DNA of 64,000 nt. It comes from Acidimicrobiia bacterium. Lineage in GTDB: Bacteria > Actinomycetota > Acidimicrobiia > Acidimicrobiales > AC-14. This document shows positions 1 through 64,000 of this stretch, one piece after another. Made by a program: the position numbers and the translations under genes. The notes beneath the pieces were generated by a model. The model saw nothing but the letters and a program-made list of their open reading frames with translations, ran no database searches and was not told where the DNA came from. Each line of letters begins with the position of its first letter. Position 1 is the stretch's first letter. The stretch is from NCBI GenBank assembly GCA_023265025.1, contig JAHFUP010000016.1:4754-68753 (forward strand), read 5' to 3'.

Positions 1-1
1 C

Positions 2-3000
2 GTGCGCAAGTCGGGCACGAGCATGGCGGCGCCGTACGTGGCCGGCACTGTCGCCTGCATGTTCGAAGCGGGTGGCCCGTCCCTGACGGTTCGCGAGATT
101 CGGGCGGCTCTGGCCGAGACCGCCGTCCGCCCGCCGCGAGCCCTCCCCGTAGGGAGGACGGGCGCCGGATACGTCGACGCCGTCGCCGCGGCCGGCGCCG
201 TCGCCCGCCGTCACGAGCGATCCAAGCTGCGAGGAGGAGCCATGGACCAGCCCGGCGAGAGTGCCACGCCAATGACGTCCGCACTCCGTCCCGCGCCGCC
301 GAGCGCCACCGGCGCCCTACCACCTCATGACTTGCCGCCGGCCGCGGTGTTCGACGCCCTCGCCCTCGGTCGGGGGTACGGTGTCCGAGAGAGCGTGGAG
401 CAGCAGTACGACATCCTCGGAGTCCCGCACCAGCCGCTGGCGGCCGCGCTGCAACCGGGAGACGTGGTGGTGTGGCGGGCGTTGGGGGAGGGAGGTCTCG
501 CAGGCGCCTTGACGGTGGCGAGCGCCGAGACCACCGATGCCGCCGAGCTGGCGGCGATGAGCCGTGGCTCCGTGAGACTCGCCCCCGGCCGCTACGCATT
601 CTTCGAAAATGTCGTGGGCGGCAACCGGGTGTTGCGTCATGTGGTGGGGCCTGACGGTCGCCTGCCCGTCGACCGGGTCGTCCTGCGGCCGCGCCGGTTG
701 AGCCGCGAGGCCGCAGGCGCCGACCGGGAGGCCGCGGCCGAGGCACGAACATGCGAGCCCGCCCCCGAGCCCGATCCCACCGGCCGCGGACCGCACCCCA
801 TGATCATGAATGGCAGTCGGCGGCCTGCCGTTGGCCACGCGCAGCAGTGCCTCAACAACTTCATGGAGCAGCGCCTCTCCGGTTCGTTGACCTGCCCCAT
901 CCAGACGGCGGAGGTCCAGCAGCTGCTGGACACGACGGTGAGCCACCTTCGCCAGAACAACCAACTCCCGCTCGTCGTCGACTGCGTGTTCGGCTCGAAC
1001 ACCGATCGGATGACCCGTGCCTTCCAGGCGTGCCACGGGCTGGACCGAGACGGCCGGATCGGTCCCATCACCTGGCCGATCCTCGACGGGTTCGCCACCC
1101 GCACCGCCCCCCCGACGCCAGTCACGGTCGACCCCTTGATCACGACAGCCACGACGGTGGTTGCGGTTACCAAGCCCCACACCAGCCCGCCGCGCGTCCT
1201 GGTCACCCTTCGGACGAGCGCTCCCTTCACCGCCTCGGGCACGCTGACGCGTGCCAGCGCCTCGCCCGCTCCGACGGTTCGGCTGTTTACCGTTGCGACC
1301 GGTGGCCAACCGCTCACCTTCGACGGGCGCGACAACGTCTTCCCCGGCGCCGTGCTCTCCACCGGCCTGCAGCTCTTCGCCGACGCCGTTGGTCCAAGCT
1401 CCGCGGTCGACGACTTCGCGTTGACGCTCACGCTTCAGCCGCAGGTCGGTGTGACGACAGGAGCGCCGGCGTCGGCGCGGATGACTGCCGTGGAACTAAC
1501 CCTCGACGTCGCCCTGTCTCGCACGGCAGCCGGTGAAGGGCCGCCGATGTCGGCGGCAGACAAGGTGTCGACGGGCCGAGCGGTGCAGGTGAGCGACACG
1601 ACGCTCAGCCATGAGCGAGCCATGATCATCGTGCGTCCGCCCGTCCCGGCGGCGTTCGCCGGAACGCTGGTGCTGGAACCGGTAAATCCGACCGTGCGGC
1701 TGTTCCAAACCGAACGGCCCGGTCCCGGCGAGGCCGCCCTCGCCGCTCGGCACGAAGTCGCCGCAGCCAGCGTCCCGGCGACCGGACTCCGGCTGTTCGC
1801 CGAGACCACCGGCGCGTCAGCAGCCGTGCGTGACACTGGCGTACGAATCGGCATCAGGGACGTGGTGGCCGAGGCGGACCGGGTCGCCATGACCGCCATC
1901 CAGCTCGACGTGGCCGCCACCGCTGCCGCCGGCGCCCCTCCGTTGACCTTCGTCCGCTTCGGGCTGTGGGACCAGGCCTACGACGCGGCCCACGACCTGC
2001 TGAACGGAGTGCCCGACGTCCAGAACTTCGTCGGGCGCGACAAGCGCAGGTTCCATGTCCGGGTGTCGGACCCGGCCCCGTCTGGCAGCTGCACGGTCAA
2101 CTGGAAGACATTGCTCGCCGACGGTCTTACGGACGACGACGCCCCCGCCTCGCAGGCGCTCACGCTTCCGGCGCGGGCGGCCGGCGCCCACCAGTTCGTG
2201 TCCCGTGCCGTCATGCTGGTGACGGACAACACAGACCGCAATGTTCCCACTGAGAGCGGCTTGGCTGCGCCGTTTGACACGGGACTACGGCAGGCGAACC
2301 AGAGCAACCATCGCACAAGGAGGGCGAAGATTGATGGGTCGGTGCGAGTCGAGTACGCACCCCAGGCAGGTGTGTCCCTCCGGACGACGCTACCGCTGTT
2401 CGATCGGGTGAATCCCGAACGGCGGCGGGTGAGTGCACGGGTGGTGCGCTACACGGGCGGGGCCGCTCCGGCGGCGGCGTTTCACGTGGCGACACCGGCC
2501 GAGATCGCCATCCAGTTCGCCCATGCCAACGCCCGCTGGAACCAGGTAGGGATCGCTATCGGAGCCCAGGTGACCACGGATCGAGTGATCCCGCCCGCCG
2601 CGCTGGACGGCAGTGGGCTGTACGGCGGCAGCGCCAACAACGCGCACGAGCAGGCCGCACTCGCCGACCTCATCCCCGTCACGCCCGACGACACGCTCAC
2701 CGTGGTGTTCGTGAGCCTCAGCGCTGCGAACGCCTACGCGACGACCGCCCCGCGGAACCCGATCCCTCAACCGGCGCCCAATCCGGCGCTGGGCCTCGGG
2801 GAGCGCCACTTCGTCTTCATCAACACCGGGCTCAACCCCGAAGATGAGACGCTGGCGCACGAGCTCCATCACGTCCTATTCAACCGCTTCGACGGCGGCG
2901 TCGACCGCCAGTTCTTCACGTTCAACACGAATCCCGCTAGCAACCTCGGCCTGGCGGTTCCCGACGCTCGTGTCTACCGACGGGTGCACAACCGGCACTC

Positions 3001-3142
3001 CGCCGATCCTGACAACGACCCGGCCAGCGACAACGTGGTCAACTGGGCGAGGCGGCAGCGCACGGCACGGTTCCCGATCGGCGGGAACGTCGACCCGGCG
3101 GCCACGGCGACCACCGGCAACCGCCTCGCCCAGCCCTTCTAG
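2..3142 (+). CDS. Multidomain protein, 5' end outside the window: tail of an S8 subtilisin-like peptidase domain, ~270-aa module shared with 3699..5942, peptidoglycan-binding-like segment, duplicated middle region, C-terminal HExxH region
   Basis: ORF is open to the window edge. GTSMAAPYVAG (S8 catalytic Ser motif) lies at the N-terminal end. DCVFGSNTDRMTRAFQACHGLDRDGRIGPITWPIL resembles PG_binding_1. LAHELHHVLFN lies near the C-terminus. Confidence 0.8.
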   Translation: MRKSGTSMAAPYVAGTVACMFEAGGPSLTVREIRAALAETAVRPPRALPVGRTGAGYVDAVAAAGAVARRHERSKLRGGAMDQPGESATPMTSALRPAPPSATGALPPHDLPPAAVFDALALGRGYGVRESVEQQYDILGVPHQPLAAALQPGDVVVWRALGEGGLAGALTVASAETTDAAELAAMSRGSVRLAPGRYAFFENVVGGNRVLRHVVGPDGRLPVDRVVLRPRRLSREAAGADREAAAEARTCEPAPEPDPTGRGPHPMIMNGSRRPAVGHAQQCLNNFMEQRLSGSLTCPIQTAEVQQLLDTTVSHLRQNNQLPLVVDCVFGSNTDRMTRAFQACHGLDRDGRIGPITWPILDGFATRTAPPTPVTVDPLITTATTVVAVTKPHTSPPRVLVTLRTSAPFTASGTLTRASASPAPTVRLFTVATGGQPLTFDGRDNVFPGAVLSTGLQLFADAVGPSSAVDDFALTLTLQPQVGVTTGAPASARMTAVELTLDVALSRTAAGEGPPMSAADKVSTGRAVQVSDTTLSHERAMIIVRPPVPAAFAGTLVLEPVNPTVRLFQTERPGPGEAALAARHEVAAASVPATGLRLFAETTGASAAVRDTGVRIGIRDVVAEADRVAMTAIQLDVAATAAAGAPPLTFVRFGLWDQAYDAAHDLLNGVPDVQNFVGRDKRRFHVRVSDPAPSGSCTVNWKTLLADGLTDDDAPASQALTLPARAAGAHQFVSRAVMLVTDNTDRNVPTESGLAAPFDTGLRQANQSNHRTRRAKIDGSVRVEYAPQAGVSLRTTLPLFDRVNPERRRVSARVVRYTGGAAPAAAFHVATPAEIAIQFAHANARWNQVGIAIGAQVTTDRVIPPAALDGSGLYGGSANNAHEQAALADLIPVTPDDTLTVVFVSLSAANAYATTAPRNPIPQPAPNPALGLGERHFVFINTGLNPEDETLAHELHHVLFNRFDGGVDRQFFTFNTNPASNLGLAVPDARVYRRVHNRHSADPDNDPASDNVVNWARRQRTARFPIGGNVDPAATATTGNRLAQPF

Positions 3143-3158
3143 GGACCGGAGGAAAATT

Positions 3159-3581
3159 TTGTCCGATCAACCGCCTGCCGAAGCGACCGATATCGACCAT
3201 GATCTGGCGGTCATTGTCGGCGGCCATTTCACGCCGGACTCGATCGGGCCAGTGGCCTATGACGCACTCGTGGCGAAGGTCCGACTTCGACCGGGCGAGT
3301 ACCTCGACGCCCTCGAACGGCGGTACTTGGGCGGACGGTTCGACCTTGCCGTACATTCCGAGCTGTTCGTGGCGAGCCTGCTGAGGATCGTGGCCGACCT
3401 CGAACCGGCTCGCACGCGCGATTTGGCGCACCGCCTGACAAACCAGCTCGATGTTGCGCTGTCCTCGCGCGACGCGGCGACCGACGTGGAGTCCTTCGAC
3501 GAGGTGCTCGCGCCGGAGACGGCCCGGCGTCTGAGACGCCTCGAGCAGCGGCGCGCCACGCTTCGGGCGCTGTTGGCGTGA
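3159..3581 (+). CDS. Hypothetical 140-aa protein between the two modular proteins (candidate cognate or immunity-type partner)
   Basis: TTG at 3159 is in frame with ORF 2844..3581, preceded by GGAGGA (3148-3153), 17 nt after the upstream stop. No recognisable motif. Confidence 0.55.
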   Translation: MSDQPPAEATDIDHDLAVIVGGHFTPDSIGPVAYDALVAKVRLRPGEYLDALERRYLGGRFDLAVHSELFVASLLRIVADLEPARTRDLAHRLTNQLDVALSSRDAATDVESFDEVLAPETARRLRRLEQRRATLRALLA

Positions 3582-3698
3582 ACGGTCTTCTCGGGCTACT
3601 GCGATCCGACGGCGACACGACAGTCCCTGTCAGCCGCGCCGGGCCCGTGCCGGCGGTAGGCGGCGAGGATCGATCGCTGAGGCAAGGAGGAGCGTCCC

Positions 3699-5942
3699 AT
3701 GGACCAAGAACACGAAGTCCTGCCGGCGCCGGATTCCATGACGCTCGACGGCGCTGCGGTGTTCGACGCCTTCGTACTCGGCAGGGCCCCTGAGCTGCGC
3801 GACCAGGTCGAGCAACGCTACGACATGCTCGCCGCTCCGAACCAGCCTTTCGCGGCACCCTTGGAGCCCGGCGATGTCTTGGTATGGCGTGCCCTTGGCG
3901 AGGGCGGCCTTGGCGGAGCAGTGACCATCGGCAGCGGTGCAGCGTCCGACGCCGCGCAGCCGGCGGTCGCATCTCCTTCCCGCGTCCTCGGCGTGCGCAG
4001 CCGGTCTGTGTCGATCGAGGCCTGGGCGACCGGCGAGCCGTTCTCTCAGGCGGGCGGGCCCGGAGGCCGCCTGGCCCCGGACCGCCTGATCCTGCGCCCG
4101 AAGCGGGCCCACTTTGGAGAGGCGGTTCCATGCGTGCCCACTCCGGAGCCCGATCCCTCAGGCCGCGGGATTCATCCCCTCATCCTGAGGGGCAGCAAGC
4201 GGGCCTCTGTAGGCTACGCGCAGCAGTGCCTCAACAACTGGATCGCCCGCTGCCAAGCGAAGACCGAGAGTTGCACTGACGCGAGCATCCGGACTCAGCA
4301 GTTCATCGCCACGACGTTCGCAAAGCTGTCCGCCAACGGGCAGCTTCCTTTGCAAATTGACTGCGTCTTTGGCGCGAACACCGAGCGGGCAACCACGGCC
4401 TTCCAGCGCTGCAAAGCACTCAATCCGGACGGCAAGATCGGACCGATCACGTGGCCGGTCCTCGACCTCTACGCCACTCCTGGCGTAATCCCAACCGTCC
4501 CTCCCATAGGGACGTCGCTGGACGACTGGCTGAACGCGCCGCTCGGCGGGTGGTCGTCGGCCGTTGCGACGAGCGCAGTCCAGCTTCACACCACGGGCGC
4601 AGCTGCGTTCGCGGCGTTCGCTGATGCGGCCGGGCGTTGCACGGGCGACAACACACTCATCGCTATCTGCGGCTGGGACTTCTACGCGTCGACGCCACTG
4701 CGGCCGGGCCACACCATCGGAGACGCCCTCCGAGACGCCGCAGGGCGGGGCACTCGCGTCCGCGCCTTGTTCGCCCACTTCCCCGTCATCAATGTCGGCT
4801 TGACGAGCCTGCGGCCGCTACCGGGCGACAACACCGGCGCGGTGGCATTCGTGAACGGCCTCCCACATGGGGCCGCGATCCACGATTCCTGGGTGCTGCA
4901 CCACGTCATTCCCGGACGAATCGGGTCGTTGTTGGGCCCGGTGCAGCTCGGGATGCACCACCAGAAGATATGGGTCGTCTACGACGGCACTCGGCTGGTC
5001 ACTTGGATCGGTGGCATCGATTTCAACCCCAACCGGAGTCCCCTTGCGGGAGCCGGCTTCCTGCACGACGTTCAGGCCGAGCTGGAAGGGCCGGCGGCGC
5101 AGCACGCCTACGAAATCCTGCGAGTGCGCTGGAACAACCATCCGGGCGTCCCACCTGGCGTGGTGCTACCCACCCTCTCCGGCTCGGCACCTGCCTCTGC
5201 CGGCCAGCGAACCAGGGTCGTGACGACCTTCGGTGACCCGCGACAGTTCGCCGGGCTCGGCCCCGTTCCCGGCGGCGCGGGCACGCTCCCTGCCTACCCG
5301 TTCGCTCCCTTGGGCAGTAGGTCGTACCGCGACCTCGTGTACCACGCGATCGACCGATCGGAGCGGTTCATCTACGTGGAGGACCAGTACCTGGTCGATG
5401 AAGATGTGGCGCTCCACTTGGCCGGCGCGATGTCGCACGTGCAGGCCTTGATCATCGTCATCTGCGACTCGAACGCTGTGAATGGCGAACTCCATCAGGC
5501 GTGGACCCGCCGGGCGCGGTTTCTGGCTCACCTGGCACCGCATTCGGCCAAGGTCGCGGTCGTCTTTGGTAAGCGGTTCATCCATGCGAAGGTCTGGGTG
5601 TTCGACGATGTGATCGCCATCGTTGGATCTGCAAATATCAACCGGAGGGGCTTTAGGCACGACTCCGAAGCGGGCGTCGCCTTCGGTGACGTTGCCGCGT
5701 CAGGCCGTGTTGCGGCGCTTCGGCGTGATCTCTGGTCCCTACAACTCGGGCCCGCCGCGCCGGCGCCGACCGACCCTCCCGAAGCGAGCCTCCCCGTCTG
5801 GAAGGCGCCTCCGCCAGCGGCCAACGTGCTCGCCTATAACCCCGCGGGAGGCGCTGACGCCGAACCGGTGAAGCGCGAGTTGGCGATGCTCGGCTATACC
5901 GTCGACGAGTTCTGGGAAATTGTCGATCCGGACTGCCCCTAG
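3699..5942 (+). CDS. Phospholipase D-family (dual HKD) protein with shared N-module and peptidoglycan-binding-like segment
   Basis: ATG 3699 is preceded by AAGGAGGAG. HKD-type motifs: HHQKIWVVYDG..GGIDFN and HAKVWVFDDVIAIVGSANIN. The first ~270 aa are paralogous to 2..3142. No N-terminal signal peptide. Confidence 0.85.
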   Translation: MDQEHEVLPAPDSMTLDGAAVFDAFVLGRAPELRDQVEQRYDMLAAPNQPFAAPLEPGDVLVWRALGEGGLGGAVTIGSGAASDAAQPAVASPSRVLGVRSRSVSIEAWATGEPFSQAGGPGGRLAPDRLILRPKRAHFGEAVPCVPTPEPDPSGRGIHPLILRGSKRASVGYAQQCLNNWIARCQAKTESCTDASIRTQQFIATTFAKLSANGQLPLQIDCVFGANTERATTAFQRCKALNPDGKIGPITWPVLDLYATPGVIPTVPPIGTSLDDWLNAPLGGWSSAVATSAVQLHTTGAAAFAAFADAAGRCTGDNTLIAICGWDFYASTPLRPGHTIGDALRDAAGRGTRVRALFAHFPVINVGLTSLRPLPGDNTGAVAFVNGLPHGAAIHDSWVLHHVIPGRIGSLLGPVQLGMHHQKIWVVYDGTRLVTWIGGIDFNPNRSPLAGAGFLHDVQAELEGPAAQHAYEILRVRWNNHPGVPPGVVLPTLSGSAPASAGQRTRVVTTFGDPRQFAGLGPVPGGAGTLPAYPFAPLGSRSYRDLVYHAIDRSERFIYVEDQYLVDEDVALHLAGAMSHVQALIIVICDSNAVNGELHQAWTRRARFLAHLAPHSAKVAVVFGKRFIHAKVWVFDDVIAIVGSANINRRGFRHDSEAGVAFGDVAASGRVAALRRDLWSLQLGPAAPAPTDPPEASLPVWKAPPPAANVLAYNPAGGADAEPVKRELAMLGYTVDEFWEIVDPDCP

Positions 5943-6266
5943 TCAGCTCAGTGATCCATGGCGCAGCCGGTGGGCGGGTGCGCGACGAGGGCTGGTCCGC
6001 GCAAAGCACCCGCAGTCCTCACCGATTGTGCCGTTCGGCAACGGAACCGCCGGCGTAATCGGCCCGTGCCATGGCGAGCCGAGCACCCGAGGGTGTGGGA
6101 TAACGGACGACGAACACATGCTGACTGGGAAGGGATTCGACCTCGGCGATTACTGCTACCAGCATGTTGGGACCGGTGTTCGCCGGTGACATGAGACCGG
6201 TCGCTTACGGCAGCCACTCGACATCCTCGCCCAGAGGCAGTCGACGCCGGCGTCCCGCAAGACGTT

Positions 6267-6430
6267 CCTCCTGCGGGACCCCGGTCGTCGTTCCTCCTGC
6301 GGGACCCCGGTCGTCGTTCCTCCTGCGGGACCCCGGTCGTCGTTCCTCCTGCGGGACCCCGGTCGTCGTTCCTCCTGCGGGACCCGGTCGTCGTTCCTCC
6401 TGCGGACCCCGGTCGTCGTTCCTCCTGCCG
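6267..6430 (+). repeat. Tandem array of the 26-nt unit CCTCCTGCGGGACCCCGGTCGTCGTT (about 6.4 units), locus A
   Basis: Four perfect 26-nt units (6267-6370), two 25-nt variants, then a partial unit. No spacers. Intergenic. Confidence 0.95.
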
Positions 6431-6653
6431 TACCGGCTCTGTGGCATGCCTGTCCCGATCCATCTGTCGAGAGCACGCTCCTTCGGTCAACGCAGTTCCC
6501 GTTGCGCAACAGCCCGACGTGGCGCAGGGGTGGTCTCAGCCGCTGGCGGGCGTCCCGGAATACTGCCGACGCTTCGTCCGTCCCTGCGGTCGCTCAGCGA
6601 TTCCGGTACTCAGATAAAGGACGTCGGATCGGCGATGGCGAACCTTGGGTGCG

Positions 6654-6851
6654 CTATCGCACGTTGGGGTCCTCGACCCACTTTCTGCTGATCTCGCGGT
6701 AGCCAGGGGTAGGCCATTCACAGAGGCGATCGTCGCCGCAGCCGCGACACTCATACGTAGGGTTCTGCCTGTCATCGTAAAGCGCGGGTCCGATAAAGCT
6801 AAGGTCGGATGACCCACAGCGGGGACAGCAGTTCACGATCCGTCCGCCCAC
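6654..6851 (-). CDS. Small four-Cys zinc-ribbon-like protein (65 aa)
   Basis: GTG 6851 with GGAGGAG about 9 nt upstream. CPRC...CRGC pattern. GC3 is visibly lower than in neighbouring genes. Confidence 0.5.
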   Translation of the reverse strand: MGGRIVNCCPRCGSSDLSFIGPALYDDRQNPTYECRGCGDDRLCEWPTPGYREISRKWVEDPNVR

Positions 6852-7144
6852 CTCGGCCTACTCCTCCGGTGCGTATTGCGCGTTCAGGTCAAGTTAGCGC
6901 CAATTGGGGCTGGTGGCATTATCGAACCACTGACGGGTCCGTGTACGAGCCCGGTGGTGGAACGGACCAGATCACCGGTGGCGGCCGGGGAACCTCCGGC
7001 GGCGCGACTCGGGACCGCCTTTCAACGGGTAGTCGGAGACGCTGTCGCCTCGTTCCGCATGCCGATCCGCCTACGGCACAGCCCAACCGTGCTCGGAAGC
7101 TGCGGCCTGTGGCTCCCACGAGTTCGGTCTCGTAGAATGGCCGT

Positions 7145-7309
7145 GTGTCCGTGGTCGAGCAGCCAGAGCGTGAGCCCCTTCGGTCATTCACGGTCGATGA
7201 CGACCGTCTGACCGGCGCCCTGCCATCCTTGACCCCCGACGAGTTTGCGCTTGATGAGATCACCGACGTCGAGTGGGACGCTTTCCACGCCGCCATCGCT
7301 GACGCGTGA
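7145..7309 (+). CDS. Putative antitoxin (54 aa) of a VapBC-like pair
   Basis: GTG 7145. Stop TGA 7307-7309 overlaps GTG 7306 of the PIN gene (GTGA). Below the ORF-track length cutoff. Called from position only. Confidence 0.55.
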   Translation: MSVVEQPEREPLRSFTVDDDRLTGALPSLTPDEFALDEITDVEWDAFHAAIADA

Positions 7310-7746
7310 GCACCCGGCCGAGCCGGGCCAGCCACGTCGTGGTCGACACCGACGCCGCCAGCTGGCTACTCGACCCCCGGCCACTGCCTCGTGCGGAACG
7401 GGCCCGGGCTCTCGTCGGGAAGCGTGCCCGCGTCGTCTCGTTCGTGACGGTGACCGAGCTTCGATTCGGGGCGCTGCGTGCGGGCTGGGGCGAACTTCGC
7501 CTGCGTCAGCTGGAACGCTCCCTGGGCGACCTTGACGTCATCCAGACGAACGACACCCTGATCGCACGCTGCGCAGCCCTGCGGCATCAGGCCGGTCGGA
7601 CCGGTCATCCTTTGATGCAGAAGGTTCACGAGGCCGACCGATGGGTGGCGACGACTGCGCTGGTGCTCGATCTTGAGCTCGTCGCCGGCGACGGGATCTT
7701 CGAGGGCGTCCCCGGGCTCGCTCTGCACCGCGTGCATCTACCCTGA
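7306..7746 (+). CDS. vapC: PIN-domain ribonuclease toxin
   Basis: VVVDTDAASWLL ... TVTELRFG ... DRWVATTAL pattern typical of PIN/VapC. 4-nt overlap with the upstream small ORF. Confidence 0.8.
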   Translation: MSTRPSRASHVVVDTDAASWLLDPRPLPRAERARALVGKRARVVSFVTVTELRFGALRAGWGELRLRQLERSLGDLDVIQTNDTLIARCAALRHQAGRTGHPLMQKVHEADRWVATTALVLDLELVAGDGIFEGVPGLALHRVHLP

Positions 7747-7817
7747 CTCTCACAGTCCGTCGATGAGTCGACATGCTGAACGAGGCGAGTGCCAAACCCA
7801 GAAACGACCTGCGCCCG

Positions 7818-8448
7818 TCACCTACGGGGGTCTGTAGCCACTGGAGTGACCGCCGGCCGCTGGGCACGCTGACGGGCGACGTCGCGCTGGATGGCCCGGT
7901 AGACAGTGGAGCGGGTGACACCGAACAGGTCGCCCAACTCGGCGACGCTGTGCTCGGCGGCCCGGTGAAGCGCGACCAGGTGGGCCTCCTGGCGGACATT
8001 GAGCTTGGGCTGCTTGCCGCGTAGCCGTCCCTTGGCCTTCGCCACCCGCATCCCTTCCCGGGTGCGCATGCGGATCAGGTCCCGCTCGAACTCGGCGACC
8101 ATGGCCAGCACGTTGAACAACAGCCGCCCGACGGGGTCGGTCGGATCGTGGACCGAACTTCCCACACTCAGCTTGACTTGGCGGCGGGTGAGGACCTCGA
8201 CGATGGCCCGCGCATCCGGCAAAGAACGGGCGAGGCGGTCAAGCTTGGTGACGACCAGGGTGTCGCCAGCCCGGCAGGCGGCCTTCGCTTCTCTGAGGCC
8301 TGGCCGTTCGCGGTTCGTTCCGGTCAGCCCCTGGTCAACGTAGATCCGTTCGGCGCTGACGCAGAGGGTGGCAAGGGCATCCCGTTTGGGCAGTGAGGTC
8401 CTGTTCGTCGGTCGAGACACGGGCGTAGCCGATCAATAGAGCATCCAC
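7818..8448 (-). pseudogene. Serine recombinase (resolvase/invertase family) interrupted by a 1-nt frameshift
   Basis: From GTG 8448 (AGGAGG upstream) the frame reads VDALLIGYARVSTDEQDLTAQ (catalytic Ser motif). ORF 7818..8420 continues RDALATL..RIYVDQGLTGTNRERPGL with a C-terminal HTH. The frames differ by 1 nt at T-run 8385-8387. Confidence 0.85.
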
Positions 8449-8554
8449 GTTCCCCTCCTGGTGACGGTGATCATCAGGTTCGGCCCATGGGCACTTCTCT
8501 GCGCCGTGGCGCCCTGCACGGTTGGTCCGTGTCCATCCCCGAGGCTGTGGCTCG

Positions 8555-8610
8555 GCTCCTGCGGGACCCCGGTCGTCGTTCCTCCTGCGGGACCCCGGTC
8601 GTCGTTCCTC
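8555..8610 (+). repeat. 26-nt tandem repeat family, locus B (about 2.2 units)
   Basis: GCTCCTGCGGGACCCCGGTCGTCGTT followed by a perfect unit and a partial CCTC. Lies about 100 nt upstream of the recombinase start. Confidence 0.9.
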
Positions 8611-8799
8611 GACCGGCAGTGCTACCTTCGCACCGCCTCCATCCTCGTCGTGGACGGATCAACTCGCACGGAAGACCACCCCTCATGTCGGGGAGGTGCC
8701 GCGCTTGACGCGCGGTCCGCTCTAGCTGAGAGGATGGGCCACGTGGTGTCGGCCCAAGCGCCAAGTCACGAGGTAATCCACTCTAGGTCACTCGCGGAC

Positions 8800-10344
8800 T
8801 CATCTCGGCTGCACCACCTTGAGGTAGTCGTCAATCTGCTTGGCCATGGCCGGGATGCGCTGGGTGTAGCAGATGGCGCCCACGGCTTCGTAGCAGGGGT
8901 AACCCCTGCTGGATGCGAACACCGGGTCGACGTACCGGTAGCCCAGGCTGGACAGGAACGAGATCACGTAGTGACGGCCACCGTGGCCGGGGAGGGCCCG
9001 GACGATCCCTGCGTCGGACCCATAGTTGAACGTCAGGCCAGTCTTGTGGCCGAAGGCGACCTCGGCCGACTGGGCGCAGGGCCGGACGTCGGCCCCGTAC
9101 GAGTACGCGTCGACGATGGCAACACCCGTTGCCGGGTCGACCCATCGGGACGGCACGCCGGCGGGGATGCCGGGTCGGGTGTTCGGGGCGCCGCAGAAGT
9201 TCGACGTGGACAGCGCCTCGTTGTAGCCCTGGTCGTCGAGCAAGGACTTCAGATAGGAGCGGGAGCTGGCGGACAGGAGCGAGGCAGTGACGGGCGTGCC
9301 GTTCGGGCGCTGCCAGAGGGTGCCGCTACCGCCCTCGATGAGCCAGAGGAGCCGGGCCGTGTCGAGCGACGTCATGTGGATCTGGCCCGGCTGCCAGTTG
9401 CCGCCGGTCGTGGGGTCGGTGCCGTTGACCTGGAGCGTGCCCAAGCCGAGGTCGCGGAGCTCGGCGTGCATGGCCGGCAGGTCGTTGCGATCCTGGAGGA
9501 GTTTCAGTAGCGCCCGAGCTGAGCGGTTGCTGGAGACGGTCATCATCGGCTCCATCCAGTCGGCGATGGTACGGGTCTCCACGTCGCCGGCCAACGGTTT
9601 CGGCGTCACCCTGGGAGCTCGGCCGTGCTCGGGCCGCTCGGACATGCTGGCCTCACCCTGGGCCGCCTCGTCGGGCAGCGCGCCGCCCGTGCGGATGTAG
9701 GTGTACTTCTGCTTGAGGCTGAGCTTGCCGGCATCGACGAGACGCATGATGCGGTAGGCGACGACGACCTTGAACAGCGACGCCGGGTACGGCGCCATGA
9801 AGTCGATCGGAGCGCCCTCCCGACCAGCCAGGATGTCGTCGGCCGCGGTGCGGGCCGGGCTGTCGGTCCAGCCCTTGGGCGTGATCAGGTCCCCGGTGGT
9901 CTGGTCGAAGGTGCCGCCGTTGTACCGGTCGATGTCCCACCGCCGCCAGCGGACCGACCCTGTGCCGTAGGTCCCCGCGGCGCCCGCGGACGTGCGATCG
10001 ATCGGGACCACGATGCCGTTGGGGTAGTCACGCGACAACAGCACGTTGGCGACATCTACAGCTCGACCGGCTGCATCCAGCTCGATCACGGCCACGTCGA
10101 CGTTCGGCATGTTCCTGATCGGACCCGCGGGGACGGTGCAGAAGCCGGCGTACGGGCACACGTCCTCGAAGGGCCCGAAGTCGATCGTCTCGCCGAACTT
10201 CGCATCGCGGACCGCGGCCAGGACCGCCGCCTCCAACGAGCTCGGCTGGACGGTCTCGGCGCCGGCGGCCGTCAGGCTGGGGGCCACGGTGACCGCGACG
10301 AGGGCCAGGGCCATCACAATGCTCGAGCGCGCACGCAAGGACAA
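8800..10344 (-). CDS. Secreted serine hydrolase, class A beta-lactamase-like fold
   Basis: Signal peptide MSLRARSSIVMALALVAVTVAPSLTAAGA. SxxK (SLFK), SxN (SSN) and KTG (HKTG) occur in class-A order. Confidence 0.75.
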   Translation of the reverse strand: MSLRARSSIVMALALVAVTVAPSLTAAGAETVQPSSLEAAVLAAVRDAKFGETIDFGPFEDVCPYAGFCTVPAGPIRNMPNVDVAVIELDAAGRAVDVANVLLSRDYPNGIVVPIDRTSAGAAGTYGTGSVRWRRWDIDRYNGGTFDQTTGDLITPKGWTDSPARTAADDILAGREGAPIDFMAPYPASLFKVVVAYRIMRLVDAGKLSLKQKYTYIRTGGALPDEAAQGEASMSERPEHGRAPRVTPKPLAGDVETRTIADWMEPMMTVSSNRSARALLKLLQDRNDLPAMHAELRDLGLGTLQVNGTDPTTGGNWQPGQIHMTSLDTARLLWLIEGGSGTLWQRPNGTPVTASLLSASSRSYLKSLLDDQGYNEALSTSNFCGAPNTRPGIPAGVPSRWVDPATGVAIVDAYSYGADVRPCAQSAEVAFGHKTGLTFNYGSDAGIVRALPGHGGRHYVISFLSSLGYRYVDPVFASSRGYPCYEAVGAICYTQRIPAMAKQIDDYLKVVQPR

Positions 10345-10574
10345 AATCTCCGCCTCGTCCCCCCTGATTGTTGCCGCTCATGACCGGGGGAGCAGGTCAT
10401 GGCCACGCCGTCCCGACGACCCTCGCAGAACTGCCGGAGAGTGTCAAGACTCCACTCTCGCGGTGCAAGGGGACGACGACCTCGGGTGCCCGCAGGAGAA
10501 CCCGCTTGCAGGACTCAGGCGGTGAACATGGATGGCGTCTCGCACGTCGTACGGGACGGACCGGAACCGGGGTT

Positions 10575-10676
10575 CCTCCTGCGGGGCCCGGTCGTCGTTC
10601 CTCCTGCGGGACCCGGTCGTCGTTCCTCCTGCGGGACCCCGGTCGTCGTTCCCTCCTGGGTACCCGTTTCGTCGTT
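10575..10676 (+). repeat. 26-nt tandem repeat family, locus C (4 units, last degenerate)
   Basis: Units of 25, 25 and 26 nt, then a degenerate 26-nt copy (CCCTCCTGGGTACCCGTTTCGTCGTT). Intergenic. Confidence 0.9.
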
Positions 10677-10997
10677 GGCCGCGGCCGCCTCGATGACCTC
10701 GGTCAAACCCTTTCAGGCCTTGCCCATTTCAGGAGTGTCCAGGCCGGTGGGTAGCGACGGCGCCAACGAGTGCCCTGCAGTTCATTCATGCGCCCGGGTC
10801 TTCGACCAACGCGGTCGTAGCTCCTCCAGCATGATCACCACGGAGGATGGGGGGTAGCGGCGCCAGACGACCTGGCCTCGGAGCCAAAGCTGGAGACCCG
10901 AAGCAACCTGCGTCGCCATCGTCGGTCGGGAGCCGGCGGTCCGGCCGAGGCGCTTCGCGCGCCACCGCTTGGTCACCTCGCGGTGCTTGGCGGCGAC

Positions 10998-12215
10998 TCA
11001 GCCGACGATGATCTGCGCCCTCATGTCTCTGTGCACCAGGCACCGAACCTCGTAGGTCCCGGGGGTGGTGAAGGTGACCCGGTAAGACACCGCGCCCGGT
11101 GGATCGACGCTGAGCAATCCCGAGCTCTTCAAGCCCCGCCCGTCGAAGGTCGTCGGAGGCAGTTCGACGCCGGAGGTGAGCACGGGAAGGTAGGCGGTGA
11201 ACAGCGGTGGTGGAATCGGGCTGTCGACCGGCACGAAGGCCCTGGTGTTCAAGGCGACGGTGCCGTCCGGTGCCCGCCGGATCAGCCCGAAGTCGTCCTC
11301 GGTGGCGTTGAAGGCGATCGAGTGAGCCACCACCGCGTCGAACGACACCGTCTCACCGGTGGCGACGGACAGTCGGGTGGGGACGAACTCGGCCAGGTAG
11401 GCATTCGGAAGGTTCTGCCCGACGACGCCTGCGAGCATCTGCCTCGCCGCGGTTGGTCGGTTTCTACCCTCGGCGGCGCGGAAGGCCAGGCCCTGCGTCG
11501 TCTGCCGGCCCTGGCGCTCCACTTCGGCGGCCCGTGGCACTGGCACGGAGGCGTCGGCGACCGTGAGCGTCCCGGTCATTCGGCCTCCGTGCACCAGGCA
11601 CATGTACTGGTAGGTACCCGGTTTGGCGCTGGATGCGATGCGCACCTTGAACCGGTCGCCGGGCAGGAGCAGGCCGCTGTTGTAGAACGTCTCGGTGCCG
11701 GTGAACTCGGGCTGGGCCCGCTTCTCACACGCGGGAGCGCCTCCCTCGAGAGCGATCGGCGGCAGTCCGGTGGCCAGGAAACAGGGCTGGGCCGCGGACT
11801 GGTTGGCCTGAAGGGACGCATCCGGTGCTTGGCGCGGGAAGACCTGGGGGAGCTTGCGGCTGCCCTCGGCGGTGTTGATACCGGGCTCGACCAGGGTCCC
11901 GAAGGTGACCGTGTGAGGATCGTCACCCTCGGTGTCGGGCATCCGAAAGTCGAGCTCGTCACCTGCGTGTGCCTGCACGGAGGTGTTCGAGAAGGTCAGC
12001 ACCGCGCTGATGCCCTCGACCCTGCCCCCGACCCCGATCGAGATCGTCTGCCTCTCTGTGGTGCCCACCGTCGCCGGCCCGACGGGCTTCGTCTCAGGAG
12101 CGACCGCAGTCGGGCCCGCCTCGCCTCCGGCAGTGGGCGCGCCACTCCCATCGCAGCCGGCGGCGAGCACGCTCGCCCACACCAACGCCAACGCCAACGG
12201 AGCCCGCCTGTTCAT
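10998..12215 (-). CDS. Lipoprotein with two cupredoxin (type-1 copper) domains
   Basis: ATG 12215 with GGGAGAGG upstream. Lipobox LAAGC. Two copper-site patterns: HTVTF...YMCLVHGGRM and HSIAF...RCLVHRDM. Confidence 0.8.
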   Translation of the reverse strand: MNRRAPLALALVWASVLAAGCDGSGAPTAGGEAGPTAVAPETKPVGPATVGTTERQTISIGVGGRVEGISAVLTFSNTSVQAHAGDELDFRMPDTEGDDPHTVTFGTLVEPGINTAEGSRKLPQVFPRQAPDASLQANQSAAQPCFLATGLPPIALEGGAPACEKRAQPEFTGTETFYNSGLLLPGDRFKVRIASSAKPGTYQYMCLVHGGRMTGTLTVADASVPVPRAAEVERQGRQTTQGLAFRAAEGRNRPTAARQMLAGVVGQNLPNAYLAEFVPTRLSVATGETVSFDAVVAHSIAFNATEDDFGLIRRAPDGTVALNTRAFVPVDSPIPPPLFTAYLPVLTSGVELPPTTFDGRGLKSSGLLSVDPPGAVSYRVTFTTPGTYEVRCLVHRDMRAQIIVG

Positions 12216-12340
12216 TTCGCCTCTCCCTTGCCCCGGTCTCCATGATCCCATCGCCGGTGGCGGCACGCCCAGGTCCGTCATCTCCAGCCCGCCGCCTCGT
12301 CGCCACGACGCCCACCCCCGTCGTCGCTGGCCCTCGCACA

Positions 12341-12994
12341 TCACGAGGAAAGGGTGATCCCCGTCTGGATGGTGACGCCTTCGACGAACAGGCCGGCGAC
12401 GGAGAACGAGCGCCCGTCCGCCAGCCTGCCGCGAGCCGAGAAGGACGTCATCGGTACGTCGTTGGTGCCGTGGGGGCGCAGGACCTGGCCGAATGTGCTC
12501 GCCGTGCCCTCCAGGCGGGGCAGCGCGGCCAGCTCGCGCATTGGCAGTTTCCCATCGGCCAGAGCGCCTTCGAGGCTCGGCCAGTCGACGAACCACACCG
12601 GGACCGCGCCGAGCCCCGTGGTCACCGCCAGCGTCGGGGCGGGATCCTGGCCGGGACCGTGTTCCCAGATGTTGAACCCTTCCGTCATCGGCGGGTTGCA
12701 TCCGAAGGCGCCCGGTCCCGCAGGCGAGGGAAAGTCGAAGAAGGTCAGCGTGTCGAAGTCGAGGGGCACGCATCCGGGCGGGCGGTAGAACACGATCACC
12801 GCCCGGCTCTGGTCGTGAAAGATCTGCGGGGGCGACCCGATGGTGGTGATGCGGGCGTAGAAGGGCACGTTGCCGCCGTCGTTGGTGACCACCTCGGCTG
12901 AGGCGGTCGGCACTCCGCCCAGGGCGGCAGCGACGAGAAGCATCACGGCGACTCGCCGAAAGTGCCGGGGGCGGGGGGTTGCATATCGGTGCAT
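12341..12994 (-). CDS. Secreted hypothetical protein
   Basis: ATG 12994 with GAGGAAAGGAAG upstream. Signal peptide RRVAVMLLVAAALGGVPTASA. High GC3. Confidence 0.65.
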   Translation of the reverse strand: MHRYATPRPRHFRRVAVMLLVAAALGGVPTASAEVVTNDGGNVPFYARITTIGSPPQIFHDQSRAVIVFYRPPGCVPLDFDTLTFFDFPSPAGPGAFGCNPPMTEGFNIWEHGPGQDPAPTLAVTTGLGAVPVWFVDWPSLEGALADGKLPMRELAALPRLEGTASTFGQVLRPHGTNDVPMTSFSARGRLADGRSFSVAGLFVEGVTIQTGITLSS

Positions 12995-13008
12995 TGCGCT
13001 TCCTTTCC

Positions 13009-13688
13009 TCAGCGGTTCGTCACGGACAGGTGGTAGGTCGCCTCGGTGCAGAATCCTGAGCGGAAGCAACCCCTGAAGTGGACGAGGTGGTCGCCGTGAC
13101 TCAGGGGGGCGAGGAGGAGATGGATCCCACCGGCCACCGCCGGTTCGTACACGCCGGCGGGAGCGCCGAGGACGTTGCCCTCCTCAAGCATCAGCGCGAA
13201 GGGTGGAGACTCGACGAGGTAGTCGCCCATGTTGGTCACCGCCATACCGTCGATCTCGGCCGAGGCGGTCGCGCCGGTCAGGTCGAGCCGCAGCTGGTCG
13301 CGCAGGTCCTGCTCGGTGGCGCCGCCACCGGGGTCGTTGGCCCAGATGGTGTTCACGACAGGAAAGAAGAGGGCCCTCCCCAAGGCACCGAACAAGTGCG
13401 GGTGACCGCGTCCCCGAACGTGCCGGCGAGGAACCATACCGATCCTGACTGGCGGACGGCGCAGTTGGCGCCCGTCGGGTCCGCCACCGGGTTGTCGGCG
13501 GCGGACCCGGCCAGGGCCCACTGCCACCACCGCGCGCTGAGCTCGGCGTAGCCGCCACCATGCGCTCGGGTGGCCGCCGGCAGCACGCCTGAATCGGGGG
13601 CACGGGCAAGCGCTGGGACGCCGCCCACCGTCGCTGCCACGACCAACGCGACGGCGGTCAGCCTCGCGCCCGTGCGGAACAACTTCAT
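13009..13688 (-). pseudogene. Secreted hypothetical protein split by a 1-nt frameshift
   Basis: The signal peptide MKLFRTGARLTAVALVVAATVGGVPALA and ..RTCSVPWG lie in ORF 13353..13688. The continuation ..RALFFPVVNTIWAND.. lies in the frame of ORF 13009..13764. The switch is at C-run 13378-13381. Confidence 0.65.
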
Positions 13689-13905
13689 CGGGCTCCCTTC
13701 CGGGCCTCGCTCTGAGGTCCTCTGCTCTTACGGGCAACCTCGCATCGGTCAGCCCGCCAGACATCCGCCAAATGGCGGATCTCTGGACGACTCGATTGGG
13801 GCCGGACGCCGTAGCATCGGTCGGTGGGCCTCGGCGTCTCGGCTCCTACGGCGGCTGCGCCGACTGGCGGATGTGTCCCGATGAGGCGGGTGACAGGTTG
13901 ACGAA

Positions 13906-14088
13906 GTGGACGTGCAGCTCAGCTTCGAACCTGGCGACCCGCCGCGCGGGCACGTCACCCGGGTCGACTCGTTGGGACCGCCAGGCGAGAAGGACGCCCA
14001 ATCGCCCGACGCGACTGTTCGATTCGAGGGCTGGCTCGGGCTGTTGCGCGTCCTCTCCGACATCCTGGCGGAACCGGACGAGCCCTGA
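13906..14088 (+). CDS. Small hypothetical protein upstream of the LuxR-type regulator
   Basis: GTG 13906. Ends 31 nt before 14119. Protein-like C-terminus ..VRFEGWLGLLRVLSDIL. Weak RBS. Confidence 0.35.
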   Translation: MDVQLSFEPGDPPRGHVTRVDSLGPPGEKDAQSPDATVRFEGWLGLLRVLSDILAEPDEP

Positions 14089-14118
14089 GCGCGACCGGGC
14101 GGCGAGCCCGGGGCAGCA

Positions 14119-16872
14119 ATGAGTTCCTCAGGCCCGATCATCGGACGAGCGCGGGAGCTGGCAATGCTGCGTTCGGTGGTCGAGCGCGTTGGCGCCGGGA
14201 AGAGCCAGATCACCTTCGTCGAGGGTGAGGCCGGCATCGGGAAATCCCGGCTCTTGGCAGAAGCCCTGGAAGCGGCTGCCGTGGGCGGAGTGTTGGTCCT
14301 GGAGGGCAAGGCGGACGAGCTCCATCGGACCCGGCCCTTCGGCGCCATCGCCGACGCCCTCGCCCGCTCGCCACGATCGCTGATCGCCGATGGGCAGGGC
14401 CCGCAGTTCCGAGTCGTCGACGCCCTGGTCGAGTCCTTGGAGGAGACCGCGCTGCGGGGTCCGGTGGTCGTCGCCCTCGACGACCTCCAGTGGGCCGACC
14501 ACGCCACCCTGGTGACCGTGCGTGCCATCGCCGCCCGACTCGGGACGCTACCGGTCGGGCTCATCGGCGCTTACCGCCCGCTGCCCAGGAGCCCGACGCT
14601 CGATGGCACCGTCGACCGCGCTGTGCGCGCCGGCGGCGTTCATGTCCGCGTCGGCTCCATGAGCTCCGACGAGGTCGCCGAGCTGGCACGACGCCACCTC
14701 GGCGAGGAGCCCGGGCCCAAGCTCCTCCTCCGGCTCGCGGGCGCCGCCGGCAATCCCCTGTTCGTGTCCGAGATGGTCGCCGCCCTCGATGAGGAGGGAT
14801 CGATCACCCGCGACGCCGGCGTGGCCGACGTGCATGACGTCGCCCTGCCGGCGCCGCTGCGGCTCACGATCCTGCGGCGGATGAGCGCGCTGAGCGACGT
14901 GACCCTGGAAACCCTCCGGGCCGCCGCCACCCTCGGTGCCACCTTCGCCGTCGCCGACCTGGTCGCGGTCACCGGGCGGACGGCCCTGGAGCTGTCCTCG
15001 ATCTTGTCCGAGCCGCTGCGAGCACGGGTCGTCGAGGAGGCCGGTGACCGGCTCTGCTTCCGCCACGACCTCATCCGGGACGCGATCTACCAGGATCTCC
15101 CGCGAGGACTACGGCAGGAGCTGCACGGCCAGGCGGCCCGGGCCCTGGCCCTCGCCGGCCGCCCACCGGTGGAGGTGGCCCAGCAGTACCTGCTCGGTGC
15201 CTCCCCGAACGATCGGGACGCCATCGCCTGGCTGCGCCGGGCCGCCGATGTCGCGGCGATGCGAGCGCCGGCCAGCGCCATCGAGTTCCTACACCGAGCC
15301 GCGGACGTGGCCGGCGAGGGTGACCCCGAGCGCCATCGCATACGGGTTCGCCTGGCCGACCTCCTCGCGTATTCGGGCCGTCCCGCCGAGGCCGAGGCCC
15401 TGGTGCAGTCCCTCCTCGAGGGCGGGGAAGACCCGTCACAGGACGGCCGGCTCCTGAACACCCTCGTCCAGGCCCTGTTCGCCCAGGGCCGGTGGCGGGA
15501 GATTCCCGACATCGCCGCTGCCGCCTTGATGCGGGTGACCGTCGACGCCGGCATGCGAGCCCGCTTGCTCGCCGAGAGCGCCCTGGCCCACATCTGGACC
15601 GGTGACCTCGACGCCGCGGAAGCGGAGGCTCGACAGGCGCTGCGCCTCGGGGAGGAATCCGACGACCGGCCGGCGATGTGGAACGCCCTCGGCAACCTCT
15701 CGGCGGTGGCCGACAAGCGGGGCCGGTTCCACGAGGGCGTGGACTTGGCCCGCCGCGGCCTGGATCTGGCGCGCGGATCCGATGTCGACGCCCAGCGGCG
15801 GAACCCCCACATCGCCTTGGCCATGGCCCTGGTCACGGCCGACCGTCTCCGTGAGGCCATCGACGTGCTCCAGCAGGGTCGCCAGCAGGGTGAGCGGCTG
15901 GGCACGCTGTGGGACCTCCCCCTGTACCACGCCATGGTCTCCCTGCCCCTCCAGTCGTTGGGTGAATGGGACAGGGCCGCGGCTGAGGCGGAGGCGGCGC
16001 TGGCGTGCGCCGAGGAAGTAGGTGCCGGCGGCGGCCGGGTGGGCGCACTCGGCACACTGGCGCGGATCGCCATCCGGCGGAACCGCCTCGACGAGGCGGC
16101 GCGCTACGTCGAGGTGGCAAAAGCCATCGTCGACGAGTCGGGCCCGCAGTGGGGCAGCGTGCCGGTCGTCGCCCTGCTCGAAGCGCAGGGCGACCTGGAC
16201 GAGGCGGCAAAGCGTCTCGCCGCGGGCTGGGAATCGGCGGTTCGGGGGCGCATTGCGGAGGCGCAGGTGGGCATCGGGCCCGAGCTGGTGCGTCTCGCCC
16301 TGGCCACTGGTTCTCGGAGCTACGCCGACCATGTGGCCGGGGCGTTAGAAACGCTGGCGGCCATGGTGCGGGTGCCCGTCGCCGACGCCGGCGCGTTGCT
16401 TGCGAAAGGTCGCCTTACGGGCGACCCCGAGACGCTGCTGGCCGCGGTCGAGGCCTACCGAAAGGGCCACCGCGCCCCGGCGCGCGCCGACGCCGCCGAG
16501 GTGGCGGCGGTTGCGCTGGCCCGCGCCGGCCGATCGAGGGAAGCGGTCTCCCTGCTGGAAGAGACCATCACGACGTTCGAAGCGGTCGACGCCAAGAGAG
16601 ACCTCGCCCGGCTCCGCAGCACGATGCGGGAACTGGGCCTACGACGCGGAACTCGTTCACCCCACCGGTCGGCCCGAACCGGATGGGAGGCGCTGACCGC
16701 GACCGAGACCCAGATCGTGACGCTCGCAGCACAGGGCCTCACCAATCCGGAGATCGGGCGGCGACTCTTCATCTCGCCGCGCACGGTCCAGTCCCATCTC
16801 GCCCATATCTTTCTGAAGATCGGCGTGACCTCGCGCGTCGAGCTTGCCACTCAGGCCGCGTCACACCTGTGA
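14119..16872 (+). CDS. Large ATP-binding LuxR-family (LAL-type) transcriptional regulator
   Basis: Walker A GEAGIGKSRLL, a long helical/TPR-like middle region, and a C-terminal LuxR HTH (LTATETQIVTLAAQGLTNPEIGRRLFISPRTVQSHLAHIFLKIG). Confidence 0.9.
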   Translation: MSSSGPIIGRARELAMLRSVVERVGAGKSQITFVEGEAGIGKSRLLAEALEAAAVGGVLVLEGKADELHRTRPFGAIADALARSPRSLIADGQGPQFRVVDALVESLEETALRGPVVVALDDLQWADHATLVTVRAIAARLGTLPVGLIGAYRPLPRSPTLDGTVDRAVRAGGVHVRVGSMSSDEVAELARRHLGEEPGPKLLLRLAGAAGNPLFVSEMVAALDEEGSITRDAGVADVHDVALPAPLRLTILRRMSALSDVTLETLRAAATLGATFAVADLVAVTGRTALELSSILSEPLRARVVEEAGDRLCFRHDLIRDAIYQDLPRGLRQELHGQAARALALAGRPPVEVAQQYLLGASPNDRDAIAWLRRAADVAAMRAPASAIEFLHRAADVAGEGDPERHRIRVRLADLLAYSGRPAEAEALVQSLLEGGEDPSQDGRLLNTLVQALFAQGRWREIPDIAAAALMRVTVDAGMRARLLAESALAHIWTGDLDAAEAEARQALRLGEESDDRPAMWNALGNLSAVADKRGRFHEGVDLARRGLDLARGSDVDAQRRNPHIALAMALVTADRLREAIDVLQQGRQQGERLGTLWDLPLYHAMVSLPLQSLGEWDRAAAEAEAALACAEEVGAGGGRVGALGTLARIAIRRNRLDEAARYVEVAKAIVDESGPQWGSVPVVALLEAQGDLDEAAKRLAAGWESAVRGRIAEAQVGIGPELVRLALATGSRSYADHVAGALETLAAMVRVPVADAGALLAKGRLTGDPETLLAAVEAYRKGHRAPARADAAEVAAVALARAGRSREAVSLLEETITTFEAVDAKRDLARLRSTMRELGLRRGTRSPHRSARTGWEALTATETQIVTLAAQGLTNPEIGRRLFISPRTVQSHLAHIFLKIGVTSRVELATQAASHL

Positions 16873-17028
16873 TGATGTCGCTCCGCGTCCCTTGACGGGC
16901 AGCGGGCGTGAGCCCGGGTCGGTCGGCCGTGTGTCGGCCGAGGGGTGCTCGTCAGTGCCGGTGGCAGGCAAGCCGCCCCGCGAGCGCGTCGCAGTCGTTC
17001 GCAGGAACGCGACATCGCCCAAAAGTGA

Positions 17029-18313
17029 CTACCGGTAGGCCCGCGCTTGGATGTCAAACAGCTCCCGATAGACGCCGCCCGCGCCCATGAGCGAATCGTG
17101 GCTGCCCTGCTCCACGACGCGCCCGTCGGCCAGCACCACGATGTGGTCTGCCATCCGAACCGTTGAGAACCGGTGGGACACGAAGAGGACGATGGCGCCT
17201 GTGCGGGTCGCCGCCTCGGCGGCCAAGCCTGCGAAGAGCTCGAACAAGGCGTCCTCGGCGTGGGCGTCGAGCCCGGACGTCGGCTCGTCGAGCAGGAGCA
17301 GCAGCGGTCCCTCGCGCATGATGGCCCGGGCCATCGCCACCTTCTGCCACTGGCCCTCCGACAGGTCGACGCCGCCCAGCCACTGCTGGCCCAGCTGCTG
17401 TTCGAGGCCCACAGGCAGCTCTGCGCGTACTCGGTCCAGCGCCGCGGCGACGGCGACCGGGTCGTCCACCGAGGGGATATCGCCGATGCCGACCGACTCA
17501 CGAAGCGTCAGCTCGATTCGGGCGAAGTCCTGGAAGCCCCCGGACAGACGACGGCGCCACTCGGCCACGCCGAAGCGGCGCAGGTCTACGCCGTCGACGG
17601 TGATCGATCCCGACGTCGGCTCGTAGAACCGGCACAGGAGCTTGACTAGGCTCGTCTTACCCGCGCCGTTCTCGCCCACGATGGCGACGGTCGAGCCGGC
17701 CGAAAGGTGCAGCGTGACGTCGCGCAGCACGTCGTCGCGGCCGTAGCGGAACGAGACGCTCTCCAGGTCGATGCCGTGCCGCAGCTGGTCTGGCACCGGC
17801 GCCGGCTCGGCAGGCGCGGCGCGGGTGGTCGCTTCGCGCGCGTGGTCCTCCAGCCACAGGAGATGGCCGAAGACACGCACTGCCGTGGCCGACCGGTTGG
17901 CGACCTGCAGCACCTGCGCCACGAGGGCGTTGACCTGACCGGACAGCACCATCACGAGCAGGACGTCGCCGGGCGTGGCCTCACCCCGGCTGGCTCGCGC
18001 CAGGGCCAGGCCCACGGCGGCGAGGTAGCCGGCGGCGAAGGGCAGCCACCCCGCGGTCCGCAGCAAGCCGGACCTGAGCTGGGCTCGGGCCACCGTGTCG
18101 GTGACGTTGTCCCACGCCCGCCGCCGGCGGCGGGACGTTGTCGACCCTCCGGGTGACCCGGTACGCCAGGGCTGTGCGGAAGGGCCCGATCAGTTGTTGA
18201 AGGAGGAGCAGGAGGACGAGCGCGGCCAATGGCGGGGAGGGGCCCACTCGCGCGAGCAGGACCGCCCATCGTTGTCGCCAGCACCACCTCCCTGCCCGTC
18301 GCGCCGTCACCAA
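17029..18313 (-). pseudogene. ABC exporter (fused permease-ATPase) with intact NBD but abbreviated, frameshifted membrane domain
   Basis: NBD motifs GENGAGKTSL, LSEGQWQKVAMARA, LLLLDEPTSGLD. Only about 115 aa of TMD lie in frame. The upstream piece (ORF 17981..18313) is offset by a 31-nt segment bounded by the 9-nt direct repeat GACGTTGTC (18103-18111, 18134-18142). Confidence 0.6.
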
Positions 18314-18739
18314 TGAGCGCGGCCGGGCCGGGGCCCTACGTCACCGCGAAGTCAGGCCGTCAACAGCCTGGCGCGTCGTGATCATCCCGGTTCACTCTTG
18401 CGAACGACTTCCGCCTCCGCAATGGGCGGGCGCCATCCAAGCCGTCGCCGATTGCCACTCAAGGCCGCCCTCGCCGGTCACCTGCACCGAATCCGGCGAC
18501 CGCTCGGCGATCGGCTTCCGAGCCAATGATCAACGGCTGTCTACAGACCCAAGCTTCGTCCCTCGGCCACTCCTGCAGCCGCTGGCGACAGACCCCTGGC
18601 CGGCGGGTAGCGTGTCGCCACGCGTCGGGGGACGCGCCCGGGCCCGCGGGAAGGACTGAGTCCACCTCCAGCGCTACCGGTTCGTGTGGCACTCCTTTCC
18701 ACCTGTGGTGCGGGCCCCAGGTGACGAGAGGAGACGCGC

Positions 18740-19695
18740 ATGTCGCAGTTGCCGGACCGTCCCGACCTCGACCAGTTGCGGCGCCGCGCCAAGGAGCTCC
18801 AGCGGCGGTCGCCCGAGGGGACGACGCTGGCCGCCGCCCAGCTGGCGGTGGCCCGCGAGCTCGGGTTCATGAGCTGGGCCCGCCTGCGCGAGGCCGTCGT
18901 CTCGCGCAGGGCAGGCACGGTGGCGGCCATGTCGCCGGACAAGCACCGGGCTGCGTCCGTCCACCCTGCCTCTGAGTTCCTTGCCTCCGCCCGAGCCCGA
19001 GGCTGGGACCCCGGCAGGCTCCCGGTCGGCGCGGTGTTCACAGCCCAGACGTTCCTCACGAAGCACCTGGACACCCAGCCCGAGCGCTACCAGCCCTCGG
19101 CCACCCTCACGCCCACCAACGGCCGGGTGTTCGTGACCCTGGACGACCCGCCTGTGGCGGTCGCCTGCTTGGGGTTGGGCGCACCCGCCGTCGTGACCCT
19201 TCTTGAGCACCTCGCCGGGCTGGGCGTCCGGTGGTTCATCGCCGTCGGACCGGCGTCGGGGGTTGCCGTCGGCCTGGAGTGGGGTTCGTGCGTCGTGCTC
19301 GACCGGGCGCTCCGTGACGACGGTGTGTCCCAGCATTACGCCGCTCCGGCTCGCTACGCGGCCTGCGACGGCCCCTTGACAGAGCGCCTTTGTGGGGCGG
19401 TCAGGGCCAGTGGGATCGAGCCTCGCATCGGGGCGACCTGGACCGTGCCTATCCCATACCGGACCACGCTGAAGAGCTCGACGTCTACCGCGCTGAAGGA
19501 ATCCTCGTGACCGAGCTGACGACCGCCGCCCTGTTCGCTGTCGCCACCGCCCTCGGCGTGCATGCGGCCAGCGCCGTGACCGTGACGAGGACACTCGGTC
19601 CGCCACCCACCGGCTCGCGCCCGAGCCGTCGCAAAGGCCAGATCATCGAGCTCCTCGAGGCGGCGGTCGAGGCCATTCGGGCGGCGGCGGCATGA
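18740..19695 (+). pseudogene. PNP_UDP-type nucleoside phosphorylase-like protein with N-terminal helical extension, split by a frameshift
   Basis: ..GATWTVPIPYRTT in ORF 18740..19510 continues as AEELDVYRAEGILVTELTTAALFAV.. in ORF 19390..19695. The switch is near 19466-19469. Confidence 0.6.
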
Positions 19696-20585
19696 GCGCG
19701 AGATACTCCCTCGTCGGCGTGCGAAAGGCGACCACCGCGCCCCAGGAGGCGTTCATCGCCAAGACCACCGAGGTGCTCTCCGCCGACGACCGGGTGCTGG
19801 CCGCCTACCTCGTCGGGGGCTTCGCCGTCGGCATGGGCGACGCCTTCAGCGACGTGGACCTCCAAATCATCGTGGCGAAGGAGGCGGCGGAGGATCTGGC
19901 GGAGTCCTGGATCGAGTTGATCCACCGCATCGCTCCGACCGTCTGGATCCAGCCCTTCGGCATCGCCCCCGGCGCCGTGCGCCGCACGGGCGCCGGCGGC
20001 CTTTGCATCACCCCCGAGTGGATGCACTTCGACGTCGTGTTCCGGGCCGAGGGCGAGATCGACGCTCACACCGTCGTCGGCATGGTCCCGCTGTTCGACA
20101 AAGCAGGGCTGCTGCCGGGAGAGCCTGTGCCTCGGCCGGACCGCCGCACCGAGCCGTTCTACCCCGAGGTGACCGTCAACTTCTTCCTCTACATGGTCGG
20201 CAACGTCGTCAGCGCCATCGGGCGGGACGAGCCCGTGCCGGCCAGCAACGGTGTGATCATGATGCGCGACATCGGGCTCGTGGGACTTCTGCTGGCCGAA
20301 CAGGGTTGGGCGACGACGCGCGAGCACAACGCCGGGAATCCCTTCCCCTTCACCAAGCGCCTGCGCCGCTACCTCACGGACGAGCAGAACGCCCTGCTGG
20401 GGTCGCTGCCGCCGCTCAGCCCCACCATCGACTCGGCCATCGACGGCTACGTCGCCCTGATCGAGATCTTCCTGCCCCGAGCCCGACGGCTGGCCGAGGC
20501 CTCCGGCGGCGCCTTCCCCGAGGCCTACGCCCGCGCCGGCATCTCCTACTTCGAGCGGAGCGTGGGCGCCCGAATCACGGTGTGA
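19692..20585 (+). CDS. Pol-beta-superfamily nucleotidyltransferase (ANT(6)/Lnu-like)
   Basis: GGFAVGMGDAFSDVDLQII nucleotidyltransferase motif. ATGA overlap with the upstream gene. Confidence 0.7.
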   Translation: MSARYSLVGVRKATTAPQEAFIAKTTEVLSADDRVLAAYLVGGFAVGMGDAFSDVDLQIIVAKEAAEDLAESWIELIHRIAPTVWIQPFGIAPGAVRRTGAGGLCITPEWMHFDVVFRAEGEIDAHTVVGMVPLFDKAGLLPGEPVPRPDRRTEPFYPEVTVNFFLYMVGNVVSAIGRDEPVPASNGVIMMRDIGLVGLLLAEQGWATTREHNAGNPFPFTKRLRRYLTDEQNALLGSLPPLSPTIDSAIDGYVALIEIFLPRARRLAEASGGAFPEAYARAGISYFERSVGARITV

Positions 20586-20630
20586 GTCGGTGGGCAACCT
20601 CCAACACGACCCGCCAGGGGGCCAGCCGGT

Positions 20631-20680
20631 GCCGGTCGTCGTTCCTCCTGCGGGACCCGGTCGGCGTTCCTCCTGCGGGA
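20631..20680 (+). repeat. 26-nt tandem repeat family, locus D (about 2 units, partial ends)
   Basis: CCGGTCGTCGTT + CCTCCTGCGGGACCCGGTCGGCGTT + CCTCCTGCGGGAC. Lies between convergent genes. Confidence 0.85.
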
Positions 20681-20877
20681 CGGGACGACAGGATCGGGCG
20701 GTCGCCTGTCGCGTGTTCTGTGACAGCCCGGGGAGATAGCGGGCGACCCCGACCCGTCGATCTGGCGCCGAGCGGGCACTCTCGCTCAAGATTCCCTTTT
20801 CTGGACTCGCACCGCGGTGCCCGGCTACGTCGTGGCCGAACCGGGGGTGACGCACGAGGCACTCGGGTACCCGGGGA

Positions 20878-21615
20878 TTATGCGCTCGCCGCCGCCGCTG
20901 CCGCTGCTGCCGCCGCCACGGCCGCGGGCGTTCGGCGACCGACGATTGCGGGTGCCTCGTGTATCAGCTCGTGGTTCTCAAGTGCCGCAACCATGAACAG
21001 CGCAAAGTCCACTCGGCGCGTCATGTTGCTCTTGAGAATCGCGTCACCCACATGCCGACTCCAGACCGGAAGACCTTCGCTCTCGCCTTCCTCCAACTCG
21101 CTTCCCCGCACAACGGTCCACCGCGTGTCGCTGGCGAACACGCGCCGGCAGGCTTCAACCTGGTCGTCGAGGTCCACCGCTCGAAGGAGCTTCGCGATCC
21201 GGCCGAGAACAACTACCTTGAATCTGAGCCTCCGTGAGTAGACGTCCTGACCGTCAAGCGAGATGTGCCACCCGCTGGAGAAAATGAGGCGAGCGCCCGG
21301 TGGGGCGAGGTCGAGCACCGCTTGAGCCGTTTGGCGGGAGTACCCGAGGACACCTCGCGGCACGAGTACGGTGATCACACCGTCGCACCCGGCTACCGCT
21401 TGCTCGATGACCTCGCGGTCGTCCGTCGCCCCGGGTACGACGGTTATGCGGCCCGCGAACTCGTCGAGTTTCGGGACGCTCTGTTCACGGCATACGCCGA
21501 CCACCTCATAGCCGCGGTCGAGCGCATGCTGCACGATGTACTTTCCGGTCTTCCCCGAGGCCCCGACGACGCAGACCTTCATCTCGGTCGGGCGGCTTTG
21601 CGCATCCGTTGTCAT
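20878..21615 (-). CDS. NAD(P)H-binding atypical SDR (NmrA/BVR-B-like) with poly-Ala C-terminus
   Basis: MKVCVVGASGKTGKY Rossmann motif. ATG 21615 overlaps the stop of the upstream ORF (ATGA). C-terminal AAVAAAAAAAAAASA is encoded by a GCN repeat. Confidence 0.75.
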   Translation of the reverse strand: MTTDAQSRPTEMKVCVVGASGKTGKYIVQHALDRGYEVVGVCREQSVPKLDEFAGRITVVPGATDDREVIEQAVAGCDGVITVLVPRGVLGYSRQTAQAVLDLAPPGARLIFSSGWHISLDGQDVYSRRLRFKVVVLGRIAKLLRAVDLDDQVEACRRVFASDTRWTVVRGSELEEGESEGLPVWSRHVGDAILKSNMTRRVDFALFMVAALENHELIHEAPAIVGRRTPAAVAAAAAAAAAASA

Positions 21616-21848
21616 GATGCGTCGATCTGATGGGAGGCGAACCCTTTGGCGAAGAGCCAGTTCGGGAGAATCAGCTCGAAGAGGCCGCCCGGGACCAAGG
21701 CGACCGTCCCGGCGCCGTGTGTCACGTCGACCCCACCGACTCGGGCGGTCCCATGCACGCTGGAGTCCGGGCGATCGACTGGCGGGACGGCCGCCACCGG
21801 GCCCGACCCGACGAAGATCGCCTTGCCCAATGCTGTCCGAGCTCTCAT
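21612..21848 (-). CDS. Hypothetical 78-aa protein, translationally coupled to the SDR gene
   Basis: Stop overlaps the downstream ATG (ATGA). High GC3. No motif recognised. Confidence 0.4.
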   Translation of the reverse strand: MRARTALGKAIFVGSGPVAAVPPVDRPDSSVHGTARVGGVDVTHGAGTVALVPGGLFELILPNWLFAKGFASHQIDAS

Positions 21849-21954
21849 GGCACGTCCTCCCGTGACTGGATGTCACCGGAGTGTGCGCCACCGCCCTGTC
21901 AGCGTTCTTTGACGAAATGGCGGGCCGAGACAGAACGCCAACAGCCCCGTCCCG

Positions 21955-22416
21955 CTAGCTTCCCTCTGCCGCCGCCTTCAGGCGCTGGAGCGTCGCATGC
22001 ATCGTCTGGTCGTTTCGCTCTCCACGATCCCGTGCGCCGGTGATGTACGGCGAGAAGGTGCGCAAGAGGCGACCACGGCGATCATCGACCGACTCGGTGA
22101 GCAGGGTGGACTCCGCACCGAGAGGGGTGAACTCGTACCGCCAGCTCGCCACCGGCAGCCCCATGTAGGTGACGTCGAACGCCAGCTGCCGTCCCGGATC
22201 CGCGGCGACGATCGTCGCCCGCGTCGACCAGCGGTGCCAGCCGTTGCGGCTCGTGCCCCGAAAGCGGGCGCCGGGGCGGGCCTCCTGGAGACCCGGGAGC
22301 CACCGGCATCGCTCGCATTCTGGGCTCCATTTCCCCATGCGACGGACGTCGGCCAACAGGCGGTATATGTCCTCCGGGCGGGCCTCGATCTCGATGGCGA
22401 CCTGGCGGCTACTCAC
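21955..22416 (-). CDS. SRPBCC (START/polyketide cyclase-dehydrase-like) family protein
   Basis: Size and pattern fit (..IEARPEDIYRLLADVRRMGKWSPE..). Confidence 0.65.
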   Translation of the reverse strand: MSSRQVAIEIEARPEDIYRLLADVRRMGKWSPECERCRWLPGLQEARPGARFRGTSRNGWHRWSTRATIVAADPGRQLAFDVTYMGLPVASWRYEFTPLGAESTLLTESVDDRRGRLLRTFSPYITGARDRGERNDQTMHATLQRLKAAAEGS

Positions 22417-22452
22417 GTCGGCCTCACTACCGACATCACACGCCCGGCCGCA

Positions 22453-24240
22453 TCATCGACCGGACCCCAACAGTTCCGCGATGAGATCGTCCAGCCCCAC
22501 CGTCTCCACGTCGCTCCTCTGCTGCACGGCCAGCGGACTCCCGAGCGCGTCACGGGCGTCCCGCTCGATCGCCTCCAAGCTGCGCTGATCGGGGACGCGC
22601 AGCGGCAAGTTGCGACGGCCGCGCTCCCGGCGCGCCACGGCGAGCAATCGGATTACCTGGCCGTGCGCCGCCTCGGCGGCCGCGATCCGAGCCAGGTCCT
22701 CCAGGGCTTCGCAGGTCGCCGCGGCATGTCCGATGCGGGCGGCGAGCTCCAGCGCCCGGAGGTGCAGCCCACGGGCGTCGGCGAAGCGCCCAGCGGCGCC
22801 GTGGCTCTCACCCAGCAGGTGCAGTGCGGCGACCACCCCCTCGGTGTAGCCGATCGACTCCTGCGCGGCCAGGGCCTCCCGTGCCGCGGCGGCTGCGGCA
22901 TCGATGTCGCCAAGAAAGAGGTCGGCTCGAGCCGCCTGTTCGAGGGCAATGCCCACGACGTGCCGATCGCCGCATGCCCGGGCGGCGGCCAGGGCGGAGC
23001 CGGTCATGGACCGGGCGTCAGGCTCTCCGGCGTCGAGCGCGGTGCGGGCGCGGAGCACGGAGCAGACCGCCTCACCCCAGAGGTCGCCGGCCGCCCGGAA
23101 CCGACGGAGCGCCTCGTCATGGCTGGCCGCCGCCTCGGGATCCCCGAGCGCCCATTGCGCCACGGCCAGCGTGTTCAACGCGAGCCCAATCGCCTGATCG
23201 TCGCCGCCCTCACGGGCCAGCACGACGCTCTCGGCCCCAGCGGCACGCGCCCTCTCGAGCTGCCCGAGCGATGCGACGAGCAATCCGAACCCCCAGAGCA
23301 CCCTGGCTCGAACGAGCTGGGAGAGACCGGGCGTGGCCAGCGCCCGCTCGTGATACTGGATGGCTTCGTCGAGCATGCCGCTGAGTGTCCAGAACCAGGC
23401 TAGCGCGCCGGCAAGGCGGGCGGCCGTGGGGCCGTCGCCGGTTGCGAATGCCCAGTCGAGAGCAGCGCGGAAGTTGGCGATGTCGGCGCGGAGGCTGGCC
23501 AGCCATGGGCCTTGTTCGGGGCCGCGCACCTGGGCCTCGGCCACCTCCGCACGGGCGCGGTAGAAGTCTGCGTGTCGCCGACGGGTGTCCGGCGCTTCGC
23601 CGGACTGGTCGAGCAGCTCGTTGGCATAAGCGCTCAGGGTGTCCAGCAACCGGTACCGGTCGTCGCCCACGACGACGGCCATAGACTGGCGGACGAGCGC
23701 GGCGAGCAGGCCCAGCGGATCGGGTAGCTCATGGCCGGCGACGGCGACTGCCGCGTCCAGGTCGAAACTGCCTGCGAACACTCCCAGGCGTTCGAAGAAC
23801 CGCCGTTGCCGATCGTCGAGAAGCGCGAAGCTCCAGTCGATCGCGGCGCGCAGCGTCTGCTGACGGAGAGCCAGGTCACGCCCGCCTTCGACGAGCAGGT
23901 CGAATCGGTTCTGGAGGCGAGCCCGGATGGCAGCCGGAGTCAGCACGTCGGCCCTGGCCGCGGCCAACTCGATGGCCAGAGGCAGGCCGTCGAGCGCAAG
24001 GCAGATGGCGGACACGTCCTCGGCATTGCGGTCGGTCAGCTCAAAGTCCGGTCGCACACGCGCCGCCCGGTCTTCGAACAGGCCGACGGCCGGGAACGCC
24101 CCCGCCTCGCGGGCCGTCCGGGCCTGAGGCGGGGGCAGAGCGAGAGGTGGTACCGGCCAGGCGATCTCCCCGCTGATCCTCAGCGGCCTACGGCTCGTGG
24201 CCAGCACGCGCACCTCCCGGCCATGGTGGAGGACCCGCGT
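22453..24240 (-). pseudogene. 5'-truncated NB-ARC/TPR-type regulator (AfsR/SARP-LuxR-like ATPase family), N-terminal domains missing
   Basis: Similarity starts inside the ATPase domain (..VRVLATSRRPL..GLPLAIELAAAR..) followed by TPR-like repeats. No P-loop or DNA-binding domain lies upstream. Abuts an opposite-strand gene fragment. Confidence 0.7.
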
Positions 24241-24241
24241 T

Positions 24242-24364
24242 GACATCCTGCTCGACGTCTCCAACGCCGGGCTATGGATGGCCCACTGCCACATCGCCGA
24301 GCACGCCCAGAGCGGGATGATGTTCAGCTTCGACGTCGCCCGGCGCGGCCAGGGGGATCAGTAG
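24242..24364 (+). pseudogene. C-terminal fragment of a multicopper oxidase
   Basis: Reads DILLDVSNAGLWMAHCHIAEHAQSGMMFSFDV..*. HCHIAEHAQSGM fits the multicopper oxidase signature H-C-H-x3-H-x3-[AG]-[LM]. No upstream coding body. Confidence 0.75.
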
Positions 24365-24518
24365 CCCGGCGGTCGTCCTGATCGGCGACCACGCCGCCAC
24401 CGGAGACGAGCTTCCCAAGCGGTACGGGGCCACTTACCGGATCATCGCCTACCGGTCGGCCGGGGAGACGCTGCGTGCGCCTCAGCGGCTCGGATCCATG
24501 GCGTCTGGCTCCCGATGC

Positions 24519-24560
24519 GACCCCGGTCGTCGTTCCTCCTGCGGGACCCAGGTCGTCGTT
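24519..24560 (+). repeat. 26-nt tandem repeat family, locus E (about 1.6 units)
   Basis: GACCCCGGTCGTCGTT + CCTCCTGCGGGACCCAGGTCGTCGTT. Lies between the oxidase fragment and the IS remnant. Confidence 0.85.
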
Positions 24561-24639
24561 CGGCGAGCGGGTATGGCCAACGGAGCCACTCGGACGAGCT
24601 CGAGGGGGGCGAACTCGGAGTGAAGACCGCCACCCCGGC

Positions 24640-25033
24640 GCCCAGTTGAGCTTCGCCGACATCGGGGGTCACCGCTTCCAGATCTGTGAGACAGACCTCG
24701 CCGAGGAGGACGTCGCCTACATCGAAGCCCTTTACCGCGGACGGGGCCGGGCCAAGCGGCGCATCTGTGAGGCCAAGGACACCGGGCTGGCCAACCTGCC
24801 CTCGGCGTCCTTCGCCATCAACCAGGTCTGGGTCGAGGTCTGCCTCTTCGCCCAGGATCTGCTTTGTTGGCCCCGGCTGCTGCTCCTCGACGGCGACCTT
24901 GGGTGGGCCGAGCCCAAGCGGCTGCGCTACTGCCTCGGGGCGGAAATGGTTGCGCGTTGGCGACGCCTGGCCGTGGGTCGGCCAGCTCATCGGCGCGGTC
25001 GACCGGCTCCGCACGCTTCCGTTGCGCGCCTGA
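24640..25033 (+). mobile_element. IS1380-family transposase C-terminal remnant (frameshifted, no 5' part)
   Basis: ..HRFQICETDLAEEDVAYIEALYRGRGRAKRRICEAKDTGLANLPSASFAINQVWVEVCLFAQDLL..AEPKRLRY.. then, in another frame, ..WPWVGQLIGAVDRLRTLP*. Both match the IS1380 C-terminal pattern as I recall it. Confidence 0.65.
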
Positions 25034-25270
25034 GCCAGGGCGCATCTGGACCGCCGGCGGCCACGCGCTACGAGCCGGCACAAAACAGCCCATCCCGGCA
25101 CCGGACGCCCCGAAGCGGCCCGGAACCGACGAGCGCAGTCTGACTGCGCCTGGTCCGGGCGCCCGCCGGTTATTCGGGCAACTCGGTCGCTCACCGAACG
25201 GTCTGGGCTAGCTTTCGCAAAGATGGGTAAATCGTCGTGCTGCGTTGGCGCTCAACAGCGCCGGGTTCGT

Positions 25271-25768
25271 TCAGTCTGACCAGCGGGCCCGGTTGGCTGC
25301 GATAGACCTTCTCGCAGCCAGCAACACTCGTCCCAGCCACACCAACAGCCCCAAGTTGAGGATCAGCACTGGGAGGGTGGTCGACGTCACGGGAATGGTG
25401 ACGAGGAGCAGCCCGGCCAAAGGAAGCGCAGGCCATCGACCCGAGTCCGCCCGTTCGGCGACCCGGACGTCGAGGACGGCCCGCGCCGCATCGGGCGCCG
25501 GCTGTCCTTTCCGTATCCGTGTCAACGCAGCCTTGCGCGTCTCGGCATCGAGATCCCACACCACGGAGGGTCCGAAGAGCTTGCTGGCGGAGTGCAGGCC
25601 GCGACGGGCTATTGCGTACACCGCGAGAAGGGCAACGATTGTGAGGAAAAGGATCGTCCCGCTGGTAGCCAATCCCACGTGCCAGTCGAAGAAGGTGATC
25701 ATGACGAGCAGTACGGCGACCGCGCCGGCGAACATCGCCGGCACGACGATGTTCAACCTGCGCTTCAT
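25271..25768 (-). CDS. Hypothetical membrane protein (about 4 TM segments)
   Basis: Hydrophobic segments IVVPAMFAGAVAVLLVMITFF, GTILFLTIVALLAVYAI, LPLAGLLLVTIPV, LPVLILNLGLLVWLG. The start is uncertain (25768 or 25840). Confidence 0.55.
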   Translation of the reverse strand: MKRRLNIVVPAMFAGAVAVLLVMITFFDWHVGLATSGTILFLTIVALLAVYAIARRGLHSASKLFGPSVVWDLDAETRKAALTRIRKGQPAPDAARAVLDVRVAERADSGRWPALPLAGLLLVTIPVTSTTLPVLILNLGLLVWLGRVLLAARRSIAANRARWSD

Positions 25769-25921
25769 GTGCCGCGTCGCACGCAGCTCCCAACCCTCAC
25801 GCACGGGAGGGTCCCGTGCGGGGCTGGCCGCCGCTGACACTGGGCACCGAGTCCGAGCGGCGCCGCACAGCAGGTTTCACGAGATCAACCGGGGCCCTGC
25901 CCGCAGGCGGGATGAGACTGT

Positions 25922-26800
25922 TCAGGACTCGACCACGTCGAGCTTGAACCCCAGCTCGGCATCGACGGCGGTCCGCATCCGATCGATGGCGTCACGATCG
26001 TCCAACAGGTACCGGTCGAAGAAGTCGAGGCTCGTTGCGATAACCACCCGGGTATCGGGCAGAGGCCGGTTCTCCGTGCCGACGTAGGGCCGAGCATGGT
26101 CGGCGCTCGGCACGTCGCTGGGCGGGACGGTAAGCATGATCTTCGGCGGAGCGGCGTCGACGAACATCTGTCTGCCGCGCTCGAACGGAACTGATGGATC
26201 CGCAACGCCATGAACCACGAGTAGCGGCGTGTGGATTCCGGAGAAGTAGGCGGAACCTACCGGAGCAGAGCCGGCGAGCATGACGCCGGCCTTGACACGA
26301 CGATCCACGCAGCACCGGTTGAAACCGAGGCCGAGCACGGTGAACGCCCCCGCAGAGTGGCCAGCCAGGGCGATCCTTTCGGGATCGACCATCCCGGCAT
26401 ACGGGCTGGTCCGTTCGGCACTCATCGCCAAGAGCCGAGTAATCACAAAGCTCACGTCCTGCGGCGGGTACGGAGGATCGGAGGTGAGCTTCGGCGCCGC
26501 CACCACGTACCCCCCTCGGGCCCACGCTTCGAGCAGCACGCGGTAGTAGTCCGGATTGCTCCCGCTGCCGTGGACGAAGACGATCAAAGGAAACGCCCTA
26601 CCCGCCTCGGCCGGCGTGCGGACGGGGACGTACATGGTGGTGTCGAGGGCAGGCCGACTCTCGTCGGCGAACGACTCGGTGCGCACGTCGAAGCGGAACT
26701 CGCGTTGGGACTGCTCGGGGGTCCTGGACCCGCCGCCACAGGCCACGGCCAGGAGCGAGACGACAACGAGCCTCGCCGCCAACTCGATGTTCCGCCGCAT
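25922..26800 (-). CDS. Alpha/beta-hydrolase lipoprotein
   Basis: Lipobox LLAVACGG. Nucleophile elbow GHSAG. Also FVHGSGSNP. Confidence 0.75.
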   Translation of the reverse strand: MRRNIELAARLVVVSLLAVACGGGSRTPEQSQREFRFDVRTESFADESRPALDTTMYVPVRTPAEAGRAFPLIVFVHGSGSNPDYYRVLLEAWARGGYVVAAPKLTSDPPYPPQDVSFVITRLLAMSAERTSPYAGMVDPERIALAGHSAGAFTVLGLGFNRCCVDRRVKAGVMLAGSAPVGSAYFSGIHTPLLVVHGVADPSVPFERGRQMFVDAAPPKIMLTVPPSDVPSADHARPYVGTENRPLPDTRVVIATSLDFFDRYLLDDRDAIDRMRTAVDAELGFKLDVVES

Positions 26801-27162
26801 CGCCGTGAGGATACCGGTCCAAATGAAACCGCGACGGCTGGCTATTGTGCGGGCCAAATCTTCCGCTCTGCGCTGCGGGTGCCGACGGGCCCAGGCGGCC
26901 CCCGCGCAGAATCTGCCGCCCGTGGCACCTCGCTACTACGTCGTGGTGGCCGGCCACGCGGGGAGCGGGAAGACCCCCTTCCGTCGCCCTTGCTGCAGAG
27001 CTGCAGCTTCCTCTCATGCGCAGGGAAGCGTCAGCGCCGGTGCGCAGCGAACTGTCAGCGCCCGTGGTCGTGACAGCGCCCGGAAGCGAGGCTTGGTAGG
27101 ACCGGCCCACATCGTCAGTTCGGGCCTTCGGGGCCCGGAATCGTCGTCGGCGTCTTCGGCCA

Positions 27163-27237
27163 GGTCGTTCATCCTGCGGCACCCCGGTCGTCGTTCCTCC
27201 TATGGGAACCCGGCCGTCGTTCCTCGTGGGGCACCGG
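27163..27237 (+). repeat. 26-nt tandem repeat family, locus F (about 3 degenerate units)
   Basis: CATCCTGCGGCACCCCGGTCGTCGTT, CCTCCTATGGGAACCCGGCCGTCGTT, CCTCGTGGGGCACCGG. Confidence 0.8.
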
Positions 27238-27617
27238 ACCAGGGGCTGGCCAGGTCGCGCGCCTCAGCGGTGAGCATGTCGCCGATCGCCTTGGCCACTA
27301 CATCGTCGTCACTCATCGTCGCCCCCTGGCGAATAGCAGCTTCGAACCCCCCGCCTCCGAGCATCAGGCCGAGGTCGGTGATGACGATGGAGCCGTTGCG
27401 CCTCGGGACCAAAGGTTGGCGGGGCGGTGAGCGAAGTCGTTGTCGCGCCGTAAAGTACGGCGGCTCTTTCGCCGGCGCCGACCCGGGTGAGCAGGTCGAT
27501 CAGGTTCCGGAGGGTGATCCACTGCTGCGTCCAGCTGCAGTGGCGGTGCCAGTGCTCGATGGCCTCCCGGTAGGCGCCCGGTGTCGGCCACCGCTTCACC
27601 TTCTCCGTGGCCCACAT
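27200..27617 (-). pseudogene. C-terminal remnant of a large ATPase/TPR regulator, frameshifted
   Basis: ..WITLRNLIDLLTRVGAGERAAVLYGA.. (ORF 27309..27617) continues as ..EAAIRQGATMSDDDVVAKAIGDML.. (ORF 27200..27412). No upstream body. The 3' end runs into repeat locus F. Confidence 0.45.
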
Positions 27618-27987
27618 CGCCGATCCCGGGCTCGACGATCGCTATGACGCCGCCTTCCTGTTCGAAGCGCTCCACGACCTCTCCCGCCCAGGCGAGGCAC
27701 TTCGGGCGATCCGAGCGGTCCTCTCCCACGGCGCCGCCCTTATCGTCGCCGACGAACGGGTGAGTGAGGCATTTACCGCGCCCGGCGACGAGATGGAGCG
27801 GCTGATGTACGGCTTCAGCATTCTCCACTGCCTCCCGACGAGGCGCGCCACCGCACCTTCGGCTGCGCTCGGCGCAGTTCTGCGCCCCAGCACCGTGGAG
27901 GCGCTCGGCGTCGAGGCCGGGTTCGCCTCGGTCGAGGTGCTCCCCATCGACCATGACCTCTGGCGCTTCTATCGGCTCCAGCCGTAA
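27607..27987 (+). pseudogene. C-terminal fragment of a class I SAM-dependent methyltransferase
   Basis: ..YDAAFLFEALHDLSRPGEALRAIRAVLSHGAALIVADE.. corresponds to post-motif-I regions. The SAM-binding GxGxG part is absent. Abuts the regulator remnant head to head. Confidence 0.5.
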
Positions 27988-28075
27988 GCGACGGCGACGG
28001 ATCCGCGCCCCAGAACAGAGCACCAGATCACACGAGCCGTCGCGTGCCTTCCGCTTGGCGCGTACGTTGACGCCC

Positions 28076-29173
28076 ATGACAACGAACCTTGGTCCGGGGC
28101 TCGGGGCGCCCCTCCAGGCCAAACTCGATGAGCTGAAGGTCCCTGGCGCGGTCGTCCTGGTCCGGTCAGCGTCCCACGGGGAGTGGAGCTCGGCCTTCGG
28201 CACGCGCGCCATCGGCGGCGACGAACGCGTGACGATGGACGATCACATCCGCATCGGGTCGAACACCAAGACGATGACGGGCGTTGTAATACTGCAACTC
28301 GTCCAGGAAGGCTCCATTGCACTAGACGATCCGGTCGCGGAGCACTGGCCCGACGTGCCGAACGGTCGGAGGATCACGATCGCCAGCATGCTCGAGATGC
28401 GCAGCGGCCTCTACAGCTACACGCTGGATGAGGCCTTCGAGGCTCGACTCGACACCGAGCCCGGCCATGCCTGGCACCCGACTGAGCTTCTGAGCATCGC
28501 CTTCGCGCATCCACCGTCGTTCAGCCCCGACGCCGGCTACGAGTACTCGAACACCAACACGGTTCTCCTCGGCCTCATCGTCGAACAACTCACCAACCAA
28601 CCGCTGGAGGAGGCGTTCCGGCAGCGAATATTCAAGCCCCTGGGACTGAAGGAAACGACGATGCCGGCGGCCGGGGACACCGGTATACCCACGCCCCATC
28701 CGCGCGGCTACATGTTCGGCACCAACGAGAGCACGCTGACGGAGCCCGGGGTGCCGGCGTGGCAGCGGGCGGCCTTGGCCGACGGGACGCTTCGCCCGAA
28801 CGACTTCACCGACAGCAGCCCGTCCTGGGCCTGGGCCGCCGGTGCGGCCATCTCCACCGCCGCCGACCTCGCCCGCTATGTCGAGGCTGTCGTCGACGGC
28901 GAGCTGCTACACGCCGACCAGCAGGAGAAGTGGCTGGCGAGCTTCCGTCCGACCGGCCCCGAACCGACCAGTCCGACCTACGGCTACCACTTGGGGCAAT
29001 TCGGGCCGCTGATCGGGCACACGGGCCAGATCCCCGGCTTCAACTCTTTCATGGGTCGCGATCCGGAGCGGCGCAACACCGTCGTCCTCTGGACGTCGCT
29101 CGTCAGCGGCCCGGACGGTCAGATGCCAGTGGCTGAGCTCGCCAAGATCATCATGGGTTCCCTCTACGCGTAG
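28076..29173 (+). CDS. Serine hydrolase, beta-lactamase class C / DD-peptidase family
   Basis: ATG 28076. SxxK (SNTK), YxN (YSN), HTG (IGHTGQIPGF). Confidence 0.8.
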   Translation: MTTNLGPGLGAPLQAKLDELKVPGAVVLVRSASHGEWSSAFGTRAIGGDERVTMDDHIRIGSNTKTMTGVVILQLVQEGSIALDDPVAEHWPDVPNGRRITIASMLEMRSGLYSYTLDEAFEARLDTEPGHAWHPTELLSIAFAHPPSFSPDAGYEYSNTNTVLLGLIVEQLTNQPLEEAFRQRIFKPLGLKETTMPAAGDTGIPTPHPRGYMFGTNESTLTEPGVPAWQRAALADGTLRPNDFTDSSPSWAWAAGAAISTAADLARYVEAVVDGELLHADQQEKWLASFRPTGPEPTSPTYGYHLGQFGPLIGHTGQIPGFNSFMGRDPERRNTVVLWTSLVSGPDGQMPVAELAKIIMGSLYA

Positions 29174-29242
29174 ACGGCAGGGGTTGGTTGTCGCGACGAA
29201 GCGGCCACCAGGTCCACCCACGTCGAACAGCGCCCTCGGGCC

Positions 29243-29476
29243 ATGACCCTCGACCCCGACGGGGCGATCTGGTTCACCCGGACGACAGCCAATCAAGTGG
29301 CGCGCATCGATACAGCCGGCAAGATCACGGAGTTCGCCGTCCCCACACCCAAAAGCTTCCCTCGCCACATCACCCCAGGGCCCGACGGGGCCGTGTGGTT
29401 TACGGAGTTCAACACCAACCAAGCTCGGTCGTATCGGCGGCGGACACACCTGCGTCGTCGGAGTCGGCGTTGGTGA
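29243..29476 (+). pseudogene. Fragment of a Vgb-like (streptogramin lyase-type) beta-propeller repeat protein
   Basis: Two repeat units: DPDGAIWFTRTTANQVARIDTAGKITEF and GPDGAVWFTEFNTNQ. The reading frame decays after that. Confidence 0.45.
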
Positions 29477-29669
29477 CACGATGGGCGTCTCGCCGTCGCA
29501 GACGTTCTGGGCCACGTCCGGTGCGAGCACACGACGACCGGATCGCCGACCAGGACCGGGCTCACCCGGCGTGTGTCGTGCCGGATGTCAGCCGTTCCGG
29601 TTGCCGGTCTGTTGACGCGTACACCGGCGGGAGGGAGAATTCCTTGTCTCGAAAAAGGGGGGCCGGTCG

Positions 29670-30272
29670 ATGGCGTGGAACCTGACGGGAAGTTACGTCG
29701 AGACCTGTTCGTGCGAGCTGATGTGCCCGTGCAACCTCTCGCTCGACCACGGTGCCACCTACGACTTCTGTCGCGTGACGCTCGTGTTCAACATCCGCGA
29801 GGGACAGATCGACGGCACCGACATCGCCGGGATGAAGGTCGCAGCGATCGCGGACACACCGAAGGTGATGACCGAGGGGAACTGGAGGCTCGGGGTGTTC
29901 ATCGACGCCCGGGCGACCGACGATCAGTTCGACAAGCTCGTGCAGGTCTTCAGCGGGCAGCTCGGCGGACCGATGGCAGCACTGACGCCGTTGGTGGGTG
30001 AGGTGCTCGGCGCCGAAAGGGCCACCATCGAGGTCGTGGACGACGGGCTGCGCCACAGCGTCCGCATCGGCGACGCCATCGATTTCGAGATCGAGGACAT
30101 CGTTCCCTTCGGTGTCGAGTCGGGCCAACCGGTGCGGTTCGACGGAATGTTCCATCCGGTCGGCTCGAACCTCACGATGGCGGAGTCGAAGCGGTCGAAC
30201 ATCAACGCCTTCGGCATCGAGTACGAGGGTAAGTCCGGGCTCTCCACGGCCGAGTTCTCCTGGGCCGCCTGA
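29670..30272 (+). CDS. DUF1326 family protein
   Basis: MAWNLTGSYVETCSCELMCPCN N-terminal signature. Paired with a downstream DUF2182-like membrane protein. Confidence 0.75.
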   Translation: MAWNLTGSYVETCSCELMCPCNLSLDHGATYDFCRVTLVFNIREGQIDGTDIAGMKVAAIADTPKVMTEGNWRLGVFIDARATDDQFDKLVQVFSGQLGGPMAALTPLVGEVLGAERATIEVVDDGLRHSVRIGDAIDFEIEDIVPFGVESGQPVRFDGMFHPVGSNLTMAESKRSNINAFGIEYEGKSGLSTAEFSWAA

Positions 30273-30276
30273 CGCC

Positions 30277-31107
30277 GTGAGCGTCACGGCGGAGGCAAAC
30301 CTTCCATCGACCGGAGGGCTCCGCCCCGCGTTCTCCGCAGCACGCGCCCGGCTCGGGCTTGTCGCGCTGCTGTTCGCCGTCGCCGCTTCGGGCTGGTGGT
30401 GGACCGGCGATCAGATGCGGGGGATGGACAACGGTCCGTGGACGGGTCTCGGCTCCTTCGGCTGGTTCCTGGGTGTCTGGATCGTGATGATGGCGGCGAT
30501 GATGTTCCCGTCGGTCTCGCCGACGGTCGCTCTGTACTCCCGCATGACGAAGCAGCGTTCGCCGCTGTCGCCTCTGCTGTTCACGTCCGGCTACCTCCTC
30601 ACGTGGGCGGCCGCCGGGGTAGTCGCGTTCGCGATCGGCGCCGCACTCAACTCGATCGCAGATGGTCTGTTCGCGTGGGACCGAGCGGGCCGGTGGACCG
30701 CGGGGGGCACCCTCGTCGGCGCCGCGGTCTACGAGCTCACGCCGCTCAAGGATGTCTGCCTCGGGAAGTGCCGCAGCCCACTCGGCTTCCTGCTGGGCTC
30801 GTGGCGCGACGGTCTGTCGGGCGCGCTGCGGATGGGAGCGAAGAACGGTGCGTGGTGCGTCGGCTGCTGCTGGGCGTTGATGGCCGCGCTGTTCGCGTTG
30901 GGCATCATGAGCGTCGTGTGGATGGCCGTGATCGCCGGGCTCATCGCCTTCGAAAAGACGGTCCCGTGGCGCCGGGTCGCATCATACGGAACCGCCGCGG
31001 TCCTGCTGGCCCTCGGGCTGCTGGTGCTGGGCGCACCTCGGGCCATCCCGGGTCTTACGACTCCGAGCGACGCCCCGATGGAGCAGATGTCGCCGATGGG
31101 TTCGTAG
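30277..31107 (+). CDS. DUF2182 family metal-binding membrane protein
   Basis: GTG 30277, 4 nt after the upstream stop. ..VWIVMMAAMMFPS.. and ..AWCVGCCWALMAALFALG.. are typical of DUF2182. Confidence 0.7.
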   Translation: MSVTAEANLPSTGGLRPAFSAARARLGLVALLFAVAASGWWWTGDQMRGMDNGPWTGLGSFGWFLGVWIVMMAAMMFPSVSPTVALYSRMTKQRSPLSPLLFTSGYLLTWAAAGVVAFAIGAALNSIADGLFAWDRAGRWTAGGTLVGAAVYELTPLKDVCLGKCRSPLGFLLGSWRDGLSGALRMGAKNGAWCVGCCWALMAALFALGIMSVVWMAVIAGLIAFEKTVPWRRVASYGTAAVLLALGLLVLGAPRAIPGLTTPSDAPMEQMSPMGS

Positions 31108-31253
31108 CGGCCGGCACGGGATGCGAGGTTCGTTGCGAGCCCGCACCGGTTCGACCACTCCGATAACGAGCGGCTCGACCCGGCTCGAAGGGTCGCGGTG
31201 GCACTTCTTGGCCGGGTTGGTCGACACGCGACCCTCTCGTCAGGGTGGGCCAA

Positions 31254-32231
31254 TCAGGGCGAGGGGCGCCGCGAGGCTCGTTCCGCCCGGCGTGCGCGCC
31301 GGTACGGTCCCGCCGCCGCGGCCAGGCGTGAGCCGGCGTAGAACCAGCGCACCACGAACGCCAGCGGGAGGGTGGCCCGCCGGGCGGCCATGGAGTTGGT
31401 CCACGGCTGTGTCAGTAGCTCGTCACGCGTCGGGAAGGCCATCCGGAGCAGGGCCGCCAGCCTGGCGCCGGCGCTCATCTCGCGTGCGCGTGCCAGGACG
31501 GCGGCGTGGAAGCTTCCGTCCGCCTGAAGACGCACTGACGCCCGAGTCGGCGGCGCCAGTCCCAGCTCGTCGCAAAGTCGGGCGCCGCCGGGATGGAGGC
31601 GGAGCCCAGCGGAGAACGCCTCCCGGGCGCCGAGCTGATCCGCCACGTCGAGTGCCTCGCGCCACAGGTCGCGATCGGCCACCGACACGGCGCGCGCGAG
31701 GTCGGCGAGGACCTTCGGTGCCTTTGGGTCGTGGGCGGCGTGGAGGGTCACGATGGCGAACGTCGTCGCCCGGTCGGGAATCCGGGCGCGACCGGACCCG
31801 ACCACTGCGGCCTCACTCCGATCGAACAGCAACGTCCAGCCGTCGGCGTCGTCGGCGCGTGTGCCGGGGACCCGCCGGTGGAGATCGACGCTGACGCCCT
31901 TCGTGTTGCGGTAGGCGAGAGCGTGGTACCCGTCCGCGAAGCGAACGTCCAATCCGATGAATCCCAGCTGCGCGAGTGTGCGAACGGCGGCCGGCCAGGC
32001 CGCGGGTGCGACGAGGAGGTCGATGTCGGCGTAGGCCCGGTCGTCGCCCCCGTAGAGGTTGCGGCGCGTGGCGGGGCCTTTCAGCAGGATGCTCTCGACG
32101 CCGGCATCGGCGAGCTTCCGCACGACTCGGGCGGCCGCCAAGTCGAGCAGAGCCGGCTGCTGCCGCGGGTCGACCACCGGGTTCACAGGTTCACGGGTCG
32201 GCACCGAAGGCGACGAGGGGCGTGAAGTCAT
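31254..32231 (-). CDS. Lasso-cluster-associated nucleotidyltransferase (NTP_transf_5 / PF14907-like)
   Basis: ..SILLKGPATRRNLYGGDDRAYADIDLLVAP..LAQLGF.. Overlaps or abuts the B2 gene on the same strand. The start is uncertain (32231, 32204 or 32186). Confidence 0.7.
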   Translation of the reverse strand: MTSRPSSPSVPTREPVNPVVDPRQQPALLDLAAARVVRKLADAGVESILLKGPATRRNLYGGDDRAYADIDLLVAPAAWPAAVRTLAQLGFIGLDVRFADGYHALAYRNTKGVSVDLHRRVPGTRADDADGWTLLFDRSEAAVVGSGRARIPDRATTFAIVTLHAAHDPKAPKVLADLARAVSVADRDLWREALDVADQLGAREAFSAGLRLHPGGARLCDELGLAPPTRASVRLQADGSFHAAVLARAREMSAGARLAALLRMAFPTRDELLTQPWTNSMAARRATLPLAFVVRWFYAGSRLAAAAGPYRRARRAERASRRPSP

Positions 32232-32637
32232 CGACGGTGCCCCCGCCGCCGATGACGTCGTCGGTGCCGCAGGAGGTCCAGGCGTGGGCCGTCATCGTCG
32301 GGCCGTCCTTGTGGACACCGAGGTGCAGGACGCCGGGAAGGCGGCGGCGGCGAAGCATCCACTGCGCCGCGATGGCCTCAGTAAGGCACGCCGTCCTCCA
32401 GGGGACAGCATTCGATGCTGCCCGGACGGCGCCGCCGATCCGGACCGGGCGGCCGCCGTTCACCCGAGCTTCGGACGCCCCATCGGTCGCCGAGCCGAGA
32501 TGTGGCGCCAGGCGGCGGAACGGCACCCACCGCACCGCCGCCCGGGCCACGGCTAGCAGGACAACGGCCTCCGCGATCAGGAGTCGATCCCTCCAACCCA
32601 GCCGCCAAAACGCGGCCACACGACGACCGGCTCGCAC
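32191..32637 (-). CDS. Lasso peptide biosynthesis B2 protein (transglutaminase-like leader peptidase)
   Basis: 148 aa. ..PWRTACLTEAIAAQWMLRRRRLPGVLHLGVHKDGPTMTAHAWTSCG.. carries the Cys/His catalytic pattern of McjB-type B2 proteins. Confidence 0.8.
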   Translation of the reverse strand: MRAGRRVAAFWRLGWRDRLLIAEAVVLLAVARAAVRWVPFRRLAPHLGSATDGASEARVNGGRPVRIGGAVRAASNAVPWRTACLTEAIAAQWMLRRRRLPGVLHLGVHKDGPTMTAHAWTSCGTDDVIGGGGTVDDFTPLVAFGADP

Positions 32638-32662
32638 GGTCGAACAGTACTGTCGGCGCCCG

Positions 32663-33688
32663 ATGGGCGAGAAGCAGTCGGCCTACCGTGTCTACGGGCT
32701 CGAGGTGGCGTCGGACTACGAGCTCCCAGAGTTGATGGCGGGGCCTGGCCGGCCCGACCTGACAATCCACCGGGCTTCCGTCGCCGAGCCGCTCGCCAGC
32801 CCCGTCGTCGACGGGCCCCACGTGCAAGCCGCACCGGGCCGGTTTCGGTTGCGGGTGCCCGGGGTGGCCACGTTCCTGGCCACTGGTGGCAACGATGTGG
32901 CCGTGGCGACCGAGCTGGGCGCCAAGCCCGAGGAAGTGCGCGTCTTCCTGTACGGGTCGGTGCTGGGCGCCATCCTCCATCAGCGGGGCGTGCTCCCGCT
33001 CCACGCGAGCGCCGTCTCCGACGGAGCGCAGGCCATCCTGTTCGCCGGCCACTCCGGTCACGGGAAGTCCACGCTGGCCGCCGCCTTCCTCGAGCACGGG
33101 TACCGGCTCATGGCCGACGACGTCACCGCCGTGCGGGGTGCCGTCGCGGCGCCCGCCTACCCGCACATCAAGCTGTTCGCCGCCAACGGCTCGCTCGACA
33201 AGCAATGGCGGGCTGTCGGCGACGAGCGGTTCCTGGGCGAGCCGCGCCCCGTCACGCACGTCTACGTGCTCCTTCCCGACCAGCGCGGCGAAGTCGCGCT
33301 GGAGGAGGCGGCGTCGGGCTCCGCCCGCCTGGACCTGCTCATCGAACACACGTACCGCAGCGGGTTCCTGGCCGGCCTCGGGGTGAGGGAGGTTCACTTT
33401 CGGGCCTGTGCCACGCTCGCCCGCCAGGCACGGGTGACAGCTGTCCGGCGGCCGGCGGCCGGCTGCCCCGTCGACGAGCTACGACAGCGCATCGCCGACC
33501 ACCTCGCGGGGCTCCAGCTGGGCTGGAAAACCTCCAGCTCGGGGCCTGGCGAGACGCCACTCGCGGTCGACGCCACTGCCAGCTCGATACGTGTCGGCTT
33601 CGACCACGTCCGCTTGCCGGCCTCACCCTGCTTTTCCGGCTCCATGGGGGAGCAGTGTAGCCAGCCCGTTCCTTGCGACACCTGGTGA
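32663..33688 (+). CDS. HPr-kinase-like serine kinase associated with lasso peptide clusters
   Basis: ATG 32663, 25 nt from the divergent B2 start. P-loop GHSGHGKSTLAAAF preceded by ..GVLPLHASAV.. The last ~55 codons lie beyond the recognisable domain. Confidence 0.7.
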   Translation: MGEKQSAYRVYGLEVASDYELPELMAGPGRPDLTIHRASVAEPLASPVVDGPHVQAAPGRFRLRVPGVATFLATGGNDVAVATELGAKPEEVRVFLYGSVLGAILHQRGVLPLHASAVSDGAQAILFAGHSGHGKSTLAAAFLEHGYRLMADDVTAVRGAVAAPAYPHIKLFAANGSLDKQWRAVGDERFLGEPRPVTHVYVLLPDQRGEVALEEAASGSARLDLLIEHTYRSGFLAGLGVREVHFRACATLARQARVTAVRRPAAGCPVDELRQRIADHLAGLQLGWKTSSSGPGETPLAVDATASSIRVGFDHVRLPASPCFSGSMGEQCSQPVPCDTW

Positions 33689-33737
33689 TGCGAACCGACG
33701 GGCGCGCTTTCGATCCGCATGGCGCGATCATCTCGGC

Positions 33738-35570
33738 GTGCTCATCTCCGGTGCCGTGGGCGCTCTCGGCGCTCCAGCCGCAGCCAGCGCGACCACGGAC
33801 TTCCGGTGGACCGGCGACTGCGCCTCCCTCGAGGCCACGACAGTGGGCACCAGCCAAGGGTCGGTCGCCGTCGTGGCCGACGTGCGGCTCGACAACCGCG
33901 CGGAGCTGTGCGCCGGCCTCAGCCTCGATCGCGGGGCCGACGACGCCTCGATCCTGCTGGCCGCGTGGCGGCGGTGGGACCTGTCCTGCAGCGAGTGGCT
34001 GCGCGGCGACTTCGCCTTTGCGGTCTGGGACGACCACACCGGCCGGCTGTACTGCGGACGGGACCTTGTCGGCGTGAAACCCCTCTACTACTGGACCGGC
34101 CCCCAAGGCGCATTCGCCTTCGCCTCCCAGCTCGCCCCCCTCCTCGCGTGTGGGGCGATCGAGCGCCGCCTGGACACGGCCGCGGCCATCGAGCGCCTCC
34201 TGTTCCTGCAGCACGACACCGGCCGGACGCTGTTCGCCGGGATACGCCGGCTGCCTCCCGGCCACGCCTTGGTGGTGCGGCCCGGCGGCCGTCCGCACAT
34301 CTGGCGCCACACCCGGCTCGAGGTCGGCGACGTCGGCTCGTCCAGCCCCGAAGAGGGCGCGGCCCGCCTCCGTGACGCCGTGGTGAGGGCCGTGGCCGAC
34401 CGGCTCCCGTCGGACGGACTGGTGGGCGCGCACGTCTCCGGCGGCCTGGACAGCTCCTCGGTGGCCGGCGTGGCCGCGTCGCTCCTGCCGGCCGGCCGGC
34501 TGGTTCCGATGACGTTCTCGGCGACGCGCAGCCGGGCGGCCGAGGGCGAGGCACCGGTCGACGCCAGGTTCCTGGACGACGTGGCCGGCCAACTTGCCGT
34601 ACCCATCCATCAGCCGCCCGCCGACCTCCTGCCGTTTCCCGCTGCGCTCGAGCGGGCGGCGCCGGGGATGATGCCCCCGCCATACGCCACGTCCTCGGCC
34701 AACCGGTGGGCCGGTGAAGCCGGCGTCCGGTCCGTGTTGACCGGGTGGGGCGGCGACGAGGCTGCTTCCTTCAGCGGCCGGACCCTCCTGTCGGAGGCGG
34801 TACGGCGCGGCAAACTCGGTCGCGTCGTTCCCGCCGCTCGCGCCCTCAACCCGGGACGCTCATTTTCGGCGGGGTCCCTGGTCGGCTCGGTGGTCGAGCC
34901 GCTCCTTCCCGACCGGCTGTACTGGTGGGCGCGGTTCGCCCAAGGAGACCCGTGGATCGGCCGGCTGCGGACGACAGTCGCCAACGAAAGGACGGGGCGA
35001 GATGCAGGGCTGCTCGAGGCGCTCCACCACCCGTGGCGAACGCGAGCGACGGCGCGCGGTACCCAGCTCTCTCGGCTGCGCAGCGGGCACCTCGTCGCCC
35101 GGATGGAGAGCTGGTCGGCCGACGCCTCCCGGTTCGGCGTCGACTACCACTACCCGCTGCTCGACCGGCGGGTGCTCGAGGTGGCGCTGGGCGCGCCGTG
35201 GGACTCGTTTCTGCGTGAGGGCTCCGGGCGCTGGCTGCTCCGGACGGCGATGGCGCCGTATCTCCCGCCGTCGCTTGCCTCCAGGCAGGACAAGGAGGAC
35301 GGCTGGGGGCAGCGGGGCGACGTCGCCTTTGGAGCGGGGGCGGGGGTCGGTTTCGATCCCTCCTGGGTGCGGGCCGAGGCCGAACGTCTGCTCCGCGAGG
35401 GCAACGACCTCGGCGGCGCCGTCGACCTGCGCAAGCTGCGCGCCCGGCTGGCCGGCTCGGCGCCCCGGCGGTTCGCCACGTCGCCCGTCGCCAACATCGT
35501 GCCCCTTCTCCTCGTCGCCCCCGCCGCCCAACTGGCCGCCTTCGTCCGCCACCATCGCATGGCCACATGA
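33738..35570 (+). CDS. Lasso peptide lactam synthetase (asparagine synthetase B homologue, C protein)
   Basis: ..VADVRLDNRAEL..GDFAFAVWD..GRDLVGVKPLYYW.. and PP-loop VSGGLDSSSVAG. GTG 33738 is preferred over the ORF-track start 33591, which overlaps the kinase gene. Confidence 0.8.
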   Translation: MLISGAVGALGAPAAASATTDFRWTGDCASLEATTVGTSQGSVAVVADVRLDNRAELCAGLSLDRGADDASILLAAWRRWDLSCSEWLRGDFAFAVWDDHTGRLYCGRDLVGVKPLYYWTGPQGAFAFASQLAPLLACGAIERRLDTAAAIERLLFLQHDTGRTLFAGIRRLPPGHALVVRPGGRPHIWRHTRLEVGDVGSSSPEEGAARLRDAVVRAVADRLPSDGLVGAHVSGGLDSSSVAGVAASLLPAGRLVPMTFSATRSRAAEGEAPVDARFLDDVAGQLAVPIHQPPADLLPFPAALERAAPGMMPPPYATSSANRWAGEAGVRSVLTGWGGDEAASFSGRTLLSEAVRRGKLGRVVPAARALNPGRSFSAGSLVGSVVEPLLPDRLYWWARFAQGDPWIGRLRTTVANERTGRDAGLLEALHHPWRTRATARGTQLSRLRSGHLVARMESWSADASRFGVDYHYPLLDRRVLEVALGAPWDSFLREGSGRWLLRTAMAPYLPPSLASRQDKEDGWGQRGDVAFGAGAGVGFDPSWVRAEAERLLREGNDLGGAVDLRKLRARLAGSAPRRFATSPVANIVPLLLVAPAAQLAAFVRHHRMAT

Positions 35571-35875
35571 CTGACCTACCGAAACGCATGCCACTCTCTC
35601 CCGCGACGGTCGTCGCACGCCATCCCGACATGCTCTTCGAGCAGGTCTCAGAGGAGGTCGTCATGCTGTCGATCGCCACGGGCAAGTACTTCGGCCTGGA
35701 CCCGGTCGGCGCCGAGATCTGGCAGCTCCTGTCGGAGCCCCGCTCCATCGGGGACCTCTCCGCGGCGCTGATCGACACCTTCGACGTCGACGCAGACACC
35801 TGCCTGCGCGATGTGACCGAGTTCCTGACCACCTTGATCAGCGACGGGTCAGTGGTGGTCAGTCCGGCGTCATAA
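35567..35875 (+). CDS. PqqD-family RiPP recognition element (lasso B1 protein)
   Basis: 102 aa. ..DMLFEQVSEEVVMLSIATGKYFGLDPVGAEIWQLL.. is PqqD-like. ATGA overlap with the C gene. Confidence 0.8.
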   Translation: MTDLPKRMPLSPATVVARHPDMLFEQVSEEVVMLSIATGKYFGLDPVGAEIWQLLSEPRSIGDLSAALIDTFDVDADTCLRDVTEFLTTLISDGSVVVSPAS

Positions 35876-35995
35876 CCGGCGGGCGACTGGTGCTCGACCG
35901 CGAGCCAGATACGACGTTCAGGTCGCCGTCCCACCGGTCGATAACTCCTTTAGGCATAGGCGACGCTTGACGCAAGAGCGTCCTGACGGGAGGAG

Positions 35996-36451
35996 ATGGC
36001 GGTGTCTGACAACACGACCCTCGACAGCAGTTGGCGCACGCGACGCCTCGTGGCGTCCGCGCTAGGCGCGACGTGGCTGTTGCTCGCGGGCACCGCGTGC
36101 GGGCCGAAGTCCGAATCGCCGAGCGCGGCAAACGCCGCCGCCTCGGCCGGGGCGCCCACCCTCGCCCCGAGGACCGACCCCTCCGCCGACCAGGTAGCCC
36201 TCGCGATCGCCGCGGTCAAGGAGCGCATCCAGACGCCCTTCCTCCCGAGCGAAGGCCACGTCCGCGCCTTCGGGGACGCCGCCTGCTCCGCGTTCGACCA
36301 GGGCAAGACTGCTCCGCAGGTGAGGGGGCTGGTGTTGCAAGCGGCCTCGCAGCTTCCCTCGGCCACCGTCTCCGCGGCCGACGCCGACTTCGCGGTCGGG
36401 ACTGCGGTGAACCTGTTCTGCCCTGCCTATTCCACCAAATTGGTCCGGTAG
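35996..36451 (+). CDS. DUF732-like lipoprotein
   Basis: GGGAGGAG precedes the ATG. Lipobox LLAGTACG. Cys pair ..GDAACSAFDQGKT..AVNLFCP. Confidence 0.6.
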   Translation: MAVSDNTTLDSSWRTRRLVASALGATWLLLAGTACGPKSESPSAANAAASAGAPTLAPRTDPSADQVALAIAAVKERIQTPFLPSEGHVRAFGDAACSAFDQGKTAPQVRGLVLQAASQLPSATVSAADADFAVGTAVNLFCPAYSTKLVR

Positions 36452-36476
36452 GACCGTCCGGGGAGGAGCTTGCGAC

Positions 36477-37589
36477 ATGTCTCAGATCCTTGACCTGCCC
36501 GTAGCGACGGAGAAGCGACCGACGCCCGTCACGCCGGGCCGACGTCGCCTCACGTGGCGCGAGTGCGTGATCAGCGACCTGTTCGGCGCATGGGTGATCA
36601 TCGGGCTCTTCATCGACGGCTGGGCCCACAACCACCAGAAGCCCGAGACGATCGCCACCCCGTGGCACGGGATCCTCTACTCGGGCTTCGCCCTCGCCGC
36701 GTGCTGGGCCGTGAGCGTCGCCCGCAGGGACCAGCGGCGGGGACAGAGCATCTGGCAGTCGGCACCGGTCGGTCACTCCCTGACGCTCGTCGGGATGATC
36801 GTGTTCGCCATCGGTGGCACGAGCGACATGGTCTGGCACGCAGTGTTCGGGGTGGAGGTGAGCCTCGCCGCCCTCTTAAGCCCGACCCACCTGCTCATGT
36901 TGATAGGTGCCCTCCTGGTCATGACCGGACCGTTCCGGGCCGGATGGGCCGACGGCCGCCAGCAGGCACCGTCGTTGCGGGAATTCCTTCCGACCATCGG
37001 TTCGCTCATCCTGGTCACGGCCCTCGTCGCGTTCTTCCTCCAATACGCAACCCCGTTCCGCCGGGACAACTACGGCACCTGGGTCACGGCCTACACCGAT
37101 CTCGTCACCCGCTTCGCTGGGGCCGGGGCCAGTTACCGCGAGAGCATTCAGATAGTCGGGCTTCTGTCCCTTCTGGTGACCAACCTGATCTACATCGGCG
37201 CGCTGCTCTTCGTCCTGCGGCGGTGGCGGCCGCCGTTCGGCTCGGCCACGCTCCTGTTCTGCTCGGTGACGGCGCTCGTCGGAGGCATCGACGGCTTCGA
37301 CCGGATCGGGCCCCTGCTGGCTGCCCTGCCGGCCGGCCTGATCGGCGACCTCCTCATTCGCCGGCTCAACCCGTCGCCGGAACGGCGTGTGGCGGCCTAC
37401 GCCGTCGCCGCCATCACGTCGCTGTCGCTGTGGGCGGCCTTCTTCGTGGCCTACCAGTTGGTGTACGGCATCGGATGGACGCCTGAGCTGTGGGCCGGCG
37501 CGCTCGTGATGGCGATGATGTCGGCGACGGCGCTGAGCCTGCTCGCCTTCCCGCCCGCGCTCCCCACGGCCGTGCCCGCCGTCGACTAG
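36477..37589 (+). CDS. Polytopic membrane protein of unknown function
   Basis: 370 aa with 8 or more hydrophobic segments. GGGGAGGAG precedes the ATG. Not an ABC or MFS signature that I recognise. Confidence 0.65.
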   Translation: MSQILDLPVATEKRPTPVTPGRRRLTWRECVISDLFGAWVIIGLFIDGWAHNHQKPETIATPWHGILYSGFALAACWAVSVARRDQRRGQSIWQSAPVGHSLTLVGMIVFAIGGTSDMVWHAVFGVEVSLAALLSPTHLLMLIGALLVMTGPFRAGWADGRQQAPSLREFLPTIGSLILVTALVAFFLQYATPFRRDNYGTWVTAYTDLVTRFAGAGASYRESIQIVGLLSLLVTNLIYIGALLFVLRRWRPPFGSATLLFCSVTALVGGIDGFDRIGPLLAALPAGLIGDLLIRRLNPSPERRVAAYAVAAITSLSLWAAFFVAYQLVYGIGWTPELWAGALVMAMMSATALSLLAFPPALPTAVPAVD

Positions 37590-37843
37590 ATCGACTGCCG
37601 CCAGTGCCGGTCGCCTGAGTCCCGAGACACCTCTGCCAGATTCGGGCGCGGCACGCGGTATGGCAACGAAAGCTCCTTGCGCTGCCACCGCAGCACGCGG
37701 GCGTCAGTGCGCTCAGGGGCGTTCCGCCTACGAGGCGGGTGCGGGCGGGCCGACCTGGGCGGGGGAGGCCGGGGGTAGCATCACACGGCTTTCAGGTCGC
37801 AGGATCGGGGTGTGGTCGTGATGGCGCTAGTGAGCAGTGCGAC

Positions 37844-40324
37844 GTGAAGCATGCCGTCGGACAGGTGCGCCGGCGGCGCGTGATCATCGGTGTGCTTGCC
37901 CTGGCCGCGGCGTACTACGGGGCGGGCCGCCTGGGGTTCCTGGTCGCCATCAAAGGCAACGTCTCGCCCTTCTGGGCCCCCGCCGGAATCGCCCTGGCCT
38001 GCGTCCTCATCTGGGGCAGCCGACTGTGGCCCGGTGTAGCTCTCGGGAGTTTCCTCGTGAACACGCCCGAGTACTACACAGGAGCCAGCGCCGGTTCGAT
38101 CATGCGGTCCGTCCTCGCTGGCGCGCTCATCGCCGCGGCCGCCACGGGGGAGGCCCTCCTCGGAGCGTGGCTCGTCCGACGCTTCGGCCGCGGCACGCAC
38201 TGCCTTCAGCGGGCCCGAGACGTCGGCGTGCTCGTTCTGCTGGGTGGCGCGCTCGCATGCCTGGTCAGCTCAACTGTCGGATCGACGAGCGTGTCGGCGT
38301 TCGGTTTCGCCGACTGGCACGACTACCCGGAGACCTGGCTCACGTGGTGGTCAGGCGATGTGCTGGGCATCATCCTCGCCGCGCCCGTCATCCTGGCGTG
38401 GCGGCAGCGCCGGCAGAGAGTCGCTCCGGCGCGTTCGATCGAGGTCGTGGCCGTCCTTGCGGTGACCCTCGGCGTGGCGGAGTTGGTTTTCGGCCTCGAC
38501 CTTCCCATCATGTACCTACTTGTCCCGCTGGTCGGGTGGGCGGCCTTCCGCCTCGGGACGAGCGGCGTATCCGCCCTCATCGTCGTCATCTGCACGGTGG
38601 CGGCCCAACGCACGGTGAATGATCTCGGGCCCTTTGCCTCCAGCCACCAGAATTCCTCGCTGATCCAGCTTGGCGGATTCATCGCCATCCTCGGAATGAC
38701 GGCGTTGCTGGCCAGTGCGGTCGTGGAGGAGCGGCTCAGGCTCAAGCACGAATCGCAGACTCACGAGGAGGCGACCCGAGCCAAGAGCGTGTTCCTGGCA
38801 ACGATGAGCCACGAGATCCGCACTCCGATGATCGGCGTCATTGGAATGATGGAGGTGCTGGCCGAGACCGAGCTCACCGAGGAGCAGAGCAGCATGGTCT
38901 CGACCGCGCTGGGTTCGGCGCAGGTGCTCCTCCAGATCATCGGCGACGTCCTCGACTTCTCCAAGATCGAGGCCGACAAGCTCGATCTGGCGCCTGCCCC
39001 GTTCATGGTCCACCCGCTGGCCGAGGCAACGGTGGAGACGTTCCTCCACACTGCATCCGCCAAGGGCCTCTCGATCAGCTGCACCGTCGATGACGCTGTT
39101 GCGCCGGCCCACACCGGGGACGCGCTGCGCATTCGCCAAATCCTGAGCAACTTCATCTCCAACGCCGTCAAGTTCACGACCTCCGGTGCCGTCGTCCTGG
39201 CCGCTCGGGTTCTCTCGGACGACGGCGCGACGCAACGGGTGCAGTTCTCCGTGGCCGACACGGGCATCGGCGTGGAACCGGAGAAGCAGCGGGACCTCTT
39301 CAAGGAGTTCGCCCAAGCGGATGCGACAACCGCCAAGCGTTCGGGAGGAACGGGGCTCGGACTGGCGATCTCCCGACGGCTGGCCCTGTTGATGGGCGGG
39401 GACGTAAGGATGGAGAGCACGCCCAACGTGGGGACGACCCTGTATCTCACCGTCCCCCTCCGGATCGCCGATCCCCTCGACGTCGAGGCGGGTGCGATGG
39501 CAGTCCTCGGGACGGGCGCGCTCGTTCCGAAACGGAGACGGCCATCGCGAGATGCGGCGGAGCGCGAGGGCAGCGTCGTGCTCCTCGTCGACGACCACCC
39601 GATTAACCGGCGAGTGCTCGTCCACCAGCTGGGAATCATGGGATTCCAGGTGGACGCCGCCGAGGACGGGCACAGGGCACTCGAACTCTTCGTCAGCGGA
39701 CGCTACGGCGTCGTGATCACCGACCTCAACATGCCGATGATGGACGGGTTCGAGCTGGCTGGCGCCATCCGCCGCCACGAGGCAGACACCGGTGTGCCAC
39801 GCGCTCCGGTCATCGCCATCAGTGCCACCGTGACGCAGGAGGAGGCCGAGAAGTGCACGGCCGCAGGCATGGACGACTTCCTGGGCAAGCCGGCGCCCAT
39901 GGCCGCGCTCGCCGACAAGCTGCGTCGGTGGTTGCCGCACATCGAATGGCTCCCGGCCGAGGAGAGTGAGGGCGACTCGGACGGCGGCATGGATCCGGCC
40001 GCACTCGACGAGCTCACGGGCGGCGATCGGGAGCTGGCGGCCGACATCCTCAGGGACTACGCCGATTCACTCCCCACCGACCTCGTCGCGATCAGTCGCG
40101 CGCTGACGGACGGGAACGCCCCGGAACTCCATCGCACGGCCCACAGGATGAAGGGCGCCGGCCGCACGGTCGGCGCCCGCGAATTGGCCATGCTCGCTGC
40201 CCGTCTGGAGGTCACCACGTCGATCCCCGTAGAGGACTGGGACGTCGTGCGCGTCATTGCGAGCGAGCTCAAGGACGCGGCCACCCGGTTCGTGGGGATG
40301 AGCGCCGCTGCCCCTCCTCGCTGA
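37844..40324 (+). CDS. Hybrid sensor histidine kinase (MASE1-like membrane sensor, HisKA, HATPase, REC, HPt)
   Basis: H-box MSHEIRTPM, G2 box GGTGLGLAISRRL, REC (LLVDDHPINRRVL..DLNMPMMDG), HPt (LHRTAHRMKGAG). The start is uncertain (GTG 37844). Confidence 0.85.
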   Translation: MKHAVGQVRRRRVIIGVLALAAAYYGAGRLGFLVAIKGNVSPFWAPAGIALACVLIWGSRLWPGVALGSFLVNTPEYYTGASAGSIMRSVLAGALIAAAATGEALLGAWLVRRFGRGTHCLQRARDVGVLVLLGGALACLVSSTVGSTSVSAFGFADWHDYPETWLTWWSGDVLGIILAAPVILAWRQRRQRVAPARSIEVVAVLAVTLGVAELVFGLDLPIMYLLVPLVGWAAFRLGTSGVSALIVVICTVAAQRTVNDLGPFASSHQNSSLIQLGGFIAILGMTALLASAVVEERLRLKHESQTHEEATRAKSVFLATMSHEIRTPMIGVIGMMEVLAETELTEEQSSMVSTALGSAQVLLQIIGDVLDFSKIEADKLDLAPAPFMVHPLAEATVETFLHTASAKGLSISCTVDDAVAPAHTGDALRIRQILSNFISNAVKFTTSGAVVLAARVLSDDGATQRVQFSVADTGIGVEPEKQRDLFKEFAQADATTAKRSGGTGLGLAISRRLALLMGGDVRMESTPNVGTTLYLTVPLRIADPLDVEAGAMAVLGTGALVPKRRRPSRDAAEREGSVVLLVDDHPINRRVLVHQLGIMGFQVDAAEDGHRALELFVSGRYGVVITDLNMPMMDGFELAGAIRRHEADTGVPRAPVIAISATVTQEEAEKCTAAGMDDFLGKPAPMAALADKLRRWLPHIEWLPAEESEGDSDGGMDPAALDELTGGDRELAADILRDYADSLPTDLVAISRALTDGNAPELHRTAHRMKGAGRTVGARELAMLAARLEVTTSIPVEDWDVVRVIASELKDAATRFVGMSAAAPPR

Positions 40325-40466
40325 CGGACGCAGAGCACGTCCGTCGATCCTGGAGTCAGGCCACGCCCGGCGCATGACCCGAACGACTCAAGCGAACGCC
40401 CACAACCTCGTGTGGGCGTCGCTGAGGTCGGCGCCGTGCACGGGCCGCCTCTAGCGCGTTCGACGC

Positions 40467-40859
40467 CTATCCGGGCGAGGACACGCGAAAACCGAGCTGC
40501 CGCGCCGCGTCCGCCAGAAGATCGTCGTAGATCACGAGCTCGCTGAGGTCGTCGCGCAGGCGCTCGGCGGTCGCGAGGTGGATCGCGTCCAGTGATCGCA
40601 GCTCGGGGGGACCCATGGTGCCGGCGAGGTTGAGAACCCGGTCATTGACACGGACAAGGTCACAACGGGCCAGCACAGCCCGACCGGCGGCGAGCGCTGT
40701 CTCACCGCCACCGAGGAGCGACCGGAGCACCTCAGCGCGCGCCAGCGCGCTCGACACCCACGGCCGGCGGCGATGGAGGTGCCTCCGAAGAGCGTCCGAC
40801 TCCGGTTCTCGGACGGCGAGCTTTACGATGGCCGAAGAGTCGAGGTAGAGCGCCGCCAA
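40467..40859 (-). CDS. vapC: PIN-domain toxin
   Basis: LYLDSSAIVKL..SSALARAEV..LRSLDAIHLATA pattern. Starts immediately after the antitoxin stop. Confidence 0.8.
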   Translation of the reverse strand: MAALYLDSSAIVKLAVREPESDALRRHLHRRRPWVSSALARAEVLRSLLGGGETALAAGRAVLARCDLVRVNDRVLNLAGTMGPPELRSLDAIHLATAERLRDDLSELVIYDDLLADAARQLGFRVSSPG

Positions 40860-41135
40860 TCAGCGCTCGTTCCGGCGCAGACGCCCGAGAGCCGTGGACG
40901 GGAGCTCGATCCCAGCTCCGAATTCGAGCGGCTCGGGCAGGGTGTCGACATCATCGGTGGCTCGGTCGATTTCGCCCGCCGCCCGCATCTGCTCGAGCGC
41001 GCCTCCGGCCGGAAGCGGAGTGAGAAGTGCGACCGGGCGGCCTCGGTCGGTGATCTCGATCGTGTGACCCTGCGCGACGAGCCCCAGCAGCTCGCTCGCC
41101 CGCTGGCGCAATGCCCTGACTCCGACGGACGTCAT
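40860..41135 (-). CDS. Phd/YefM-type antitoxin
   Basis: VGVRALRQRASELLGLVAQGHTIEITDRGRPVALLTPL is typical of prevent-host-death antitoxins. Confidence 0.75.
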   Translation of the reverse strand: MTSVGVRALRQRASELLGLVAQGHTIEITDRGRPVALLTPLPAGGALEQMRAAGEIDRATDDVDTLPEPLEFGAGIELPSTALGRLRRNER

Positions 41136-41260
41136 AAGCTACTTGTAGCACATCCCGGCCCCGCTGTTCGCTCCGAGGTCGCCTTCGCCAGCCAGCGCCG
41201 GGCCGTCGCCGGCGGAGGCGCGACTGTCTCGCGCCCGCGATAGGCCAGAGTGGTGGGGGC

Positions 41261-41938
41261 ATGGGCGTCGCCATCACCCTCCGGGGGCTCACTCACACCT
41301 ATCGCACGGCCGAGGGCCCCCTCACCGTCCTCGGCGGGCTCGACCTCGACGTGGCCGACGGCGGCTACGCGGCCATCACCGGGCCGTCGGGCGCCGGCAA
41401 GACCACCCTCCTCTCCCTCCTCGGTGGCCTGGAGGCTCCCCAGGTCGGGCGGCTGGAGGTCGGCGGCCAGGACCTCACGGGGCTCAGCGGCGACGAGCTG
41501 GCCGCCTACCGGCGGGCCACCGTGGGGTTCGTCTTCCAGCACTTCGGGCTCCTGGAGACGCTCACCGCCGCCCAGAACGTCGAGCTGGCCGGCACGCTCA
41601 ACGGCACCAGTCCGGCCGAGCGCCGGGCCCGGGCCCGCGAGCTGCTCGACGCCGTCGGCCTGTCCGAGCGGGCCGGTCACCGCCCGTCTCGGCTTTCGGG
41701 CGGGGAGCGCCAGCGGGTGGCCATCGCCCGCGCCCTGGTCAACGAGCCCCGGCTGCTGCTGGCCGACGAGCCCACCGGGAACCTCGACGACGACGCCTCG
41801 CTCATGGTGATCGAGCTCCTGGAGAAAGTGCGGGCCGACCACGGGTGCACCATGGTCGTGGTCACCCACAACCGCCAGCTCGCCACCCGGGCCGACATGC
41901 GCATCCCCCTCGATCGCGGGCATCGCGTGCCCGCATGA
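41261..41938 (+). CDS. ABC transporter ATP-binding protein (MacB/LolD/FtsE-like)
   Basis: GPSGAGKTTLL, LSGGERQRVAIARAL, LLLADEPTGNLD. Confidence 0.9.
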   Translation: MGVAITLRGLTHTYRTAEGPLTVLGGLDLDVADGGYAAITGPSGAGKTTLLSLLGGLEAPQVGRLEVGGQDLTGLSGDELAAYRRATVGFVFQHFGLLETLTAAQNVELAGTLNGTSPAERRARARELLDAVGLSERAGHRPSRLSGGERQRVAIARALVNEPRLLLADEPTGNLDDDASLMVIELLEKVRADHGCTMVVVTHNRQLATRADMRIPLDRGHRVPA

Positions 41939-43356
41939 GATGGCGGGACGCCGCCGCGCTGGCGGCCACCAGCATCCGGCGGCGGTTTGGGCGATCGGTG
42001 CTGACCGTGGCCGCGGTCGCCCTGGCCGCCACCCTCCTCACCGCCCTGGTCACCATCGCCGGCACGGCCCGCACCAAGGTGCTCTCGGAGCTGTCCAAGG
42101 GCGGCCCGCTCTCGGGCATCAACGTCGCCGCCGCCGAGGCGGACCCCAGCCAGGTCGACACCGACGACCCCCGGCCCGGCCCGCCCAAGGATCTCGACGA
42201 CAGGATCCGGGCCAAGATCACCGCCATGCCCGACGTGAAGTCGGTGCTGCCCATCGTCGCCGCTGTGGTCAACGTGATCGTGCCCGAGCCGCCGGCCAAC
42301 GCGGCGGTCCTGGCCCGGCAACCCGCCCTTCCCTCGACGCTGCCGCCGACCACGGCCCCGGCGCGTGAGACCCCACCGCCCACCGCGCCCCGGCCGACGG
42401 TGCCCGGCCTGACGACACCCGACCCGTTCCCCGAGACGATGGTCGGCATCGATCTCGAGCGGGCGTCGCTCATGCCCATCACCATCCTCAGCGGACGGCT
42501 CCCGGTGCCGAAGTCGCTCACCGAGGTCGCGGTGACCCAGGGCTACCTGACCCGGATGGGGCTGACGAAGAAGCAGGCCGCCGCCGTCGTCGGTACCGAG
42601 GTCCAGCTCGGCGCGCCACGGGTGTTCACCGACTCGGGCGTCCCCCGGCGGTTCCGCAGCCGCTGGGTGCGCCTGACCATCGTCGGCGTCGTGGCCCAGG
42701 AGACGGCGCCCGGCCAGTTCGTCGTCTCCCTGGAGCAGTCCCGCGCCGCCCGGAACTGGACGGCGGCCGGCAGCGACGCCGAGGGACGCGTCCAGATACC
42801 GACGTCGCCGTACAGCGGGCTGTTCGTCATCGCCAACGACCTGGAGAAGGTGAACCAGGTCCGGCGCGACATCACCGAGCTCGGGTACTCCACCAGCGCG
42901 CCGGAGAACCTGGTGGCCTCGGTCCAGCGGTACCTGCGGGTGGTCGAGATCGTGCTGGGGGCGATCGGCGCCATCGCCCTGGTCATCGCCTCGCTCGGCA
43001 TCGCCAACGCCTTGCTGGCCGCCGTCCGCGAGCGCCGGCGGGAGATCGGGGTGCTCAAGGCCATCGGCGCCCGGGACCGCGACGTGCAACGGGTCTTCCT
43101 GTTCGAGGCCGGCGTGCTGGGCCTGGTGGGAGGCGTCGCCGGCGCCGCCATGGGCTTCGGCACCGCCCTGGGCGTGAGCGCGGTCGTGAACCAGTACCTC
43201 GCGGCCCAGGGCCTCAGGGGTGTGCACCTCGGGCTCCCGGTCCTCGTGCTGCTCGGCGCCGTCTTCGGCTCCACCCTCCTTGCCCTCGGTGCCGGGACCC
43301 TGCCCGCCCGCCGGGCGGCGCGGATGCCGGCCCGTGAGGCCATGGAGGCGGCGTGA
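41935..43356 (+). CDS. FtsX-like ABC transporter permease
   Basis: ATGA overlap with the ATPase gene. N-terminal TM, large extracytoplasmic region, C-terminal FtsX-type TM bundle (..RRREIGVLKAIGARDRDV..). Confidence 0.8.
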   Translation: MRWRDAAALAATSIRRRFGRSVLTVAAVALAATLLTALVTIAGTARTKVLSELSKGGPLSGINVAAAEADPSQVDTDDPRPGPPKDLDDRIRAKITAMPDVKSVLPIVAAVVNVIVPEPPANAAVLARQPALPSTLPPTTAPARETPPPTAPRPTVPGLTTPDPFPETMVGIDLERASLMPITILSGRLPVPKSLTEVAVTQGYLTRMGLTKKQAAAVVGTEVQLGAPRVFTDSGVPRRFRSRWVRLTIVGVVAQETAPGQFVVSLEQSRAARNWTAAGSDAEGRVQIPTSPYSGLFVIANDLEKVNQVRRDITELGYSTSAPENLVASVQRYLRVVEIVLGAIGAIALVIASLGIANALLAAVRERRREIGVLKAIGARDRDVQRVFLFEAGVLGLVGGVAGAAMGFGTALGVSAVVNQYLAAQGLRGVHLGLPVLVLLGAVFGSTLLALGAGTLPARRAARMPAREAMEAA

Positions 43357-44087
43357 GGCGCCTGACCTGCGCGGCCCGGCTGGTCGTCATGGCGCTGCTT
43401 GTCGGCGCATGCTCGTTCTCGCGACCCGATGTCCTGCCGCCGCCGGCCGACACCGGGCCGGCGCCCGTCTACGTCGCCATCGGGGCCAGCGAGACCACCG
43501 GCACGGGCAGCGACCAGCCGCTGCGTGACGGGTGGCCCCGCGTCCTGCACCGCATCGCCATGCCGCCCGGCTCCGTCATGATCAACATGGGCGTCCCCGG
43601 CACCACCGTCGCCCAGGCCATCGCCGAGCAGCTCGACGCCACCCTGTCGGCCCGGCCGAACCTGGTCACCGTCTGGCTCAACGTCAACGACATCACCCGT
43701 GGCGTCCCTGTGGCCGAGTACGAGGCCCAGCTCGAACGGCTGGTCCGGTCGGTGAGGGGTCGCGTGACCACCCGCGTGCTCGTGGCGAACACGCCTCCCC
43801 TCGACCACCTCCCGGCCTACCAGGCGGGCCGGCTCCTCGGGCTGCCCGGTCCCGACGTGGTCAACCAGACCGTCGCCGACTACAACGCCGCCATCGCCCG
43901 GGTCGTCCAGCGCACCGGGGCGCTCCTCGTCGACCTCAACGCCGCGGGGATGGCCGCCCGGGCCGCGGGCACCGAGGCCTCCCTGATCAGCCGGGACGGC
44001 TTCCACCCGAACACCGCCGGCCACGCCGCAATCGCCGAAGCGTTCGCCAAGGTGCTGCGCGAGTCCGGGCCGCTCGCCAGCGGCTGA
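43353..44087 (+). CDS. SGNH/GDSL hydrolase lipoprotein
   Basis: Lipobox LLVGAC. Block I AIGASETTG, block V DGFHPN. GTGA overlap with the upstream gene. Confidence 0.75.
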   Translation: MRRLTCAARLVVMALLVGACSFSRPDVLPPPADTGPAPVYVAIGASETTGTGSDQPLRDGWPRVLHRIAMPPGSVMINMGVPGTTVAQAIAEQLDATLSARPNLVTVWLNVNDITRGVPVAEYEAQLERLVRSVRGRVTTRVLVANTPPLDHLPAYQAGRLLGLPGPDVVNQTVADYNAAIARVVQRTGALLVDLNAAGMAARAAGTEASLISRDGFHPNTAGHAAIAEAFAKVLRESGPLASG

Positions 44088-44089
44088 CG

Positions 44090-45013
44090 TTGAGCGCACT
44101 CGACCTGAGCCGTCGAGGAGTGCTCGTCGGCACCTGCTCCTGGACCGACGCCACCCTGGTCAAGGAGACGGACTGGTACCCGAAGAAGACGATGACCGCG
44201 GCGGAGCGGCTGGCGACCTACGCCAGCCGGTTCCCGATCGTCGAGGTCGACAGCACGTACTACTTCCCGCCGACGCCGGAGCTGGCCCAGATGTGGGCCG
44301 ACCGCACGCCGCCCGGCTTCACCATGAACATCAAGGCGTGGTCGCTGCTCACCGGGCATCCGACGTTCCCGAACTCGCTCTGGGAGGACATGCTCCCGGC
44401 GGTCCCCCCGGAGCACCGGGACAAACGCCGGCTCTACCCGCACTACCTGCCGCCCGACGCCCTCGACGAGGCCTTCGACCGGTTCCGCCACGCGCTCATG
44501 CCGCTGCACCGGGCCGGCCGGCTCGGGGCCGTCCTGCTCCAGTACCCGCGGTGGTTCGGGCCGAAGGCCGAGAACCGCCAGCTGCTGCGCGACACCGTCG
44601 CCCGCCTGCCCGACCTGCGGCTCTGCGTCGAGTTCCGCCACGCCCGCTGGCTCGAAGGGGGCGACTGCGAGTCGACGCTGGAGCTGCTCGAGGAGCTCGG
44701 CGTGAGCTTCGTGTGCGTGGACGAGCCGGCGGGCTTCCCGTCCTCCATGCCGCCGGTCGTGGCCGTCACGTCCGACCTGGCCGTCGTCCGCTTCCACGGC
44801 CGCAATACCGCCACCTGGGAGGACCCCGAGATCACGACCGCGGCCGAGCGGTTCCGGTACCGGTACACGTCGGAGGAGCTGCAGGAGTGGGTGCCCCGGG
44901 TGCGCGAGCTGGTCGCATCGGCGCGGGAGGTGCACGTCCTGATGAACAACTGCTACCGGGACGACGCGGTGATCAACGCCGCCGAGCTGGCCGACCTCCT
45001 GGCCGGCGACTGA
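44090..45013 (+). CDS. DUF72 (YecE/UPF0759) family protein
   Basis: ..VLVGTCSWTD..YPKK..ERLATYASRFPIVEVDSTYY.. The start is uncertain (TTG 44090 or GTG 44120). Confidence 0.7.
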   Translation: MSALDLSRRGVLVGTCSWTDATLVKETDWYPKKTMTAAERLATYASRFPIVEVDSTYYFPPTPELAQMWADRTPPGFTMNIKAWSLLTGHPTFPNSLWEDMLPAVPPEHRDKRRLYPHYLPPDALDEAFDRFRHALMPLHRAGRLGAVLLQYPRWFGPKAENRQLLRDTVARLPDLRLCVEFRHARWLEGGDCESTLELLEELGVSFVCVDEPAGFPSSMPPVVAVTSDLAVVRFHGRNTATWEDPEITTAAERFRYRYTSEELQEWVPRVRELVASAREVHVLMNNCYRDDAVINAAELADLLAGD

Positions 45014-45104
45014 ATCCGGGGCCCGCGGGCCGCGATCCGCTATTTTCTCGCCGGGACGGGGCGGGACCGTGGAGTTCGGGAGGGCACATCATGGAGGGGC
45101 TGCA

Positions 45105-46778
45105 GTGAGGCGTAGGGACCGACGACCGGTGTGGCGCGCCCTCGGTGTGATCGCCGTGCTGGCCGCGATGGTCGTGCCGATCCACGGCCCGGCGGCCGGC
45201 GCCCAGACAGCCGTCGGCGGGCCGGTCATCCTCGGCGGTGACGACCTCACCGCCCACGGCTCCTTCAACACCTCGACGAACGTCAACGTGGCCGGCTGGC
45301 TGTACATCCAGAAGTCGCTGGAGAACATCAAGGCGCGCGTCACCCGGCAGAACGACAACAGCGTCGCCGCCCTCGGCTCGGCCGCGTCAACGGCCACCTC
45401 CGGCAACGCCGGCGCCGCCGTCGGTCGAGCGGCGGCCGCCGCGGGACTGACCGTCACCTACTACAACGGCGGAGCGTCGATCCTGCAGTTCTTCACCGAC
45501 CTGCGCGGCGGCCTCGCCCGCCCGTCGATCATCTGGATCGCGGGGACCGACGCCAGCAATGACCTCGCCGACTCTTCGGGCGCCGAGGCCCAGGCGCTGA
45601 TCGACAACGCCACCACGCTGGCCGACTTCGTCAACAGCGGCGGGGGCCTGATGTCGCACGGCACCGAGTACCGCTGGCTCTCCGGCCTCCTGCCGGGGGC
45701 CACGAAGGTCAACTCGGGCGGGACCAACGACCTCGAGCTCACCCCCGAGGGCCAGGCCGCGTTCCCGGGCCTGACCAACGCCGACGTCAACGCCGGCCCG
45801 TGGCACAACCACTTCGCCGGCAACCTCGGCGGGCTGGCCGTGCTCGTCCGGTCGAACACCCTGCGGGATGCGGCGGGGAACCTGGCCGCGGTGGTCATCG
45901 GGGGCGCCGCCGTCCAGTTGCCGGGCAGCATCGTGCTCGACCCGGCGACGGCCACGAACCTGCCGGGCACGACCCATACGGTGACCGCCACCGTGCGGGG
46001 GGACACCGGGGCCGTCGCCTCCGGCGTGACGGTGACGTTCACGGTGACGGCCGGGCCCAACGCAGGCCGGACGGGCTCGGCGGTGACCAACGCCGCCGGC
46101 CAGGCCGCCTTCACCTACACGGGCTCCGGCGGGACGGGGGTCGACTCCATCTCGGCCTCCTTCACCAACGCGGCGGGAATGGTCCGTACGGCCACGGCGT
46201 CGAAGACGTGGTCGGCGTCCGCCACCACGACCACATCCACCACCGTCGTGAGCACCACCACGACGACCGTCGCGGCGCGGACCGGGATCTGCAACGCCGG
46301 TGATGGCGGCGCCGGCGGGACCGGTACCGGCCTGGGCGGTAACGCGGCTGCCGACGGCGGCAGCGGCGCCGGCGGGACCGCGTCCGGTGGGTCCGGCAGC
46401 GGCACCGGTGGGGCCGGCGGGGCCGGCGGCGGTGCGTGCAACGTGATCGTCCCGCCACCGCCGGGCCCCCCGCCCCCGATCGTCCCCCTGGGGCTCCCTG
46501 TCCCGACCACGCTGGTGCCGGCGCCGGCCCCGATCGTGACGGCCGGCCTCCTCGCCCGGACCGGTGCCGAGCTCAAGCGGTCGGCGACGCTGGCCCTGTA
46601 CGTCGGGATGCTCGGGCTCCTGCTCTACGCCGCCTCGTATCTCCGGACCCACGTGGCGCCGGCCCGCCCGCCGCTCCCCCCGTCGAGGGGGACGTCACGC
46701 CGAACGGGTGGACCGCTCGACGGCCCCGCCCTCGACGCCCTGGACGACCTGGACCGCGCCGGCGGCGACTCGGGCTGA
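45105..46778 (+). CDS. Secreted surface protein with Ig-like domain, Gly-rich tract and LAxTG-type sorting motif
   Basis: GTG 45105 after GGAGGGG. Signal peptide ..VLAAMVVPIHGPAAGAQT. Big-like ..TTHTVTATVRGD..VTVTFTVTAGPNAG.. LLARTG followed by a hydrophobic stretch. Confidence 0.7.
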   Translation: MRRRDRRPVWRALGVIAVLAAMVVPIHGPAAGAQTAVGGPVILGGDDLTAHGSFNTSTNVNVAGWLYIQKSLENIKARVTRQNDNSVAALGSAASTATSGNAGAAVGRAAAAAGLTVTYYNGGASILQFFTDLRGGLARPSIIWIAGTDASNDLADSSGAEAQALIDNATTLADFVNSGGGLMSHGTEYRWLSGLLPGATKVNSGGTNDLELTPEGQAAFPGLTNADVNAGPWHNHFAGNLGGLAVLVRSNTLRDAAGNLAAVVIGGAAVQLPGSIVLDPATATNLPGTTHTVTATVRGDTGAVASGVTVTFTVTAGPNAGRTGSAVTNAAGQAAFTYTGSGGTGVDSISASFTNAAGMVRTATASKTWSASATTTTSTTVVSTTTTTVAARTGICNAGDGGAGGTGTGLGGNAAADGGSGAGGTASGGSGSGTGGAGGAGGGACNVIVPPPPGPPPPIVPLGLPVPTTLVPAPAPIVTAGLLARTGAELKRSATLALYVGMLGLLLYAASYLRTHVAPARPPLPPSRGTSRRTGGPLDGPALDALDDLDRAGGDSG

Positions 46779-46786
46779 GGGCGGCT

Positions 46787-47668
46787 TCAGGCCGCGGCGA
46801 GGGCGGTCGACGCCTGCTGGCGGGTGCGGGCGAGGAAGGGGCCGGCGCCGATGGTGCGGTGGACCTCCTCGGCCCGGCGGAAGCAGTCGGTCGCTTTGGT
46901 CCATCGGCCGAGGGCGGCGTTGACCAGCCCGGAGTACCGGTCGGCCGAGCCCTTGCACAGGACGCCGTCGCCGACGACGACCAGGCTGCCGGCCGGCGCC
47001 CGCAGGTGGCGGCCGGCGGCCGCGACCCGACTTCCGTCGCCGAGCAACGCGGCGGCGTCCACCAGGTTGGTCATAAGGTCGAGCCCGCCGGCGCCGGCCA
47101 CCAGCGGGAGCGCCGAGTCGAAGGCACGGACGGCCTCGTCGGCCTTGCCCATGGCCGCAAGGAGCAGGGTCAGGTTGCCCCACCAGTCGAGATCGTCGAA
47201 GCGGTAGGCCCGCTCGCGGCAGTGGTCGAGGACGTCGAAGCGCTGGGCCTCGCCACCCCACTCGAAGGCGGCCCAGAACCGCTGGGTCCAGGCCCGGTCA
47301 CGGGCCTCGGCGTCGCCGGCGCCGCCCAGGTCCGCCAGCTCGCGGATGCCCGCGGCGGCCGCCGCGCTGCGGCCGGCCAGCAGGTCGCGCATGGTGTTCC
47401 ACGTCAGCCGGTCGCGCCGGTCGGACGTCCTCGCGATCCGCGCGTCGACCTCGTCGAGCTGCCCGGACTCGAGGAGCTCGGCCACGGACGCCGGCGGCCC
47501 CGGGCGCGCCGTATGGCGCCGGCGGGCACGAGGTGCAGGTGTCGGGGCCGGTGCCGGGGTGGGAGCCGGCACCGGCGCTGACCGCACAGCGACACGACGG
47601 GGGCGGGCGACGTCTGACTTGCCGGCGGCGGCGGCAAGCTGCGCGTCCATCCGATCGAGGTCGATCAC
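46787..47668 (-). CDS. Hypothetical protein with Pro/Ala/Thr-rich linker and helical repeat C-terminal part
   Basis: High GC3 ORF with a PAPTPAPAPTPAP tract. No catalytic motif recognised. Confidence 0.5.
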   Translation of the reverse strand: MIDLDRMDAQLAAAAGKSDVARPRRVAVRSAPVPAPTPAPAPTPAPRARRRHTARPGPPASVAELLESGQLDEVDARIARTSDRRDRLTWNTMRDLLAGRSAAAAAGIRELADLGGAGDAEARDRAWTQRFWAAFEWGGEAQRFDVLDHCRERAYRFDDLDWWGNLTLLLAAMGKADEAVRAFDSALPLVAGAGGLDLMTNLVDAAALLGDGSRVAAAGRHLRAPAGSLVVVGDGVLCKGSADRYSGLVNAALGRWTKATDCFRRAEEVHRTIGAGPFLARTRQQASTALAAA

Positions 47669-47753
47669 GGGCGGGCCCTCCCCTTCCGAGTCCGTGCGGT
47701 CAGGAGAGGTATCGACGCCGGCGGCGACCGGCTTGAGGATTACTCCTCGGGGT

Positions 47754-47960
47754 TCAGGCCGTCGGCTCGGCCATGGCGAGCGCCTGCTCGGCGGAGAGGT
47801 CCATGGCGTGGACCTCCTTGGCGTGAGCCTGCGCGCCCCGGACGAGCTCGTCGTCGGTGTCCCCGCGAATCACGACGCCGCAGTCGCACGGAACGTCGGG
47901 TGCTTCGCCTGGGCACTGCGCTCGGCGCCATGCTGATGCTGACCGTCGCCGTGCCCGCAC
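47754..47960 (-). CDS. DUF1059-like small protein
   Basis: ..VPCDCGVVIRGDTDDELVRGAQAHAKEVHAMDL.. The start is uncertain. Confidence 0.55.
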   Translation of the reverse strand: MRARRRSASAWRRAQCPGEAPDVPCDCGVVIRGDTDDELVRGAQAHAKEVHAMDLSAEQALAMAEPTA

Positions 47961-48384
47961 AGGCCGGCACGGTGACGGTGTTCGGTATCACGGGCACGGC
48001 GTTCGGGCCGTTCGAGACGGACACCATTCTCGTCACGCTCGATGTCCGCGGCGAGGGTACGGCCGCCCGCGGGCCGTTCCGGATCCTCCACGTGACGCCC
48101 ACCGGGATGTTCGCCAATCTGAGGGGCGACATCGACTGCATTACCGGTGTTCCAGGCGCCCAGGTGACGGTGACCGGGACGATCCGCGAAGGGTTCGACG
48201 GCCTGGGGATCAATCCCGTCGGCCACCGGGTCTCGATCGTGTACGGCTACTTGGACCACCGGTCGTTGTCACTCGACGTGTCGTTCGTGTCCGGCCACCC
48301 CATCCCCCCTGCACGGCCGACCCCGTCGTTGCAGTTCCCATCACCGGGGGAGACTTCCTGGTCAGCACGATCGGCCGGGCCTGA
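47900..48384 (+). pseudogene. Small secreted protein, apparently frameshifted near its 3' end
   Basis: Signal peptide MLRLGTALGAMLMLTVAVPAQA. After ..VSFVSGHPIPP the protein-like continuation CTADPVVAVPITGGDFLVSTIGRA* lies in the frame of ORF 47857..48384. The switch is at C6 run 48304-48309. Confidence 0.5.
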
Positions 48385-48441
48385 AACTCGGAACGCCGCG
48401 TGTGGGAGGCGCCGGCCCGCCTGGGCCGGCGCCTCCCCGCG

Positions 48442-48582
48442 CTACTCCTTGGGGTGGCGCGCCTTGAACTCGGCCCGGGGCGCCTCCACGTCGCGCCGGG
48501 TCAGCGGGTCGTTGATCGTCTTCTTGCCGCCCTCGGGCACGTCGGCCTCCGGCTCGTCACGGTTGTCATGCGTGTCGCTCAT
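48442..48582 (-). CDS. Possible 46-aa hydrophilic protein downstream of cysH
   Basis: ATG 48582 to TAG 48442-48444. High GC3. Weak RBS. Below the ORF-track cutoff. Confidence 0.3.
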   Translation of the reverse strand: MSDTHDNRDEPEADVPEGGKKTINDPLTRRDVEAPRAEFKARHPKE

Positions 48583-48600
48583 GCCGGGCTTCTACCCAGC

Positions 48601-49260
48601 TCAGCGGTGGATACCGCACTCCGTCCGGTCGGAGCCGGCCCAGCGACCGGAGCGCGGGTCGTCACCGGCCGCCACCGGGAAGGTGCAGGGCTGGCAGCCG
48701 ACCGACAGGTAGCCACGGGCCACGAGCGGGTTGACGGGCACGTCGTGCTCGGCGATGTAGCCGGCGACGTCGTCGTCGGTCCAGGTGGCCAGCGGGTTGA
48801 CCTTGACCAGGCCGCGACGGTCGAGGCCCACGATGGGGGCGTCGGCGCGGGTCGACGCCTCGATCCGCCGGAGGCCGCTCAGCCAGGCTTGGCGGCCGAC
48901 CAGCGCCCGGTCGAGCTGGAGCACCTTGGCCGCCGAGCAGCACCCGTCGACAAGGGGCGCCGGCTCCGGCCCCACGGTCACGATGCGCAGGTTGAGCCCG
49001 TAGCGCCGGCGGACCAGCTCGACGGTCTCCAGCGTCTCCGGAAAGTGGTGGCCGGTGTCGATGAAGACGACCTCGATCGACGGGTCGACCTTCACGGCCA
49101 GGTCGATGAGGACGGCATCGGTCATCGAGGCCAGCAGCGACAGGTGGGGCGAGAACCGCTCGACGGCCCACCGCACCACCTTCGAGGCCGGCGCCGACTC
49201 GAACGACCGGCTCAGCTCGGCCAGCTCGCCGGCGCCTAACTGGACTGCAGGGCCTGCCAC
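48601..49260 (-). CDS. cysH: Adenylylsulfate/phosphoadenylylsulfate reductase; Cys pattern suggests the Fe-S type APS reductase
   Basis: ..VVFIDTGHHFPETL.., C-terminal ..TECGIH. CC (DGCCSAAK) and CxxC (SVGCQPCT) lie about 80 aa apart. Confidence 0.85.
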   Translation of the reverse strand: MAGPAVQLGAGELAELSRSFESAPASKVVRWAVERFSPHLSLLASMTDAVLIDLAVKVDPSIEVVFIDTGHHFPETLETVELVRRRYGLNLRIVTVGPEPAPLVDGCCSAAKVLQLDRALVGRQAWLSGLRRIEASTRADAPIVGLDRRGLVKVNPLATWTDDDVAGYIAEHDVPVNPLVARGYLSVGCQPCTFPVAAGDDPRSGRWAGSDRTECGIHR

Positions 49261-49763
49261 AGGGTCTCCACGGACTGCTCGAGGGTCTGGTTCTCGGTAC
49301 GGATCACGGCCTCCGGGTGCAGCGGCGCCTCGTACGGGTCGTCAACGCCCGTCAGCCCCTGCAATTCCCCGGCCCGCTGCTTGGCGTACAGCCCCTTCAC
49401 GTCGCGTTCGGCGCACACCTCGACCGGCGTGGCCACGTGCACCTCGAAGAACCGGCCGGCGTGCAGCTCCCGCAGCTCGTCGCGCATCGACCGGTAGGGC
49501 GAGATCACCGACACGACCGCCACCACGCCGTTGCGGGCCAGCAGGTGGGCGACGAAGCCGATGCGGCGGACGTTCTCCTCCCGGTCCTCCCGCGAGAACC
49601 CCAGGCCCCGGGTGAGATGGGTGCGCAGGACGTCGCCATCGAGGACCTCGACCCGTTGGCCGGCGGCCAGCAGCCGCTTCTCGAGGGCGCGGGCAATGGT
49701 GGTCTTCCCGGCCGACGGAAGGCCCGTCAGCCACACGGTCAGCCCCTGCGTGAGATCGGCCAT
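49236..49763 (-). CDS. cysC: Adenylylsulfate kinase
   Basis: WLTGLPSAGKTT P-loop, ..LDGDVLRTHL..GFSREDR.. ATG 49763 preferred. Confidence 0.85.
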   Translation of the reverse strand: MADLTQGLTVWLTGLPSAGKTTIARALEKRLLAAGQRVEVLDGDVLRTHLTRGLGFSREDREENVRRIGFVAHLLARNGVVAVVSVISPYRSMRDELRELHAGRFFEVHVATPVEVCAERDVKGLYAKQRAGELQGLTGVDDPYEAPLHPEAVIRTENQTLEQSVETLWQALQSS

Positions 49764-49816
49764 CCAGGTCACGGTAGCAATACCCGACGAATATGATCTA
49801 CTTTTCAGGGATTCGG

Positions 49817-49846
49817 TTGACCTTCTCCGTCGGACACCCCTATTCT
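49817..49846 (+). promoter_or_regulatory. Candidate sigma-70-type promoter giving a leaderless transcript for the substrate-binding protein gene
   Basis: TTGACC (49817-49822), 18-nt spacer, TATTCT (49841-49846). ATG 49853 lies 6 nt after the -10 box. No SD. The local region is AT-rich. Confidence 0.4.
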
Positions 49847-49852
49847 GCACAA

Positions 49853-50902
49853 ATGCGATTGAGAAACTCGACTTTCGGAGCGGTGCTGGCGGTGGCTCTC
49901 CTCACCGCGGCCTGCGGTGGTGACTCGTCGCCTTCCACTAGCACCACGGCGGGCACCGAGGCGCCCACCACCGTCCGCCTGGGCTTCTTCCCCAACGTCA
50001 CCCACGCCACCGCCCTGGTCGGGGTGGAGAGCGGCATCTTCAAGAGCGCGCTCGGGGCCAACACCCTGGGGACCAAGACGTTCAACGCCGGCCCCGCCGC
50101 GGTCGAGGCCCTGTTCTCCGGCGCCCTCGACGCCACCTACATCGGTCCCAACCCGGCCATCAACGCCCACGTCCAGTCGGGTGGCGAGGCCATCCGCATC
50201 ATCTCCGGGGCCACCTCCGGCGGCGCCCTCCTCGTCGTCAAGCCGTCGATCAACGCCCCCGCCGACCTCAAGGGCAAGAAGATCGCCTCCCCGCAGCGGG
50301 GCGGCACCCAGGACGTCGCCCTCCGCTTCTGGCTGAAGGAGAACAAGCTCACGGCCGACCTGCAGGGCGGCGGCGACGTCTCGATCGTGCCCCAGGAGAA
50401 CGCCCAGACCCTGGAGACCTTCCGGTCCGGCCAGATCGACGGCGGCTGGGTCCCCGAGCCGTGGGCCACCCGCCTCGTGCAGGAGGGGGGCGGCAAGGTG
50501 CTGCTCGACGAGCGCACCCTCTGGCCCGAGGGCCGGTTCGTGACCACCCACCTGATCGTGCGCACCAAGTTCCTGAAGGAGCACCCCGACGCCGTTCGCC
50601 GGCTGGTCGAGGGTCAGGTCCAGGCCAACGAGCTGGTCAACGGCAACCCGGCCGAAGCCAAGCGCCTCGTCAACCAGGCCATTACGACGATCACCGGCAA
50701 GGGCGTGGCGCCCGCCGTGCTCGAGGCGTCGTGGAAGAACATGGAGTTCACCAACGACCCGATCGCCTCCTCGCTCACCGTCTCCGCCGACCACGCCCAC
50801 GACGTCGGCCTCCTCGAGAAGGTCAGCCTCAAGGGCATCTACGACCTCACGATCCTCAACCAGGTCCTCAAGACCGCCAACCAGCCCGAGGTGAAGGGAT
50901 GA
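49853..50902 (+). CDS. ABC transporter substrate-binding lipoprotein (NitT/TauT: sulfonate/nitrate/taurine type)
   Basis: Lipobox LLTAACGG. NMT1/SsuA-like ..LGFFPNVTHA.. Context with matching ATPase and permease genes. Confidence 0.8.
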   Translation: MRLRNSTFGAVLAVALLTAACGGDSSPSTSTTAGTEAPTTVRLGFFPNVTHATALVGVESGIFKSALGANTLGTKTFNAGPAAVEALFSGALDATYIGPNPAINAHVQSGGEAIRIISGATSGGALLVVKPSINAPADLKGKKIASPQRGGTQDVALRFWLKENKLTADLQGGGDVSIVPQENAQTLETFRSGQIDGGWVPEPWATRLVQEGGGKVLLDERTLWPEGRFVTTHLIVRTKFLKEHPDAVRRLVEGQVQANELVNGNPAEAKRLVNQAITTITGKGVAPAVLEASWKNMEFTNDPIASSLTVSADHAHDVGLLEKVSLKGIYDLTILNQVLKTANQPEVKG

Positions 50903-51693
50903 CGCTCACCGCGCCGCCACTCAGCACGCTGTCGACGACCACGGCCATCTCCCTCCGGGGCGTCTCCAAGGCCTTCGGCCACGGCGGCAACGCCGTGGTC
51001 GCCCTCGACAGCATCAGCCTCGACGTGGCCCGCGGCGAGTTCGTGTGCCTCGTCGGCGCGTCCGGGTGCGGGAAGTCCACCAGCCTGAACCTCATCGCCG
51101 GCCTCGACCGGCCCACGGTGGGCGAGGTCACGGTGCAGGGCCGGACCGCGCTCATGTTCCAGGAGGCCGCTCTCTTCCCCTGGCTGACGGTGCGCGACAA
51201 CGTCGCCCTCCCCATGCGGCTCGCCGGCAAGGGCAAGGCGGAGCGCAGCCGCCGGGCGGAGGAGCTGCTCGAGTCGGTCCACCTCGGGGGCCAGGGCGGC
51301 CGCCGGCCCCACGAGCTCTCCGGCGGCATGCGCCAGCGGGCCGCCCTGGCCCGGGCGCTGGCGCAGGACGTCGAGATCCTGCTCATGGACGAGCCCTTCG
51401 GCGCCCTCGACGCCATGACCCGGGACCTGCTCCACGACGAGCTGGAGCAGGTGTGGTCGAGCACCGGAGTGACGATCGTGTTCGTGACCCACAACGTGCG
51501 CGAGGCGGCTCGACTGTCGGACCGCATCGTCCTGCTGACCAGCCTGCCCGGCAAGGTGGCCGACGAGTTCCCCGTCACCATCGAGCGGCCCCGACGCATC
51601 GACTCGCCCGAGGTCATGGGCCTCGCGGCGGCGGTCACCGACCGGCTGCGGGCCGAGGTCCGCCGCCACAGCGACGAGCCCCATGGCGACTGA
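50899..51693 (+). CDS. ABC transporter ATP-binding protein (SsuB/TauB-like)
   Basis: GASGCGKST, LSGGMRQRAALARAL, LLMDEPFGALD. ATGA overlap with the upstream gene. Confidence 0.9.
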   Translation: MTLTAPPLSTLSTTTAISLRGVSKAFGHGGNAVVALDSISLDVARGEFVCLVGASGCGKSTSLNLIAGLDRPTVGEVTVQGRTALMFQEAALFPWLTVRDNVALPMRLAGKGKAERSRRAEELLESVHLGGQGGRRPHELSGGMRQRAALARALAQDVEILLMDEPFGALDAMTRDLLHDELEQVWSSTGVTIVFVTHNVREAARLSDRIVLLTSLPGKVADEFPVTIERPRRIDSPEVMGLAAAVTDRLRAEVRRHSDEPHGD

Positions 51694-52570
51694 CCTTCAG
51701 AAGGGCGGGATCGCCGACACCAAGCTCGCCGAGGAGATCGCCGGCCTCGACGCGCTGGAAGCCCACCTCGGCACCCACCCGAGCCGGGCCCGGCAGATCT
51801 GGTCGGCGGTGTGGCCCAAGCTGGCCGCCATCGCCATCGCCCTGTTCATCTGGCAGGCGGTGGTCTGGTCGGGGTGGAAGGACGACTACGTCCTCCCCGG
51901 CCCCGACAAGGTGCTGCCCGCCCTCGTCGACCTCCTCGGCACCGGCAAGTTCTGGACCGCCGTCAGCATCACCATGCGCCGGGCGGTCACCGGGTACGCG
52001 CTGGCCCTGGTCATCGGCTCGGTGATCGGCCTGGCCGTGGCCCGCGTCCGCCTCCTCCGGAGCGCGGTCGGGTCGCTCATCACCGGCCTGCAGACCATGC
52101 CGTCGATCGCCTGGTTCCCCCTCGCCATCCTCCTTTTCGGCCTGACCGAGCGGGCGATCATGTTCGTGGTGATCCTGGGCGCGGCGCCGTCGATCGCCAA
52201 CGGCCTCATCGCCGGCGTCGACCACGTTCCGCCGCTGATGGTCCGGGCCGGGCGCATGATCGGGGCCAAGGGCATCGGCCTGTACCGCCACGTCATCCTC
52301 CCTGCGTCCCTGCCGACCTATGTCGCCGGGCTCAAGCAGGGGTGGGCGTTCGCCTGGCGCAGCCTGATGGCCGGCGAGCTGCTGGTCATCGTGGCCAACC
52401 GCCCGTCGATCGGCGATCAGCTGCAGTTCGCCCGGGAGTTCTCCCGGTCAGCCCAGATGCTGGCCCTGATGATCGTGATCCTGGTCATCGGCATCGTGGT
52501 GGACACGATCTTCGGCCGGGCCGACGTCACCATCCGCCGGCGGTGGGGCCTGATCGACCCGTCCACCTGA
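51683..52570 (+). CDS. ABC transporter permease (SsuC/TauC-like)
   Basis: BPD-type permease pattern ..ITGLQTMPSIAWFPLAILLFG.. Overlaps the ATPase gene's 3' end. Confidence 0.85.
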   Translation: MATDLQKGGIADTKLAEEIAGLDALEAHLGTHPSRARQIWSAVWPKLAAIAIALFIWQAVVWSGWKDDYVLPGPDKVLPALVDLLGTGKFWTAVSITMRRAVTGYALALVIGSVIGLAVARVRLLRSAVGSLITGLQTMPSIAWFPLAILLFGLTERAIMFVVILGAAPSIANGLIAGVDHVPPLMVRAGRMIGAKGIGLYRHVILPASLPTYVAGLKQGWAFAWRSLMAGELLVIVANRPSIGDQLQFAREFSRSAQMLALMIVILVIGIVVDTIFGRADVTIRRRWGLIDPST

Positions 52571-52693
52571 GCGCCAGTCACCTGAGGGCCGCCTTGTCGT
52601 CGGGGACATCGAGTGGCGTGACGTCGACATCTGCGAATCCGACATCGTCCGACGAACAAGGCTGCCCGTCGGGTGTGGACCGTTAGGTCCGGC

Positions 52694-52867
52694 TCAGCGT
52701 CCTGCGGCCCGGGCCCGGTTCCAGGCCTGCTCCCACCGGCGCTCGAGACCACGTTCGAACCGGTCGCTCTCGAAGCTCACCGGCTTCACGTGCGCCGGCG
52801 CCTGGGGCCGCGGCGGCCGTGGGGCCGAGGCGCTCCTGGCTGGGACGTTCCGTCTCTCAAGGGCCAT
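52694..52867 (-). CDS. Possible 57-aa hypothetical protein
   Basis: ATG 52867 preceded by GAGAGGA. Divergent from the Rrf2 gene. No motif. Confidence 0.35.
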   Translation of the reverse strand: MALERRNVPARSASAPRPPRPQAPAHVKPVSFESDRFERGLERRWEQAWNRARAAGR

Positions 52868-52959
52868 GCATGTCCTCTCTTTCTTCGGTCGGGTTTCCTC
52901 TTTCACCTGCGCCGGCAGTGTAGGTCCGGGCCACCGGCGAGCGGTGGGAGAATCCTGGC

Positions 52960-53415
52960 GTGCGAGTCTCCGCCAAGGTCGACTACGCCGTGCGGGCCCT
53001 GGCGGAACTGGCCGCCGCCGGCGCCGGCCCGATGAAGGGCGAGGCCATCGCCGCCGCCCAAGGCATCCCGCTGCGGTTCACCGAGAACATCCTCGCCGAC
53101 CTGCGGCGGGCCGGGGTCGTCGCCAGCCAGCGGGGCGCGGACGGCGGCTACTGGCTCAAGGCGCCGGCCGAGACGATCACCGTGGCCGACGTGATCCGCT
53201 ACGTCGAAGGCCCGCTGGCCGACGTGCGGGGCGAGCCGCCCGAGGAGGTCGCCTACGCCGGCGCCGCCGGCGCACTGCAGGACGTCTGGATCGCCACGCG
53301 GGCCACCCTCCGCTCGGTGCTCGAAGTCGTCACCATCGCCGACATCGCCGGCGGCCACCTGCCCAAGGTCGTCACCCGCCTGGCCGGCGACCCCGACGCA
53401 AGGTCCCGCCGGTGA
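52960..53415 (+). CDS. Rrf2-family transcriptional regulator
   Basis: MRVSAKVDYAVRALAELA..IPLRFTENILADLRRAGVVASQRGADGGYWL. Confidence 0.85.
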   Translation: MRVSAKVDYAVRALAELAAAGAGPMKGEAIAAAQGIPLRFTENILADLRRAGVVASQRGADGGYWLKAPAETITVADVIRYVEGPLADVRGEPPEEVAYAGAAGALQDVWIATRATLRSVLEVVTIADIAGGHLPKVVTRLAGDPDARSRR

Positions 53416-53428
53416 CGCCCCCCTCGTT

Positions 53429-53470
53429 CTGGCTGCAGCTGCGTGCCTCTAGGCACGTCACTGCAGCCAG
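53429..53470. repeat. Palindromic intergenic element, family TGGCTGCA...TGCAGCCA, copy 1
   Basis: CTGGCTGCAG (53429-38) pairs with CTGCAGCCAG (53461-70). Inner stem GCGTGCCT/AGGCACG. Confidence 0.8.
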
Positions 53471-53479
53471 ATCGCTCCG

Positions 53480-54271
53480 ATGAGGGTCGGTATCACCGCC
53501 GACCGGCGGTGGGAGGAGCAGGCCCGGCTCTTCGCCGACCGGGGGTTCGACGTCGTCCACGCGCCGACGATGCGGACCGTCGACCTCTCCGAGAGCGAGT
53601 CGCTCCGGGCGGCGACGTCGGCCCTGGTCGAGCACTCCCCCGACTACCTCGTCGTGAGCACGGGGATGGGCTTGAAGCGATGGCTGGAGGCGGCCGAGCG
53701 ATGGGGCCTTCACGCCGCCCTCGTCGAGTCGCTGGCCGACGCCCGCATCGTGGCGCGGGGTGCCAAGGCCCACTCGGCGGCCCGGGGCGCCGGCCTCGAC
53801 GTGTGGTGGCGGTCCCCGACGGAGACCATGCAGGAGATCATCGACCACCTAGCCGGCGCGGGCACCGCCGGCGCCCGGATCGCCGTCCAGCTGTTTGAGC
53901 CCGAGGGCCACCCGTCCACCGAGGCACTCCGGGCGATCTCCGGTGAGCTGGTCGAGGTGCCCGTCTACCAGTGGGCGCTGCCCGACGACGTCGGACCGGC
54001 TGAGGCGCTGGTGAAGGCGGCCGTCGCCGGCGAGGTCGACGCCATCACCTTCACCGCCCAGCCCGCGGTCCACAACCTGTTCCGGATCGCCGGCGATCTC
54101 GACCTGCGCGACGGACTGCGCACCGCACTAAACGGCCCGGTCGTCTCCTCCTGCGTCGGGCCGGTGTGCGCGACGGCCGCGGTCGAGGAGGGCGTCGACG
54201 CCTCGATCTGGCCCGATCCGCCCCGGCTGGTGGCCATGGTCAAGCAGCTGACCGCCCGCCTCACCATCTGA
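53480..54271 (+). CDS. hemD: Uroporphyrinogen-III synthase-like (HEM4 family) protein
   Basis: 263 aa, two-lobe HEM4-like pattern (..YLVVSTGMGLKRW.., ..VDAITFTAQPAVHNL..). Adjacent to sulfite reductase (siroheme context). Confidence 0.6.
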   Translation: MRVGITADRRWEEQARLFADRGFDVVHAPTMRTVDLSESESLRAATSALVEHSPDYLVVSTGMGLKRWLEAAERWGLHAALVESLADARIVARGAKAHSAARGAGLDVWWRSPTETMQEIIDHLAGAGTAGARIAVQLFEPEGHPSTEALRAISGELVEVPVYQWALPDDVGPAEALVKAAVAGEVDAITFTAQPAVHNLFRIAGDLDLRDGLRTALNGPVVSSCVGPVCATAAVEEGVDASIWPDPPRLVAMVKQLTARLTI

Positions 54272-54276
54272 CCGAC

Positions 54277-54318
54277 TTGGCTGCACTGGCCGCGTACGCG
54301 CGGCCAACTCCAGCCAGT
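54277..54318. repeat. Palindromic intergenic element, same family, copy 2 (outer arms degenerate)
   Basis: TTGGCTGCAC..TGGCCGCG-TACG-CGCGGCCA..ACTCCAGCCAGTT. Confidence 0.65.
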
Positions 54319-54377
54319 TCGAGCGGGGGGCGGCGAATCTTGATCGAAACGGTCGGGTATTTGGTAGCCTTGCGGTC

Positions 54378-56174
54378 ATGAGTCAGACGATCGACGTCGA
54401 GGTCGGGCCGGGCGCGATCAGCCCCGCCGCGCTCGCCGACATCCAGAAGTTCGAGCGCCTGCTCGCCAAGTACCTGGCGGGTGAGATGGACGAGGACGCC
54501 TTCCGCGTCTTCCGCCTAAACAACGGCATCTACGGCCAGCGCCAGGGCGGCACCAACCAGATGGTGCGGGTCAAGATCCCCTACGGGTCCCTCCAGCCCG
54601 AGCAGCTGGAGATGCTGGCCCACCTGTCCGAGACGTACTCCCGCGGCTGGGGCCACATCACCACCCGGCAGAACGTGCAGATGCACTTCGTCCAGCTGGA
54701 GCAGATCCCGGCGGTCATGCGCGAGCTGGCCAGCGTCGGCCTCACCACCCGGGAGGCGTGCGGCGACACCGTGCGCAATGTCATGGGCTGCCACCTGGCC
54801 GGCGCCTGCCCGTTCGAGGTGCTCGACATCAGCCCCTGGGCCCAGGCCACCTTCGAGCACCTGCTGCGCAACCCCTACGCCCAGCGCCTGCCCCGCAAGT
54901 TCAAGATCAACTTCTCCGGCTGCGTCACCGACTGCGGCCAGGCCATGTTCAACGACGTCGGGGTTGTGGCGGTCAACCGGGCCAAGGATGACGGCACCGT
55001 CGAGCCCGGCTTCCGGGTGTTCTTCGCCGGCGGCCTCGGCGCCAACCCCCACCCGGCCCAGGCCCTCGAGGAGTTCACCTCACGCGAGGACCTCCTGCCT
55101 ACCATCGAGGCCATCCTCCGCACCTTCGACCACTACGGCAACCGCGACAACAAGCTGCGGGCCCGCATGAAGTGGCTAGTCGACAACCTGGGCGCGGATG
55201 AGGTCCGCCGGCGGATCCTCAAGGAGCGCCGGTTCCTGCCCGCGGCCGCCACCTGGCCCGGTGGCGTGCCCGCCGCGGTGCAGGCCGCCGGCGACGAACC
55301 GGCCGGCGTCTCGTCGACCATCTCCCCCACCCCGATGGGCTGGGGCACCAACGTCGTCCTGAAGAAGTCCGACCCCCAGGGCCGTTGGGACGACGCCAAC
55401 GTGGTGCGGGGCAACGCCAAGCACACGGTGTCGGCCTACGCCTACTGCCGCCTGGGCGACGTCACCGCCGAGCAGTTCCGGGCCGTCGCCGCCATCCAGC
55501 GGGACATGAACCTCGAGGTGCGGGTCACCAACCGGCAGAACTTCGTGTTCCGCGGCCTGGGCGAGGAGCAGCTCACCGAGCTGTACGCCCGTCTGGCGTT
55601 CGTCGGCATGGCCGAGCCGGGCGCCGAGCTGGCCCGCGACGTCGTCGCCTGCCCGGGCGCCGACACCTGCAACCTGGCCGTCACCCAGTCCCGCGGCCTG
55701 GCCAACGAGATCGGGCGGGCGCTGGAGGAGGCCGGCCTGGCCGAAGTCGGCGGCGTCCGGGTCAACATCTCCGGCTGCACCAACTCCTGCGGCCAGCACC
55801 ACATCTCCGACATCGGCTTCATGGGCGTCGAGCGGCGGGCCCACGGCCAGGCCGCCCCCGGCTACCAGATGCTGCTGGGCGGCTACGTCGGCCACACCCA
55901 GATCGAGTTCGGCCATAAGGCGCTGCGACTGCCGGCCAAGACCGCCGGCGAGGCCACCGTGCGGGTCGTCGGCCGCTTCGCCAACGAGCGCTCGGCCGGC
56001 GAGAGCTTCACCGCCTGGCTGGAGCGGGTGGGCGGCGCCTCCGCGGTGGCCGCCGGCCTGGCCGACCTCGATGCCTTCCCCTCGCCGGAGGAGAACCCGG
56101 CGTTCTATGTCGACTACGGCGAGACCGGGCCCTACATCGCCGAGGTCGGCGCCGGGGAGTGCGCCGCCGGCTGA
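54378..56174 (+). CDS. sirA: Ferredoxin-dependent sulfite reductase (nitrite/sulfite reductase hemoprotein)
   Basis: Two NIR_SIR domains. Siroheme/4Fe-4S Cys cluster ..CPGADTCNLA.. and ..SGCTNSCGQHHISDIGF.. Confidence 0.85.
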   Translation: MSQTIDVEVGPGAISPAALADIQKFERLLAKYLAGEMDEDAFRVFRLNNGIYGQRQGGTNQMVRVKIPYGSLQPEQLEMLAHLSETYSRGWGHITTRQNVQMHFVQLEQIPAVMRELASVGLTTREACGDTVRNVMGCHLAGACPFEVLDISPWAQATFEHLLRNPYAQRLPRKFKINFSGCVTDCGQAMFNDVGVVAVNRAKDDGTVEPGFRVFFAGGLGANPHPAQALEEFTSREDLLPTIEAILRTFDHYGNRDNKLRARMKWLVDNLGADEVRRRILKERRFLPAAATWPGGVPAAVQAAGDEPAGVSSTISPTPMGWGTNVVLKKSDPQGRWDDANVVRGNAKHTVSAYAYCRLGDVTAEQFRAVAAIQRDMNLEVRVTNRQNFVFRGLGEEQLTELYARLAFVGMAEPGAELARDVVACPGADTCNLAVTQSRGLANEIGRALEEAGLAEVGGVRVNISGCTNSCGQHHISDIGFMGVERRAHGQAAPGYQMLLGGYVGHTQIEFGHKALRLPAKTAGEATVRVVGRFANERSAGESFTAWLERVGGASAVAAGLADLDAFPSPEENPAFYVDYGETGPYIAEVGAGECAAG

Positions 56175-56183
56175 GTCGCCCTC

Positions 56184-56231
56184 AACTGGTGACGATTCGA
56201 CAGGCTCAGGCGTGTCCGATCGTCACCAGTT
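56184..56231. terminator. Long hairpin between convergent genes (candidate bidirectional terminator)
   Basis: AACTGGTGACGAT (56184-96) is the perfect reverse complement of ATCGTCACCAGTT (56219-31), with a 22-nt loop. Confidence 0.55.
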
Positions 56232-56620
56232 CAGGTGTCGGTCGAGTCACTGACCGGTGAGGCGTGGTGAGCGACCAGCTTCCAGCCGCCGGCGGTCCGT
56301 ACGAAGAGGTTGAAGGCGGCGACTGTGGTGGCGTTGGTGCTCTGGAGGATGTTCTCGTCGACCGCGACCCACGCGGTGTCGCCGGCCACCTCGGCGGTCT
56401 CCTTGGTCAGGATGAACTGCAGGTGCTGGGAGTTCTGGAACAGGGCGAAGAACGACGCCGCCACCTGACCCCAGCCCCGCAGGCTGGCCCAGCCGGGGTG
56501 GGTGCAGATGATGCGGTCGGAGTGCTCCCACACGGCCGACATGGCGTCGAGGTCGCGGGCCTCGAACGCGGCGTAGAAGGCCTTGTTGGCCGCAACCACC
56601 GACTCCAAATCTGTGGTCAC
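56231..56620 (-). CDS. SnoaL/NTF2-like (DUF4440-type) protein
   Basis: GTG 56620. ..VVAANKAFYAAFEARDLDAMSAVWEHSD..GWKLVAHHASP. Confidence 0.7.
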   Translation of the reverse strand: MTTDLESVVAANKAFYAAFEARDLDAMSAVWEHSDRIICTHPGWASLRGWGQVAASFFALFQNSQHLQFILTKETAEVAGDTAWVAVDENILQSTNATTVAAFNLFVRTAGGWKLVAHHASPVSDSTDT

Positions 56621-56644
56621 GGCTTCCGACGGTAGCCTCCGCCG

Positions 56645-57478
56645 GTGCCCCGTCTCCCCTCGTCCGACGGCGTGACGCTGGCGGTGCACGACCTGGGCGG
56701 CGACGGGCCGCCGCTGCTGATGGCCCACGCCACCGGCTTCTGCGGGCCGGTGCTGTCACCGCTCGCCGCCCACCTCACCGACCGGTTCCACTGCTGGACG
56801 TACGACGCCCGGGGCCACGGCGACACGGGGGCACCGGCCGGCCTGGACTGGAACTGGCGGGGCTTCGCCGACGACGTGCTGGCGGTGGTCGACGGGCTGG
56901 GGCTTCAGCAGCTGTACGGGTTCGGGCACTCCTCGGGCGGGGCCGCGCTGCTCGACGCCGAGGCCCGCAGGCCGGGCACGTTCGCCGCCCTGTGGTGCTA
57001 CGAGCCGATCGTCTGGCCGGAGATCACCGAGGAGCTGAAGGCGTCCCGCCGGCCCCTGATCAACGGCGCGCTGAAGCGGCGCGACCTCTTCCCGTCCCGC
57101 CAGGACGCCTACGACAACTTCGCCTCCAAGCCGCCGCTGGAGTCCCTCGACCCCAAGGCCCTCCGGGCCTACGTCGACTGCGGGTTCGGCCCCGACCAGG
57201 AGGGCGTGCGGCTGAAGTGCCCCCCGTTCGTCGAGGCGGCGATCTACCGCCAGGGCCTCGTCCACGACGGCTTCATCCGCCTGGACGGCGTGCGCTGCCC
57301 GGTGACGGTCGGCTGGGGTGGGCGGAGCATGGCCATGGACCGGGACGTGGTCGAGGCGCAGGTCGGCGAGCTCCCCGACGCGGAGCTGGCCATGTTCTCG
57401 GACCTCGGCCATTTCGGCCCGCTGGAGGGGCCGGCGTCGGTGGCGGCGACCATCGTCCGGGCGTTCGCCGCCGGCTGA
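56645..57478 (+). CDS. Alpha/beta hydrolase
   Basis: ..PLLMAHATGFCG.., nucleophile elbow GFGHSSGG. Confidence 0.8.
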   Translation: MPRLPSSDGVTLAVHDLGGDGPPLLMAHATGFCGPVLSPLAAHLTDRFHCWTYDARGHGDTGAPAGLDWNWRGFADDVLAVVDGLGLQQLYGFGHSSGGAALLDAEARRPGTFAALWCYEPIVWPEITEELKASRRPLINGALKRRDLFPSRQDAYDNFASKPPLESLDPKALRAYVDCGFGPDQEGVRLKCPPFVEAAIYRQGLVHDGFIRLDGVRCPVTVGWGGRSMAMDRDVVEAQVGELPDAELAMFSDLGHFGPLEGPASVAATIVRAFAAG

Positions 57479-57521
57479 CCATCCGCCCCCCTGTCGCACC
57501 CCATCGGTAGCCTTTGCACCG

Positions 57522-64000: not shown

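Follow-up and report, generated by a model that had tools for sequence, protein, structure and literature searches.

Subtilase-activated polymorphic toxins accompanied by an immunity protein have been described in Gram-positive bacteria as the S8-PTS/ABP systems (PMC9424270; PMC12582261; PMC13556192), in which the protease and the toxin, both exported by Sec, are two distinct proteins (signal peptide, BetaH domain), and the toxic heads are mostly nucleases. A peptidase is also the presumed releasing step in conflict systems of multicellular bacteria that are coupled through effector-associated domains (EADs; Kaur et al. 2020, PMC7159879), a study that does not describe the system reported here and mentions subtilisin solely for an unrelated NucA-trypsin system. 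The locus we analyzed lies at the start of a 64,000-nucleotide stretch of DNA, the window, from a high-GC, soil-type bacterium. Like S8-PTS, it couples an S8 protease genetically to proteins whose front is constant and whose putatively toxic C-terminal heads come in many alternatives, places a cognate small gene directly behind some of these heads, and has proteolysis as the proposed activating step. Unlike S8-PTS, its protease has no signal peptide and is, as a rule, fused to effectors, its constant parts are an unnamed domain (N-dom) and a PG_binding_1 variant (PGB), its heads are mostly envelope- or protein-modifying enzymes, and five further conserved genes always lie upstream. The features of the locus are as follows.

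2..3142, forward strand: 3' portion of gene A, an open reading frame of 1046 codons (GC3 0.84)
2..214, forward strand: C-terminal end of the S8 catalytic domain (PF00082), including the Ser motif GTSMAAP at 14-34
231..244, forward strand: in-frame Shine-Dalgarno-like GAGGAGGAG followed by ATG ('MDQ'), from reading the sequence
326..691, forward strand: N-dom of A (HMM E 2e-38)
749..1114, forward strand: PGB of A (HMM E 6e-53; PF01471 20.8 bits, cut-off 23)
1115..1921, forward strand: spacer region of A, common to protein P0006 only
1922..3139, forward strand: HExxH head of A, with the motif HELHH at 2858-2872
3148..3581, forward strand: small ORF of 140 aa with its ribosome-binding site (GC1/2/3 0.76/0.46/0.79)
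3684..5942, forward strand: gene B, 747 aa, with ribosome-binding site AAGGAGGAG; N-dom, PGB and PLD head (GC3 0.80)
3738..4100, forward strand: N-dom of B (HMM E 3e-36)
4131..4484, forward strand: PGB of B (HMM E 4e-53; PF01471 27.2 bits, cut-off 23)
4497..5939, forward strand: PLD-superfamily head of B (PLDc_2 E 3e-13), with two HKD motifs

The first-pass annotation had described A and B as paralogs with a common module that diverge fully after it, and BLASTP of A (2-3139) against B (3699-5939) bears this out, with 139/305 identities (46%, E 3e-65), a common stretch of about 270 aa, and nothing shared beyond it. All three sequence blocks it had aligned could be located: AAVFDA at nucleotide 341 in A and 3753 in B, C.P.PEPDP at 752 and 4131, and GPITWP.L at 1061 and 4440. 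GC3 is of the coding type in A, B, and the small ORF, and a hydrophobic N-terminal segment is found in none of the three. At the DNA level, the divergence between A and B is too great for a recent exchange of cassettes.

The similarity is real, but what had been taken for one module consists of two separable domains, and of these the N-dom alone belongs to no named family, whereas the first-pass annotation had recognized none for the module as a whole. The PGB is a disulfide-type peptidoglycan-binding domain, a PG_binding_1 variant with a C.P.PEPDP lead-in, an inserted helix, and four to five conserved cysteines, and it stands immediately ahead of each swappable head. The profile searches and structure prediction suggested in the first-pass annotation recovered the S8 end in A and PG_binding_1 in B, and gave the PGB of B an AF2 pLDDT >95, with Foldseek matches to the peptidoglycan-binding domains of SleC, SleB, and endolysins. 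The N-dom, defined by an HMM built from an 18-sequence alignment, is beta-rich, with core strands in B at a pLDDT of about 90 (AF2) and no significant structural match in Foldseek. It has no conserved Cys or His and is therefore not an active amidase.

The N-dom follows the S8 domain in 29 of 61 longer relatives (>=700 aa) and also forms the N-terminal start of stand-alone satellites. N-dom pairs from the same locus (47.9% and 76.7% identity) are both more similar than any cross-locus pair (maximum 47.5%, median 30.9%), whereas for the two PGB copies in the window the identity is at the median. In loci L040 and L044 the S8 protein has no detectable N-dom, although the satellites carry one; simple docking of N-dom to N-dom is therefore not general.

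Gene A is clipped by the start of the window. The source contig adds 506 upstream codons, for a full length of 1552 aa (L001, 4251-8909; 99.99% identical to the window), and the domain order is S8 protease, N-dom, PGB, spacer, and HExxH head, in agreement with the order first read from the fragment. The C-terminus of Peptidase_S8 occupies residues 2-42 of the fragment (Pfam PF00082, E 1e-6), PDB subtilase alignments stop near residue 71, and the full-length protein has DWGCD, HGTHV, GNYY, and GTSMAAP, with catalytic D114, H190, N295, and S513, so that the protease is predicted to be catalytically intact. Its S8 relatives number at least 792 at E<1e-30, are spread over many phyla, and carry C-terminal extras that include PG_binding_1, OmpA, GH25, GH46, DUF4056, and lipases. 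The GAGGAGGAG-ATG within A is at a position homologous to the start codon of B, and L007 has CAGGAGGAGACC-GTG at the equivalent junction; the element may be an internal start or may remain from a gene fusion. From the module through the C-terminus, A is 51% identical to P0006 over 963 aa, rising to 60% in the HExxH head. The spacer has no Pfam or NCBIfam match, and the head has no sequence match in the PDB and a weak M78 hit as its only family match (E 0.14); we regard it as metallopeptidase-like.

Gene B starts at ATG 3699, with AAGGAGGAG at 3684-3692, and is predicted to be a satellite effector that repeats the N-dom and PGB and adds a two-HKD head of the phospholipase D type. PLDc matches B in two stretches (E 1.4e-9), and PDB phospholipase D entries match the head at ~1e-6. 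Of the two HKD motifs reported earlier, the second is canonical (HAKVWVFD...GSANIN, 5583-5642), while the first has H-x-K with its Asp shifted one residue onward (HHQKIWVVYD...GGIDFN, 4956-5027).

An exhaustive search with the module profile gave 36 matches at E<1e-30, and Pfam scans of relatives found S8 or N-dom in front and the PGB before varied heads. PLD, protein-arginine deiminase (PAD), DUF4056/lipocone, tyrosinase+DUF7868, and HExxH heads follow the PGB directly, and amine oxidase, M15_4 peptidase, and glucosaminidase domains occur within the same proteins as the module. Because the PGB precedes so many different heads, the proposal of a constant module with exchanged catalytic ends holds across the database. 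The PLD head, a separate gene in the window, is joined to S8 in L007, L040, and L043. The further suggestion that the heads act on the envelope fits PLD, M15, glucosaminidase, GH25, VanY/muramidase, and lipocone, but not obviously PAD, tyrosinase, or amine oxidase.

A and B lie at the end of a protease-centered operon of seven genes that is conserved in several phyla; ahead of A it encodes a dedicated regulator, four small proteins without a name, and a PASTA or Ig-like protein anchored in the membrane. Its constant upstream block of Gly-zipper, Zn-ribbon, coiled-coil with hydrophobic tail, and membrane-anchored PASTA proteins is present in another 14 distinct loci (16 identifiers: L003, L004, L006, L007, and L033-L044) from Actinomycetota, a cyanobacterium, and metagenomes, and the contig of protein P0003 has the same gene layout. 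The cluster is widespread and apparently undescribed.

We lean, with modest confidence, toward a protease-centered polymorphic effector system in which A and B are effector genes around the S8 protease, an arrangement for which S8-activated polymorphic toxins are a precedent (PMC9424270, PMC12582261). The PGB would tether each head to the cell wall, while the N-dom would couple satellites to, or have them recognized by, the protease or the constant small proteins, and would mark the position of the protease cut. The S8 domain would cut its own polyprotein in cis and the satellites in trans, freeing or activating wall-anchored heads that would then damage the envelope or proteins of competitors. 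Heads that would do harm in the cytoplasm of the producing cell until exported (HExxH, PAD) would be neutralized by a head-specific small protein encoded directly downstream, in the window the product of 3159..3581 acting on the head of A, and export would rely on the constant upstream block. No recognized secretion signal or trafficking domain was found in any member examined, including the PLD protein, for which absence of a Sec signal had already been noted; export is therefore an assumption.

Alternatively, the operon may be a self-directed device for death or lysis, in abortive infection or developmental cell death, in which a signal would activate a cytoplasmic S8 protease, the protease would release lytic heads and membrane-active small proteins that wreck the cell's own envelope, and the small genes located downstream would encode inhibitors as a safeguard. 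We consider this unlikely, although several observations are consistent with it. A signal-peptide-like N-terminus is found in 0 of 120 related proteases, the endolysin-like chassis and lysis-type heads recall holin-dependent endolysins, and among the products of the constant block are a Gly-zipper protein and hydrophobic-tailed ones, with weak PHROG matches to tape-measure glycine zippers and Rz-like spanin (E 0.03-0.09). The operon has a dedicated regulator, and protease-gated death effectors are a documented logic of defense (bioRxiv 10.1101/2025.11.14.688446; PMC7159879). However, no PADLOC model matches the components beyond generic domains, and the operon has neither an NTPase nor an obvious phage sensor. 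The conserved PGB cysteines point to an oxidizing, extracytoplasmic site of action, and tyrosinase (with PpoB2), amine oxidase, and the GH46-type domain look more like secreted enzymes of attack. L041 adjoins Schlafen-like, Piwi-like, and DpnII genes and L038 a TIR gene, which fits a self-directed role as well and counts against the effector reading, yet such neighbors occur in only 2 of ~15 loci.

It is more doubtful still that the operon serves regulated cell-wall remodeling, with a Csp-like subtilase activating wall-bound zymogens in a developmental transition as in Csp-SleC germination. Among curated families, the S8 domain indeed matches the CspBA/CspC germination proteases best (E 1e-30, continuous over residues 98-527), the top structural match of the PGB is the SleC zymogen, and the operon encodes a muropeptide-binding (PASTA) membrane protein, but the CspBA/CspC score is 106 bits against a family cut-off of 1250, and the N-dom and the SleC pro-region do not match in sequence. 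Occurrence in non-sporulating lineages and heads that differ strongly among close relatives are a poor fit to housekeeping. Also against remodeling are the PAD, tyrosinase, amine oxidase, and PLD heads, the head-specific partner genes, and the PIN and resolvase genes about 1.4 kb from the cluster in the window, which suggest mobility.

Within the protease-centered effector reading, the small ORF is proposed to encode an inhibitor or immunity partner of the HExxH head of A, not of B. As first described, it is an ORF with a strong ribosome-binding site between A and B: it starts at TTG 3159 behind GGAGGA at 3148-3153, 17 nt after the stop of A, and the gene calls of the source assemblies include it. 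Its sole homolog (L039, 7739-8131; 29% identity over 87 aa, E 2e-12) directly follows the only other HExxH-head gene, which favors the earlier proposal of a cognate partner but not a pairing with the PLD protein, which the wording of that proposal allowed. PAD heads likewise have a conserved downstream gene of their own in 4 of 4 loci (43-56% identity), and the tyrosinase head is paired with a PpoB2 accessory; PLD heads have no conserved partner gene. Counting against the effector reading, the pairing of small ORF and HExxH head is seen in two loci at 29% identity, and DUF4056 and PG-hydrolase heads, like those of PLD type, lack a conserved partner. That 3159..3581 is instead a partner of B or an unrelated lineage-specific ORF seems improbable: its position would permit co-transcription with B, and it has no homolog among 5.8 billion proteins (word-indexed search) and no family match in any library searched, but no PLD gene is called on the remainder of the short L039 contig (PhoX comes next, on the other strand), the PLD-head genes of L004, L040, and L043 have no such gene on either side (in L040 and L043 another gene comes directly behind), and the short gap, strong ribosome-binding site, and codon bias point to translational linkage to A.

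Like classical polymorphic toxin systems with releasing peptidases (Zhang et al. 2012, PMC3482391), the locus and its relatives combine a conserved chassis with C-terminal heads swapped in a recombination-like manner, and have stand-alone cassettes behind the main gene, head-specific downstream genes, and a peptidase in the same polypeptide; unlike them, they have no known trafficking domain (Sec, T5-T7SS, PAAR, MuF, PVC), their peptidase is N-terminal instead of just ahead of the toxin, and several heads lack an immunity-like gene. As in EAD coupling (PMC7159879), one small domain, here the N-dom, occurs on the core peptidase and at the N-terminus of separate, diverse effectors, neighboring copies are mutually most similar, and the peptidase is the presumed releasing step, but there is no NTPase, vWA-MoxR, or STAND core, and the beta-rich N-dom contrasts with EADs, most of which are helical.

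Clostridial Csp/SleC offers a signal-peptide-less subtilase with an insert in its catalytic domain that acts on a peptidoglycan-binding lytic pro-enzyme. The present system differs in scores far below the family thresholds, in taxa, operon, and domain order (in SleC, entry 9h68, the matched PG-binding stretch is at residues 428-466 of a 480-residue chain), and in variable heads, most of which have no relation to cortex lysis. Parallels also exist with phage endolysins and release that depends on holins, as well as with the 'type 10' secretion idea of holin plus muramidase: here too signal-less wall enzymes combine a PG_binding_1 domain with a catalytic domain and are encoded alongside small membrane-active proteins, and in Foldseek the whole module aligns to NlpC/P60- or CHAP-plus-PGB endolysins. 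Unlike endolysin systems, the cluster encodes no recognizable holin or spanin at the PHROG scores given above, its N-dom is not an active amidase, and it is chromosomal, lies outside prophage, and has its own regulator.

Genes A and B of the window join one conserved module to different catalytic heads, and we rate the system to which they belong as a protease-coupled polymorphic effector system. The window is about 70% G+C, and the codon bias of all three genes at this site is of the coding type.

2..3142, plus strand: gene A, S8 protease, shared module and HExxH head, 5' end outside the window (GC3 0.84)
3159..3581, plus strand: small ORF (GC3 0.79)
3699..5942, plus strand: gene B, shared module and phospholipase D (PLD) head (GC3 0.80)

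A single strong BLASTP alignment connects the products of A and B (139/305 identities, 46%, E 3e-65), outside of which they have no detectable similarity. The module that the first-pass annotation had proposed to be common to the two is thus borne out, and its three conserved blocks were all found in place. An ENA metagenome contig that encodes B (L001) matches the window at 99.99% identity and reaches 5.7 kb further upstream, giving a full-length A of 1552 aa. The small ORF starts at TTG 3159, with GGAGGA six bases before it, and B starts at ATG 3699, preceded by AAGGAGGAG. At the junction between the protease and the module in A (231-244) there is an in-frame strong Shine-Dalgarno sequence and start codon, GAGGAGGAG-cc-ATG, exactly at the homologous start of B, such that MDQ are the first residues from either ATG. 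The same junction in a related locus, L007, reads CAGGAGGAGACC-GTG, again in frame (AGGAGG then GTG). These signals could mark an internal start yielding an effector that lacks S8, or be left over from a fusion. We rejected a recent exchange of cassettes between A and B, as synonymous sites in the DNA alignment are saturated and the starts cannot be aligned.

The protease of A is a member of Peptidase_S8 (PF00082) by both score and active-site motifs. Its window fragment matches the C-terminal end of the family (28.7 bits against a Pfam cut-off of 21.8), and the N-terminal 600 aa of the full-length protein score 120.5 bits, above the gathering cut-off, with DWGCD, HGTHV, GNYY and GTSMAAP, and hence the Asp/His/Ser triad, intact. 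Used as a query, these 600 residues retrieved at least 792 proteins from many phyla at E<1e-30, 45-57% identical. No signal peptide was found in full-length A, nor a signal-peptide-like N-terminus in any of the top 120 relatives (0/120), most of which begin with MDPAL. C-terminal additions among the relatives include PG_binding_1, OmpA, GH25, GH46, PF05708, DUF2272, DUF4056 and an LCAT/PGAP1 lipase. The best curated match is the Csp germination protease family, of which A falls far short (105.9 bits against 1250 for NF040809 and 78.4 against 675 for NF040808).

The shared module has two halves, which we call N-dom and PGB. While a word-indexed search with the module of B returned two PG-binding proteins and nothing more, an exhaustive profile search yielded 36 representatives at E<1e-30, 18 of which make up our module alignment. 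N-dom spans residues of about 17-135 in B, with the consensus L.PA.LFDA...F.VVA.PG..L...PGDLLV.RALGEG.LA...RR..D..GR.P.D.L.LRP and no Cys or His conserved across the 18 sequences. It is followed by a conserved lead-in, C.P.PEPDP.G[RK]G.HP, and then by PGB, a PG_binding_1 variant that in this alignment has an extra, inserted helix and four to five conserved cysteines. PGB belongs to PF01471 by the score of B (27.2 bits against a cut-off of 23) and by the fold of the AF2 model; A, at 20.8 bits, is sub-threshold but homologous to B. Model pLDDT was 52 with a two-sequence alignment and 81 with the 18 sequences, exceeding 95 for PGB, whose Foldseek matches are the PG-binding domains of SleC, SleB, endolysins and a Streptomyces Zn DD-peptidase. 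The first-pass annotation recognized no named family in the module, a view that stands for N-dom and falls for PGB.

Foldseek found no significant PDB match for the modeled N-dom, the CHAP fold appearing at a probability of 0.13-0.16. Because this match is weak, the viral NlpC/P60 or CHAP endolysin matches of the module rest largely on the PGB half, and no Cys or His is conserved, we treat an inactive papain-like fold as a lead only. We rejected a SleC-like pro-domain, since the profile matches SleC solely in its PG-binding stretch. HMMs built from the alignment indicate that the two halves are separable, lying 370-600 residues apart in four relatives (L004b, P0013, P0025 and L007, the last with an intervening M15_4 peptidase), and that some proteins have two PGB copies. 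N-dom follows S8 in 29 of the 61 protease relatives of at least 700 aa, often as the C-terminal end. A metagenome scan with a 6-sequence alignment produced three true relatives among 26 loci.

Across the relatives, the conserved chassis carries many types of head, both fused to S8 and on stand-alone effector genes, or satellites, such as B.

Head architectures of relatives from Pfam scans (N- to C-terminus)
S8-fused: S8 / N-dom / PGB / tyrosinase+DUF7868
S8-fused: S8 / N-dom / PGB / PAD
S8-fused: S8 / N-dom / PGB / ... / PGB / DUF4056
S8-fused: S8 / amine oxidase / N-dom / PGB
S8-fused: S8 / PGB / amine oxidase / N-dom / PGB / PAD (Actinoplanes aureus)
S8-fused: S8 / ... / M15_4 x2 / glucosaminidase
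S8-fused: S8 / N-dom / M15_4 / PGB / PLD
Stand-alone: N-dom / PGB / PAD
Stand-alone: N-dom / PGB / PLD
Stand-alone: N-dom / PGB / DUF4056
Stand-alone: PGB / DUF4056
Stand-alone: PGB / PAD

The exchange of catalytic ends on a constant module, first proposed from A and B, therefore holds well beyond them, and variable C-terminal heads on a conserved N-terminal chassis are one hallmark of polymorphic toxin systems. PLD heads of the type found in B are part of the protease polypeptide in L007, L040 and L043 and sit on a satellite in the window, so the same head shifts between the two positions. B itself scores 50.2 bits for PLDc_2 (cut-off 27) and 38 bits for PLDc in two stretches. Its HKD motifs lie at 4956-5027 and 5583-5642; the second is canonical, and the first keeps HxK and GG.D.N, but its Asp is shifted by one residue. 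By these scores and its two motifs in one chain (family pattern HxK(x)4D(x)6GSxN), B is a member of the phospholipase D superfamily, whose substrate may be a lipid or a nucleic acid. The HExxH head of A, a candidate zincin metallopeptidase, has its HELHH at 2858-2872, conserved in P0006, the closest relative of A. No Pfam family matches this head above cut-off (Peptidase_M78 comes nearest at E 0.14, 12.4 bits against 22), and NCBIfam and PDB gave no match; weak matches to polyester hydrolases (E about 0.01) we regard as spurious. DUF4056 corresponds to 'CapCone', a family within the lipocone superfamily; the lipid-II-directed toxin TelC is a relative of that superfamily (bioRxiv 10.1101/2025.01.14.632903). 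Three related proteins, P0005, P0007 and P0093, have a further conserved block after PGB (about residues 975-1215 of P0005), with motifs LSLFQN...HRNHF.CQA and HIFGHSG.HG.FG...LHGCN and no Pfam match, which may be an additional head type.

Certain heads are followed by a gene specific to them.

HExxH head (window and L039, the contig of P0006): directly 3', genes of 140 and 131 aa, 29% identical
PAD head (L003, L005, L040 and L041; 4/4): directly 3', a helical protein of about 190 aa, 43-56% identical (L003 12121-12720, L005 7496-8053, L040 8592-9182, L041 10122-10676)
Tyrosinase head (P0003 contig): directly 3', PpoB2 (PF09948)
PLD head (window, L004, L040, L043): no conserved partner directly 3'
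DUF4056 head (L006, L036, L044): no conserved partner directly 3'

The small ORF has no family match in any library, and a word-indexed search retrieved only the ORF itself. P0006 is the only other protein with the spacer and HExxH head of A (51% identity over 963 aa), and 9 nt after it comes a 131-aa gene that is a homolog of the small ORF (pairwise E 2e-12, with 29% identity over 87 aa). The rest of that short contig has no called PLD gene. Because its sole homolog follows the same head, and because PAD heads pair likewise, the small ORF is best read as a putative partner of the HExxH head of A. The cognate partner proposed by the first-pass annotation thus survives for A, through the synteny with L039, and is not supported for PLD heads. 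Pairing was seen at both HExxH loci (2/2) and at all four PAD loci, whose adjacent family of about 190 aa may consist of inhibitors of, or immunity proteins against, bacterial protein-arginine deiminases of the vertebrate type. PpoB2 after the tyrosinase head is an accessory, not an immunity protein.

Upstream of A, L001 encodes six tightly spaced genes on the same strand.

GerE-type response regulator
REC-like protein, 103 aa
Glycine-zipper protein, 282 aa, with an acidic tail (DYEDFEDF)
186-aa protein ending CPECWGRD..CRECQGRG (Zn-ribbon, CxxCxGxG)
Coiled-coil protein, 195 aa, C-terminus hydrophobic and rich in Gly
PASTA-domain protein, 127 aa, one transmembrane helix

In every locus examined, the order of glycine-zipper, Zn-ribbon, coiled-coil, membrane-anchored PASTA or Ig-like protein and S8 gene is kept. 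The operon extends over several phyla, its carriers being Actinoplanes, a Solirubrobacteraceae MAG, Agrococcus, a Pseudonocardiaceae MAG, Calothrix and several metagenome contigs, and gene calls give the same layout on the P0003 contig. The regulator differs among loci, being a GerE response regulator, a BTAD protein or a sigma-54 activator. The four small proteins of this constant block have no match in Pfam, NCBIfam, PADLOC or PDB, and PHROG matches at E>0.005 only.

Downstream of B, a 26-bp unit, CGTTCCTCCTGCGGGACCCCGGTCGT, forms short tandem arrays at five intergenic sites and has the appearance of a repeat family dispersed between the genes of this genome. Its 20-base core has 15 matches, against 0.05 expected by chance.

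6263-6428: 26-bp repeat array, 6.5 copies, 97% match
6654-6851, minus strand: 65-aa zinc-ribbon-type ORF with two CxxC pairs (CCPRCGS...CRGCG) and weak codon bias (GC3 0.71), in the gene-poor stretch after B
7306-7746, plus strand: PIN-like ORF, by eye from the translation
7818-8420, minus strand: serine resolvase (PF00239)
8556-8610: 26-bp repeat array
8800-10344, minus strand: 512-aa protein with a hydrophobic N-terminus, Beta-lactamase2 (PF13354) in the source-contig annotation
10582-10652, 24517-24562 and 27178-27223: 26-bp repeat arrays

The PIN-like ORF, for which the L001 gene caller gives instead a 123-aa ORF on the minus strand (7367-7738), and the resolvase lie just 3' of B between the first two arrays, and this stretch could mark the edge of an island or be a small mobile insertion.

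Both same-locus pairs of N-dom available, in the window (47.9% identity) and in L043 (76.7%), are more alike than any of the 103 cross-locus pairs (maximum 47.5%, median 30.9%), a pattern that suggests co-evolution of N-dom with a shared local partner. The PGB pair of the window, at 53.4%, is at the cross-locus median of 53.0%. N-dom is missing from two S8 proteins whose satellites carry it. In the mechanism we propose, N-dom would act as a recognition or coupling element, the protease would cut the polyprotein and the satellites to release or activate PGB-anchored heads, the small ORF would inhibit the HExxH head inside the producer, and the constant block would supply export. We lean, by a modest preference, toward a competitor as the target, as the conserved PGB cysteines, the attack-type heads and the confinement of partner genes to cytoplasm-acting heads would fit. 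A tentative alternative, which we consider possible but would not expect, is that the constant block together with a Csp-like S8 protein lacking a signal peptide is an undescribed export route or protease-gated lysis device, with N-dom as a targeting tag. Such a machine, in which the REC-like protein may also be counted, may be common to Actinomycetota, Cyanobacteria and other phyla and may deploy multi-effector polyproteins and N-dom-tagged satellites. That the target is the producer itself, through self-lysis, seems unlikely to us, even though no member has a signal peptide, the build is endolysin-like, the block includes glycine-zipper proteins and defense genes adjoin two loci. These neighbors, which bear on such a self-directed role in defense, are a Schlafen/AlbA_2 gene, a weak Piwi match and DpnII-MboI in L041 (74-1159, 13221-16104) and a TIR_2 gene in L038 (1-89). 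A contractile-injection (PVC/eCIS) link came into consideration on account of a faint T4 gp19-like tail-tube domain that P0006 carries between its protease and N-dom (residues 643-736; L039 2130-7730; 27.6 bits against a cut-off of 28.2); L039 has no other contractile-system genes, and we rejected the link for the window, as sheath, baseplate and ATPase genes are absent from every locus table. A T7SS is ruled out, there being no WXG/LXG domain and no Ecc genes nearby.

If our reading is correct, these genes represent a widespread, protease-linked, head-swapping effector family with delivery genes that match no known family; related proteases number at least 792, in many phyla. New, unnamed domains with testable roles would then include N-dom, the HExxH head and the proteins that partner this head and the PAD head, and bacterial vertebrate-type PAD, tyrosinase and lipocone domains would gain a biological context. 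The constant block could likewise provide a handle on how large wall-active enzymes without signal peptides exit or kill the cell.

We found no description of the operon in the open-access literature, and PADLOC-DB v2 has no model for it, giving generic domain matches only (PLD to DrmC, PASTA to PD-T4-6, S8 to 'subtilase'). The system resembles classical polymorphic toxins (Zhang et al. 2012) in its head swapping and immunity logic, but differs from them in lacking every known trafficking domain: Pfam scans and the N-termini of A, B and 120 S8 relatives revealed no Sec, TPS, PAAR/VgrG, WXG/LXG, MuF or PVC signal, and the N-terminus of B is not hydrophobic, in line with the lack of a Sec signal that the first-pass annotation had noted for the PLD protein. 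In distribution only, N-dom is like the effector-associated domains EAD1-11 (Kaur et al. 2020), which are likewise found both on a core component and N-terminally on a range of effectors, and whose adjacent copies are the most alike, a pattern that N-dom matches (PMC7159879). The closest described systems are the S8-PTS/ABP of Firmicutes (Li, Tan and Zhang 2022; Colautti et al. 2025), in which a separate Sec-exported S8 peptidase accompanies an immunity gene and a toxin that has a signal peptide, a BetaH chassis and mainly nuclease heads (PMC9424270, PMC12582261). If our reading is true, the activation of antibacterial toxins by subtilases, a principle validated recently for Sec-exported proteins of Firmicutes, extends to a system of different structure in Actinomycetota, Cyanobacteria and others, one in which S8 is fused, protease and toxins are without signal peptides, and the chassis is N-dom plus PGB.

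Follow-up and report, generated by a model that had tools for sequence, protein, structure and literature searches.

Why should a short tandem repeat be present at six separate loci, always in the same orientation, within one part of a bacterial sequence? The question is raised by a 64,000-nt stretch of DNA from an Acidimicrobiia bacterium, referred to here as the window, in which the original prediction had described six such arrays and offered three readings of them: a VNTR-like minisatellite with strand-specific spread, a recombination or integration scar, and a transcribed Shine-Dalgarno (SD) or anti-SD decoy. The analysis of the window and of related loci favors the second, with the modification that the arrays and their palindromes look like sites of exchange and not scars.

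Arrays in the Window

Tandem Repeats Finder places arrays with a period of 25-26 nt at six loci between 6.2 and 27.3 kb of the 64,000-nt window (Table 1). Matching with the 26-mer, allowing up to 3 mismatches, returned nine matches, all on the plus strand, against none expected from 100 dinucleotide-preserving shuffles, and by both methods the window beyond 27.3 kb holds no array. In these respects the original prediction was confirmed, as it was on the variants, which are single-base changes and differences of length between 25 and 26 nt, and on the unit not being a multiple of 3. Its placing of the arrays in an "accessory third" is a fair description, because the right part of the window holds housekeeping-type genes, among them those of sulfate assimilation (APS kinase, sulfite reductase and PAPS reductase) and two-component signalling. 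An array does lie next to a serine recombinase gene, itself a remnant with a frameshift.

Three features had been missed, namely the palindrome around array 1, a palindrome (P1) upstream of array 3, and a solitary palindrome that has no array. Array 1 lies inside a palindrome, since the GTCCCGCAAGACG-TT before it is the inverted complement of the unit's CCTGCGGGAC; together with the first CCTCCTGCGGGAC, this stretch makes up a 28-bp palindrome that has no mismatch at any of the 9 constrained positions. The left half of P1 is an "inverted copy" of the unit.

Table 1. Repeat arrays, palindromes and the recombinase gene in the window (TRF, Tandem Repeats Finder).
Feature	Position	Strand	TRF	Description
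Left half-site and central TT	6252..6266	+		GTCCCGCAAGACG, then TT; abuts array 1
Array 1	6267..6433	+	6263-6428, 6.5 copies, 97% matches	Four exact 26-nt units, then two of 25 nt; ends in degenerate right half-site CCTCCTGCCGTAC
Solitary 28-bp palindrome	7052..7079	none		GTTCCGCATGCCG-AT-CCGCCTACGGCAC; AT centre, no array
Gin-like small serine recombinase gene	7818..8448	-		Pfam Resolvase, E 1.6e-32; frameshifted after about codon 21
Inverted repeat	8460..8478	none		GGTGACGGTGATCATCAGG; just upstream of recombinase start; kept in L072 and L007
Array 2	8555..8610	+	8556-8610, 2.1 copies, 100% matches	Two units; about 107 nt upstream of recombinase start, opposite strand
Palindrome P1	10486..10514	none		GTGCCCGCAGGAG-AA-CCCGCTTGCAGGAC (whole, GTGCCCGCAGGAGAACCCGCTTGCAGGAC); upstream of array 3
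Unique stretch	10515..10574	none		P1 to array 3, 60 nt; 24 of 26 loci have 55-60 nt
Array 3	10575..10676	+	10572-10676, 4.1 copies	About four units, each 25-27 nt long; final unit degenerate
Array 4	20631..20681	+	20632-20681, 2.0 copies	Two 25-nt units; begins 46 nt past the stop of gene 19497-20585(+)
Array 5	24519..24573	+	24519-24571, 2.0 copies, 81% matches	About two units, then right-half-like CGGCGAGCGGGTA; about 160 nt upstream of TPR gene 22453-24357(-)
Array 6	27163..27237	+	27164-27235, 2.8 copies, 76% matches, degenerate	About 2.8 degenerate units; upstream of alpha/beta-hydrolase gene 25922-26932(-)

A Palindromic Site in Related Contigs

The set of related loci, collected by requiring the exact unit, comprised 125 loci (13 MAG contigs and 112 metagenome contigs). 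In these contigs the arrays sit in the middle of a 28-bp palindrome, GTCCCGCA-nnnn-GGWTCC-nnnn-TGCGGGAC, and the site consensus can be written as a central dinucleotide with a 13-bp half-site on either side, GTCCCGCAAGCGG-AT-CCGCTTGCGGGAC. Across an array-bearing site the order is left half, TT, units and right half, with each unit made of a right half-site and a degenerate left half-site that overlap in 3 nt. Units are 25 nt long in 114 cases and 26 nt in 46, there are 1 to 7 of them in an array, and a genome has many loci. The left half is found directly to the left of 41% of the arrays and the right half to the right of 40%, against a background of around 0.5%. With up to 8 mismatches allowed, the 482 kb of related loci contain 103 palindromes and shuffled sequences none; their centres are AT (53), TT (29) or AA (18), AT being the centre in sites without arrays and TT, in the orientation of the unit, in sites with them.

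Conservation within the palindromes falls on the 8 outermost bp and on GGWTCC at the centre, while positions 9, 11 and 12 are variable and often unpaired. Compensatory changes were seen in just 2 of the 53 departures from the consensus pair at position 7, and mispairs of the GT/TG type are as numerous as those of the AC/CA type (74 each). This conservation and mispair pattern argues for a DNA site that is read by a protein, rather than an RNA hairpin. A second palindrome is often present around 71 bp upstream, with a sharp peak in start-to-start spacing at 69-73 nt (27 cases), and the spacer between the two has a fixed length of 41-46 bp and a unique sequence that is not conserved. Two repeats of one locus are no more alike than repeats of different loci, and the half-sites diverge independently from the consensus.

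The family is confined to one lineage of Acidimicrobiia-like Actinomycetota, with sites dispersed in the intergenic DNA of accessory regions, beside diverse genes of accessory and defence type. The original prediction did not recognize the repeat as a described element, and this stands for Rfam, for collections of plasmids and phages and for the literature searched, where no described counterpart was found; this family of 28-bp palindromic sites in Acidimicrobiia-type bacteria is apparently previously undescribed.

Apparent Exchange of Gene Blocks at the Sites

Near-identical gene blocks of 2.0-2.4 kb recur in different contexts, and their homology stops at the centre of a palindrome or the junction of two units. 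At a resolution of a few nucleotides, 23 of the 69 internal ends of homology are within 20 nt of a site centre, compared with a random mean of 1.7 and a maximum of 7 in 2000 trials. For example, L126 (1628-3690) matches L064 at 99.6% with palindrome centres at both ends, and L126 (6949-9338) matches L073 at 99.5%, the left end falling within an array and the right end directly after GTCCCGCAGGCGGATCC. The same pattern is seen in L100/L110, L069/L079, L021/L126 and L073/L100, and on a smaller scale a 91-nt piece (palindrome, spacer and half-palindrome) is 95% identical in L060 and L123, with unrelated flanks. Copy number at the same locus also differs, with 1 versus 3 units in L126/L073 and 2 versus 3 in L073/L100. 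A truncated nucleotidyltransferase-like gene adjoins an array in L124.

The recombinant junctions join the left half and the right half of different loci, as expected of the exchange at the centre that characterizes the crossover sites of serine recombinases. Of the three original readings, recombination is the best supported, as homology between otherwise near-identical contigs ends where the arrays and the palindromes they derive from are found. We give about even chances to the proposal that conservative site-specific recombination uses the sites for crossover and that the arrays are chains of overlapping sites. A conservative recombinase would act on the 28-bp sites, and exchange at the centre would combine the left flank of one locus with the right flank of a second, so that gene blocks bounded by two sites would turn up in different contexts. 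Each unit junction (degenerate left half, TT and right half) would be a further possible crossover point, and copy number could change by exchange between different junctions or by replication slippage. What the data show directly is how the sites are built and distributed, which of their positions are conserved, and that homology ends at their centres; that a recombinase makes the junctions, the identity of this enzyme and the manner in which arrays arise we infer. Several points count against crossover sites: the loci were chosen by an exact unit and come mostly from metagenome contigs, the fixed 41-46 bp spacer is left unexplained, an intact left half-site is present in the window only at array 1 and an upstream palindrome only at array 3, and palindromes can provoke illegitimate recombination at their centre without a dedicated enzyme.

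A Candidate Recombinase

The closest solved structures to the recombinase of the window are those of the Gin invertase (4m6f and 3uj3, E 1e-29). Its reading frame breaks after ...STDEQDLTAQ, so the gene as it stands in the sequence is probably a pseudogene, and the inverted repeat just upstream may be an operator. A 2.0-kb block that carries the recombinase gene (L127-L133) is 99.6% identical in two contexts and ends at the centres of weak 13-2-13 palindromes; the gene is itself one of the site-bounded blocks, and its copy in the window is inactivated. In L126, L006 and L054 the recombinase stop codon and a left half-site overlap, in L134 the stop codon marks the start of a 13-2-13 palindrome, and recombinase fragments cut off at residues 119-122 adjoin arrays in L006 and L009. 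The gene or its fragments are found in only around 6 of the first 126 sequences (the 125 loci and the window), it is not adjacent to most arrays, and in L126 no array lies directly upstream of it. The recombinase family is very abundant across the Actinomycetota, with 7873 matches at E <= 1e-30. From this circumstantial evidence of association, the most likely candidate for the enzyme of the sites is the Gin/Hin-like small serine recombinase. Gin- and resolvase-type enzymes normally invert or resolve within one molecule, and to our knowledge they do not move cassettes between sites.

Alternative Explanations

The main rival is a selfish or structural palindromic repeat of the REP/BIME or BOX kind, which we regard as possible but rather unlikely. 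Such a repeat would spread between genes by a trans-acting transposase or gene conversion, its internal module would expand by replication slippage, as with boxB in pneumococcal BOX elements, and recombination would follow incidentally from homology between scattered copies or from breakage of hairpins or cruciforms. If the repeat had a cellular role, hairpins would play it, for instance in termination or mRNA 3'-end protection. Much of the distribution fits: 143 of the 148 arrays are intergenic, the copies are many, 35 of the 148 lie at contig ends, as expected of repeats that break assemblies, and a modular, copy-number-variable element is restricted to one lineage. The independent decay of half-sites from the consensus would be expected for copies of a master element, and the palindrome at the recombinase stop codon is also where a terminator would sit. 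However, neutral decay does not predict conservation that is specific to the outer 8 bp and the centre, and base pairing is not preserved. No single gene family, RAYT-type or other, is enriched among the 73 genes nearest the arrays, and no Y1 transposase family is among the neighbour families listed (the best 25 of 119 matched families). Different solitary sites have only around 13-19 nt of contiguous sequence in common, little for homologous recombination to act on, and even so whole sites with a 2-nt centre are restored at the junctions. Arrays show no preference between the 5' and 3' ends of genes (35 versus 35), and folding is no better than in shuffles.

The last two findings also bear on an element that acts as RNA, where transcribed arrays would work through repeated CCUCCU (anti-SD-like) or AGGAGG (SD-like) either by drawing off ribosomes or an RNA-binding protein, as a decoy or sponge does, or as a regulatory leader. 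Every unit does carry CCTCCT, with AGGAGG on the other strand, and four of the window arrays lie around 110-230 nt upstream of minus-strand genes. Flanking genes on the strand opposite the unit are commoner (44 versus 26), so co-transcripts would more often carry AGGAGG. Nevertheless, this reading of the arrays is very improbable. The CCTCC is a two-base variant of the inner part of the half-site (CCGCT to CCTCC), and the arrays are too distant from start codons for an SD role. Array 1 gave folding z-scores of -0.18 and -0.44 on the two strands, in agreement with the earlier statement that there is no stable intra-unit hairpin, and RNAalifold found no covariation in 18 conserved left flanks. 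Mispairs of the G-U and A-C types are equal in number, and 1 to 7 copies at many loci per genome are unlike known sponge RNAs. Rfam had no match in the window at gathering thresholds and, at E <= 1, a single tRNA among nine related loci. The original suggestion of a decoy therefore finds no support. Hardly any weight can be given to a CRISPR-like locus that acquires spacers, in which a DNA fragment would have been inserted as the 41-46 bp spacer and the 28-bp palindromic repeat duplicated in the process. The regular 69-73 nt spacing and the unconserved spacers are as such a locus would have them, but the repeats are almost always just two, and diverged, where a CRISPR array has at least three near-identical repeats with cas nearby; the repeat has a full palindromic symmetry that CRISPR repeats lack, no cas or casposase-type gene is among the best 25 of the 119 neighbour families, and neither unit nor palindrome has a match in viral contigs.

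Comparison with Known Systems

The attC sites of integrons have the core GTTRRRY, whereas at the unit junction GTT is followed by pyrimidines (GTTCCTCC), and no IntI-type gene was listed among the best 25 of 119 neighbour families. MIRU units are 40-100 bp long, often with small ORFs that couple neighbouring genes. The arrays resemble mycobacterial MIRU/VNTR loci as intergenic tandem repeats of an actinobacterial genome with copy-number differences between related sequences, and this variation is the part of the minisatellite reading that held. The units of 25-26 nt, which are not a multiple of 3 and are nested in a palindrome, set them apart, and uniform polarity, on which strand-specific spread was based, is not a property of the family, as adjacent arrays in other contigs have the same orientation in 10 cases and the opposite in 8.

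Like the BOX elements of Streptococcus pneumoniae and the BIME-2 clusters of REP in E. coli, the sites are intergenic, lineage-specific and present in many copies per genome, and have inverted modules at their ends, between which an internal module is repeated in tandem a variable number of times; as extragenic imperfect palindromes in many copies they answer to the general description of REP/BIME. They differ in a unit of 25-26 nt that derives from overlapping half-sites, compared with 45 nt for boxB, in a consensus that lacks the 5' GTAG motif of REP, in unconserved base pairing and in having no single gene family, RAYT or other, enriched among the 73 neighbouring genes.

Another parallel is offered by the dif modules flanked by pdif (XerC/XerD) sites on Acinetobacter plasmids (PMC6449649, PMC13141974, PMC7399989). 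There, too, many 28-bp imperfectly palindromic sites in accessory DNA bound modules in different contexts, and the 28 bp described here also allow an 11-6-11 reading with GGATCC in the middle. In contrast, the present sites are chromosomal, intergenic and from Actinomycetota, and their candidate enzyme is a serine and not a tyrosine recombinase. The site sequence does not seem to resemble the dif consensus, nor its arms those of actinobacterial dif, and we know of no report of pdif sites in overlapping tandem arrays.

The crossover sites hix, gix and res site I share the 13-2-13 layout, and Mpi of Bacteroides fragilis is an invertase that acts on many dispersed sites. As in those serine-recombinase sites, inverted half-sites of around 13 bp surround a central dinucleotide, the outer half-site and the centre are the best conserved parts, homology breaks at the centre, and a Gin-like recombinase gene adjoins or overlaps a site. 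Neither an enhancer of the Fis type nor an arrangement of accessory sites like that of res was identified. Unlike hix, gix and res site I, the sites described here delimit gene blocks that recur in different contexts, not a single invertible segment or a cointegrate, form head-to-tail chains that overlap by 3 bp, and are accompanied by a second site at a fixed distance of around 71 bp across a unique spacer.

Arrays in the Window and in Related Genomes

Within the window (about 70% G+C), Tandem Repeats Finder places six arrays of period 25-26, numbered 1 to 6 from left to right in the table, and the 26-mer CCTCCTGCGGGACCCCGGTCGTCGTT has 9 matches at up to 3 mismatches, all on the + strand, where 0 were expected from 100 shuffles. 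The coordinates, copy numbers and polarity in the original prediction were right, as was its statement that no arrays lie after 27.3 kb, neither method having found anything comparable past that point. The uniform polarity, however, stands for the window (6/6) and not for other contigs, where adjacent arrays have the same orientation in 10 cases and opposite orientations in 8; it is therefore local to the window, and amounts to a ~3% event by chance.

Thirteen contigs of species-representative genomes contain the exact unit; by their MAG titles they are Acidimicrobiia or Acidimicrobiales in 11 cases and "Actinomycetes" and "Acidobacteria" in the other two; the 25/26-nt pattern was found in 112 metagenome contigs. 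Viral contigs gave 0 matches to the unit and 0 to the perfect palindrome described below, and a plasmid collection gave weak chance matches only, in Streptomyces clavuligerus plasmids. Across the related loci (L numbers; the first 125 were retrieved through the unit), which are mostly short metagenome contigs and, having been gathered by exact unit match, are biased toward well-preserved arrays, 148 arrays of 1-7 units were defined. Units are more often 25 nt (114 cases) than 26 nt (46 cases) long. With genes called as GC3-filtered ORFs made for this analysis, 143 of the 148 arrays are intergenic, flanking genes run opposite to the unit strand in 44 cases and along it in 26, and gene 5' and 3' ends are faced equally often. 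A contig end lies within 30 nt of 35 arrays (24%), as expected of a multi-copy repeat, and metagenome assemblies are thus broken by the arrays.

Features of the window and of related loci (unprefixed coordinates refer to the window)
Feature	Location	Strand	Method
PLD-domain gene	3699-5942	+	
Array 1, period 25-26	6263-6428	+	Tandem Repeats Finder
Small serine recombinase gene, frameshifted	7818-8448	-	
Array 2, period 25-26	8556-8610	+	Tandem Repeats Finder
Beta-lactamase-like gene	8800-10377	-	
Array 3, period 25-26	10572-10676	+	Tandem Repeats Finder
Array 4, period 25-26	20632-20681	+	Tandem Repeats Finder
Array 5, period 25-26	24519-24571	+	Tandem Repeats Finder
Array 6, period 25-26	27164-27235	+	Tandem Repeats Finder
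"Class 2" block, example	L004:2896-3127	-	
"Class 2" block, loci including	L004, L013, L024, L032, L039, L053, L061, L066, L067, L070, L071, L085, L093, L094, L097, L110, L114, L115, L117, L121		
Post-array conserved sequence	L032:4929-5100, L037, L062, L069, L123:665-800, L017, L112, L019		

A Palindromic Site with the Array at Its Centre

Read in the orientation of the unit, the left flank of an array typically ends in GTCCCGCAAG(C/T)CG-TT, and CCTCCTGCGGGAC or CGGCTTGCGGGAC often comes after the array. The left half is present at 41% of arrays and the right half at 40%, against a background of ~0.5%, and the array therefore occupies the middle of a 28-bp palindrome, GTCCCGCAAGCGG-AT-CCGCTTGCGGGAC, made of two 13-bp half-sites around a central dinucleotide (13-2-13). 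At up to 8 mismatches, the palindrome has 103 copies in 482 kb of related loci and 0 in shuffles; for 14 copies (≤7 mismatches), the nearest array is over 75 nt away. The site centre is AT without an array and TT with one. Within the window, a perfect left half-site (6252-6266) belongs to array 1 and an upstream palindrome (10486-10514) to array 3, and a solitary palindrome occupies 7052-7079.

The 25-nt unit corresponds to the right half (CCTCCTGCGGGAC), the last 3 nt of which double as the first 3 of a degenerate left half (GACCCGGTCGTCGTT, matching GTCCCGCAAGTCGTT at 11 of 15 positions). This arrangement makes the array a chain of overlapping sites with a period of 25, and a non-canonical 25-nt example in L064, a metagenome locus, is built likewise.

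A second palindrome is common upstream of the array-bearing one, with a start-to-start spacing that peaks at 69-73 nt (27 cases) and a spacer of mostly 41-46 nt that has no sequence conservation (e.g., L123:533-620, L017, L100 and L085). The polarity of these doublets is constant, running from solitary palindrome through spacer to array-bearing palindrome; at L085, a central palindrome carries two arrays pointing outward. The doublet could be read as a MITE, that is, a 71-bp element of right half, 43 nt and left half with terminal inverted repeats, and this was set aside because the spacers are unrelated between loci and complete solitary palindromes exist. By analogy with res sites, an accessory-site role would be one possibility for a spacer of fixed length and free sequence, a feature for which no explanation considered here accounts.

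Conservation at the DNA Level

Conservation of the site is position-specific: it covers the outer 8 bp and the central GGWTCC, but leaves free positions 9, 11 and 12, which are often unpaired. Compensatory changes make up 2 of the 53 departures from the consensus pair at position 7, mispairs of the G-T type and of the A-C type are equally frequent (74 each), and co-variation between the half-sites of one locus, of the hairpin or terminal-inverted-repeat type, is not significant in the canonical class. Rfam returned 0 matches for the window at gathering thresholds and a single tRNA for nine related loci at a permissive E-value. Folding of array 1 on both strands was no better than that of shuffles, and RNAalifold on 18 sequences of the conserved "class 2" left flank (see below) gave 13 pairs with essentially no covariation. 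Together these observations argue that a protein reads the sequence in the form of double-stranded DNA, and speak against a structured RNA. The Shine-Dalgarno or anti-Shine-Dalgarno decoy suggested in the original prediction likewise finds no sequence support, there being no Rfam match, covariation or folding beyond shuffles.

Homology between Loci Ends at Site Centres

An all-against-all comparison of loci revealed mosaics. L126, an 11.3-kb contig retrieved via the recombinase and not via the repeat, has 2.06 kb in common with L064 at 99.6% identity; the identity begins at AT-CCCCTTCCGGAGC and ends after GTCCCGCAGGCCGATC, and both ends thus fall at palindrome centres. The same contig shares 2.39 kb at 99.5% with another locus, L073, in a block with two small ORFs and a gene for an M10 peptidase. 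On the left, that block ends within an array (1 versus 3 units) with unrelated left flanks, and on the right it ends directly after GTCCCGCAGGCGGATCC, where the right halves differ and the sequences beyond are unrelated. The pairs L100/L110, L069/L079, L021/L126 and L073/L100 have the same pattern of homology ends; in the last of these, the right flank is the same, the left palindrome and spacer are different, and the arrays have 2 and 3 units. At a smaller scale, a 91-nt piece (palindrome, spacer and half-palindrome) is 95% identical in L060 and L123, although the flanks are unrelated. The second site of this piece is array-free with an AT centre in L060; in L123 its centre is TT and it carries an array. 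Overall, 69 homology ends are internal to both contigs, and 23 of them have a site centre no more than 20 nt away, where random placement on the same contigs gave a mean of 1.7 and a maximum of 7 in 2000 trials.

L126 comes from the JGI assembly of sample 3300041037, which is not that of L064 or L073, and the Ga identifiers of the latter two differ from one another. Since the assemblies are separate and different solitary sites have only ~13-19 nt in common, assembly chimeras are unlikely at solitary-site junctions; inside long arrays they are conceivable. Presence or absence of the array at orthologous loci was compared in four locus pairs matched on both flanks (six rows with reciprocals), and array length was equal in all four; the informative cases are those of one-sided homology.

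The Small Serine Recombinase

The recombinase gene of the window starts with ...LLIGYARVSTDEQDLTAQ and loses frame after about codon 21, leaving the catalytic N-terminus (YARVSTDEQ) and the remainder in different frames, by either pseudogene formation or sequencing error. Its closest solved structures are those of the Gin invertase (4m6f, 3uj3; E 1e-29), followed by gamma-delta and Tn3 resolvase. DNA homologues or fragments adjoin arrays in L072, where the gene is intact, and in L007, L006, L009 and L054, and two fragments are cut off at residues 119-122, right beside an array. The family is very common in Actinomycetota (7873 matches at E ≤ 1e-30), and close homologues lie in array-free contigs (L127-L133), so the gene is not a specific marker of the repeat. 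The notion that the recombinase always sits upstream of an array was rejected, as these contigs, contexts gathered blind to arrays, have no array, and in L126 the stretch upstream of the gene is likewise array-free.

In the array-free contigs, a 2.0-kb block with the recombinase is 99.6% identical in two contexts, and each of its two ends lies at the centre of a weak 13-2-13 palindrome (GTACGGCAGGCCG or GTCTCGTAAGTGG before the AT and CGGCTTGCGCACA after it). The stop codon of the gene falls within a left half-site in L126 (GTGTCGTAGCGGG-TT-CGGCTTGCGAGAC), L006 and L054, and in L134, a further contig, a 13-2-13 palindrome begins at the stop codon. The recombinase gene is therefore itself a site-bounded block, which makes this small serine recombinase, by association, the best available candidate for the enzyme.

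Three loci, the window (8460-8478), L072 (~1597-1615) and L007, share an inverted repeat, GGTGACGGTG(G/A)TCA(C/T)CAGG, at 10-30 nt upstream of the start of the recombinase gene; the DNA beyond it diverges, and the repeat may be an autoregulatory operator. At ~3840, the contig L122 lacks ~250 bp that cover the recombinase start in L126 (4897-5149), the upstream DNA being fused to codon ~55 in a further truncated copy.

Crossover Sites or a Dispersed Repeat

The reading with the best support, to which we give even chances, takes the palindromes as crossover sites of conservative site-specific recombination and the arrays as tandem chains of such sites. Under this reading, differences in copy number would arise by slippage or when two arrays recombine at different junctions, and exchange between sites of different loci would produce the mosaic blocks and the gene remnants beside arrays. 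The main rival is a palindromic repeat of the REP/BOX type at which recombination is incidental. Crossover sites are favoured over such a repeat because conservation is position-specific and the junctions precisely regenerate complete sites. Confidence is held near the midpoint because the role of the enzyme comes from association and because, to our knowledge, Gin- and resolvase-type enzymes are restricted to intramolecular reactions (inversion, resolution).

A wider proposal, which we hold only tentatively and think doubtful, is a previously unrecognised chromosome-wide exchange of gene modules in Actinomycetota, in which a Gin-like small serine recombinase would act on dispersed 28-bp sites and their chains, accessory and defence blocks would be excised, inserted or swapped, and the arrays would serve as multi-register crossover tracts. 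With a serine recombinase as its enzyme, such exchange would stand as a counterpart to integron cassettes and to Xer-dependent dif modules. Nearest among known systems come the crossover sites hix, gix and res, the BOX/BIME modular repeats and, on Acinetobacter plasmids, the dif modules (PMC6449649, PMC13141974). For neither unit nor palindrome was a description found in Rfam, in the plasmid and phage collections or in the searchable literature (sequence words and related concepts).

If these are true recombination sites, they would explain the shuffling of accessory and defence-type genes in a large group of soil and desert Actinomycetota that is mostly uncultured, and would constitute a third site-bounded gene-module system beside integron cassettes and dif modules, possibly driven by a small serine recombinase. 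Should module exchange by a serine recombinase hold, the cassette systems known to be bounded by sites would gain a notable member. The arrays also mark mosaic junctions, which is relevant to binning and to the reading of synteny, and their copy-number variation could be used as a strain marker.

Neighbouring Genes and Other Repeats

The 73 genes nearest to arrays matched 119 Pfam families, among them TIR, TetR, WD40, NB-ARC, resolvase, APH, cupin and transposases, a set typical of accessory or defence-island content; accessory and defence-type genes beside arrays include those for TIR, NB-ARC/WD40, beta-lactamase-like and aminoglycoside phosphotransferase proteins. No family occurs in more than three loci, and the candidate of one specific array-linked gene was accordingly dropped. 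In the window, the beta-lactamase-like gene is followed by genes for a LuxR/STAND regulator, an ABC ATPase, a TPR protein, an alpha/beta hydrolase and a beta-lactamase, and from ~28 kb on the content turns housekeeping-like, with sulfate assimilation and two-component signalling among the functions. At L013, a tRNA (929-1001, +) and a tyrosine-integrase-like ORF (1104-2324, +) lie ~600 nt or less from an array (458-508, -), which suggests an integrative element beside the repeat.

Overlapping 24-27-nt tandem repeats at 59984-60242 of the window lie within an ORF (59175-60302, +) and are probably coding and unrelated to the 25/26-nt arrays; one ORF in the set scanned from that part of the window matched the RTX calcium-binding nonapeptide repeat family. 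A 126-nt tandem repeat on L077 (1415-2460; 8.3 copies, 92% identity), on the same contig as 25-nt arrays, was rejected as a relative, being probably coding and TPR-like (a 42-codon period, with TPR-type genes nearby).

At 24 or more loci from many samples, a conserved left-flank block, ...CGCATAGCCCCCCGTCCCGGGACGGTTCACCGGACCACCCTTACGGGAC ("class 2"), absent from the window, stands in place of the left half of the upstream palindrome. Weaker conservation reaches ~100 nt further upstream, and no consistent upstream gene, Rfam match or covariation accompanies the block. It might represent one end of a particular element that underwent recombination at the site centre. Some arrays are followed by another conserved sequence, GCCGAGATGGATAACCGCAGGGGCGC...GTTCTGGGACGCG..TTCTGGGACAC, which holds a direct repeat of TTCTGGGAC; at L032, this post-array sequence is contiguous with the array and the "class 2" block.

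Follow-up and report, generated by a model that had tools for sequence, protein, structure and literature searches.

Described lasso peptide clusters with a kinase

The psm cluster of Bacillus pseudomycoides DSM 12442 encodes a cyclase (C), a precursor (A), an HprK-like kinase (K), the split B proteins B1 and B2, and the PF14907 protein N; its genes are co-directional and close with the gene for the ABC exporter PsmD (PMC6993621). PsmK phosphorylates the C-terminal serine with which PsmA ends, and PsmN adds a hexose to that phosphate (PMC6993621, PMC9266682), in agreement with the pseudomycoidin analogy drawn in the original prediction for the locus described here. The paeninodin (pade), ThcoK and SyanK clusters share the HprK-like kinase and the split B1 and B2; all carry an exporter gene (D), pade has no N, and their hosts are Firmicutes or Sphingomonadales (PMC9266682, PMC8498205). 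Kinases of the paeninodin type act on the linear precursor at its C-terminal serine (PMC9266682, PMC8498205), and lasso kinases share a His-Lys-Asp-Asp motif (PMC9266682).

Outside Firmicutes, the lasso kinases SyanK (Sphingobium) and BsfK (Bradymonas) have been characterised (PMC9266682, PMC10368454), so the view that this chemistry has been characterised only in Firmicutes fails for the kinase; it stands for the N step, described from Bacillus only. The bsf cluster of Bradymonas sediminis encodes K, N, B1, B2, C and A along with D, a K-plus-N cluster outside Firmicutes, and BsfK phosphorylates Ser3, an internal serine in a precursor whose last residue is not serine (PMC10368454). A terminal serine is therefore not strictly needed by every lasso kinase.

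A kinase-type lasso cluster in an Acidimicrobiales genome

The locus lies in a 64,000-nucleotide stretch (the window) of an Acidimicrobiales (Actinomycetota) metagenomic genome, an order not represented among the pade, ThcoK and SyanK hosts; proteins with 90% identity or more to the products of flanking window genes carry Acidimicrobiales names. Judged from its family matches and from the presence of a precursor gene, it is a compact, 4.6-kb split-B lasso peptide cluster of the paeninodin/pseudomycoidin-like, kinase-associated type; as had been proposed, it encodes both an HprK-like kinase and a PF14907 protein. The five enzyme ORFs predicted within 31254-35875 (N, B2, K, C and B1) are all present with the expected coordinates and motifs, in the order N and B2 (minus strand), K (plus), A (minus), C and B1 (plus). 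The gene content C, A, K, B1, B2 and N is that of psm and of bsf, and N follows B2 as in psm; unlike these clusters the window locus has no D, and unlike psm it carries A on the opposite strand.

B2 (32191..32637, minus strand, 148 aa) is a transglutaminase-like leader peptidase of the Cys protease type, matching PF13471 (E = 2.9e-24) and the lasso-specific model NF033537 (lasso_biosyn_B2; E = 1e-27, 97 bits against a cut-off of 33). C (33738..35570, plus strand, 610 aa) is an asparagine-synthetase-like macrolactam synthetase with the motif SGGLDSS, matching PF00733 (E = 5.6e-31) and GATase_7 (E = 4.4e-19); its best NCBIfam match is the lasso cyclase model NF033535 (E = 4.4e-74), at 250 bits under a strict 525-bit cut-off. 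We discarded a start at 33591 in favour of 33738, based on gene calls and the N-termini of relatives; this start was matched by eye (MLISGAVG in the window, MTLLCGSVD in relatives), and a MAFFT alignment that included the upstream extension leaves the two unpaired. B1 (35567..35875, plus strand, 102 aa) is coupled to C by the predicted ATGA overlap and is a PqqD-like leader-recognition protein (RRE), matching PF05402 (E = 7.1e-20), with NF033536 (lasso_PqqD_Bac) as its best NCBIfam match (E = 1.1e-19; 70 bits, under the cut-off of 80).

N (31254..32231, minus strand, 325 aa) shares 41 nt with the 3′ end of B2 and is a nucleotidyltransferase-like tailoring enzyme matching PF14907 (NTP_transf_5; E = 4.6e-21). 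Like PsmN it has a catalytic DxD: its LKGP motif and D69-x-D71 align with D134/D136 of N in a Bacillales psm-like cluster (L018), and these residue numbers are those shown to be essential in PsmN (PMC6993621). The Pfam match begins at profile position 56, and we considered an N-terminal truncation; this was rejected, as the homologues closest to N all measure 300-345 aa and belong to a subfamily whose N-terminus is about 60 aa shorter. B2-N fusions also exist. A PDB sequence search with N found nothing. To our knowledge, the chemistry of N is known solely from a single Bacillus enzyme, and window N is about 21% identical to its Bacillales counterpart.

The K ORF (32663-33688, plus strand) holds a conserved part, codons 1-283 (32663..33511), which homologues and alignment identify as an HprK-like (ScmC/PF27840) peptide kinase. 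The P-loop motif GHSGHGKST had been read as that of an HprK-like kinase, and this is borne out by 228 homologues carrying PF27840 (ScmC) and PF07475 and by conserved catalytic residues: in a 25-sequence alignment H114, G132, G134, K135, S136, T137 and D153 are invariant and D152 is at least 90% conserved, giving the His, P-loop Lys-Ser and Asp-Asp pattern of HprK-like lasso kinases, with the same catalytic motif as psm K. K is 29% identical to the kinase of the Bacillales psm-like cluster (E = 6e-40). K itself scores under the curated cut-offs of Pfam and NCBIfam (PF07475, 2.4e-5; HprK_rel_A, 1.3e-10), and the family assignments first proposed (PF13471, PF05402, PF00733, PF07475 and PF14907) hold for all five enzymes, with PF07475 on K under its cut-off.

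These low K scores, together with weak ScmC and HprK_rel_A/B matches, could point to a chance neighbourhood or to another HprK/PqqD-type RiPP system such as SynChlorMet or HPr-rel-A. Against such an origin, a lasso-specific NCBIfam model matches B2 well above its cut-off and such models are the best NCBIfam matches of C and B1, though below theirs; the genes occur together in dozens of loci, and there is a canonical lasso precursor. A non-lasso assignment is effectively refuted by this precursor and by the lasso-specific models, and we give it almost no weight.

Layout and flanking genes

The starts of B2 and K are separated by the predicted 25 nt (32638..32662, read from sequence), and those of A and C by 92 nt (33646..33737, from gene calls; 107 nt in the relative L165). 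We found no match to a sigma-70 consensus in the A/C spacer, and a promoter and terminator consensus scan returned nothing. The original prediction called this layout unusual; it is not, because the divergent B2/K pair is kept in the closest relatives L003, L164, L166 and L167, with short spacers (19-92 nt) in the last three. In L165, L170, L176 and L003, A likewise lies upstream of C-B1 on the opposite strand.

As predicted, neither an exporter nor an isopeptidase adjoins the cluster: no D-type ABC exporter (ABC_membrane plus ABC_tran) was found between 25 and 41 kb of the window, and the closest transporter genes, a MacB-type ABC_tran/FtsX pair (41261-43356), lie past a histidine kinase and an antitoxin. 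Downstream lie the expected DUF732-like gene and a gene for a 370-aa membrane protein with no family match. We considered these as an exporter or as cluster members and rejected both, since they are absent from every other K locus and reappear in L175 without lasso genes.

The precursor gene

The original prediction did not include a precursor. We located a precursor gene, A, between K and C on the minus strand (ORF as encoded, 33394..33720; ATG at 33645). Searched against all six translated frames of the window, a profile built from four relatives, with the window itself left out, matched at one place only (E = 3.7e-10; next best, 0.78). The match defines a 28-aa leader, MEPEKQGEAGKRTWSKPTRIELAVASTA (33562..33645, minus strand), followed by a conserved 17-aa core, SGVSPGPELEVFQPSWS (33511..33561, minus strand). 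An alignment of 11 precursors shows that W14, P17, L22 and T27 (position -2) of the leader and G2 and the acceptor Glu of the core are invariant, and A accordingly has W14-S-K-P17, Thr27 at -2, core Ser1 and Glu8, between which (Ser1 to Glu8) a macrolactam is predicted. The PadeA leader, YSKPSLEVL...QTM/AGPG, resembles that of the window, WSKPTRIEL...STA/SGVSPGP, which keeps Thr at -2 where the bsf leader has Ile.

Two other ORFs, 31055-31204 (minus strand, downstream of N) and 35890-35970 (plus strand, downstream of B1), were rejected as precursors, having neither a lasso motif nor a profile match. A regular-expression search near the cluster for canonical precursors (start...T-x-[GASC]x5-7[DE]...stop) yielded nothing but antisense artefacts within K and other genes, and missed A because no stop codon is nearby.

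A has at least 10 relatives in its precursor family, and 10/10 end in a Ser-stop after a core of 16-27 aa; the closest cores are GGSSPGPIELVIPQ... (P0193; 27-aa core) and GGVVPFSPELPAYKPAS (P0192; also 17 aa). Unlike the precursors of its relatives, and unlike PsmA, A as encoded is not closed by a stop after some 15-30 residues. Its core runs to 55 aa and ends in ...AQARK, and the C-terminal serine, the expected substrate of K, is absent.

The K/A junction, where both stop codons are missing

K and A meet tail to tail, and neither gene has a stop codon at the junction (~33508-33513). Homology to A extends as far as Ser17, and the codon of this residue adjoins the point (~codon 283) at which K homology ends and all aligned K homologues stop. 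Beyond this point A reads through 38 extra codons and a TGA (33396-33394; read-through 33394..33510, minus strand), antisense to the conserved K C-terminus and found in no relative. K in turn reads through 58 codons and a stop (33512..33688, plus strand), antisense to the precursor gene; this tail is present in 0/24 aligned homologues, and the coding signature of K (GC1/GC2 0.78/0.50) is lost in it (0.60/0.64). We rejected the K tail as a fused, borosin-like core peptide, since the homology sits on the opposite strand. The same junction sequence occurs in two assemblies that differ elsewhere by 6 SNPs and 1 indel over 18 kb.

The simplest explanation, and the most likely one, is that a small deletion took out both stops; we infer this event, and our search for an intact orthologous K/A junction for comparison found none. 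Together with the missing exporter, the lost stops suggest that this kinase-type lasso cluster was recently damaged and may no longer produce, and we consider this account the probable one. Counting against decay, all five enzyme ORFs are intact with their catalytic motifs, which is unexpected in a decaying cluster. The missing exporter by itself is no sign of decay, because D is also missing from 4/25 clusters that have all five genes.

The cluster could instead be fully functional and make the phosphorylated and further decorated lasso peptide of the original prediction, if the read-through of A came from the deletion of one nucleotide, or from a sequencing error, in the CCCC run at 33511-33508. 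The -1 frame of A reads ...PREVVGDALS and then TAG (33481-33479), so that a 1-nt repair gives a plausible 27-aa core ending in serine, SGVSPGPELEVFQPSWSPREVVGDALS, of natural length (the P0193 core is also 27 aa) and overlapping the last 11 conserved K codons; every enzyme is intact. Yet two non-identical assemblies carry the same junction, and the repair leaves K without a stop, its tail still about 50 aa in the other frame, so a second event would still be needed. In K, the antisense TAG arises from rare CTA/CGA codons, which could have indicated selection for the overlap, but the same codons occur in the K genes of L165 and L170, where nothing overlaps, and they are no evidence of such selection. 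We regard this repairable, working cluster as unlikely.

Less likely still, the mutual overlap would itself be functional: A, nested antisense in a 3′ extension of its own kinase gene, would encode an 83-aa precursor ending in a long basic tail, K would carry a 58-aa extension and phosphorylate an internal serine, and convergent transcription would couple or throttle the expression of both. BsfK, which modifies Ser3 of a precursor without a terminal serine (PMC10368454), offers a precedent, and the junction is stable in two populations; these are 99.96% identical, however, and so provide no test of selection on it. Further evidence against a functional overlap comes from the 16-27-aa, Ser-terminated cores of all ten related precursors, from the Arg-rich, homologue-free character of the extra 38 residues of A, which are the antisense of the conserved K C-terminus, and from the lack of a K-tail homologue in 24 relatives. 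Recent damage by a small deletion remains our preferred account of the junction.

Distribution and relatives

Among 46 well-flanked, lasso-like K loci, N is present in 30, and all five genes occur together in 25; D is found in 30 as well, which makes the exporter-less state of the window locus a minority one. K-plus-N loci span Firmicutes, Proteobacteria, Acidobacteria, Nitrospira, Cyanobacteria, Bacteroidota and Actinomycetota. The pairing of K with N, initially presented as special, is the common state. In the locus L069 (Qaidamihabitans), the ORFs picked gave no Pfam matches, and none was recognised as the cyclase.

The metagenomic relatives (L003, L164-L170, L173 and L176) share with the window the precursor family, the divergent B2/K pair and the placement of A divergent from C-B1. 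Identities to the window proteins are 45-65% for K, 49% for C (L165/L170) and 53% for N (P0125). They differ from the window locus in their precursors, which stop after a terminal serine, in D, which adjoins B2 in L166 and L164, and in their extra tailoring genes, which encode a sulfotransferase or an AMP-ligase with ACP and acyltransferase. A metagenome scan with the single K protein gave no matches, and an alignment-based scan found distant relatives only.

Discussion

From characterised homologues, with the functions of K and N taken from PMC9266682, PMC6993621 and PMC10368454, the intended pathway would begin with B1 binding the WxxP...EL leader of A and with K phosphorylating the C-terminal serine of the linear precursor. 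B2 would cleave after Thr(-2)-Ala(-1), C would link the Ser1 amine to the Glu8 side chain to form an 8-residue ring, and N would place a hexose or similar group on the phosphate. As A lacks the C-terminal Ser-stop kept by all its relatives, the doubly tailored peptide foreseen for this locus appears doubtful. Judged by its enzymes the cluster looks complete, but the gene for its substrate is probably broken.

The cluster is real but fairly ordinary; it adds a possibly inactive member to an already known kind of lasso cluster. Should the cluster prove intact or repairable, an uncultured Acidimicrobiales lineage would contribute a new lasso core (SGVSPGPELEVFQPSWS...), and phosphoserine formation with PsmN-type tailoring would extend to Actinomycetota; if the overlap is functional, the product would be of lasso type but atypical and large, and would come from Acidimicrobiia, from which class we know of no characterised lasso peptide. 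For automated BGC calling, a single junction that has lost both stops is a warning. More broadly, the value of the locus lies in the relatives it led to, a soil-metagenome clade with one precursor family and interchangeable tailoring modules (a nucleotidyltransferase, a sulfotransferase, or an acyl-ligase with ACP and acyltransferase), and this kinase-type lasso clade is a better mining target than the window locus itself.

A lasso peptide cluster with five enzyme genes

Our analysis shows that the lasso cluster proposed in the original prediction is real: the five open reading frames and their motifs are present at the predicted coordinates, the gene calls are correct, and N, the leader peptidase B2, the cyclase C and the PqqD-like protein B1 all match their expected families. 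On the minus strand, N (31254-32231) matches PF14907 (E = 4.6e-21), and B2 (32191-32637) is recognized by PF13471 and by NF033537, an NCBIfam model specific to lasso systems (97 bits; cut-off 33). C has Asn_synthase and GATase_7 matches, and among NCBIfam models it fits the lasso cyclase NF033535 best (E = 4.4e-74); gene calls and comparison with relatives place its start at 33738, and a start at 33591 was rejected. B1 matches both PqqD and a lasso PqqD chaperone model. The ATGA coupling of C to B1 and the 25-nt spacer between the divergent B2 and kinase (K) genes are also as described.

Alignment pairs D69-x-D71 of N with D134/D136 of a Bacillales N protein, the residue numbers essential in PsmN from the Bacillus pseudomycoidin (psm) cluster (PMC6993621). 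The nearest N homologues are likewise short (300-345 aa) and include B2-N fusions, one of them from a Jatrophihabitantaceae MAG whose cluster also contains a sulfotransferase, an ABC exporter (D), B1 and C.

The HprK-like kinase K was expected to match PF07475; the match exists (2.4e-5) but falls below the curated cut-off, as does that to HprK_rel_A (1.3e-10). We identified 228 K homologues annotated with PF27840 (ScmC) and PF07475, and aligning homologues showed that K retains the invariant His114, P-loop residues G132/G134/K135/S136/T137, and Asp152/Asp153. The full length of K can also be aligned to the kinase encoded in a psm-like cluster from Bacillales, at 29% identity (E = 6e-40). A deletion of ~15 aa in the window's K (33160-33200; columns 209-223 of alignment A1) is common to its closest homologue, P0002, and absent from all other aligned kinases.

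Identification of an antisense precursor gene

The original prediction reported no precursor gene. Scanning K-containing loci for lasso-like small open reading frames yielded a 45-aa peptide, MSDASEQRDRGKRPWSTPSVVELPVGSTE|SGPVAGGTEDEASHIS, on contig L003, which carries the K homologue nearest to that of the window (65% identity), and the minus strand of the gap between K and C in the window encodes MEPEKQGEAGKRTWSKPTRIELAVASTA|SGVSPGPELEVFQPSWS.... Database searches added nine further relatives (P0121-P0123, P0188, P0191-P0194 and P0196). A profile built from four relatives, with the window sequence excluded, was run on a six-frame translation of the 64-kb window and matched a single place, at 33397-33741 of the minus strand, with E = 3.7e-10 against 0.78 for the runner-up. 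An 11-sequence alignment of the family shows no variation at Trp14, Pro17, Leu22, Thr27 (position -2), core Gly2 or the acceptor Glu. Given these residues and the unique profile match, we assigned the start of the precursor gene, A, to the minus-strand ATG at 33645. A 28-aa leader precedes the core, which should form a predicted Ser1-Glu8 ring.

K and A lack stop codons at their junction

In 24 of 24 aligned homologues, K ends at about codon 283, corresponding to 33511 in the window and ~220 nt from C. The window's K reading frame extends 58 codons beyond this point, to 33688, and its tail loses the coding signature of the body (GC1/GC2 of 0.60/0.64 versus 0.78/0.50). For the precursor, a stop directly follows the terminal Ser in every relative, with cores of 16-27 aa; in the window, the Ser17 codon (33513-33511) is followed by 38 further codons antisense to the conserved K C-terminus, ending at TGA 33396-33394. 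As encoded, the core is 55 aa long and has no terminal Ser. K and A meet tail-to-tail at ~33508-33513, where a stop is absent for both and each frame continues through the antisense strand of its partner.

The junction reads the same in L002, a Logan assembly, and in L001, an ENA assembly that differs elsewhere from the window by 6 SNPs and 1 indel in 18 kb, so a fault confined to one assembly does not explain it. One of these SNPs falls in the cyclase gene (35441), and L001 has one extra G at position 1972 (GGG versus GG at window position 27041); the differences point to two closely related populations.

We favor a model in which a small deletion took out both stops; one such event would account for both read-throughs. 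The native core would then have been ~17 aa, SGVSPGPELEVFQPSWS; P0192 offers a comparison, with a 17-aa core of GGVVPFSPELPAYKPAS. Loss of a single nucleotide from the CCCC run (33511-33508) is also conceivable, and its repair yields ...QPSWSPREVVGDALS-TAG, a 27-aa core, but leaves the missing K stop unexplained. Rare CTA/CGA codons in K, the source of the antisense TAG, were considered as a sign of selected overlap and rejected, as the same codons occur in K of L165 and L170 with nothing overlapping. The lack of a terminal Ser, the 55-aa core and the lack of a dedicated exporter suggest that this copy of the cluster may have been inactivated recently, although the five enzyme genes all look intact.

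By analogy with characterized homologues, B1 would bind the leader, and K would phosphorylate the C-terminal Ser of the linear precursor, probably with B1 help, as shown for BsfK (PMC10368454). B2 would then cleave off the leader after Thr(-2)-Ala(-1), C would activate Glu8 and close the ring onto Ser1, and N would decorate the phosphate.

The gene set and layout recur across phyla

Iterated profiles that started from the window proteins were searched against the neighborhoods of K homologues, 80 from genomes and 80 from metagenomes. Counts cover the 46 K loci that are flanked by at least 7 kb on each side and encode a lasso-like core, meaning C together with B1 or B2. N is present in 30/46 and a D-type exporter in 30/46; B1, B2, C, K and N occur together in 25/46, and 4/46 have all five without D. 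The loci span Bacillales, Alpha-, Beta-, Gamma- and Deltaproteobacteria, Acidobacteria, Nitrospira, Rokubacteria, Cyanobacteria, Bacteroidota and Actinomycetota (Marmoricola, Actinophytocola, Qaidamihabitans and Solirubrobacterales). Neither the pairing of K with N nor the phylum is thus unusual, as had been proposed. N has been described between B2 and D or fused to B2 (PMC8498205), and the BsfK cluster also includes N (PMC10368454). The idea that this tailoring chemistry is characterized only in Firmicutes holds for the N step, known from Bacillus alone, but not for the kinase, given SyanK of Sphingobium and BsfK of Bradymonas (PMC9266682, PMC10368454).

The layout had likewise been called unusual. 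A is divergent from C-B1 in L165, L170 and L176, and also in L003, where an AMP-ligase gene lies between A and C; L003, L164, L166 and L167 share the divergent B2/K pair. The window layout is therefore the norm for its clade.

Boundaries, exporter and host

Given its flanking genes, the cluster comprises 31254-35875 only. Immediately upstream is a DUF1326/PpoB2 (DUF2182) pair (29670-31107); its DUF1326 protein falls in a group of 840 mostly metagenomic members clustered at 90% identity. Downstream, a DUF732-like lipoprotein and a 370-aa polytopic membrane protein (35996-37589) were rejected as members because they occur in no other K locus. The membrane protein has no Pfam or NCBIfam match, and its homologue in L175, an Acidimicrobiales MAG contig, lies where lasso genes are absent (4682-6275), preceded by a 149-aa gene that equals the DUF732-like gene in length; the two genes may form a unit recurring in Acidimicrobiales MAGs apart from lasso genes. 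The window also encodes a MASE1 hybrid histidine kinase that includes receiver and Hpt domains (37739-40324, downstream) and a large LAL-type (AAA_16/TPR/GerE) regulator (14119-16872, upstream).

The predicted lack of an adjacent exporter was borne out: the only transporter in the vicinity, a MacB-type ABC_tran/FtsX pair (41261-43356), lies past the hybrid histidine kinase and an antitoxin. L166 and L164 carry a D-type exporter beside B2, L166 with N as well, so the exporter is missing at this locus, not from the clade. In L166 (82-3074; K 49% identical), N and D together converge on B2; the window keeps N without D. The window's GC content (~70%) and three flanking genes, whose matches at 90% identity or more are named Acidimicrobiales bacterium, place it in Actinomycetota, probably Acidimicrobiales.

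Tailoring genes vary among relatives

In three independent metagenome contigs, an AMP-binding (acyl-ligase-like) gene adjoins a same-family precursor (L003:4387-7102, L169:1167-2760 and L176:2694-4213), and in L003 ACP and LpxL-like acyltransferase genes also follow K. These neighbors suggest an acylated, perhaps lipidated, kinase-type lasso peptide. A PF00685 sulfotransferase lies directly beside K in L164 (2895-3755), L165 (852-1712), L170 (10038-10898) and L173 (12334-13173), and sulfotransferase-like reading frames occur in 16/46 well-flanked lasso-like K loci, which may indicate sulfated lasso peptides. L173, a Jatrophihabitantaceae MAG contig, combines an N-B2 fusion, two K-like genes (280 and 286 aa; 11392-12234 and 13170-14030), the sulfotransferase and D.

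Set against other loci, the K-plus-N gene set, the layout and the phylum are not unusual. What is new is an antisense-nested precursor with both stops lost at the K/A junction, and a related clade with swappable tailoring genes.
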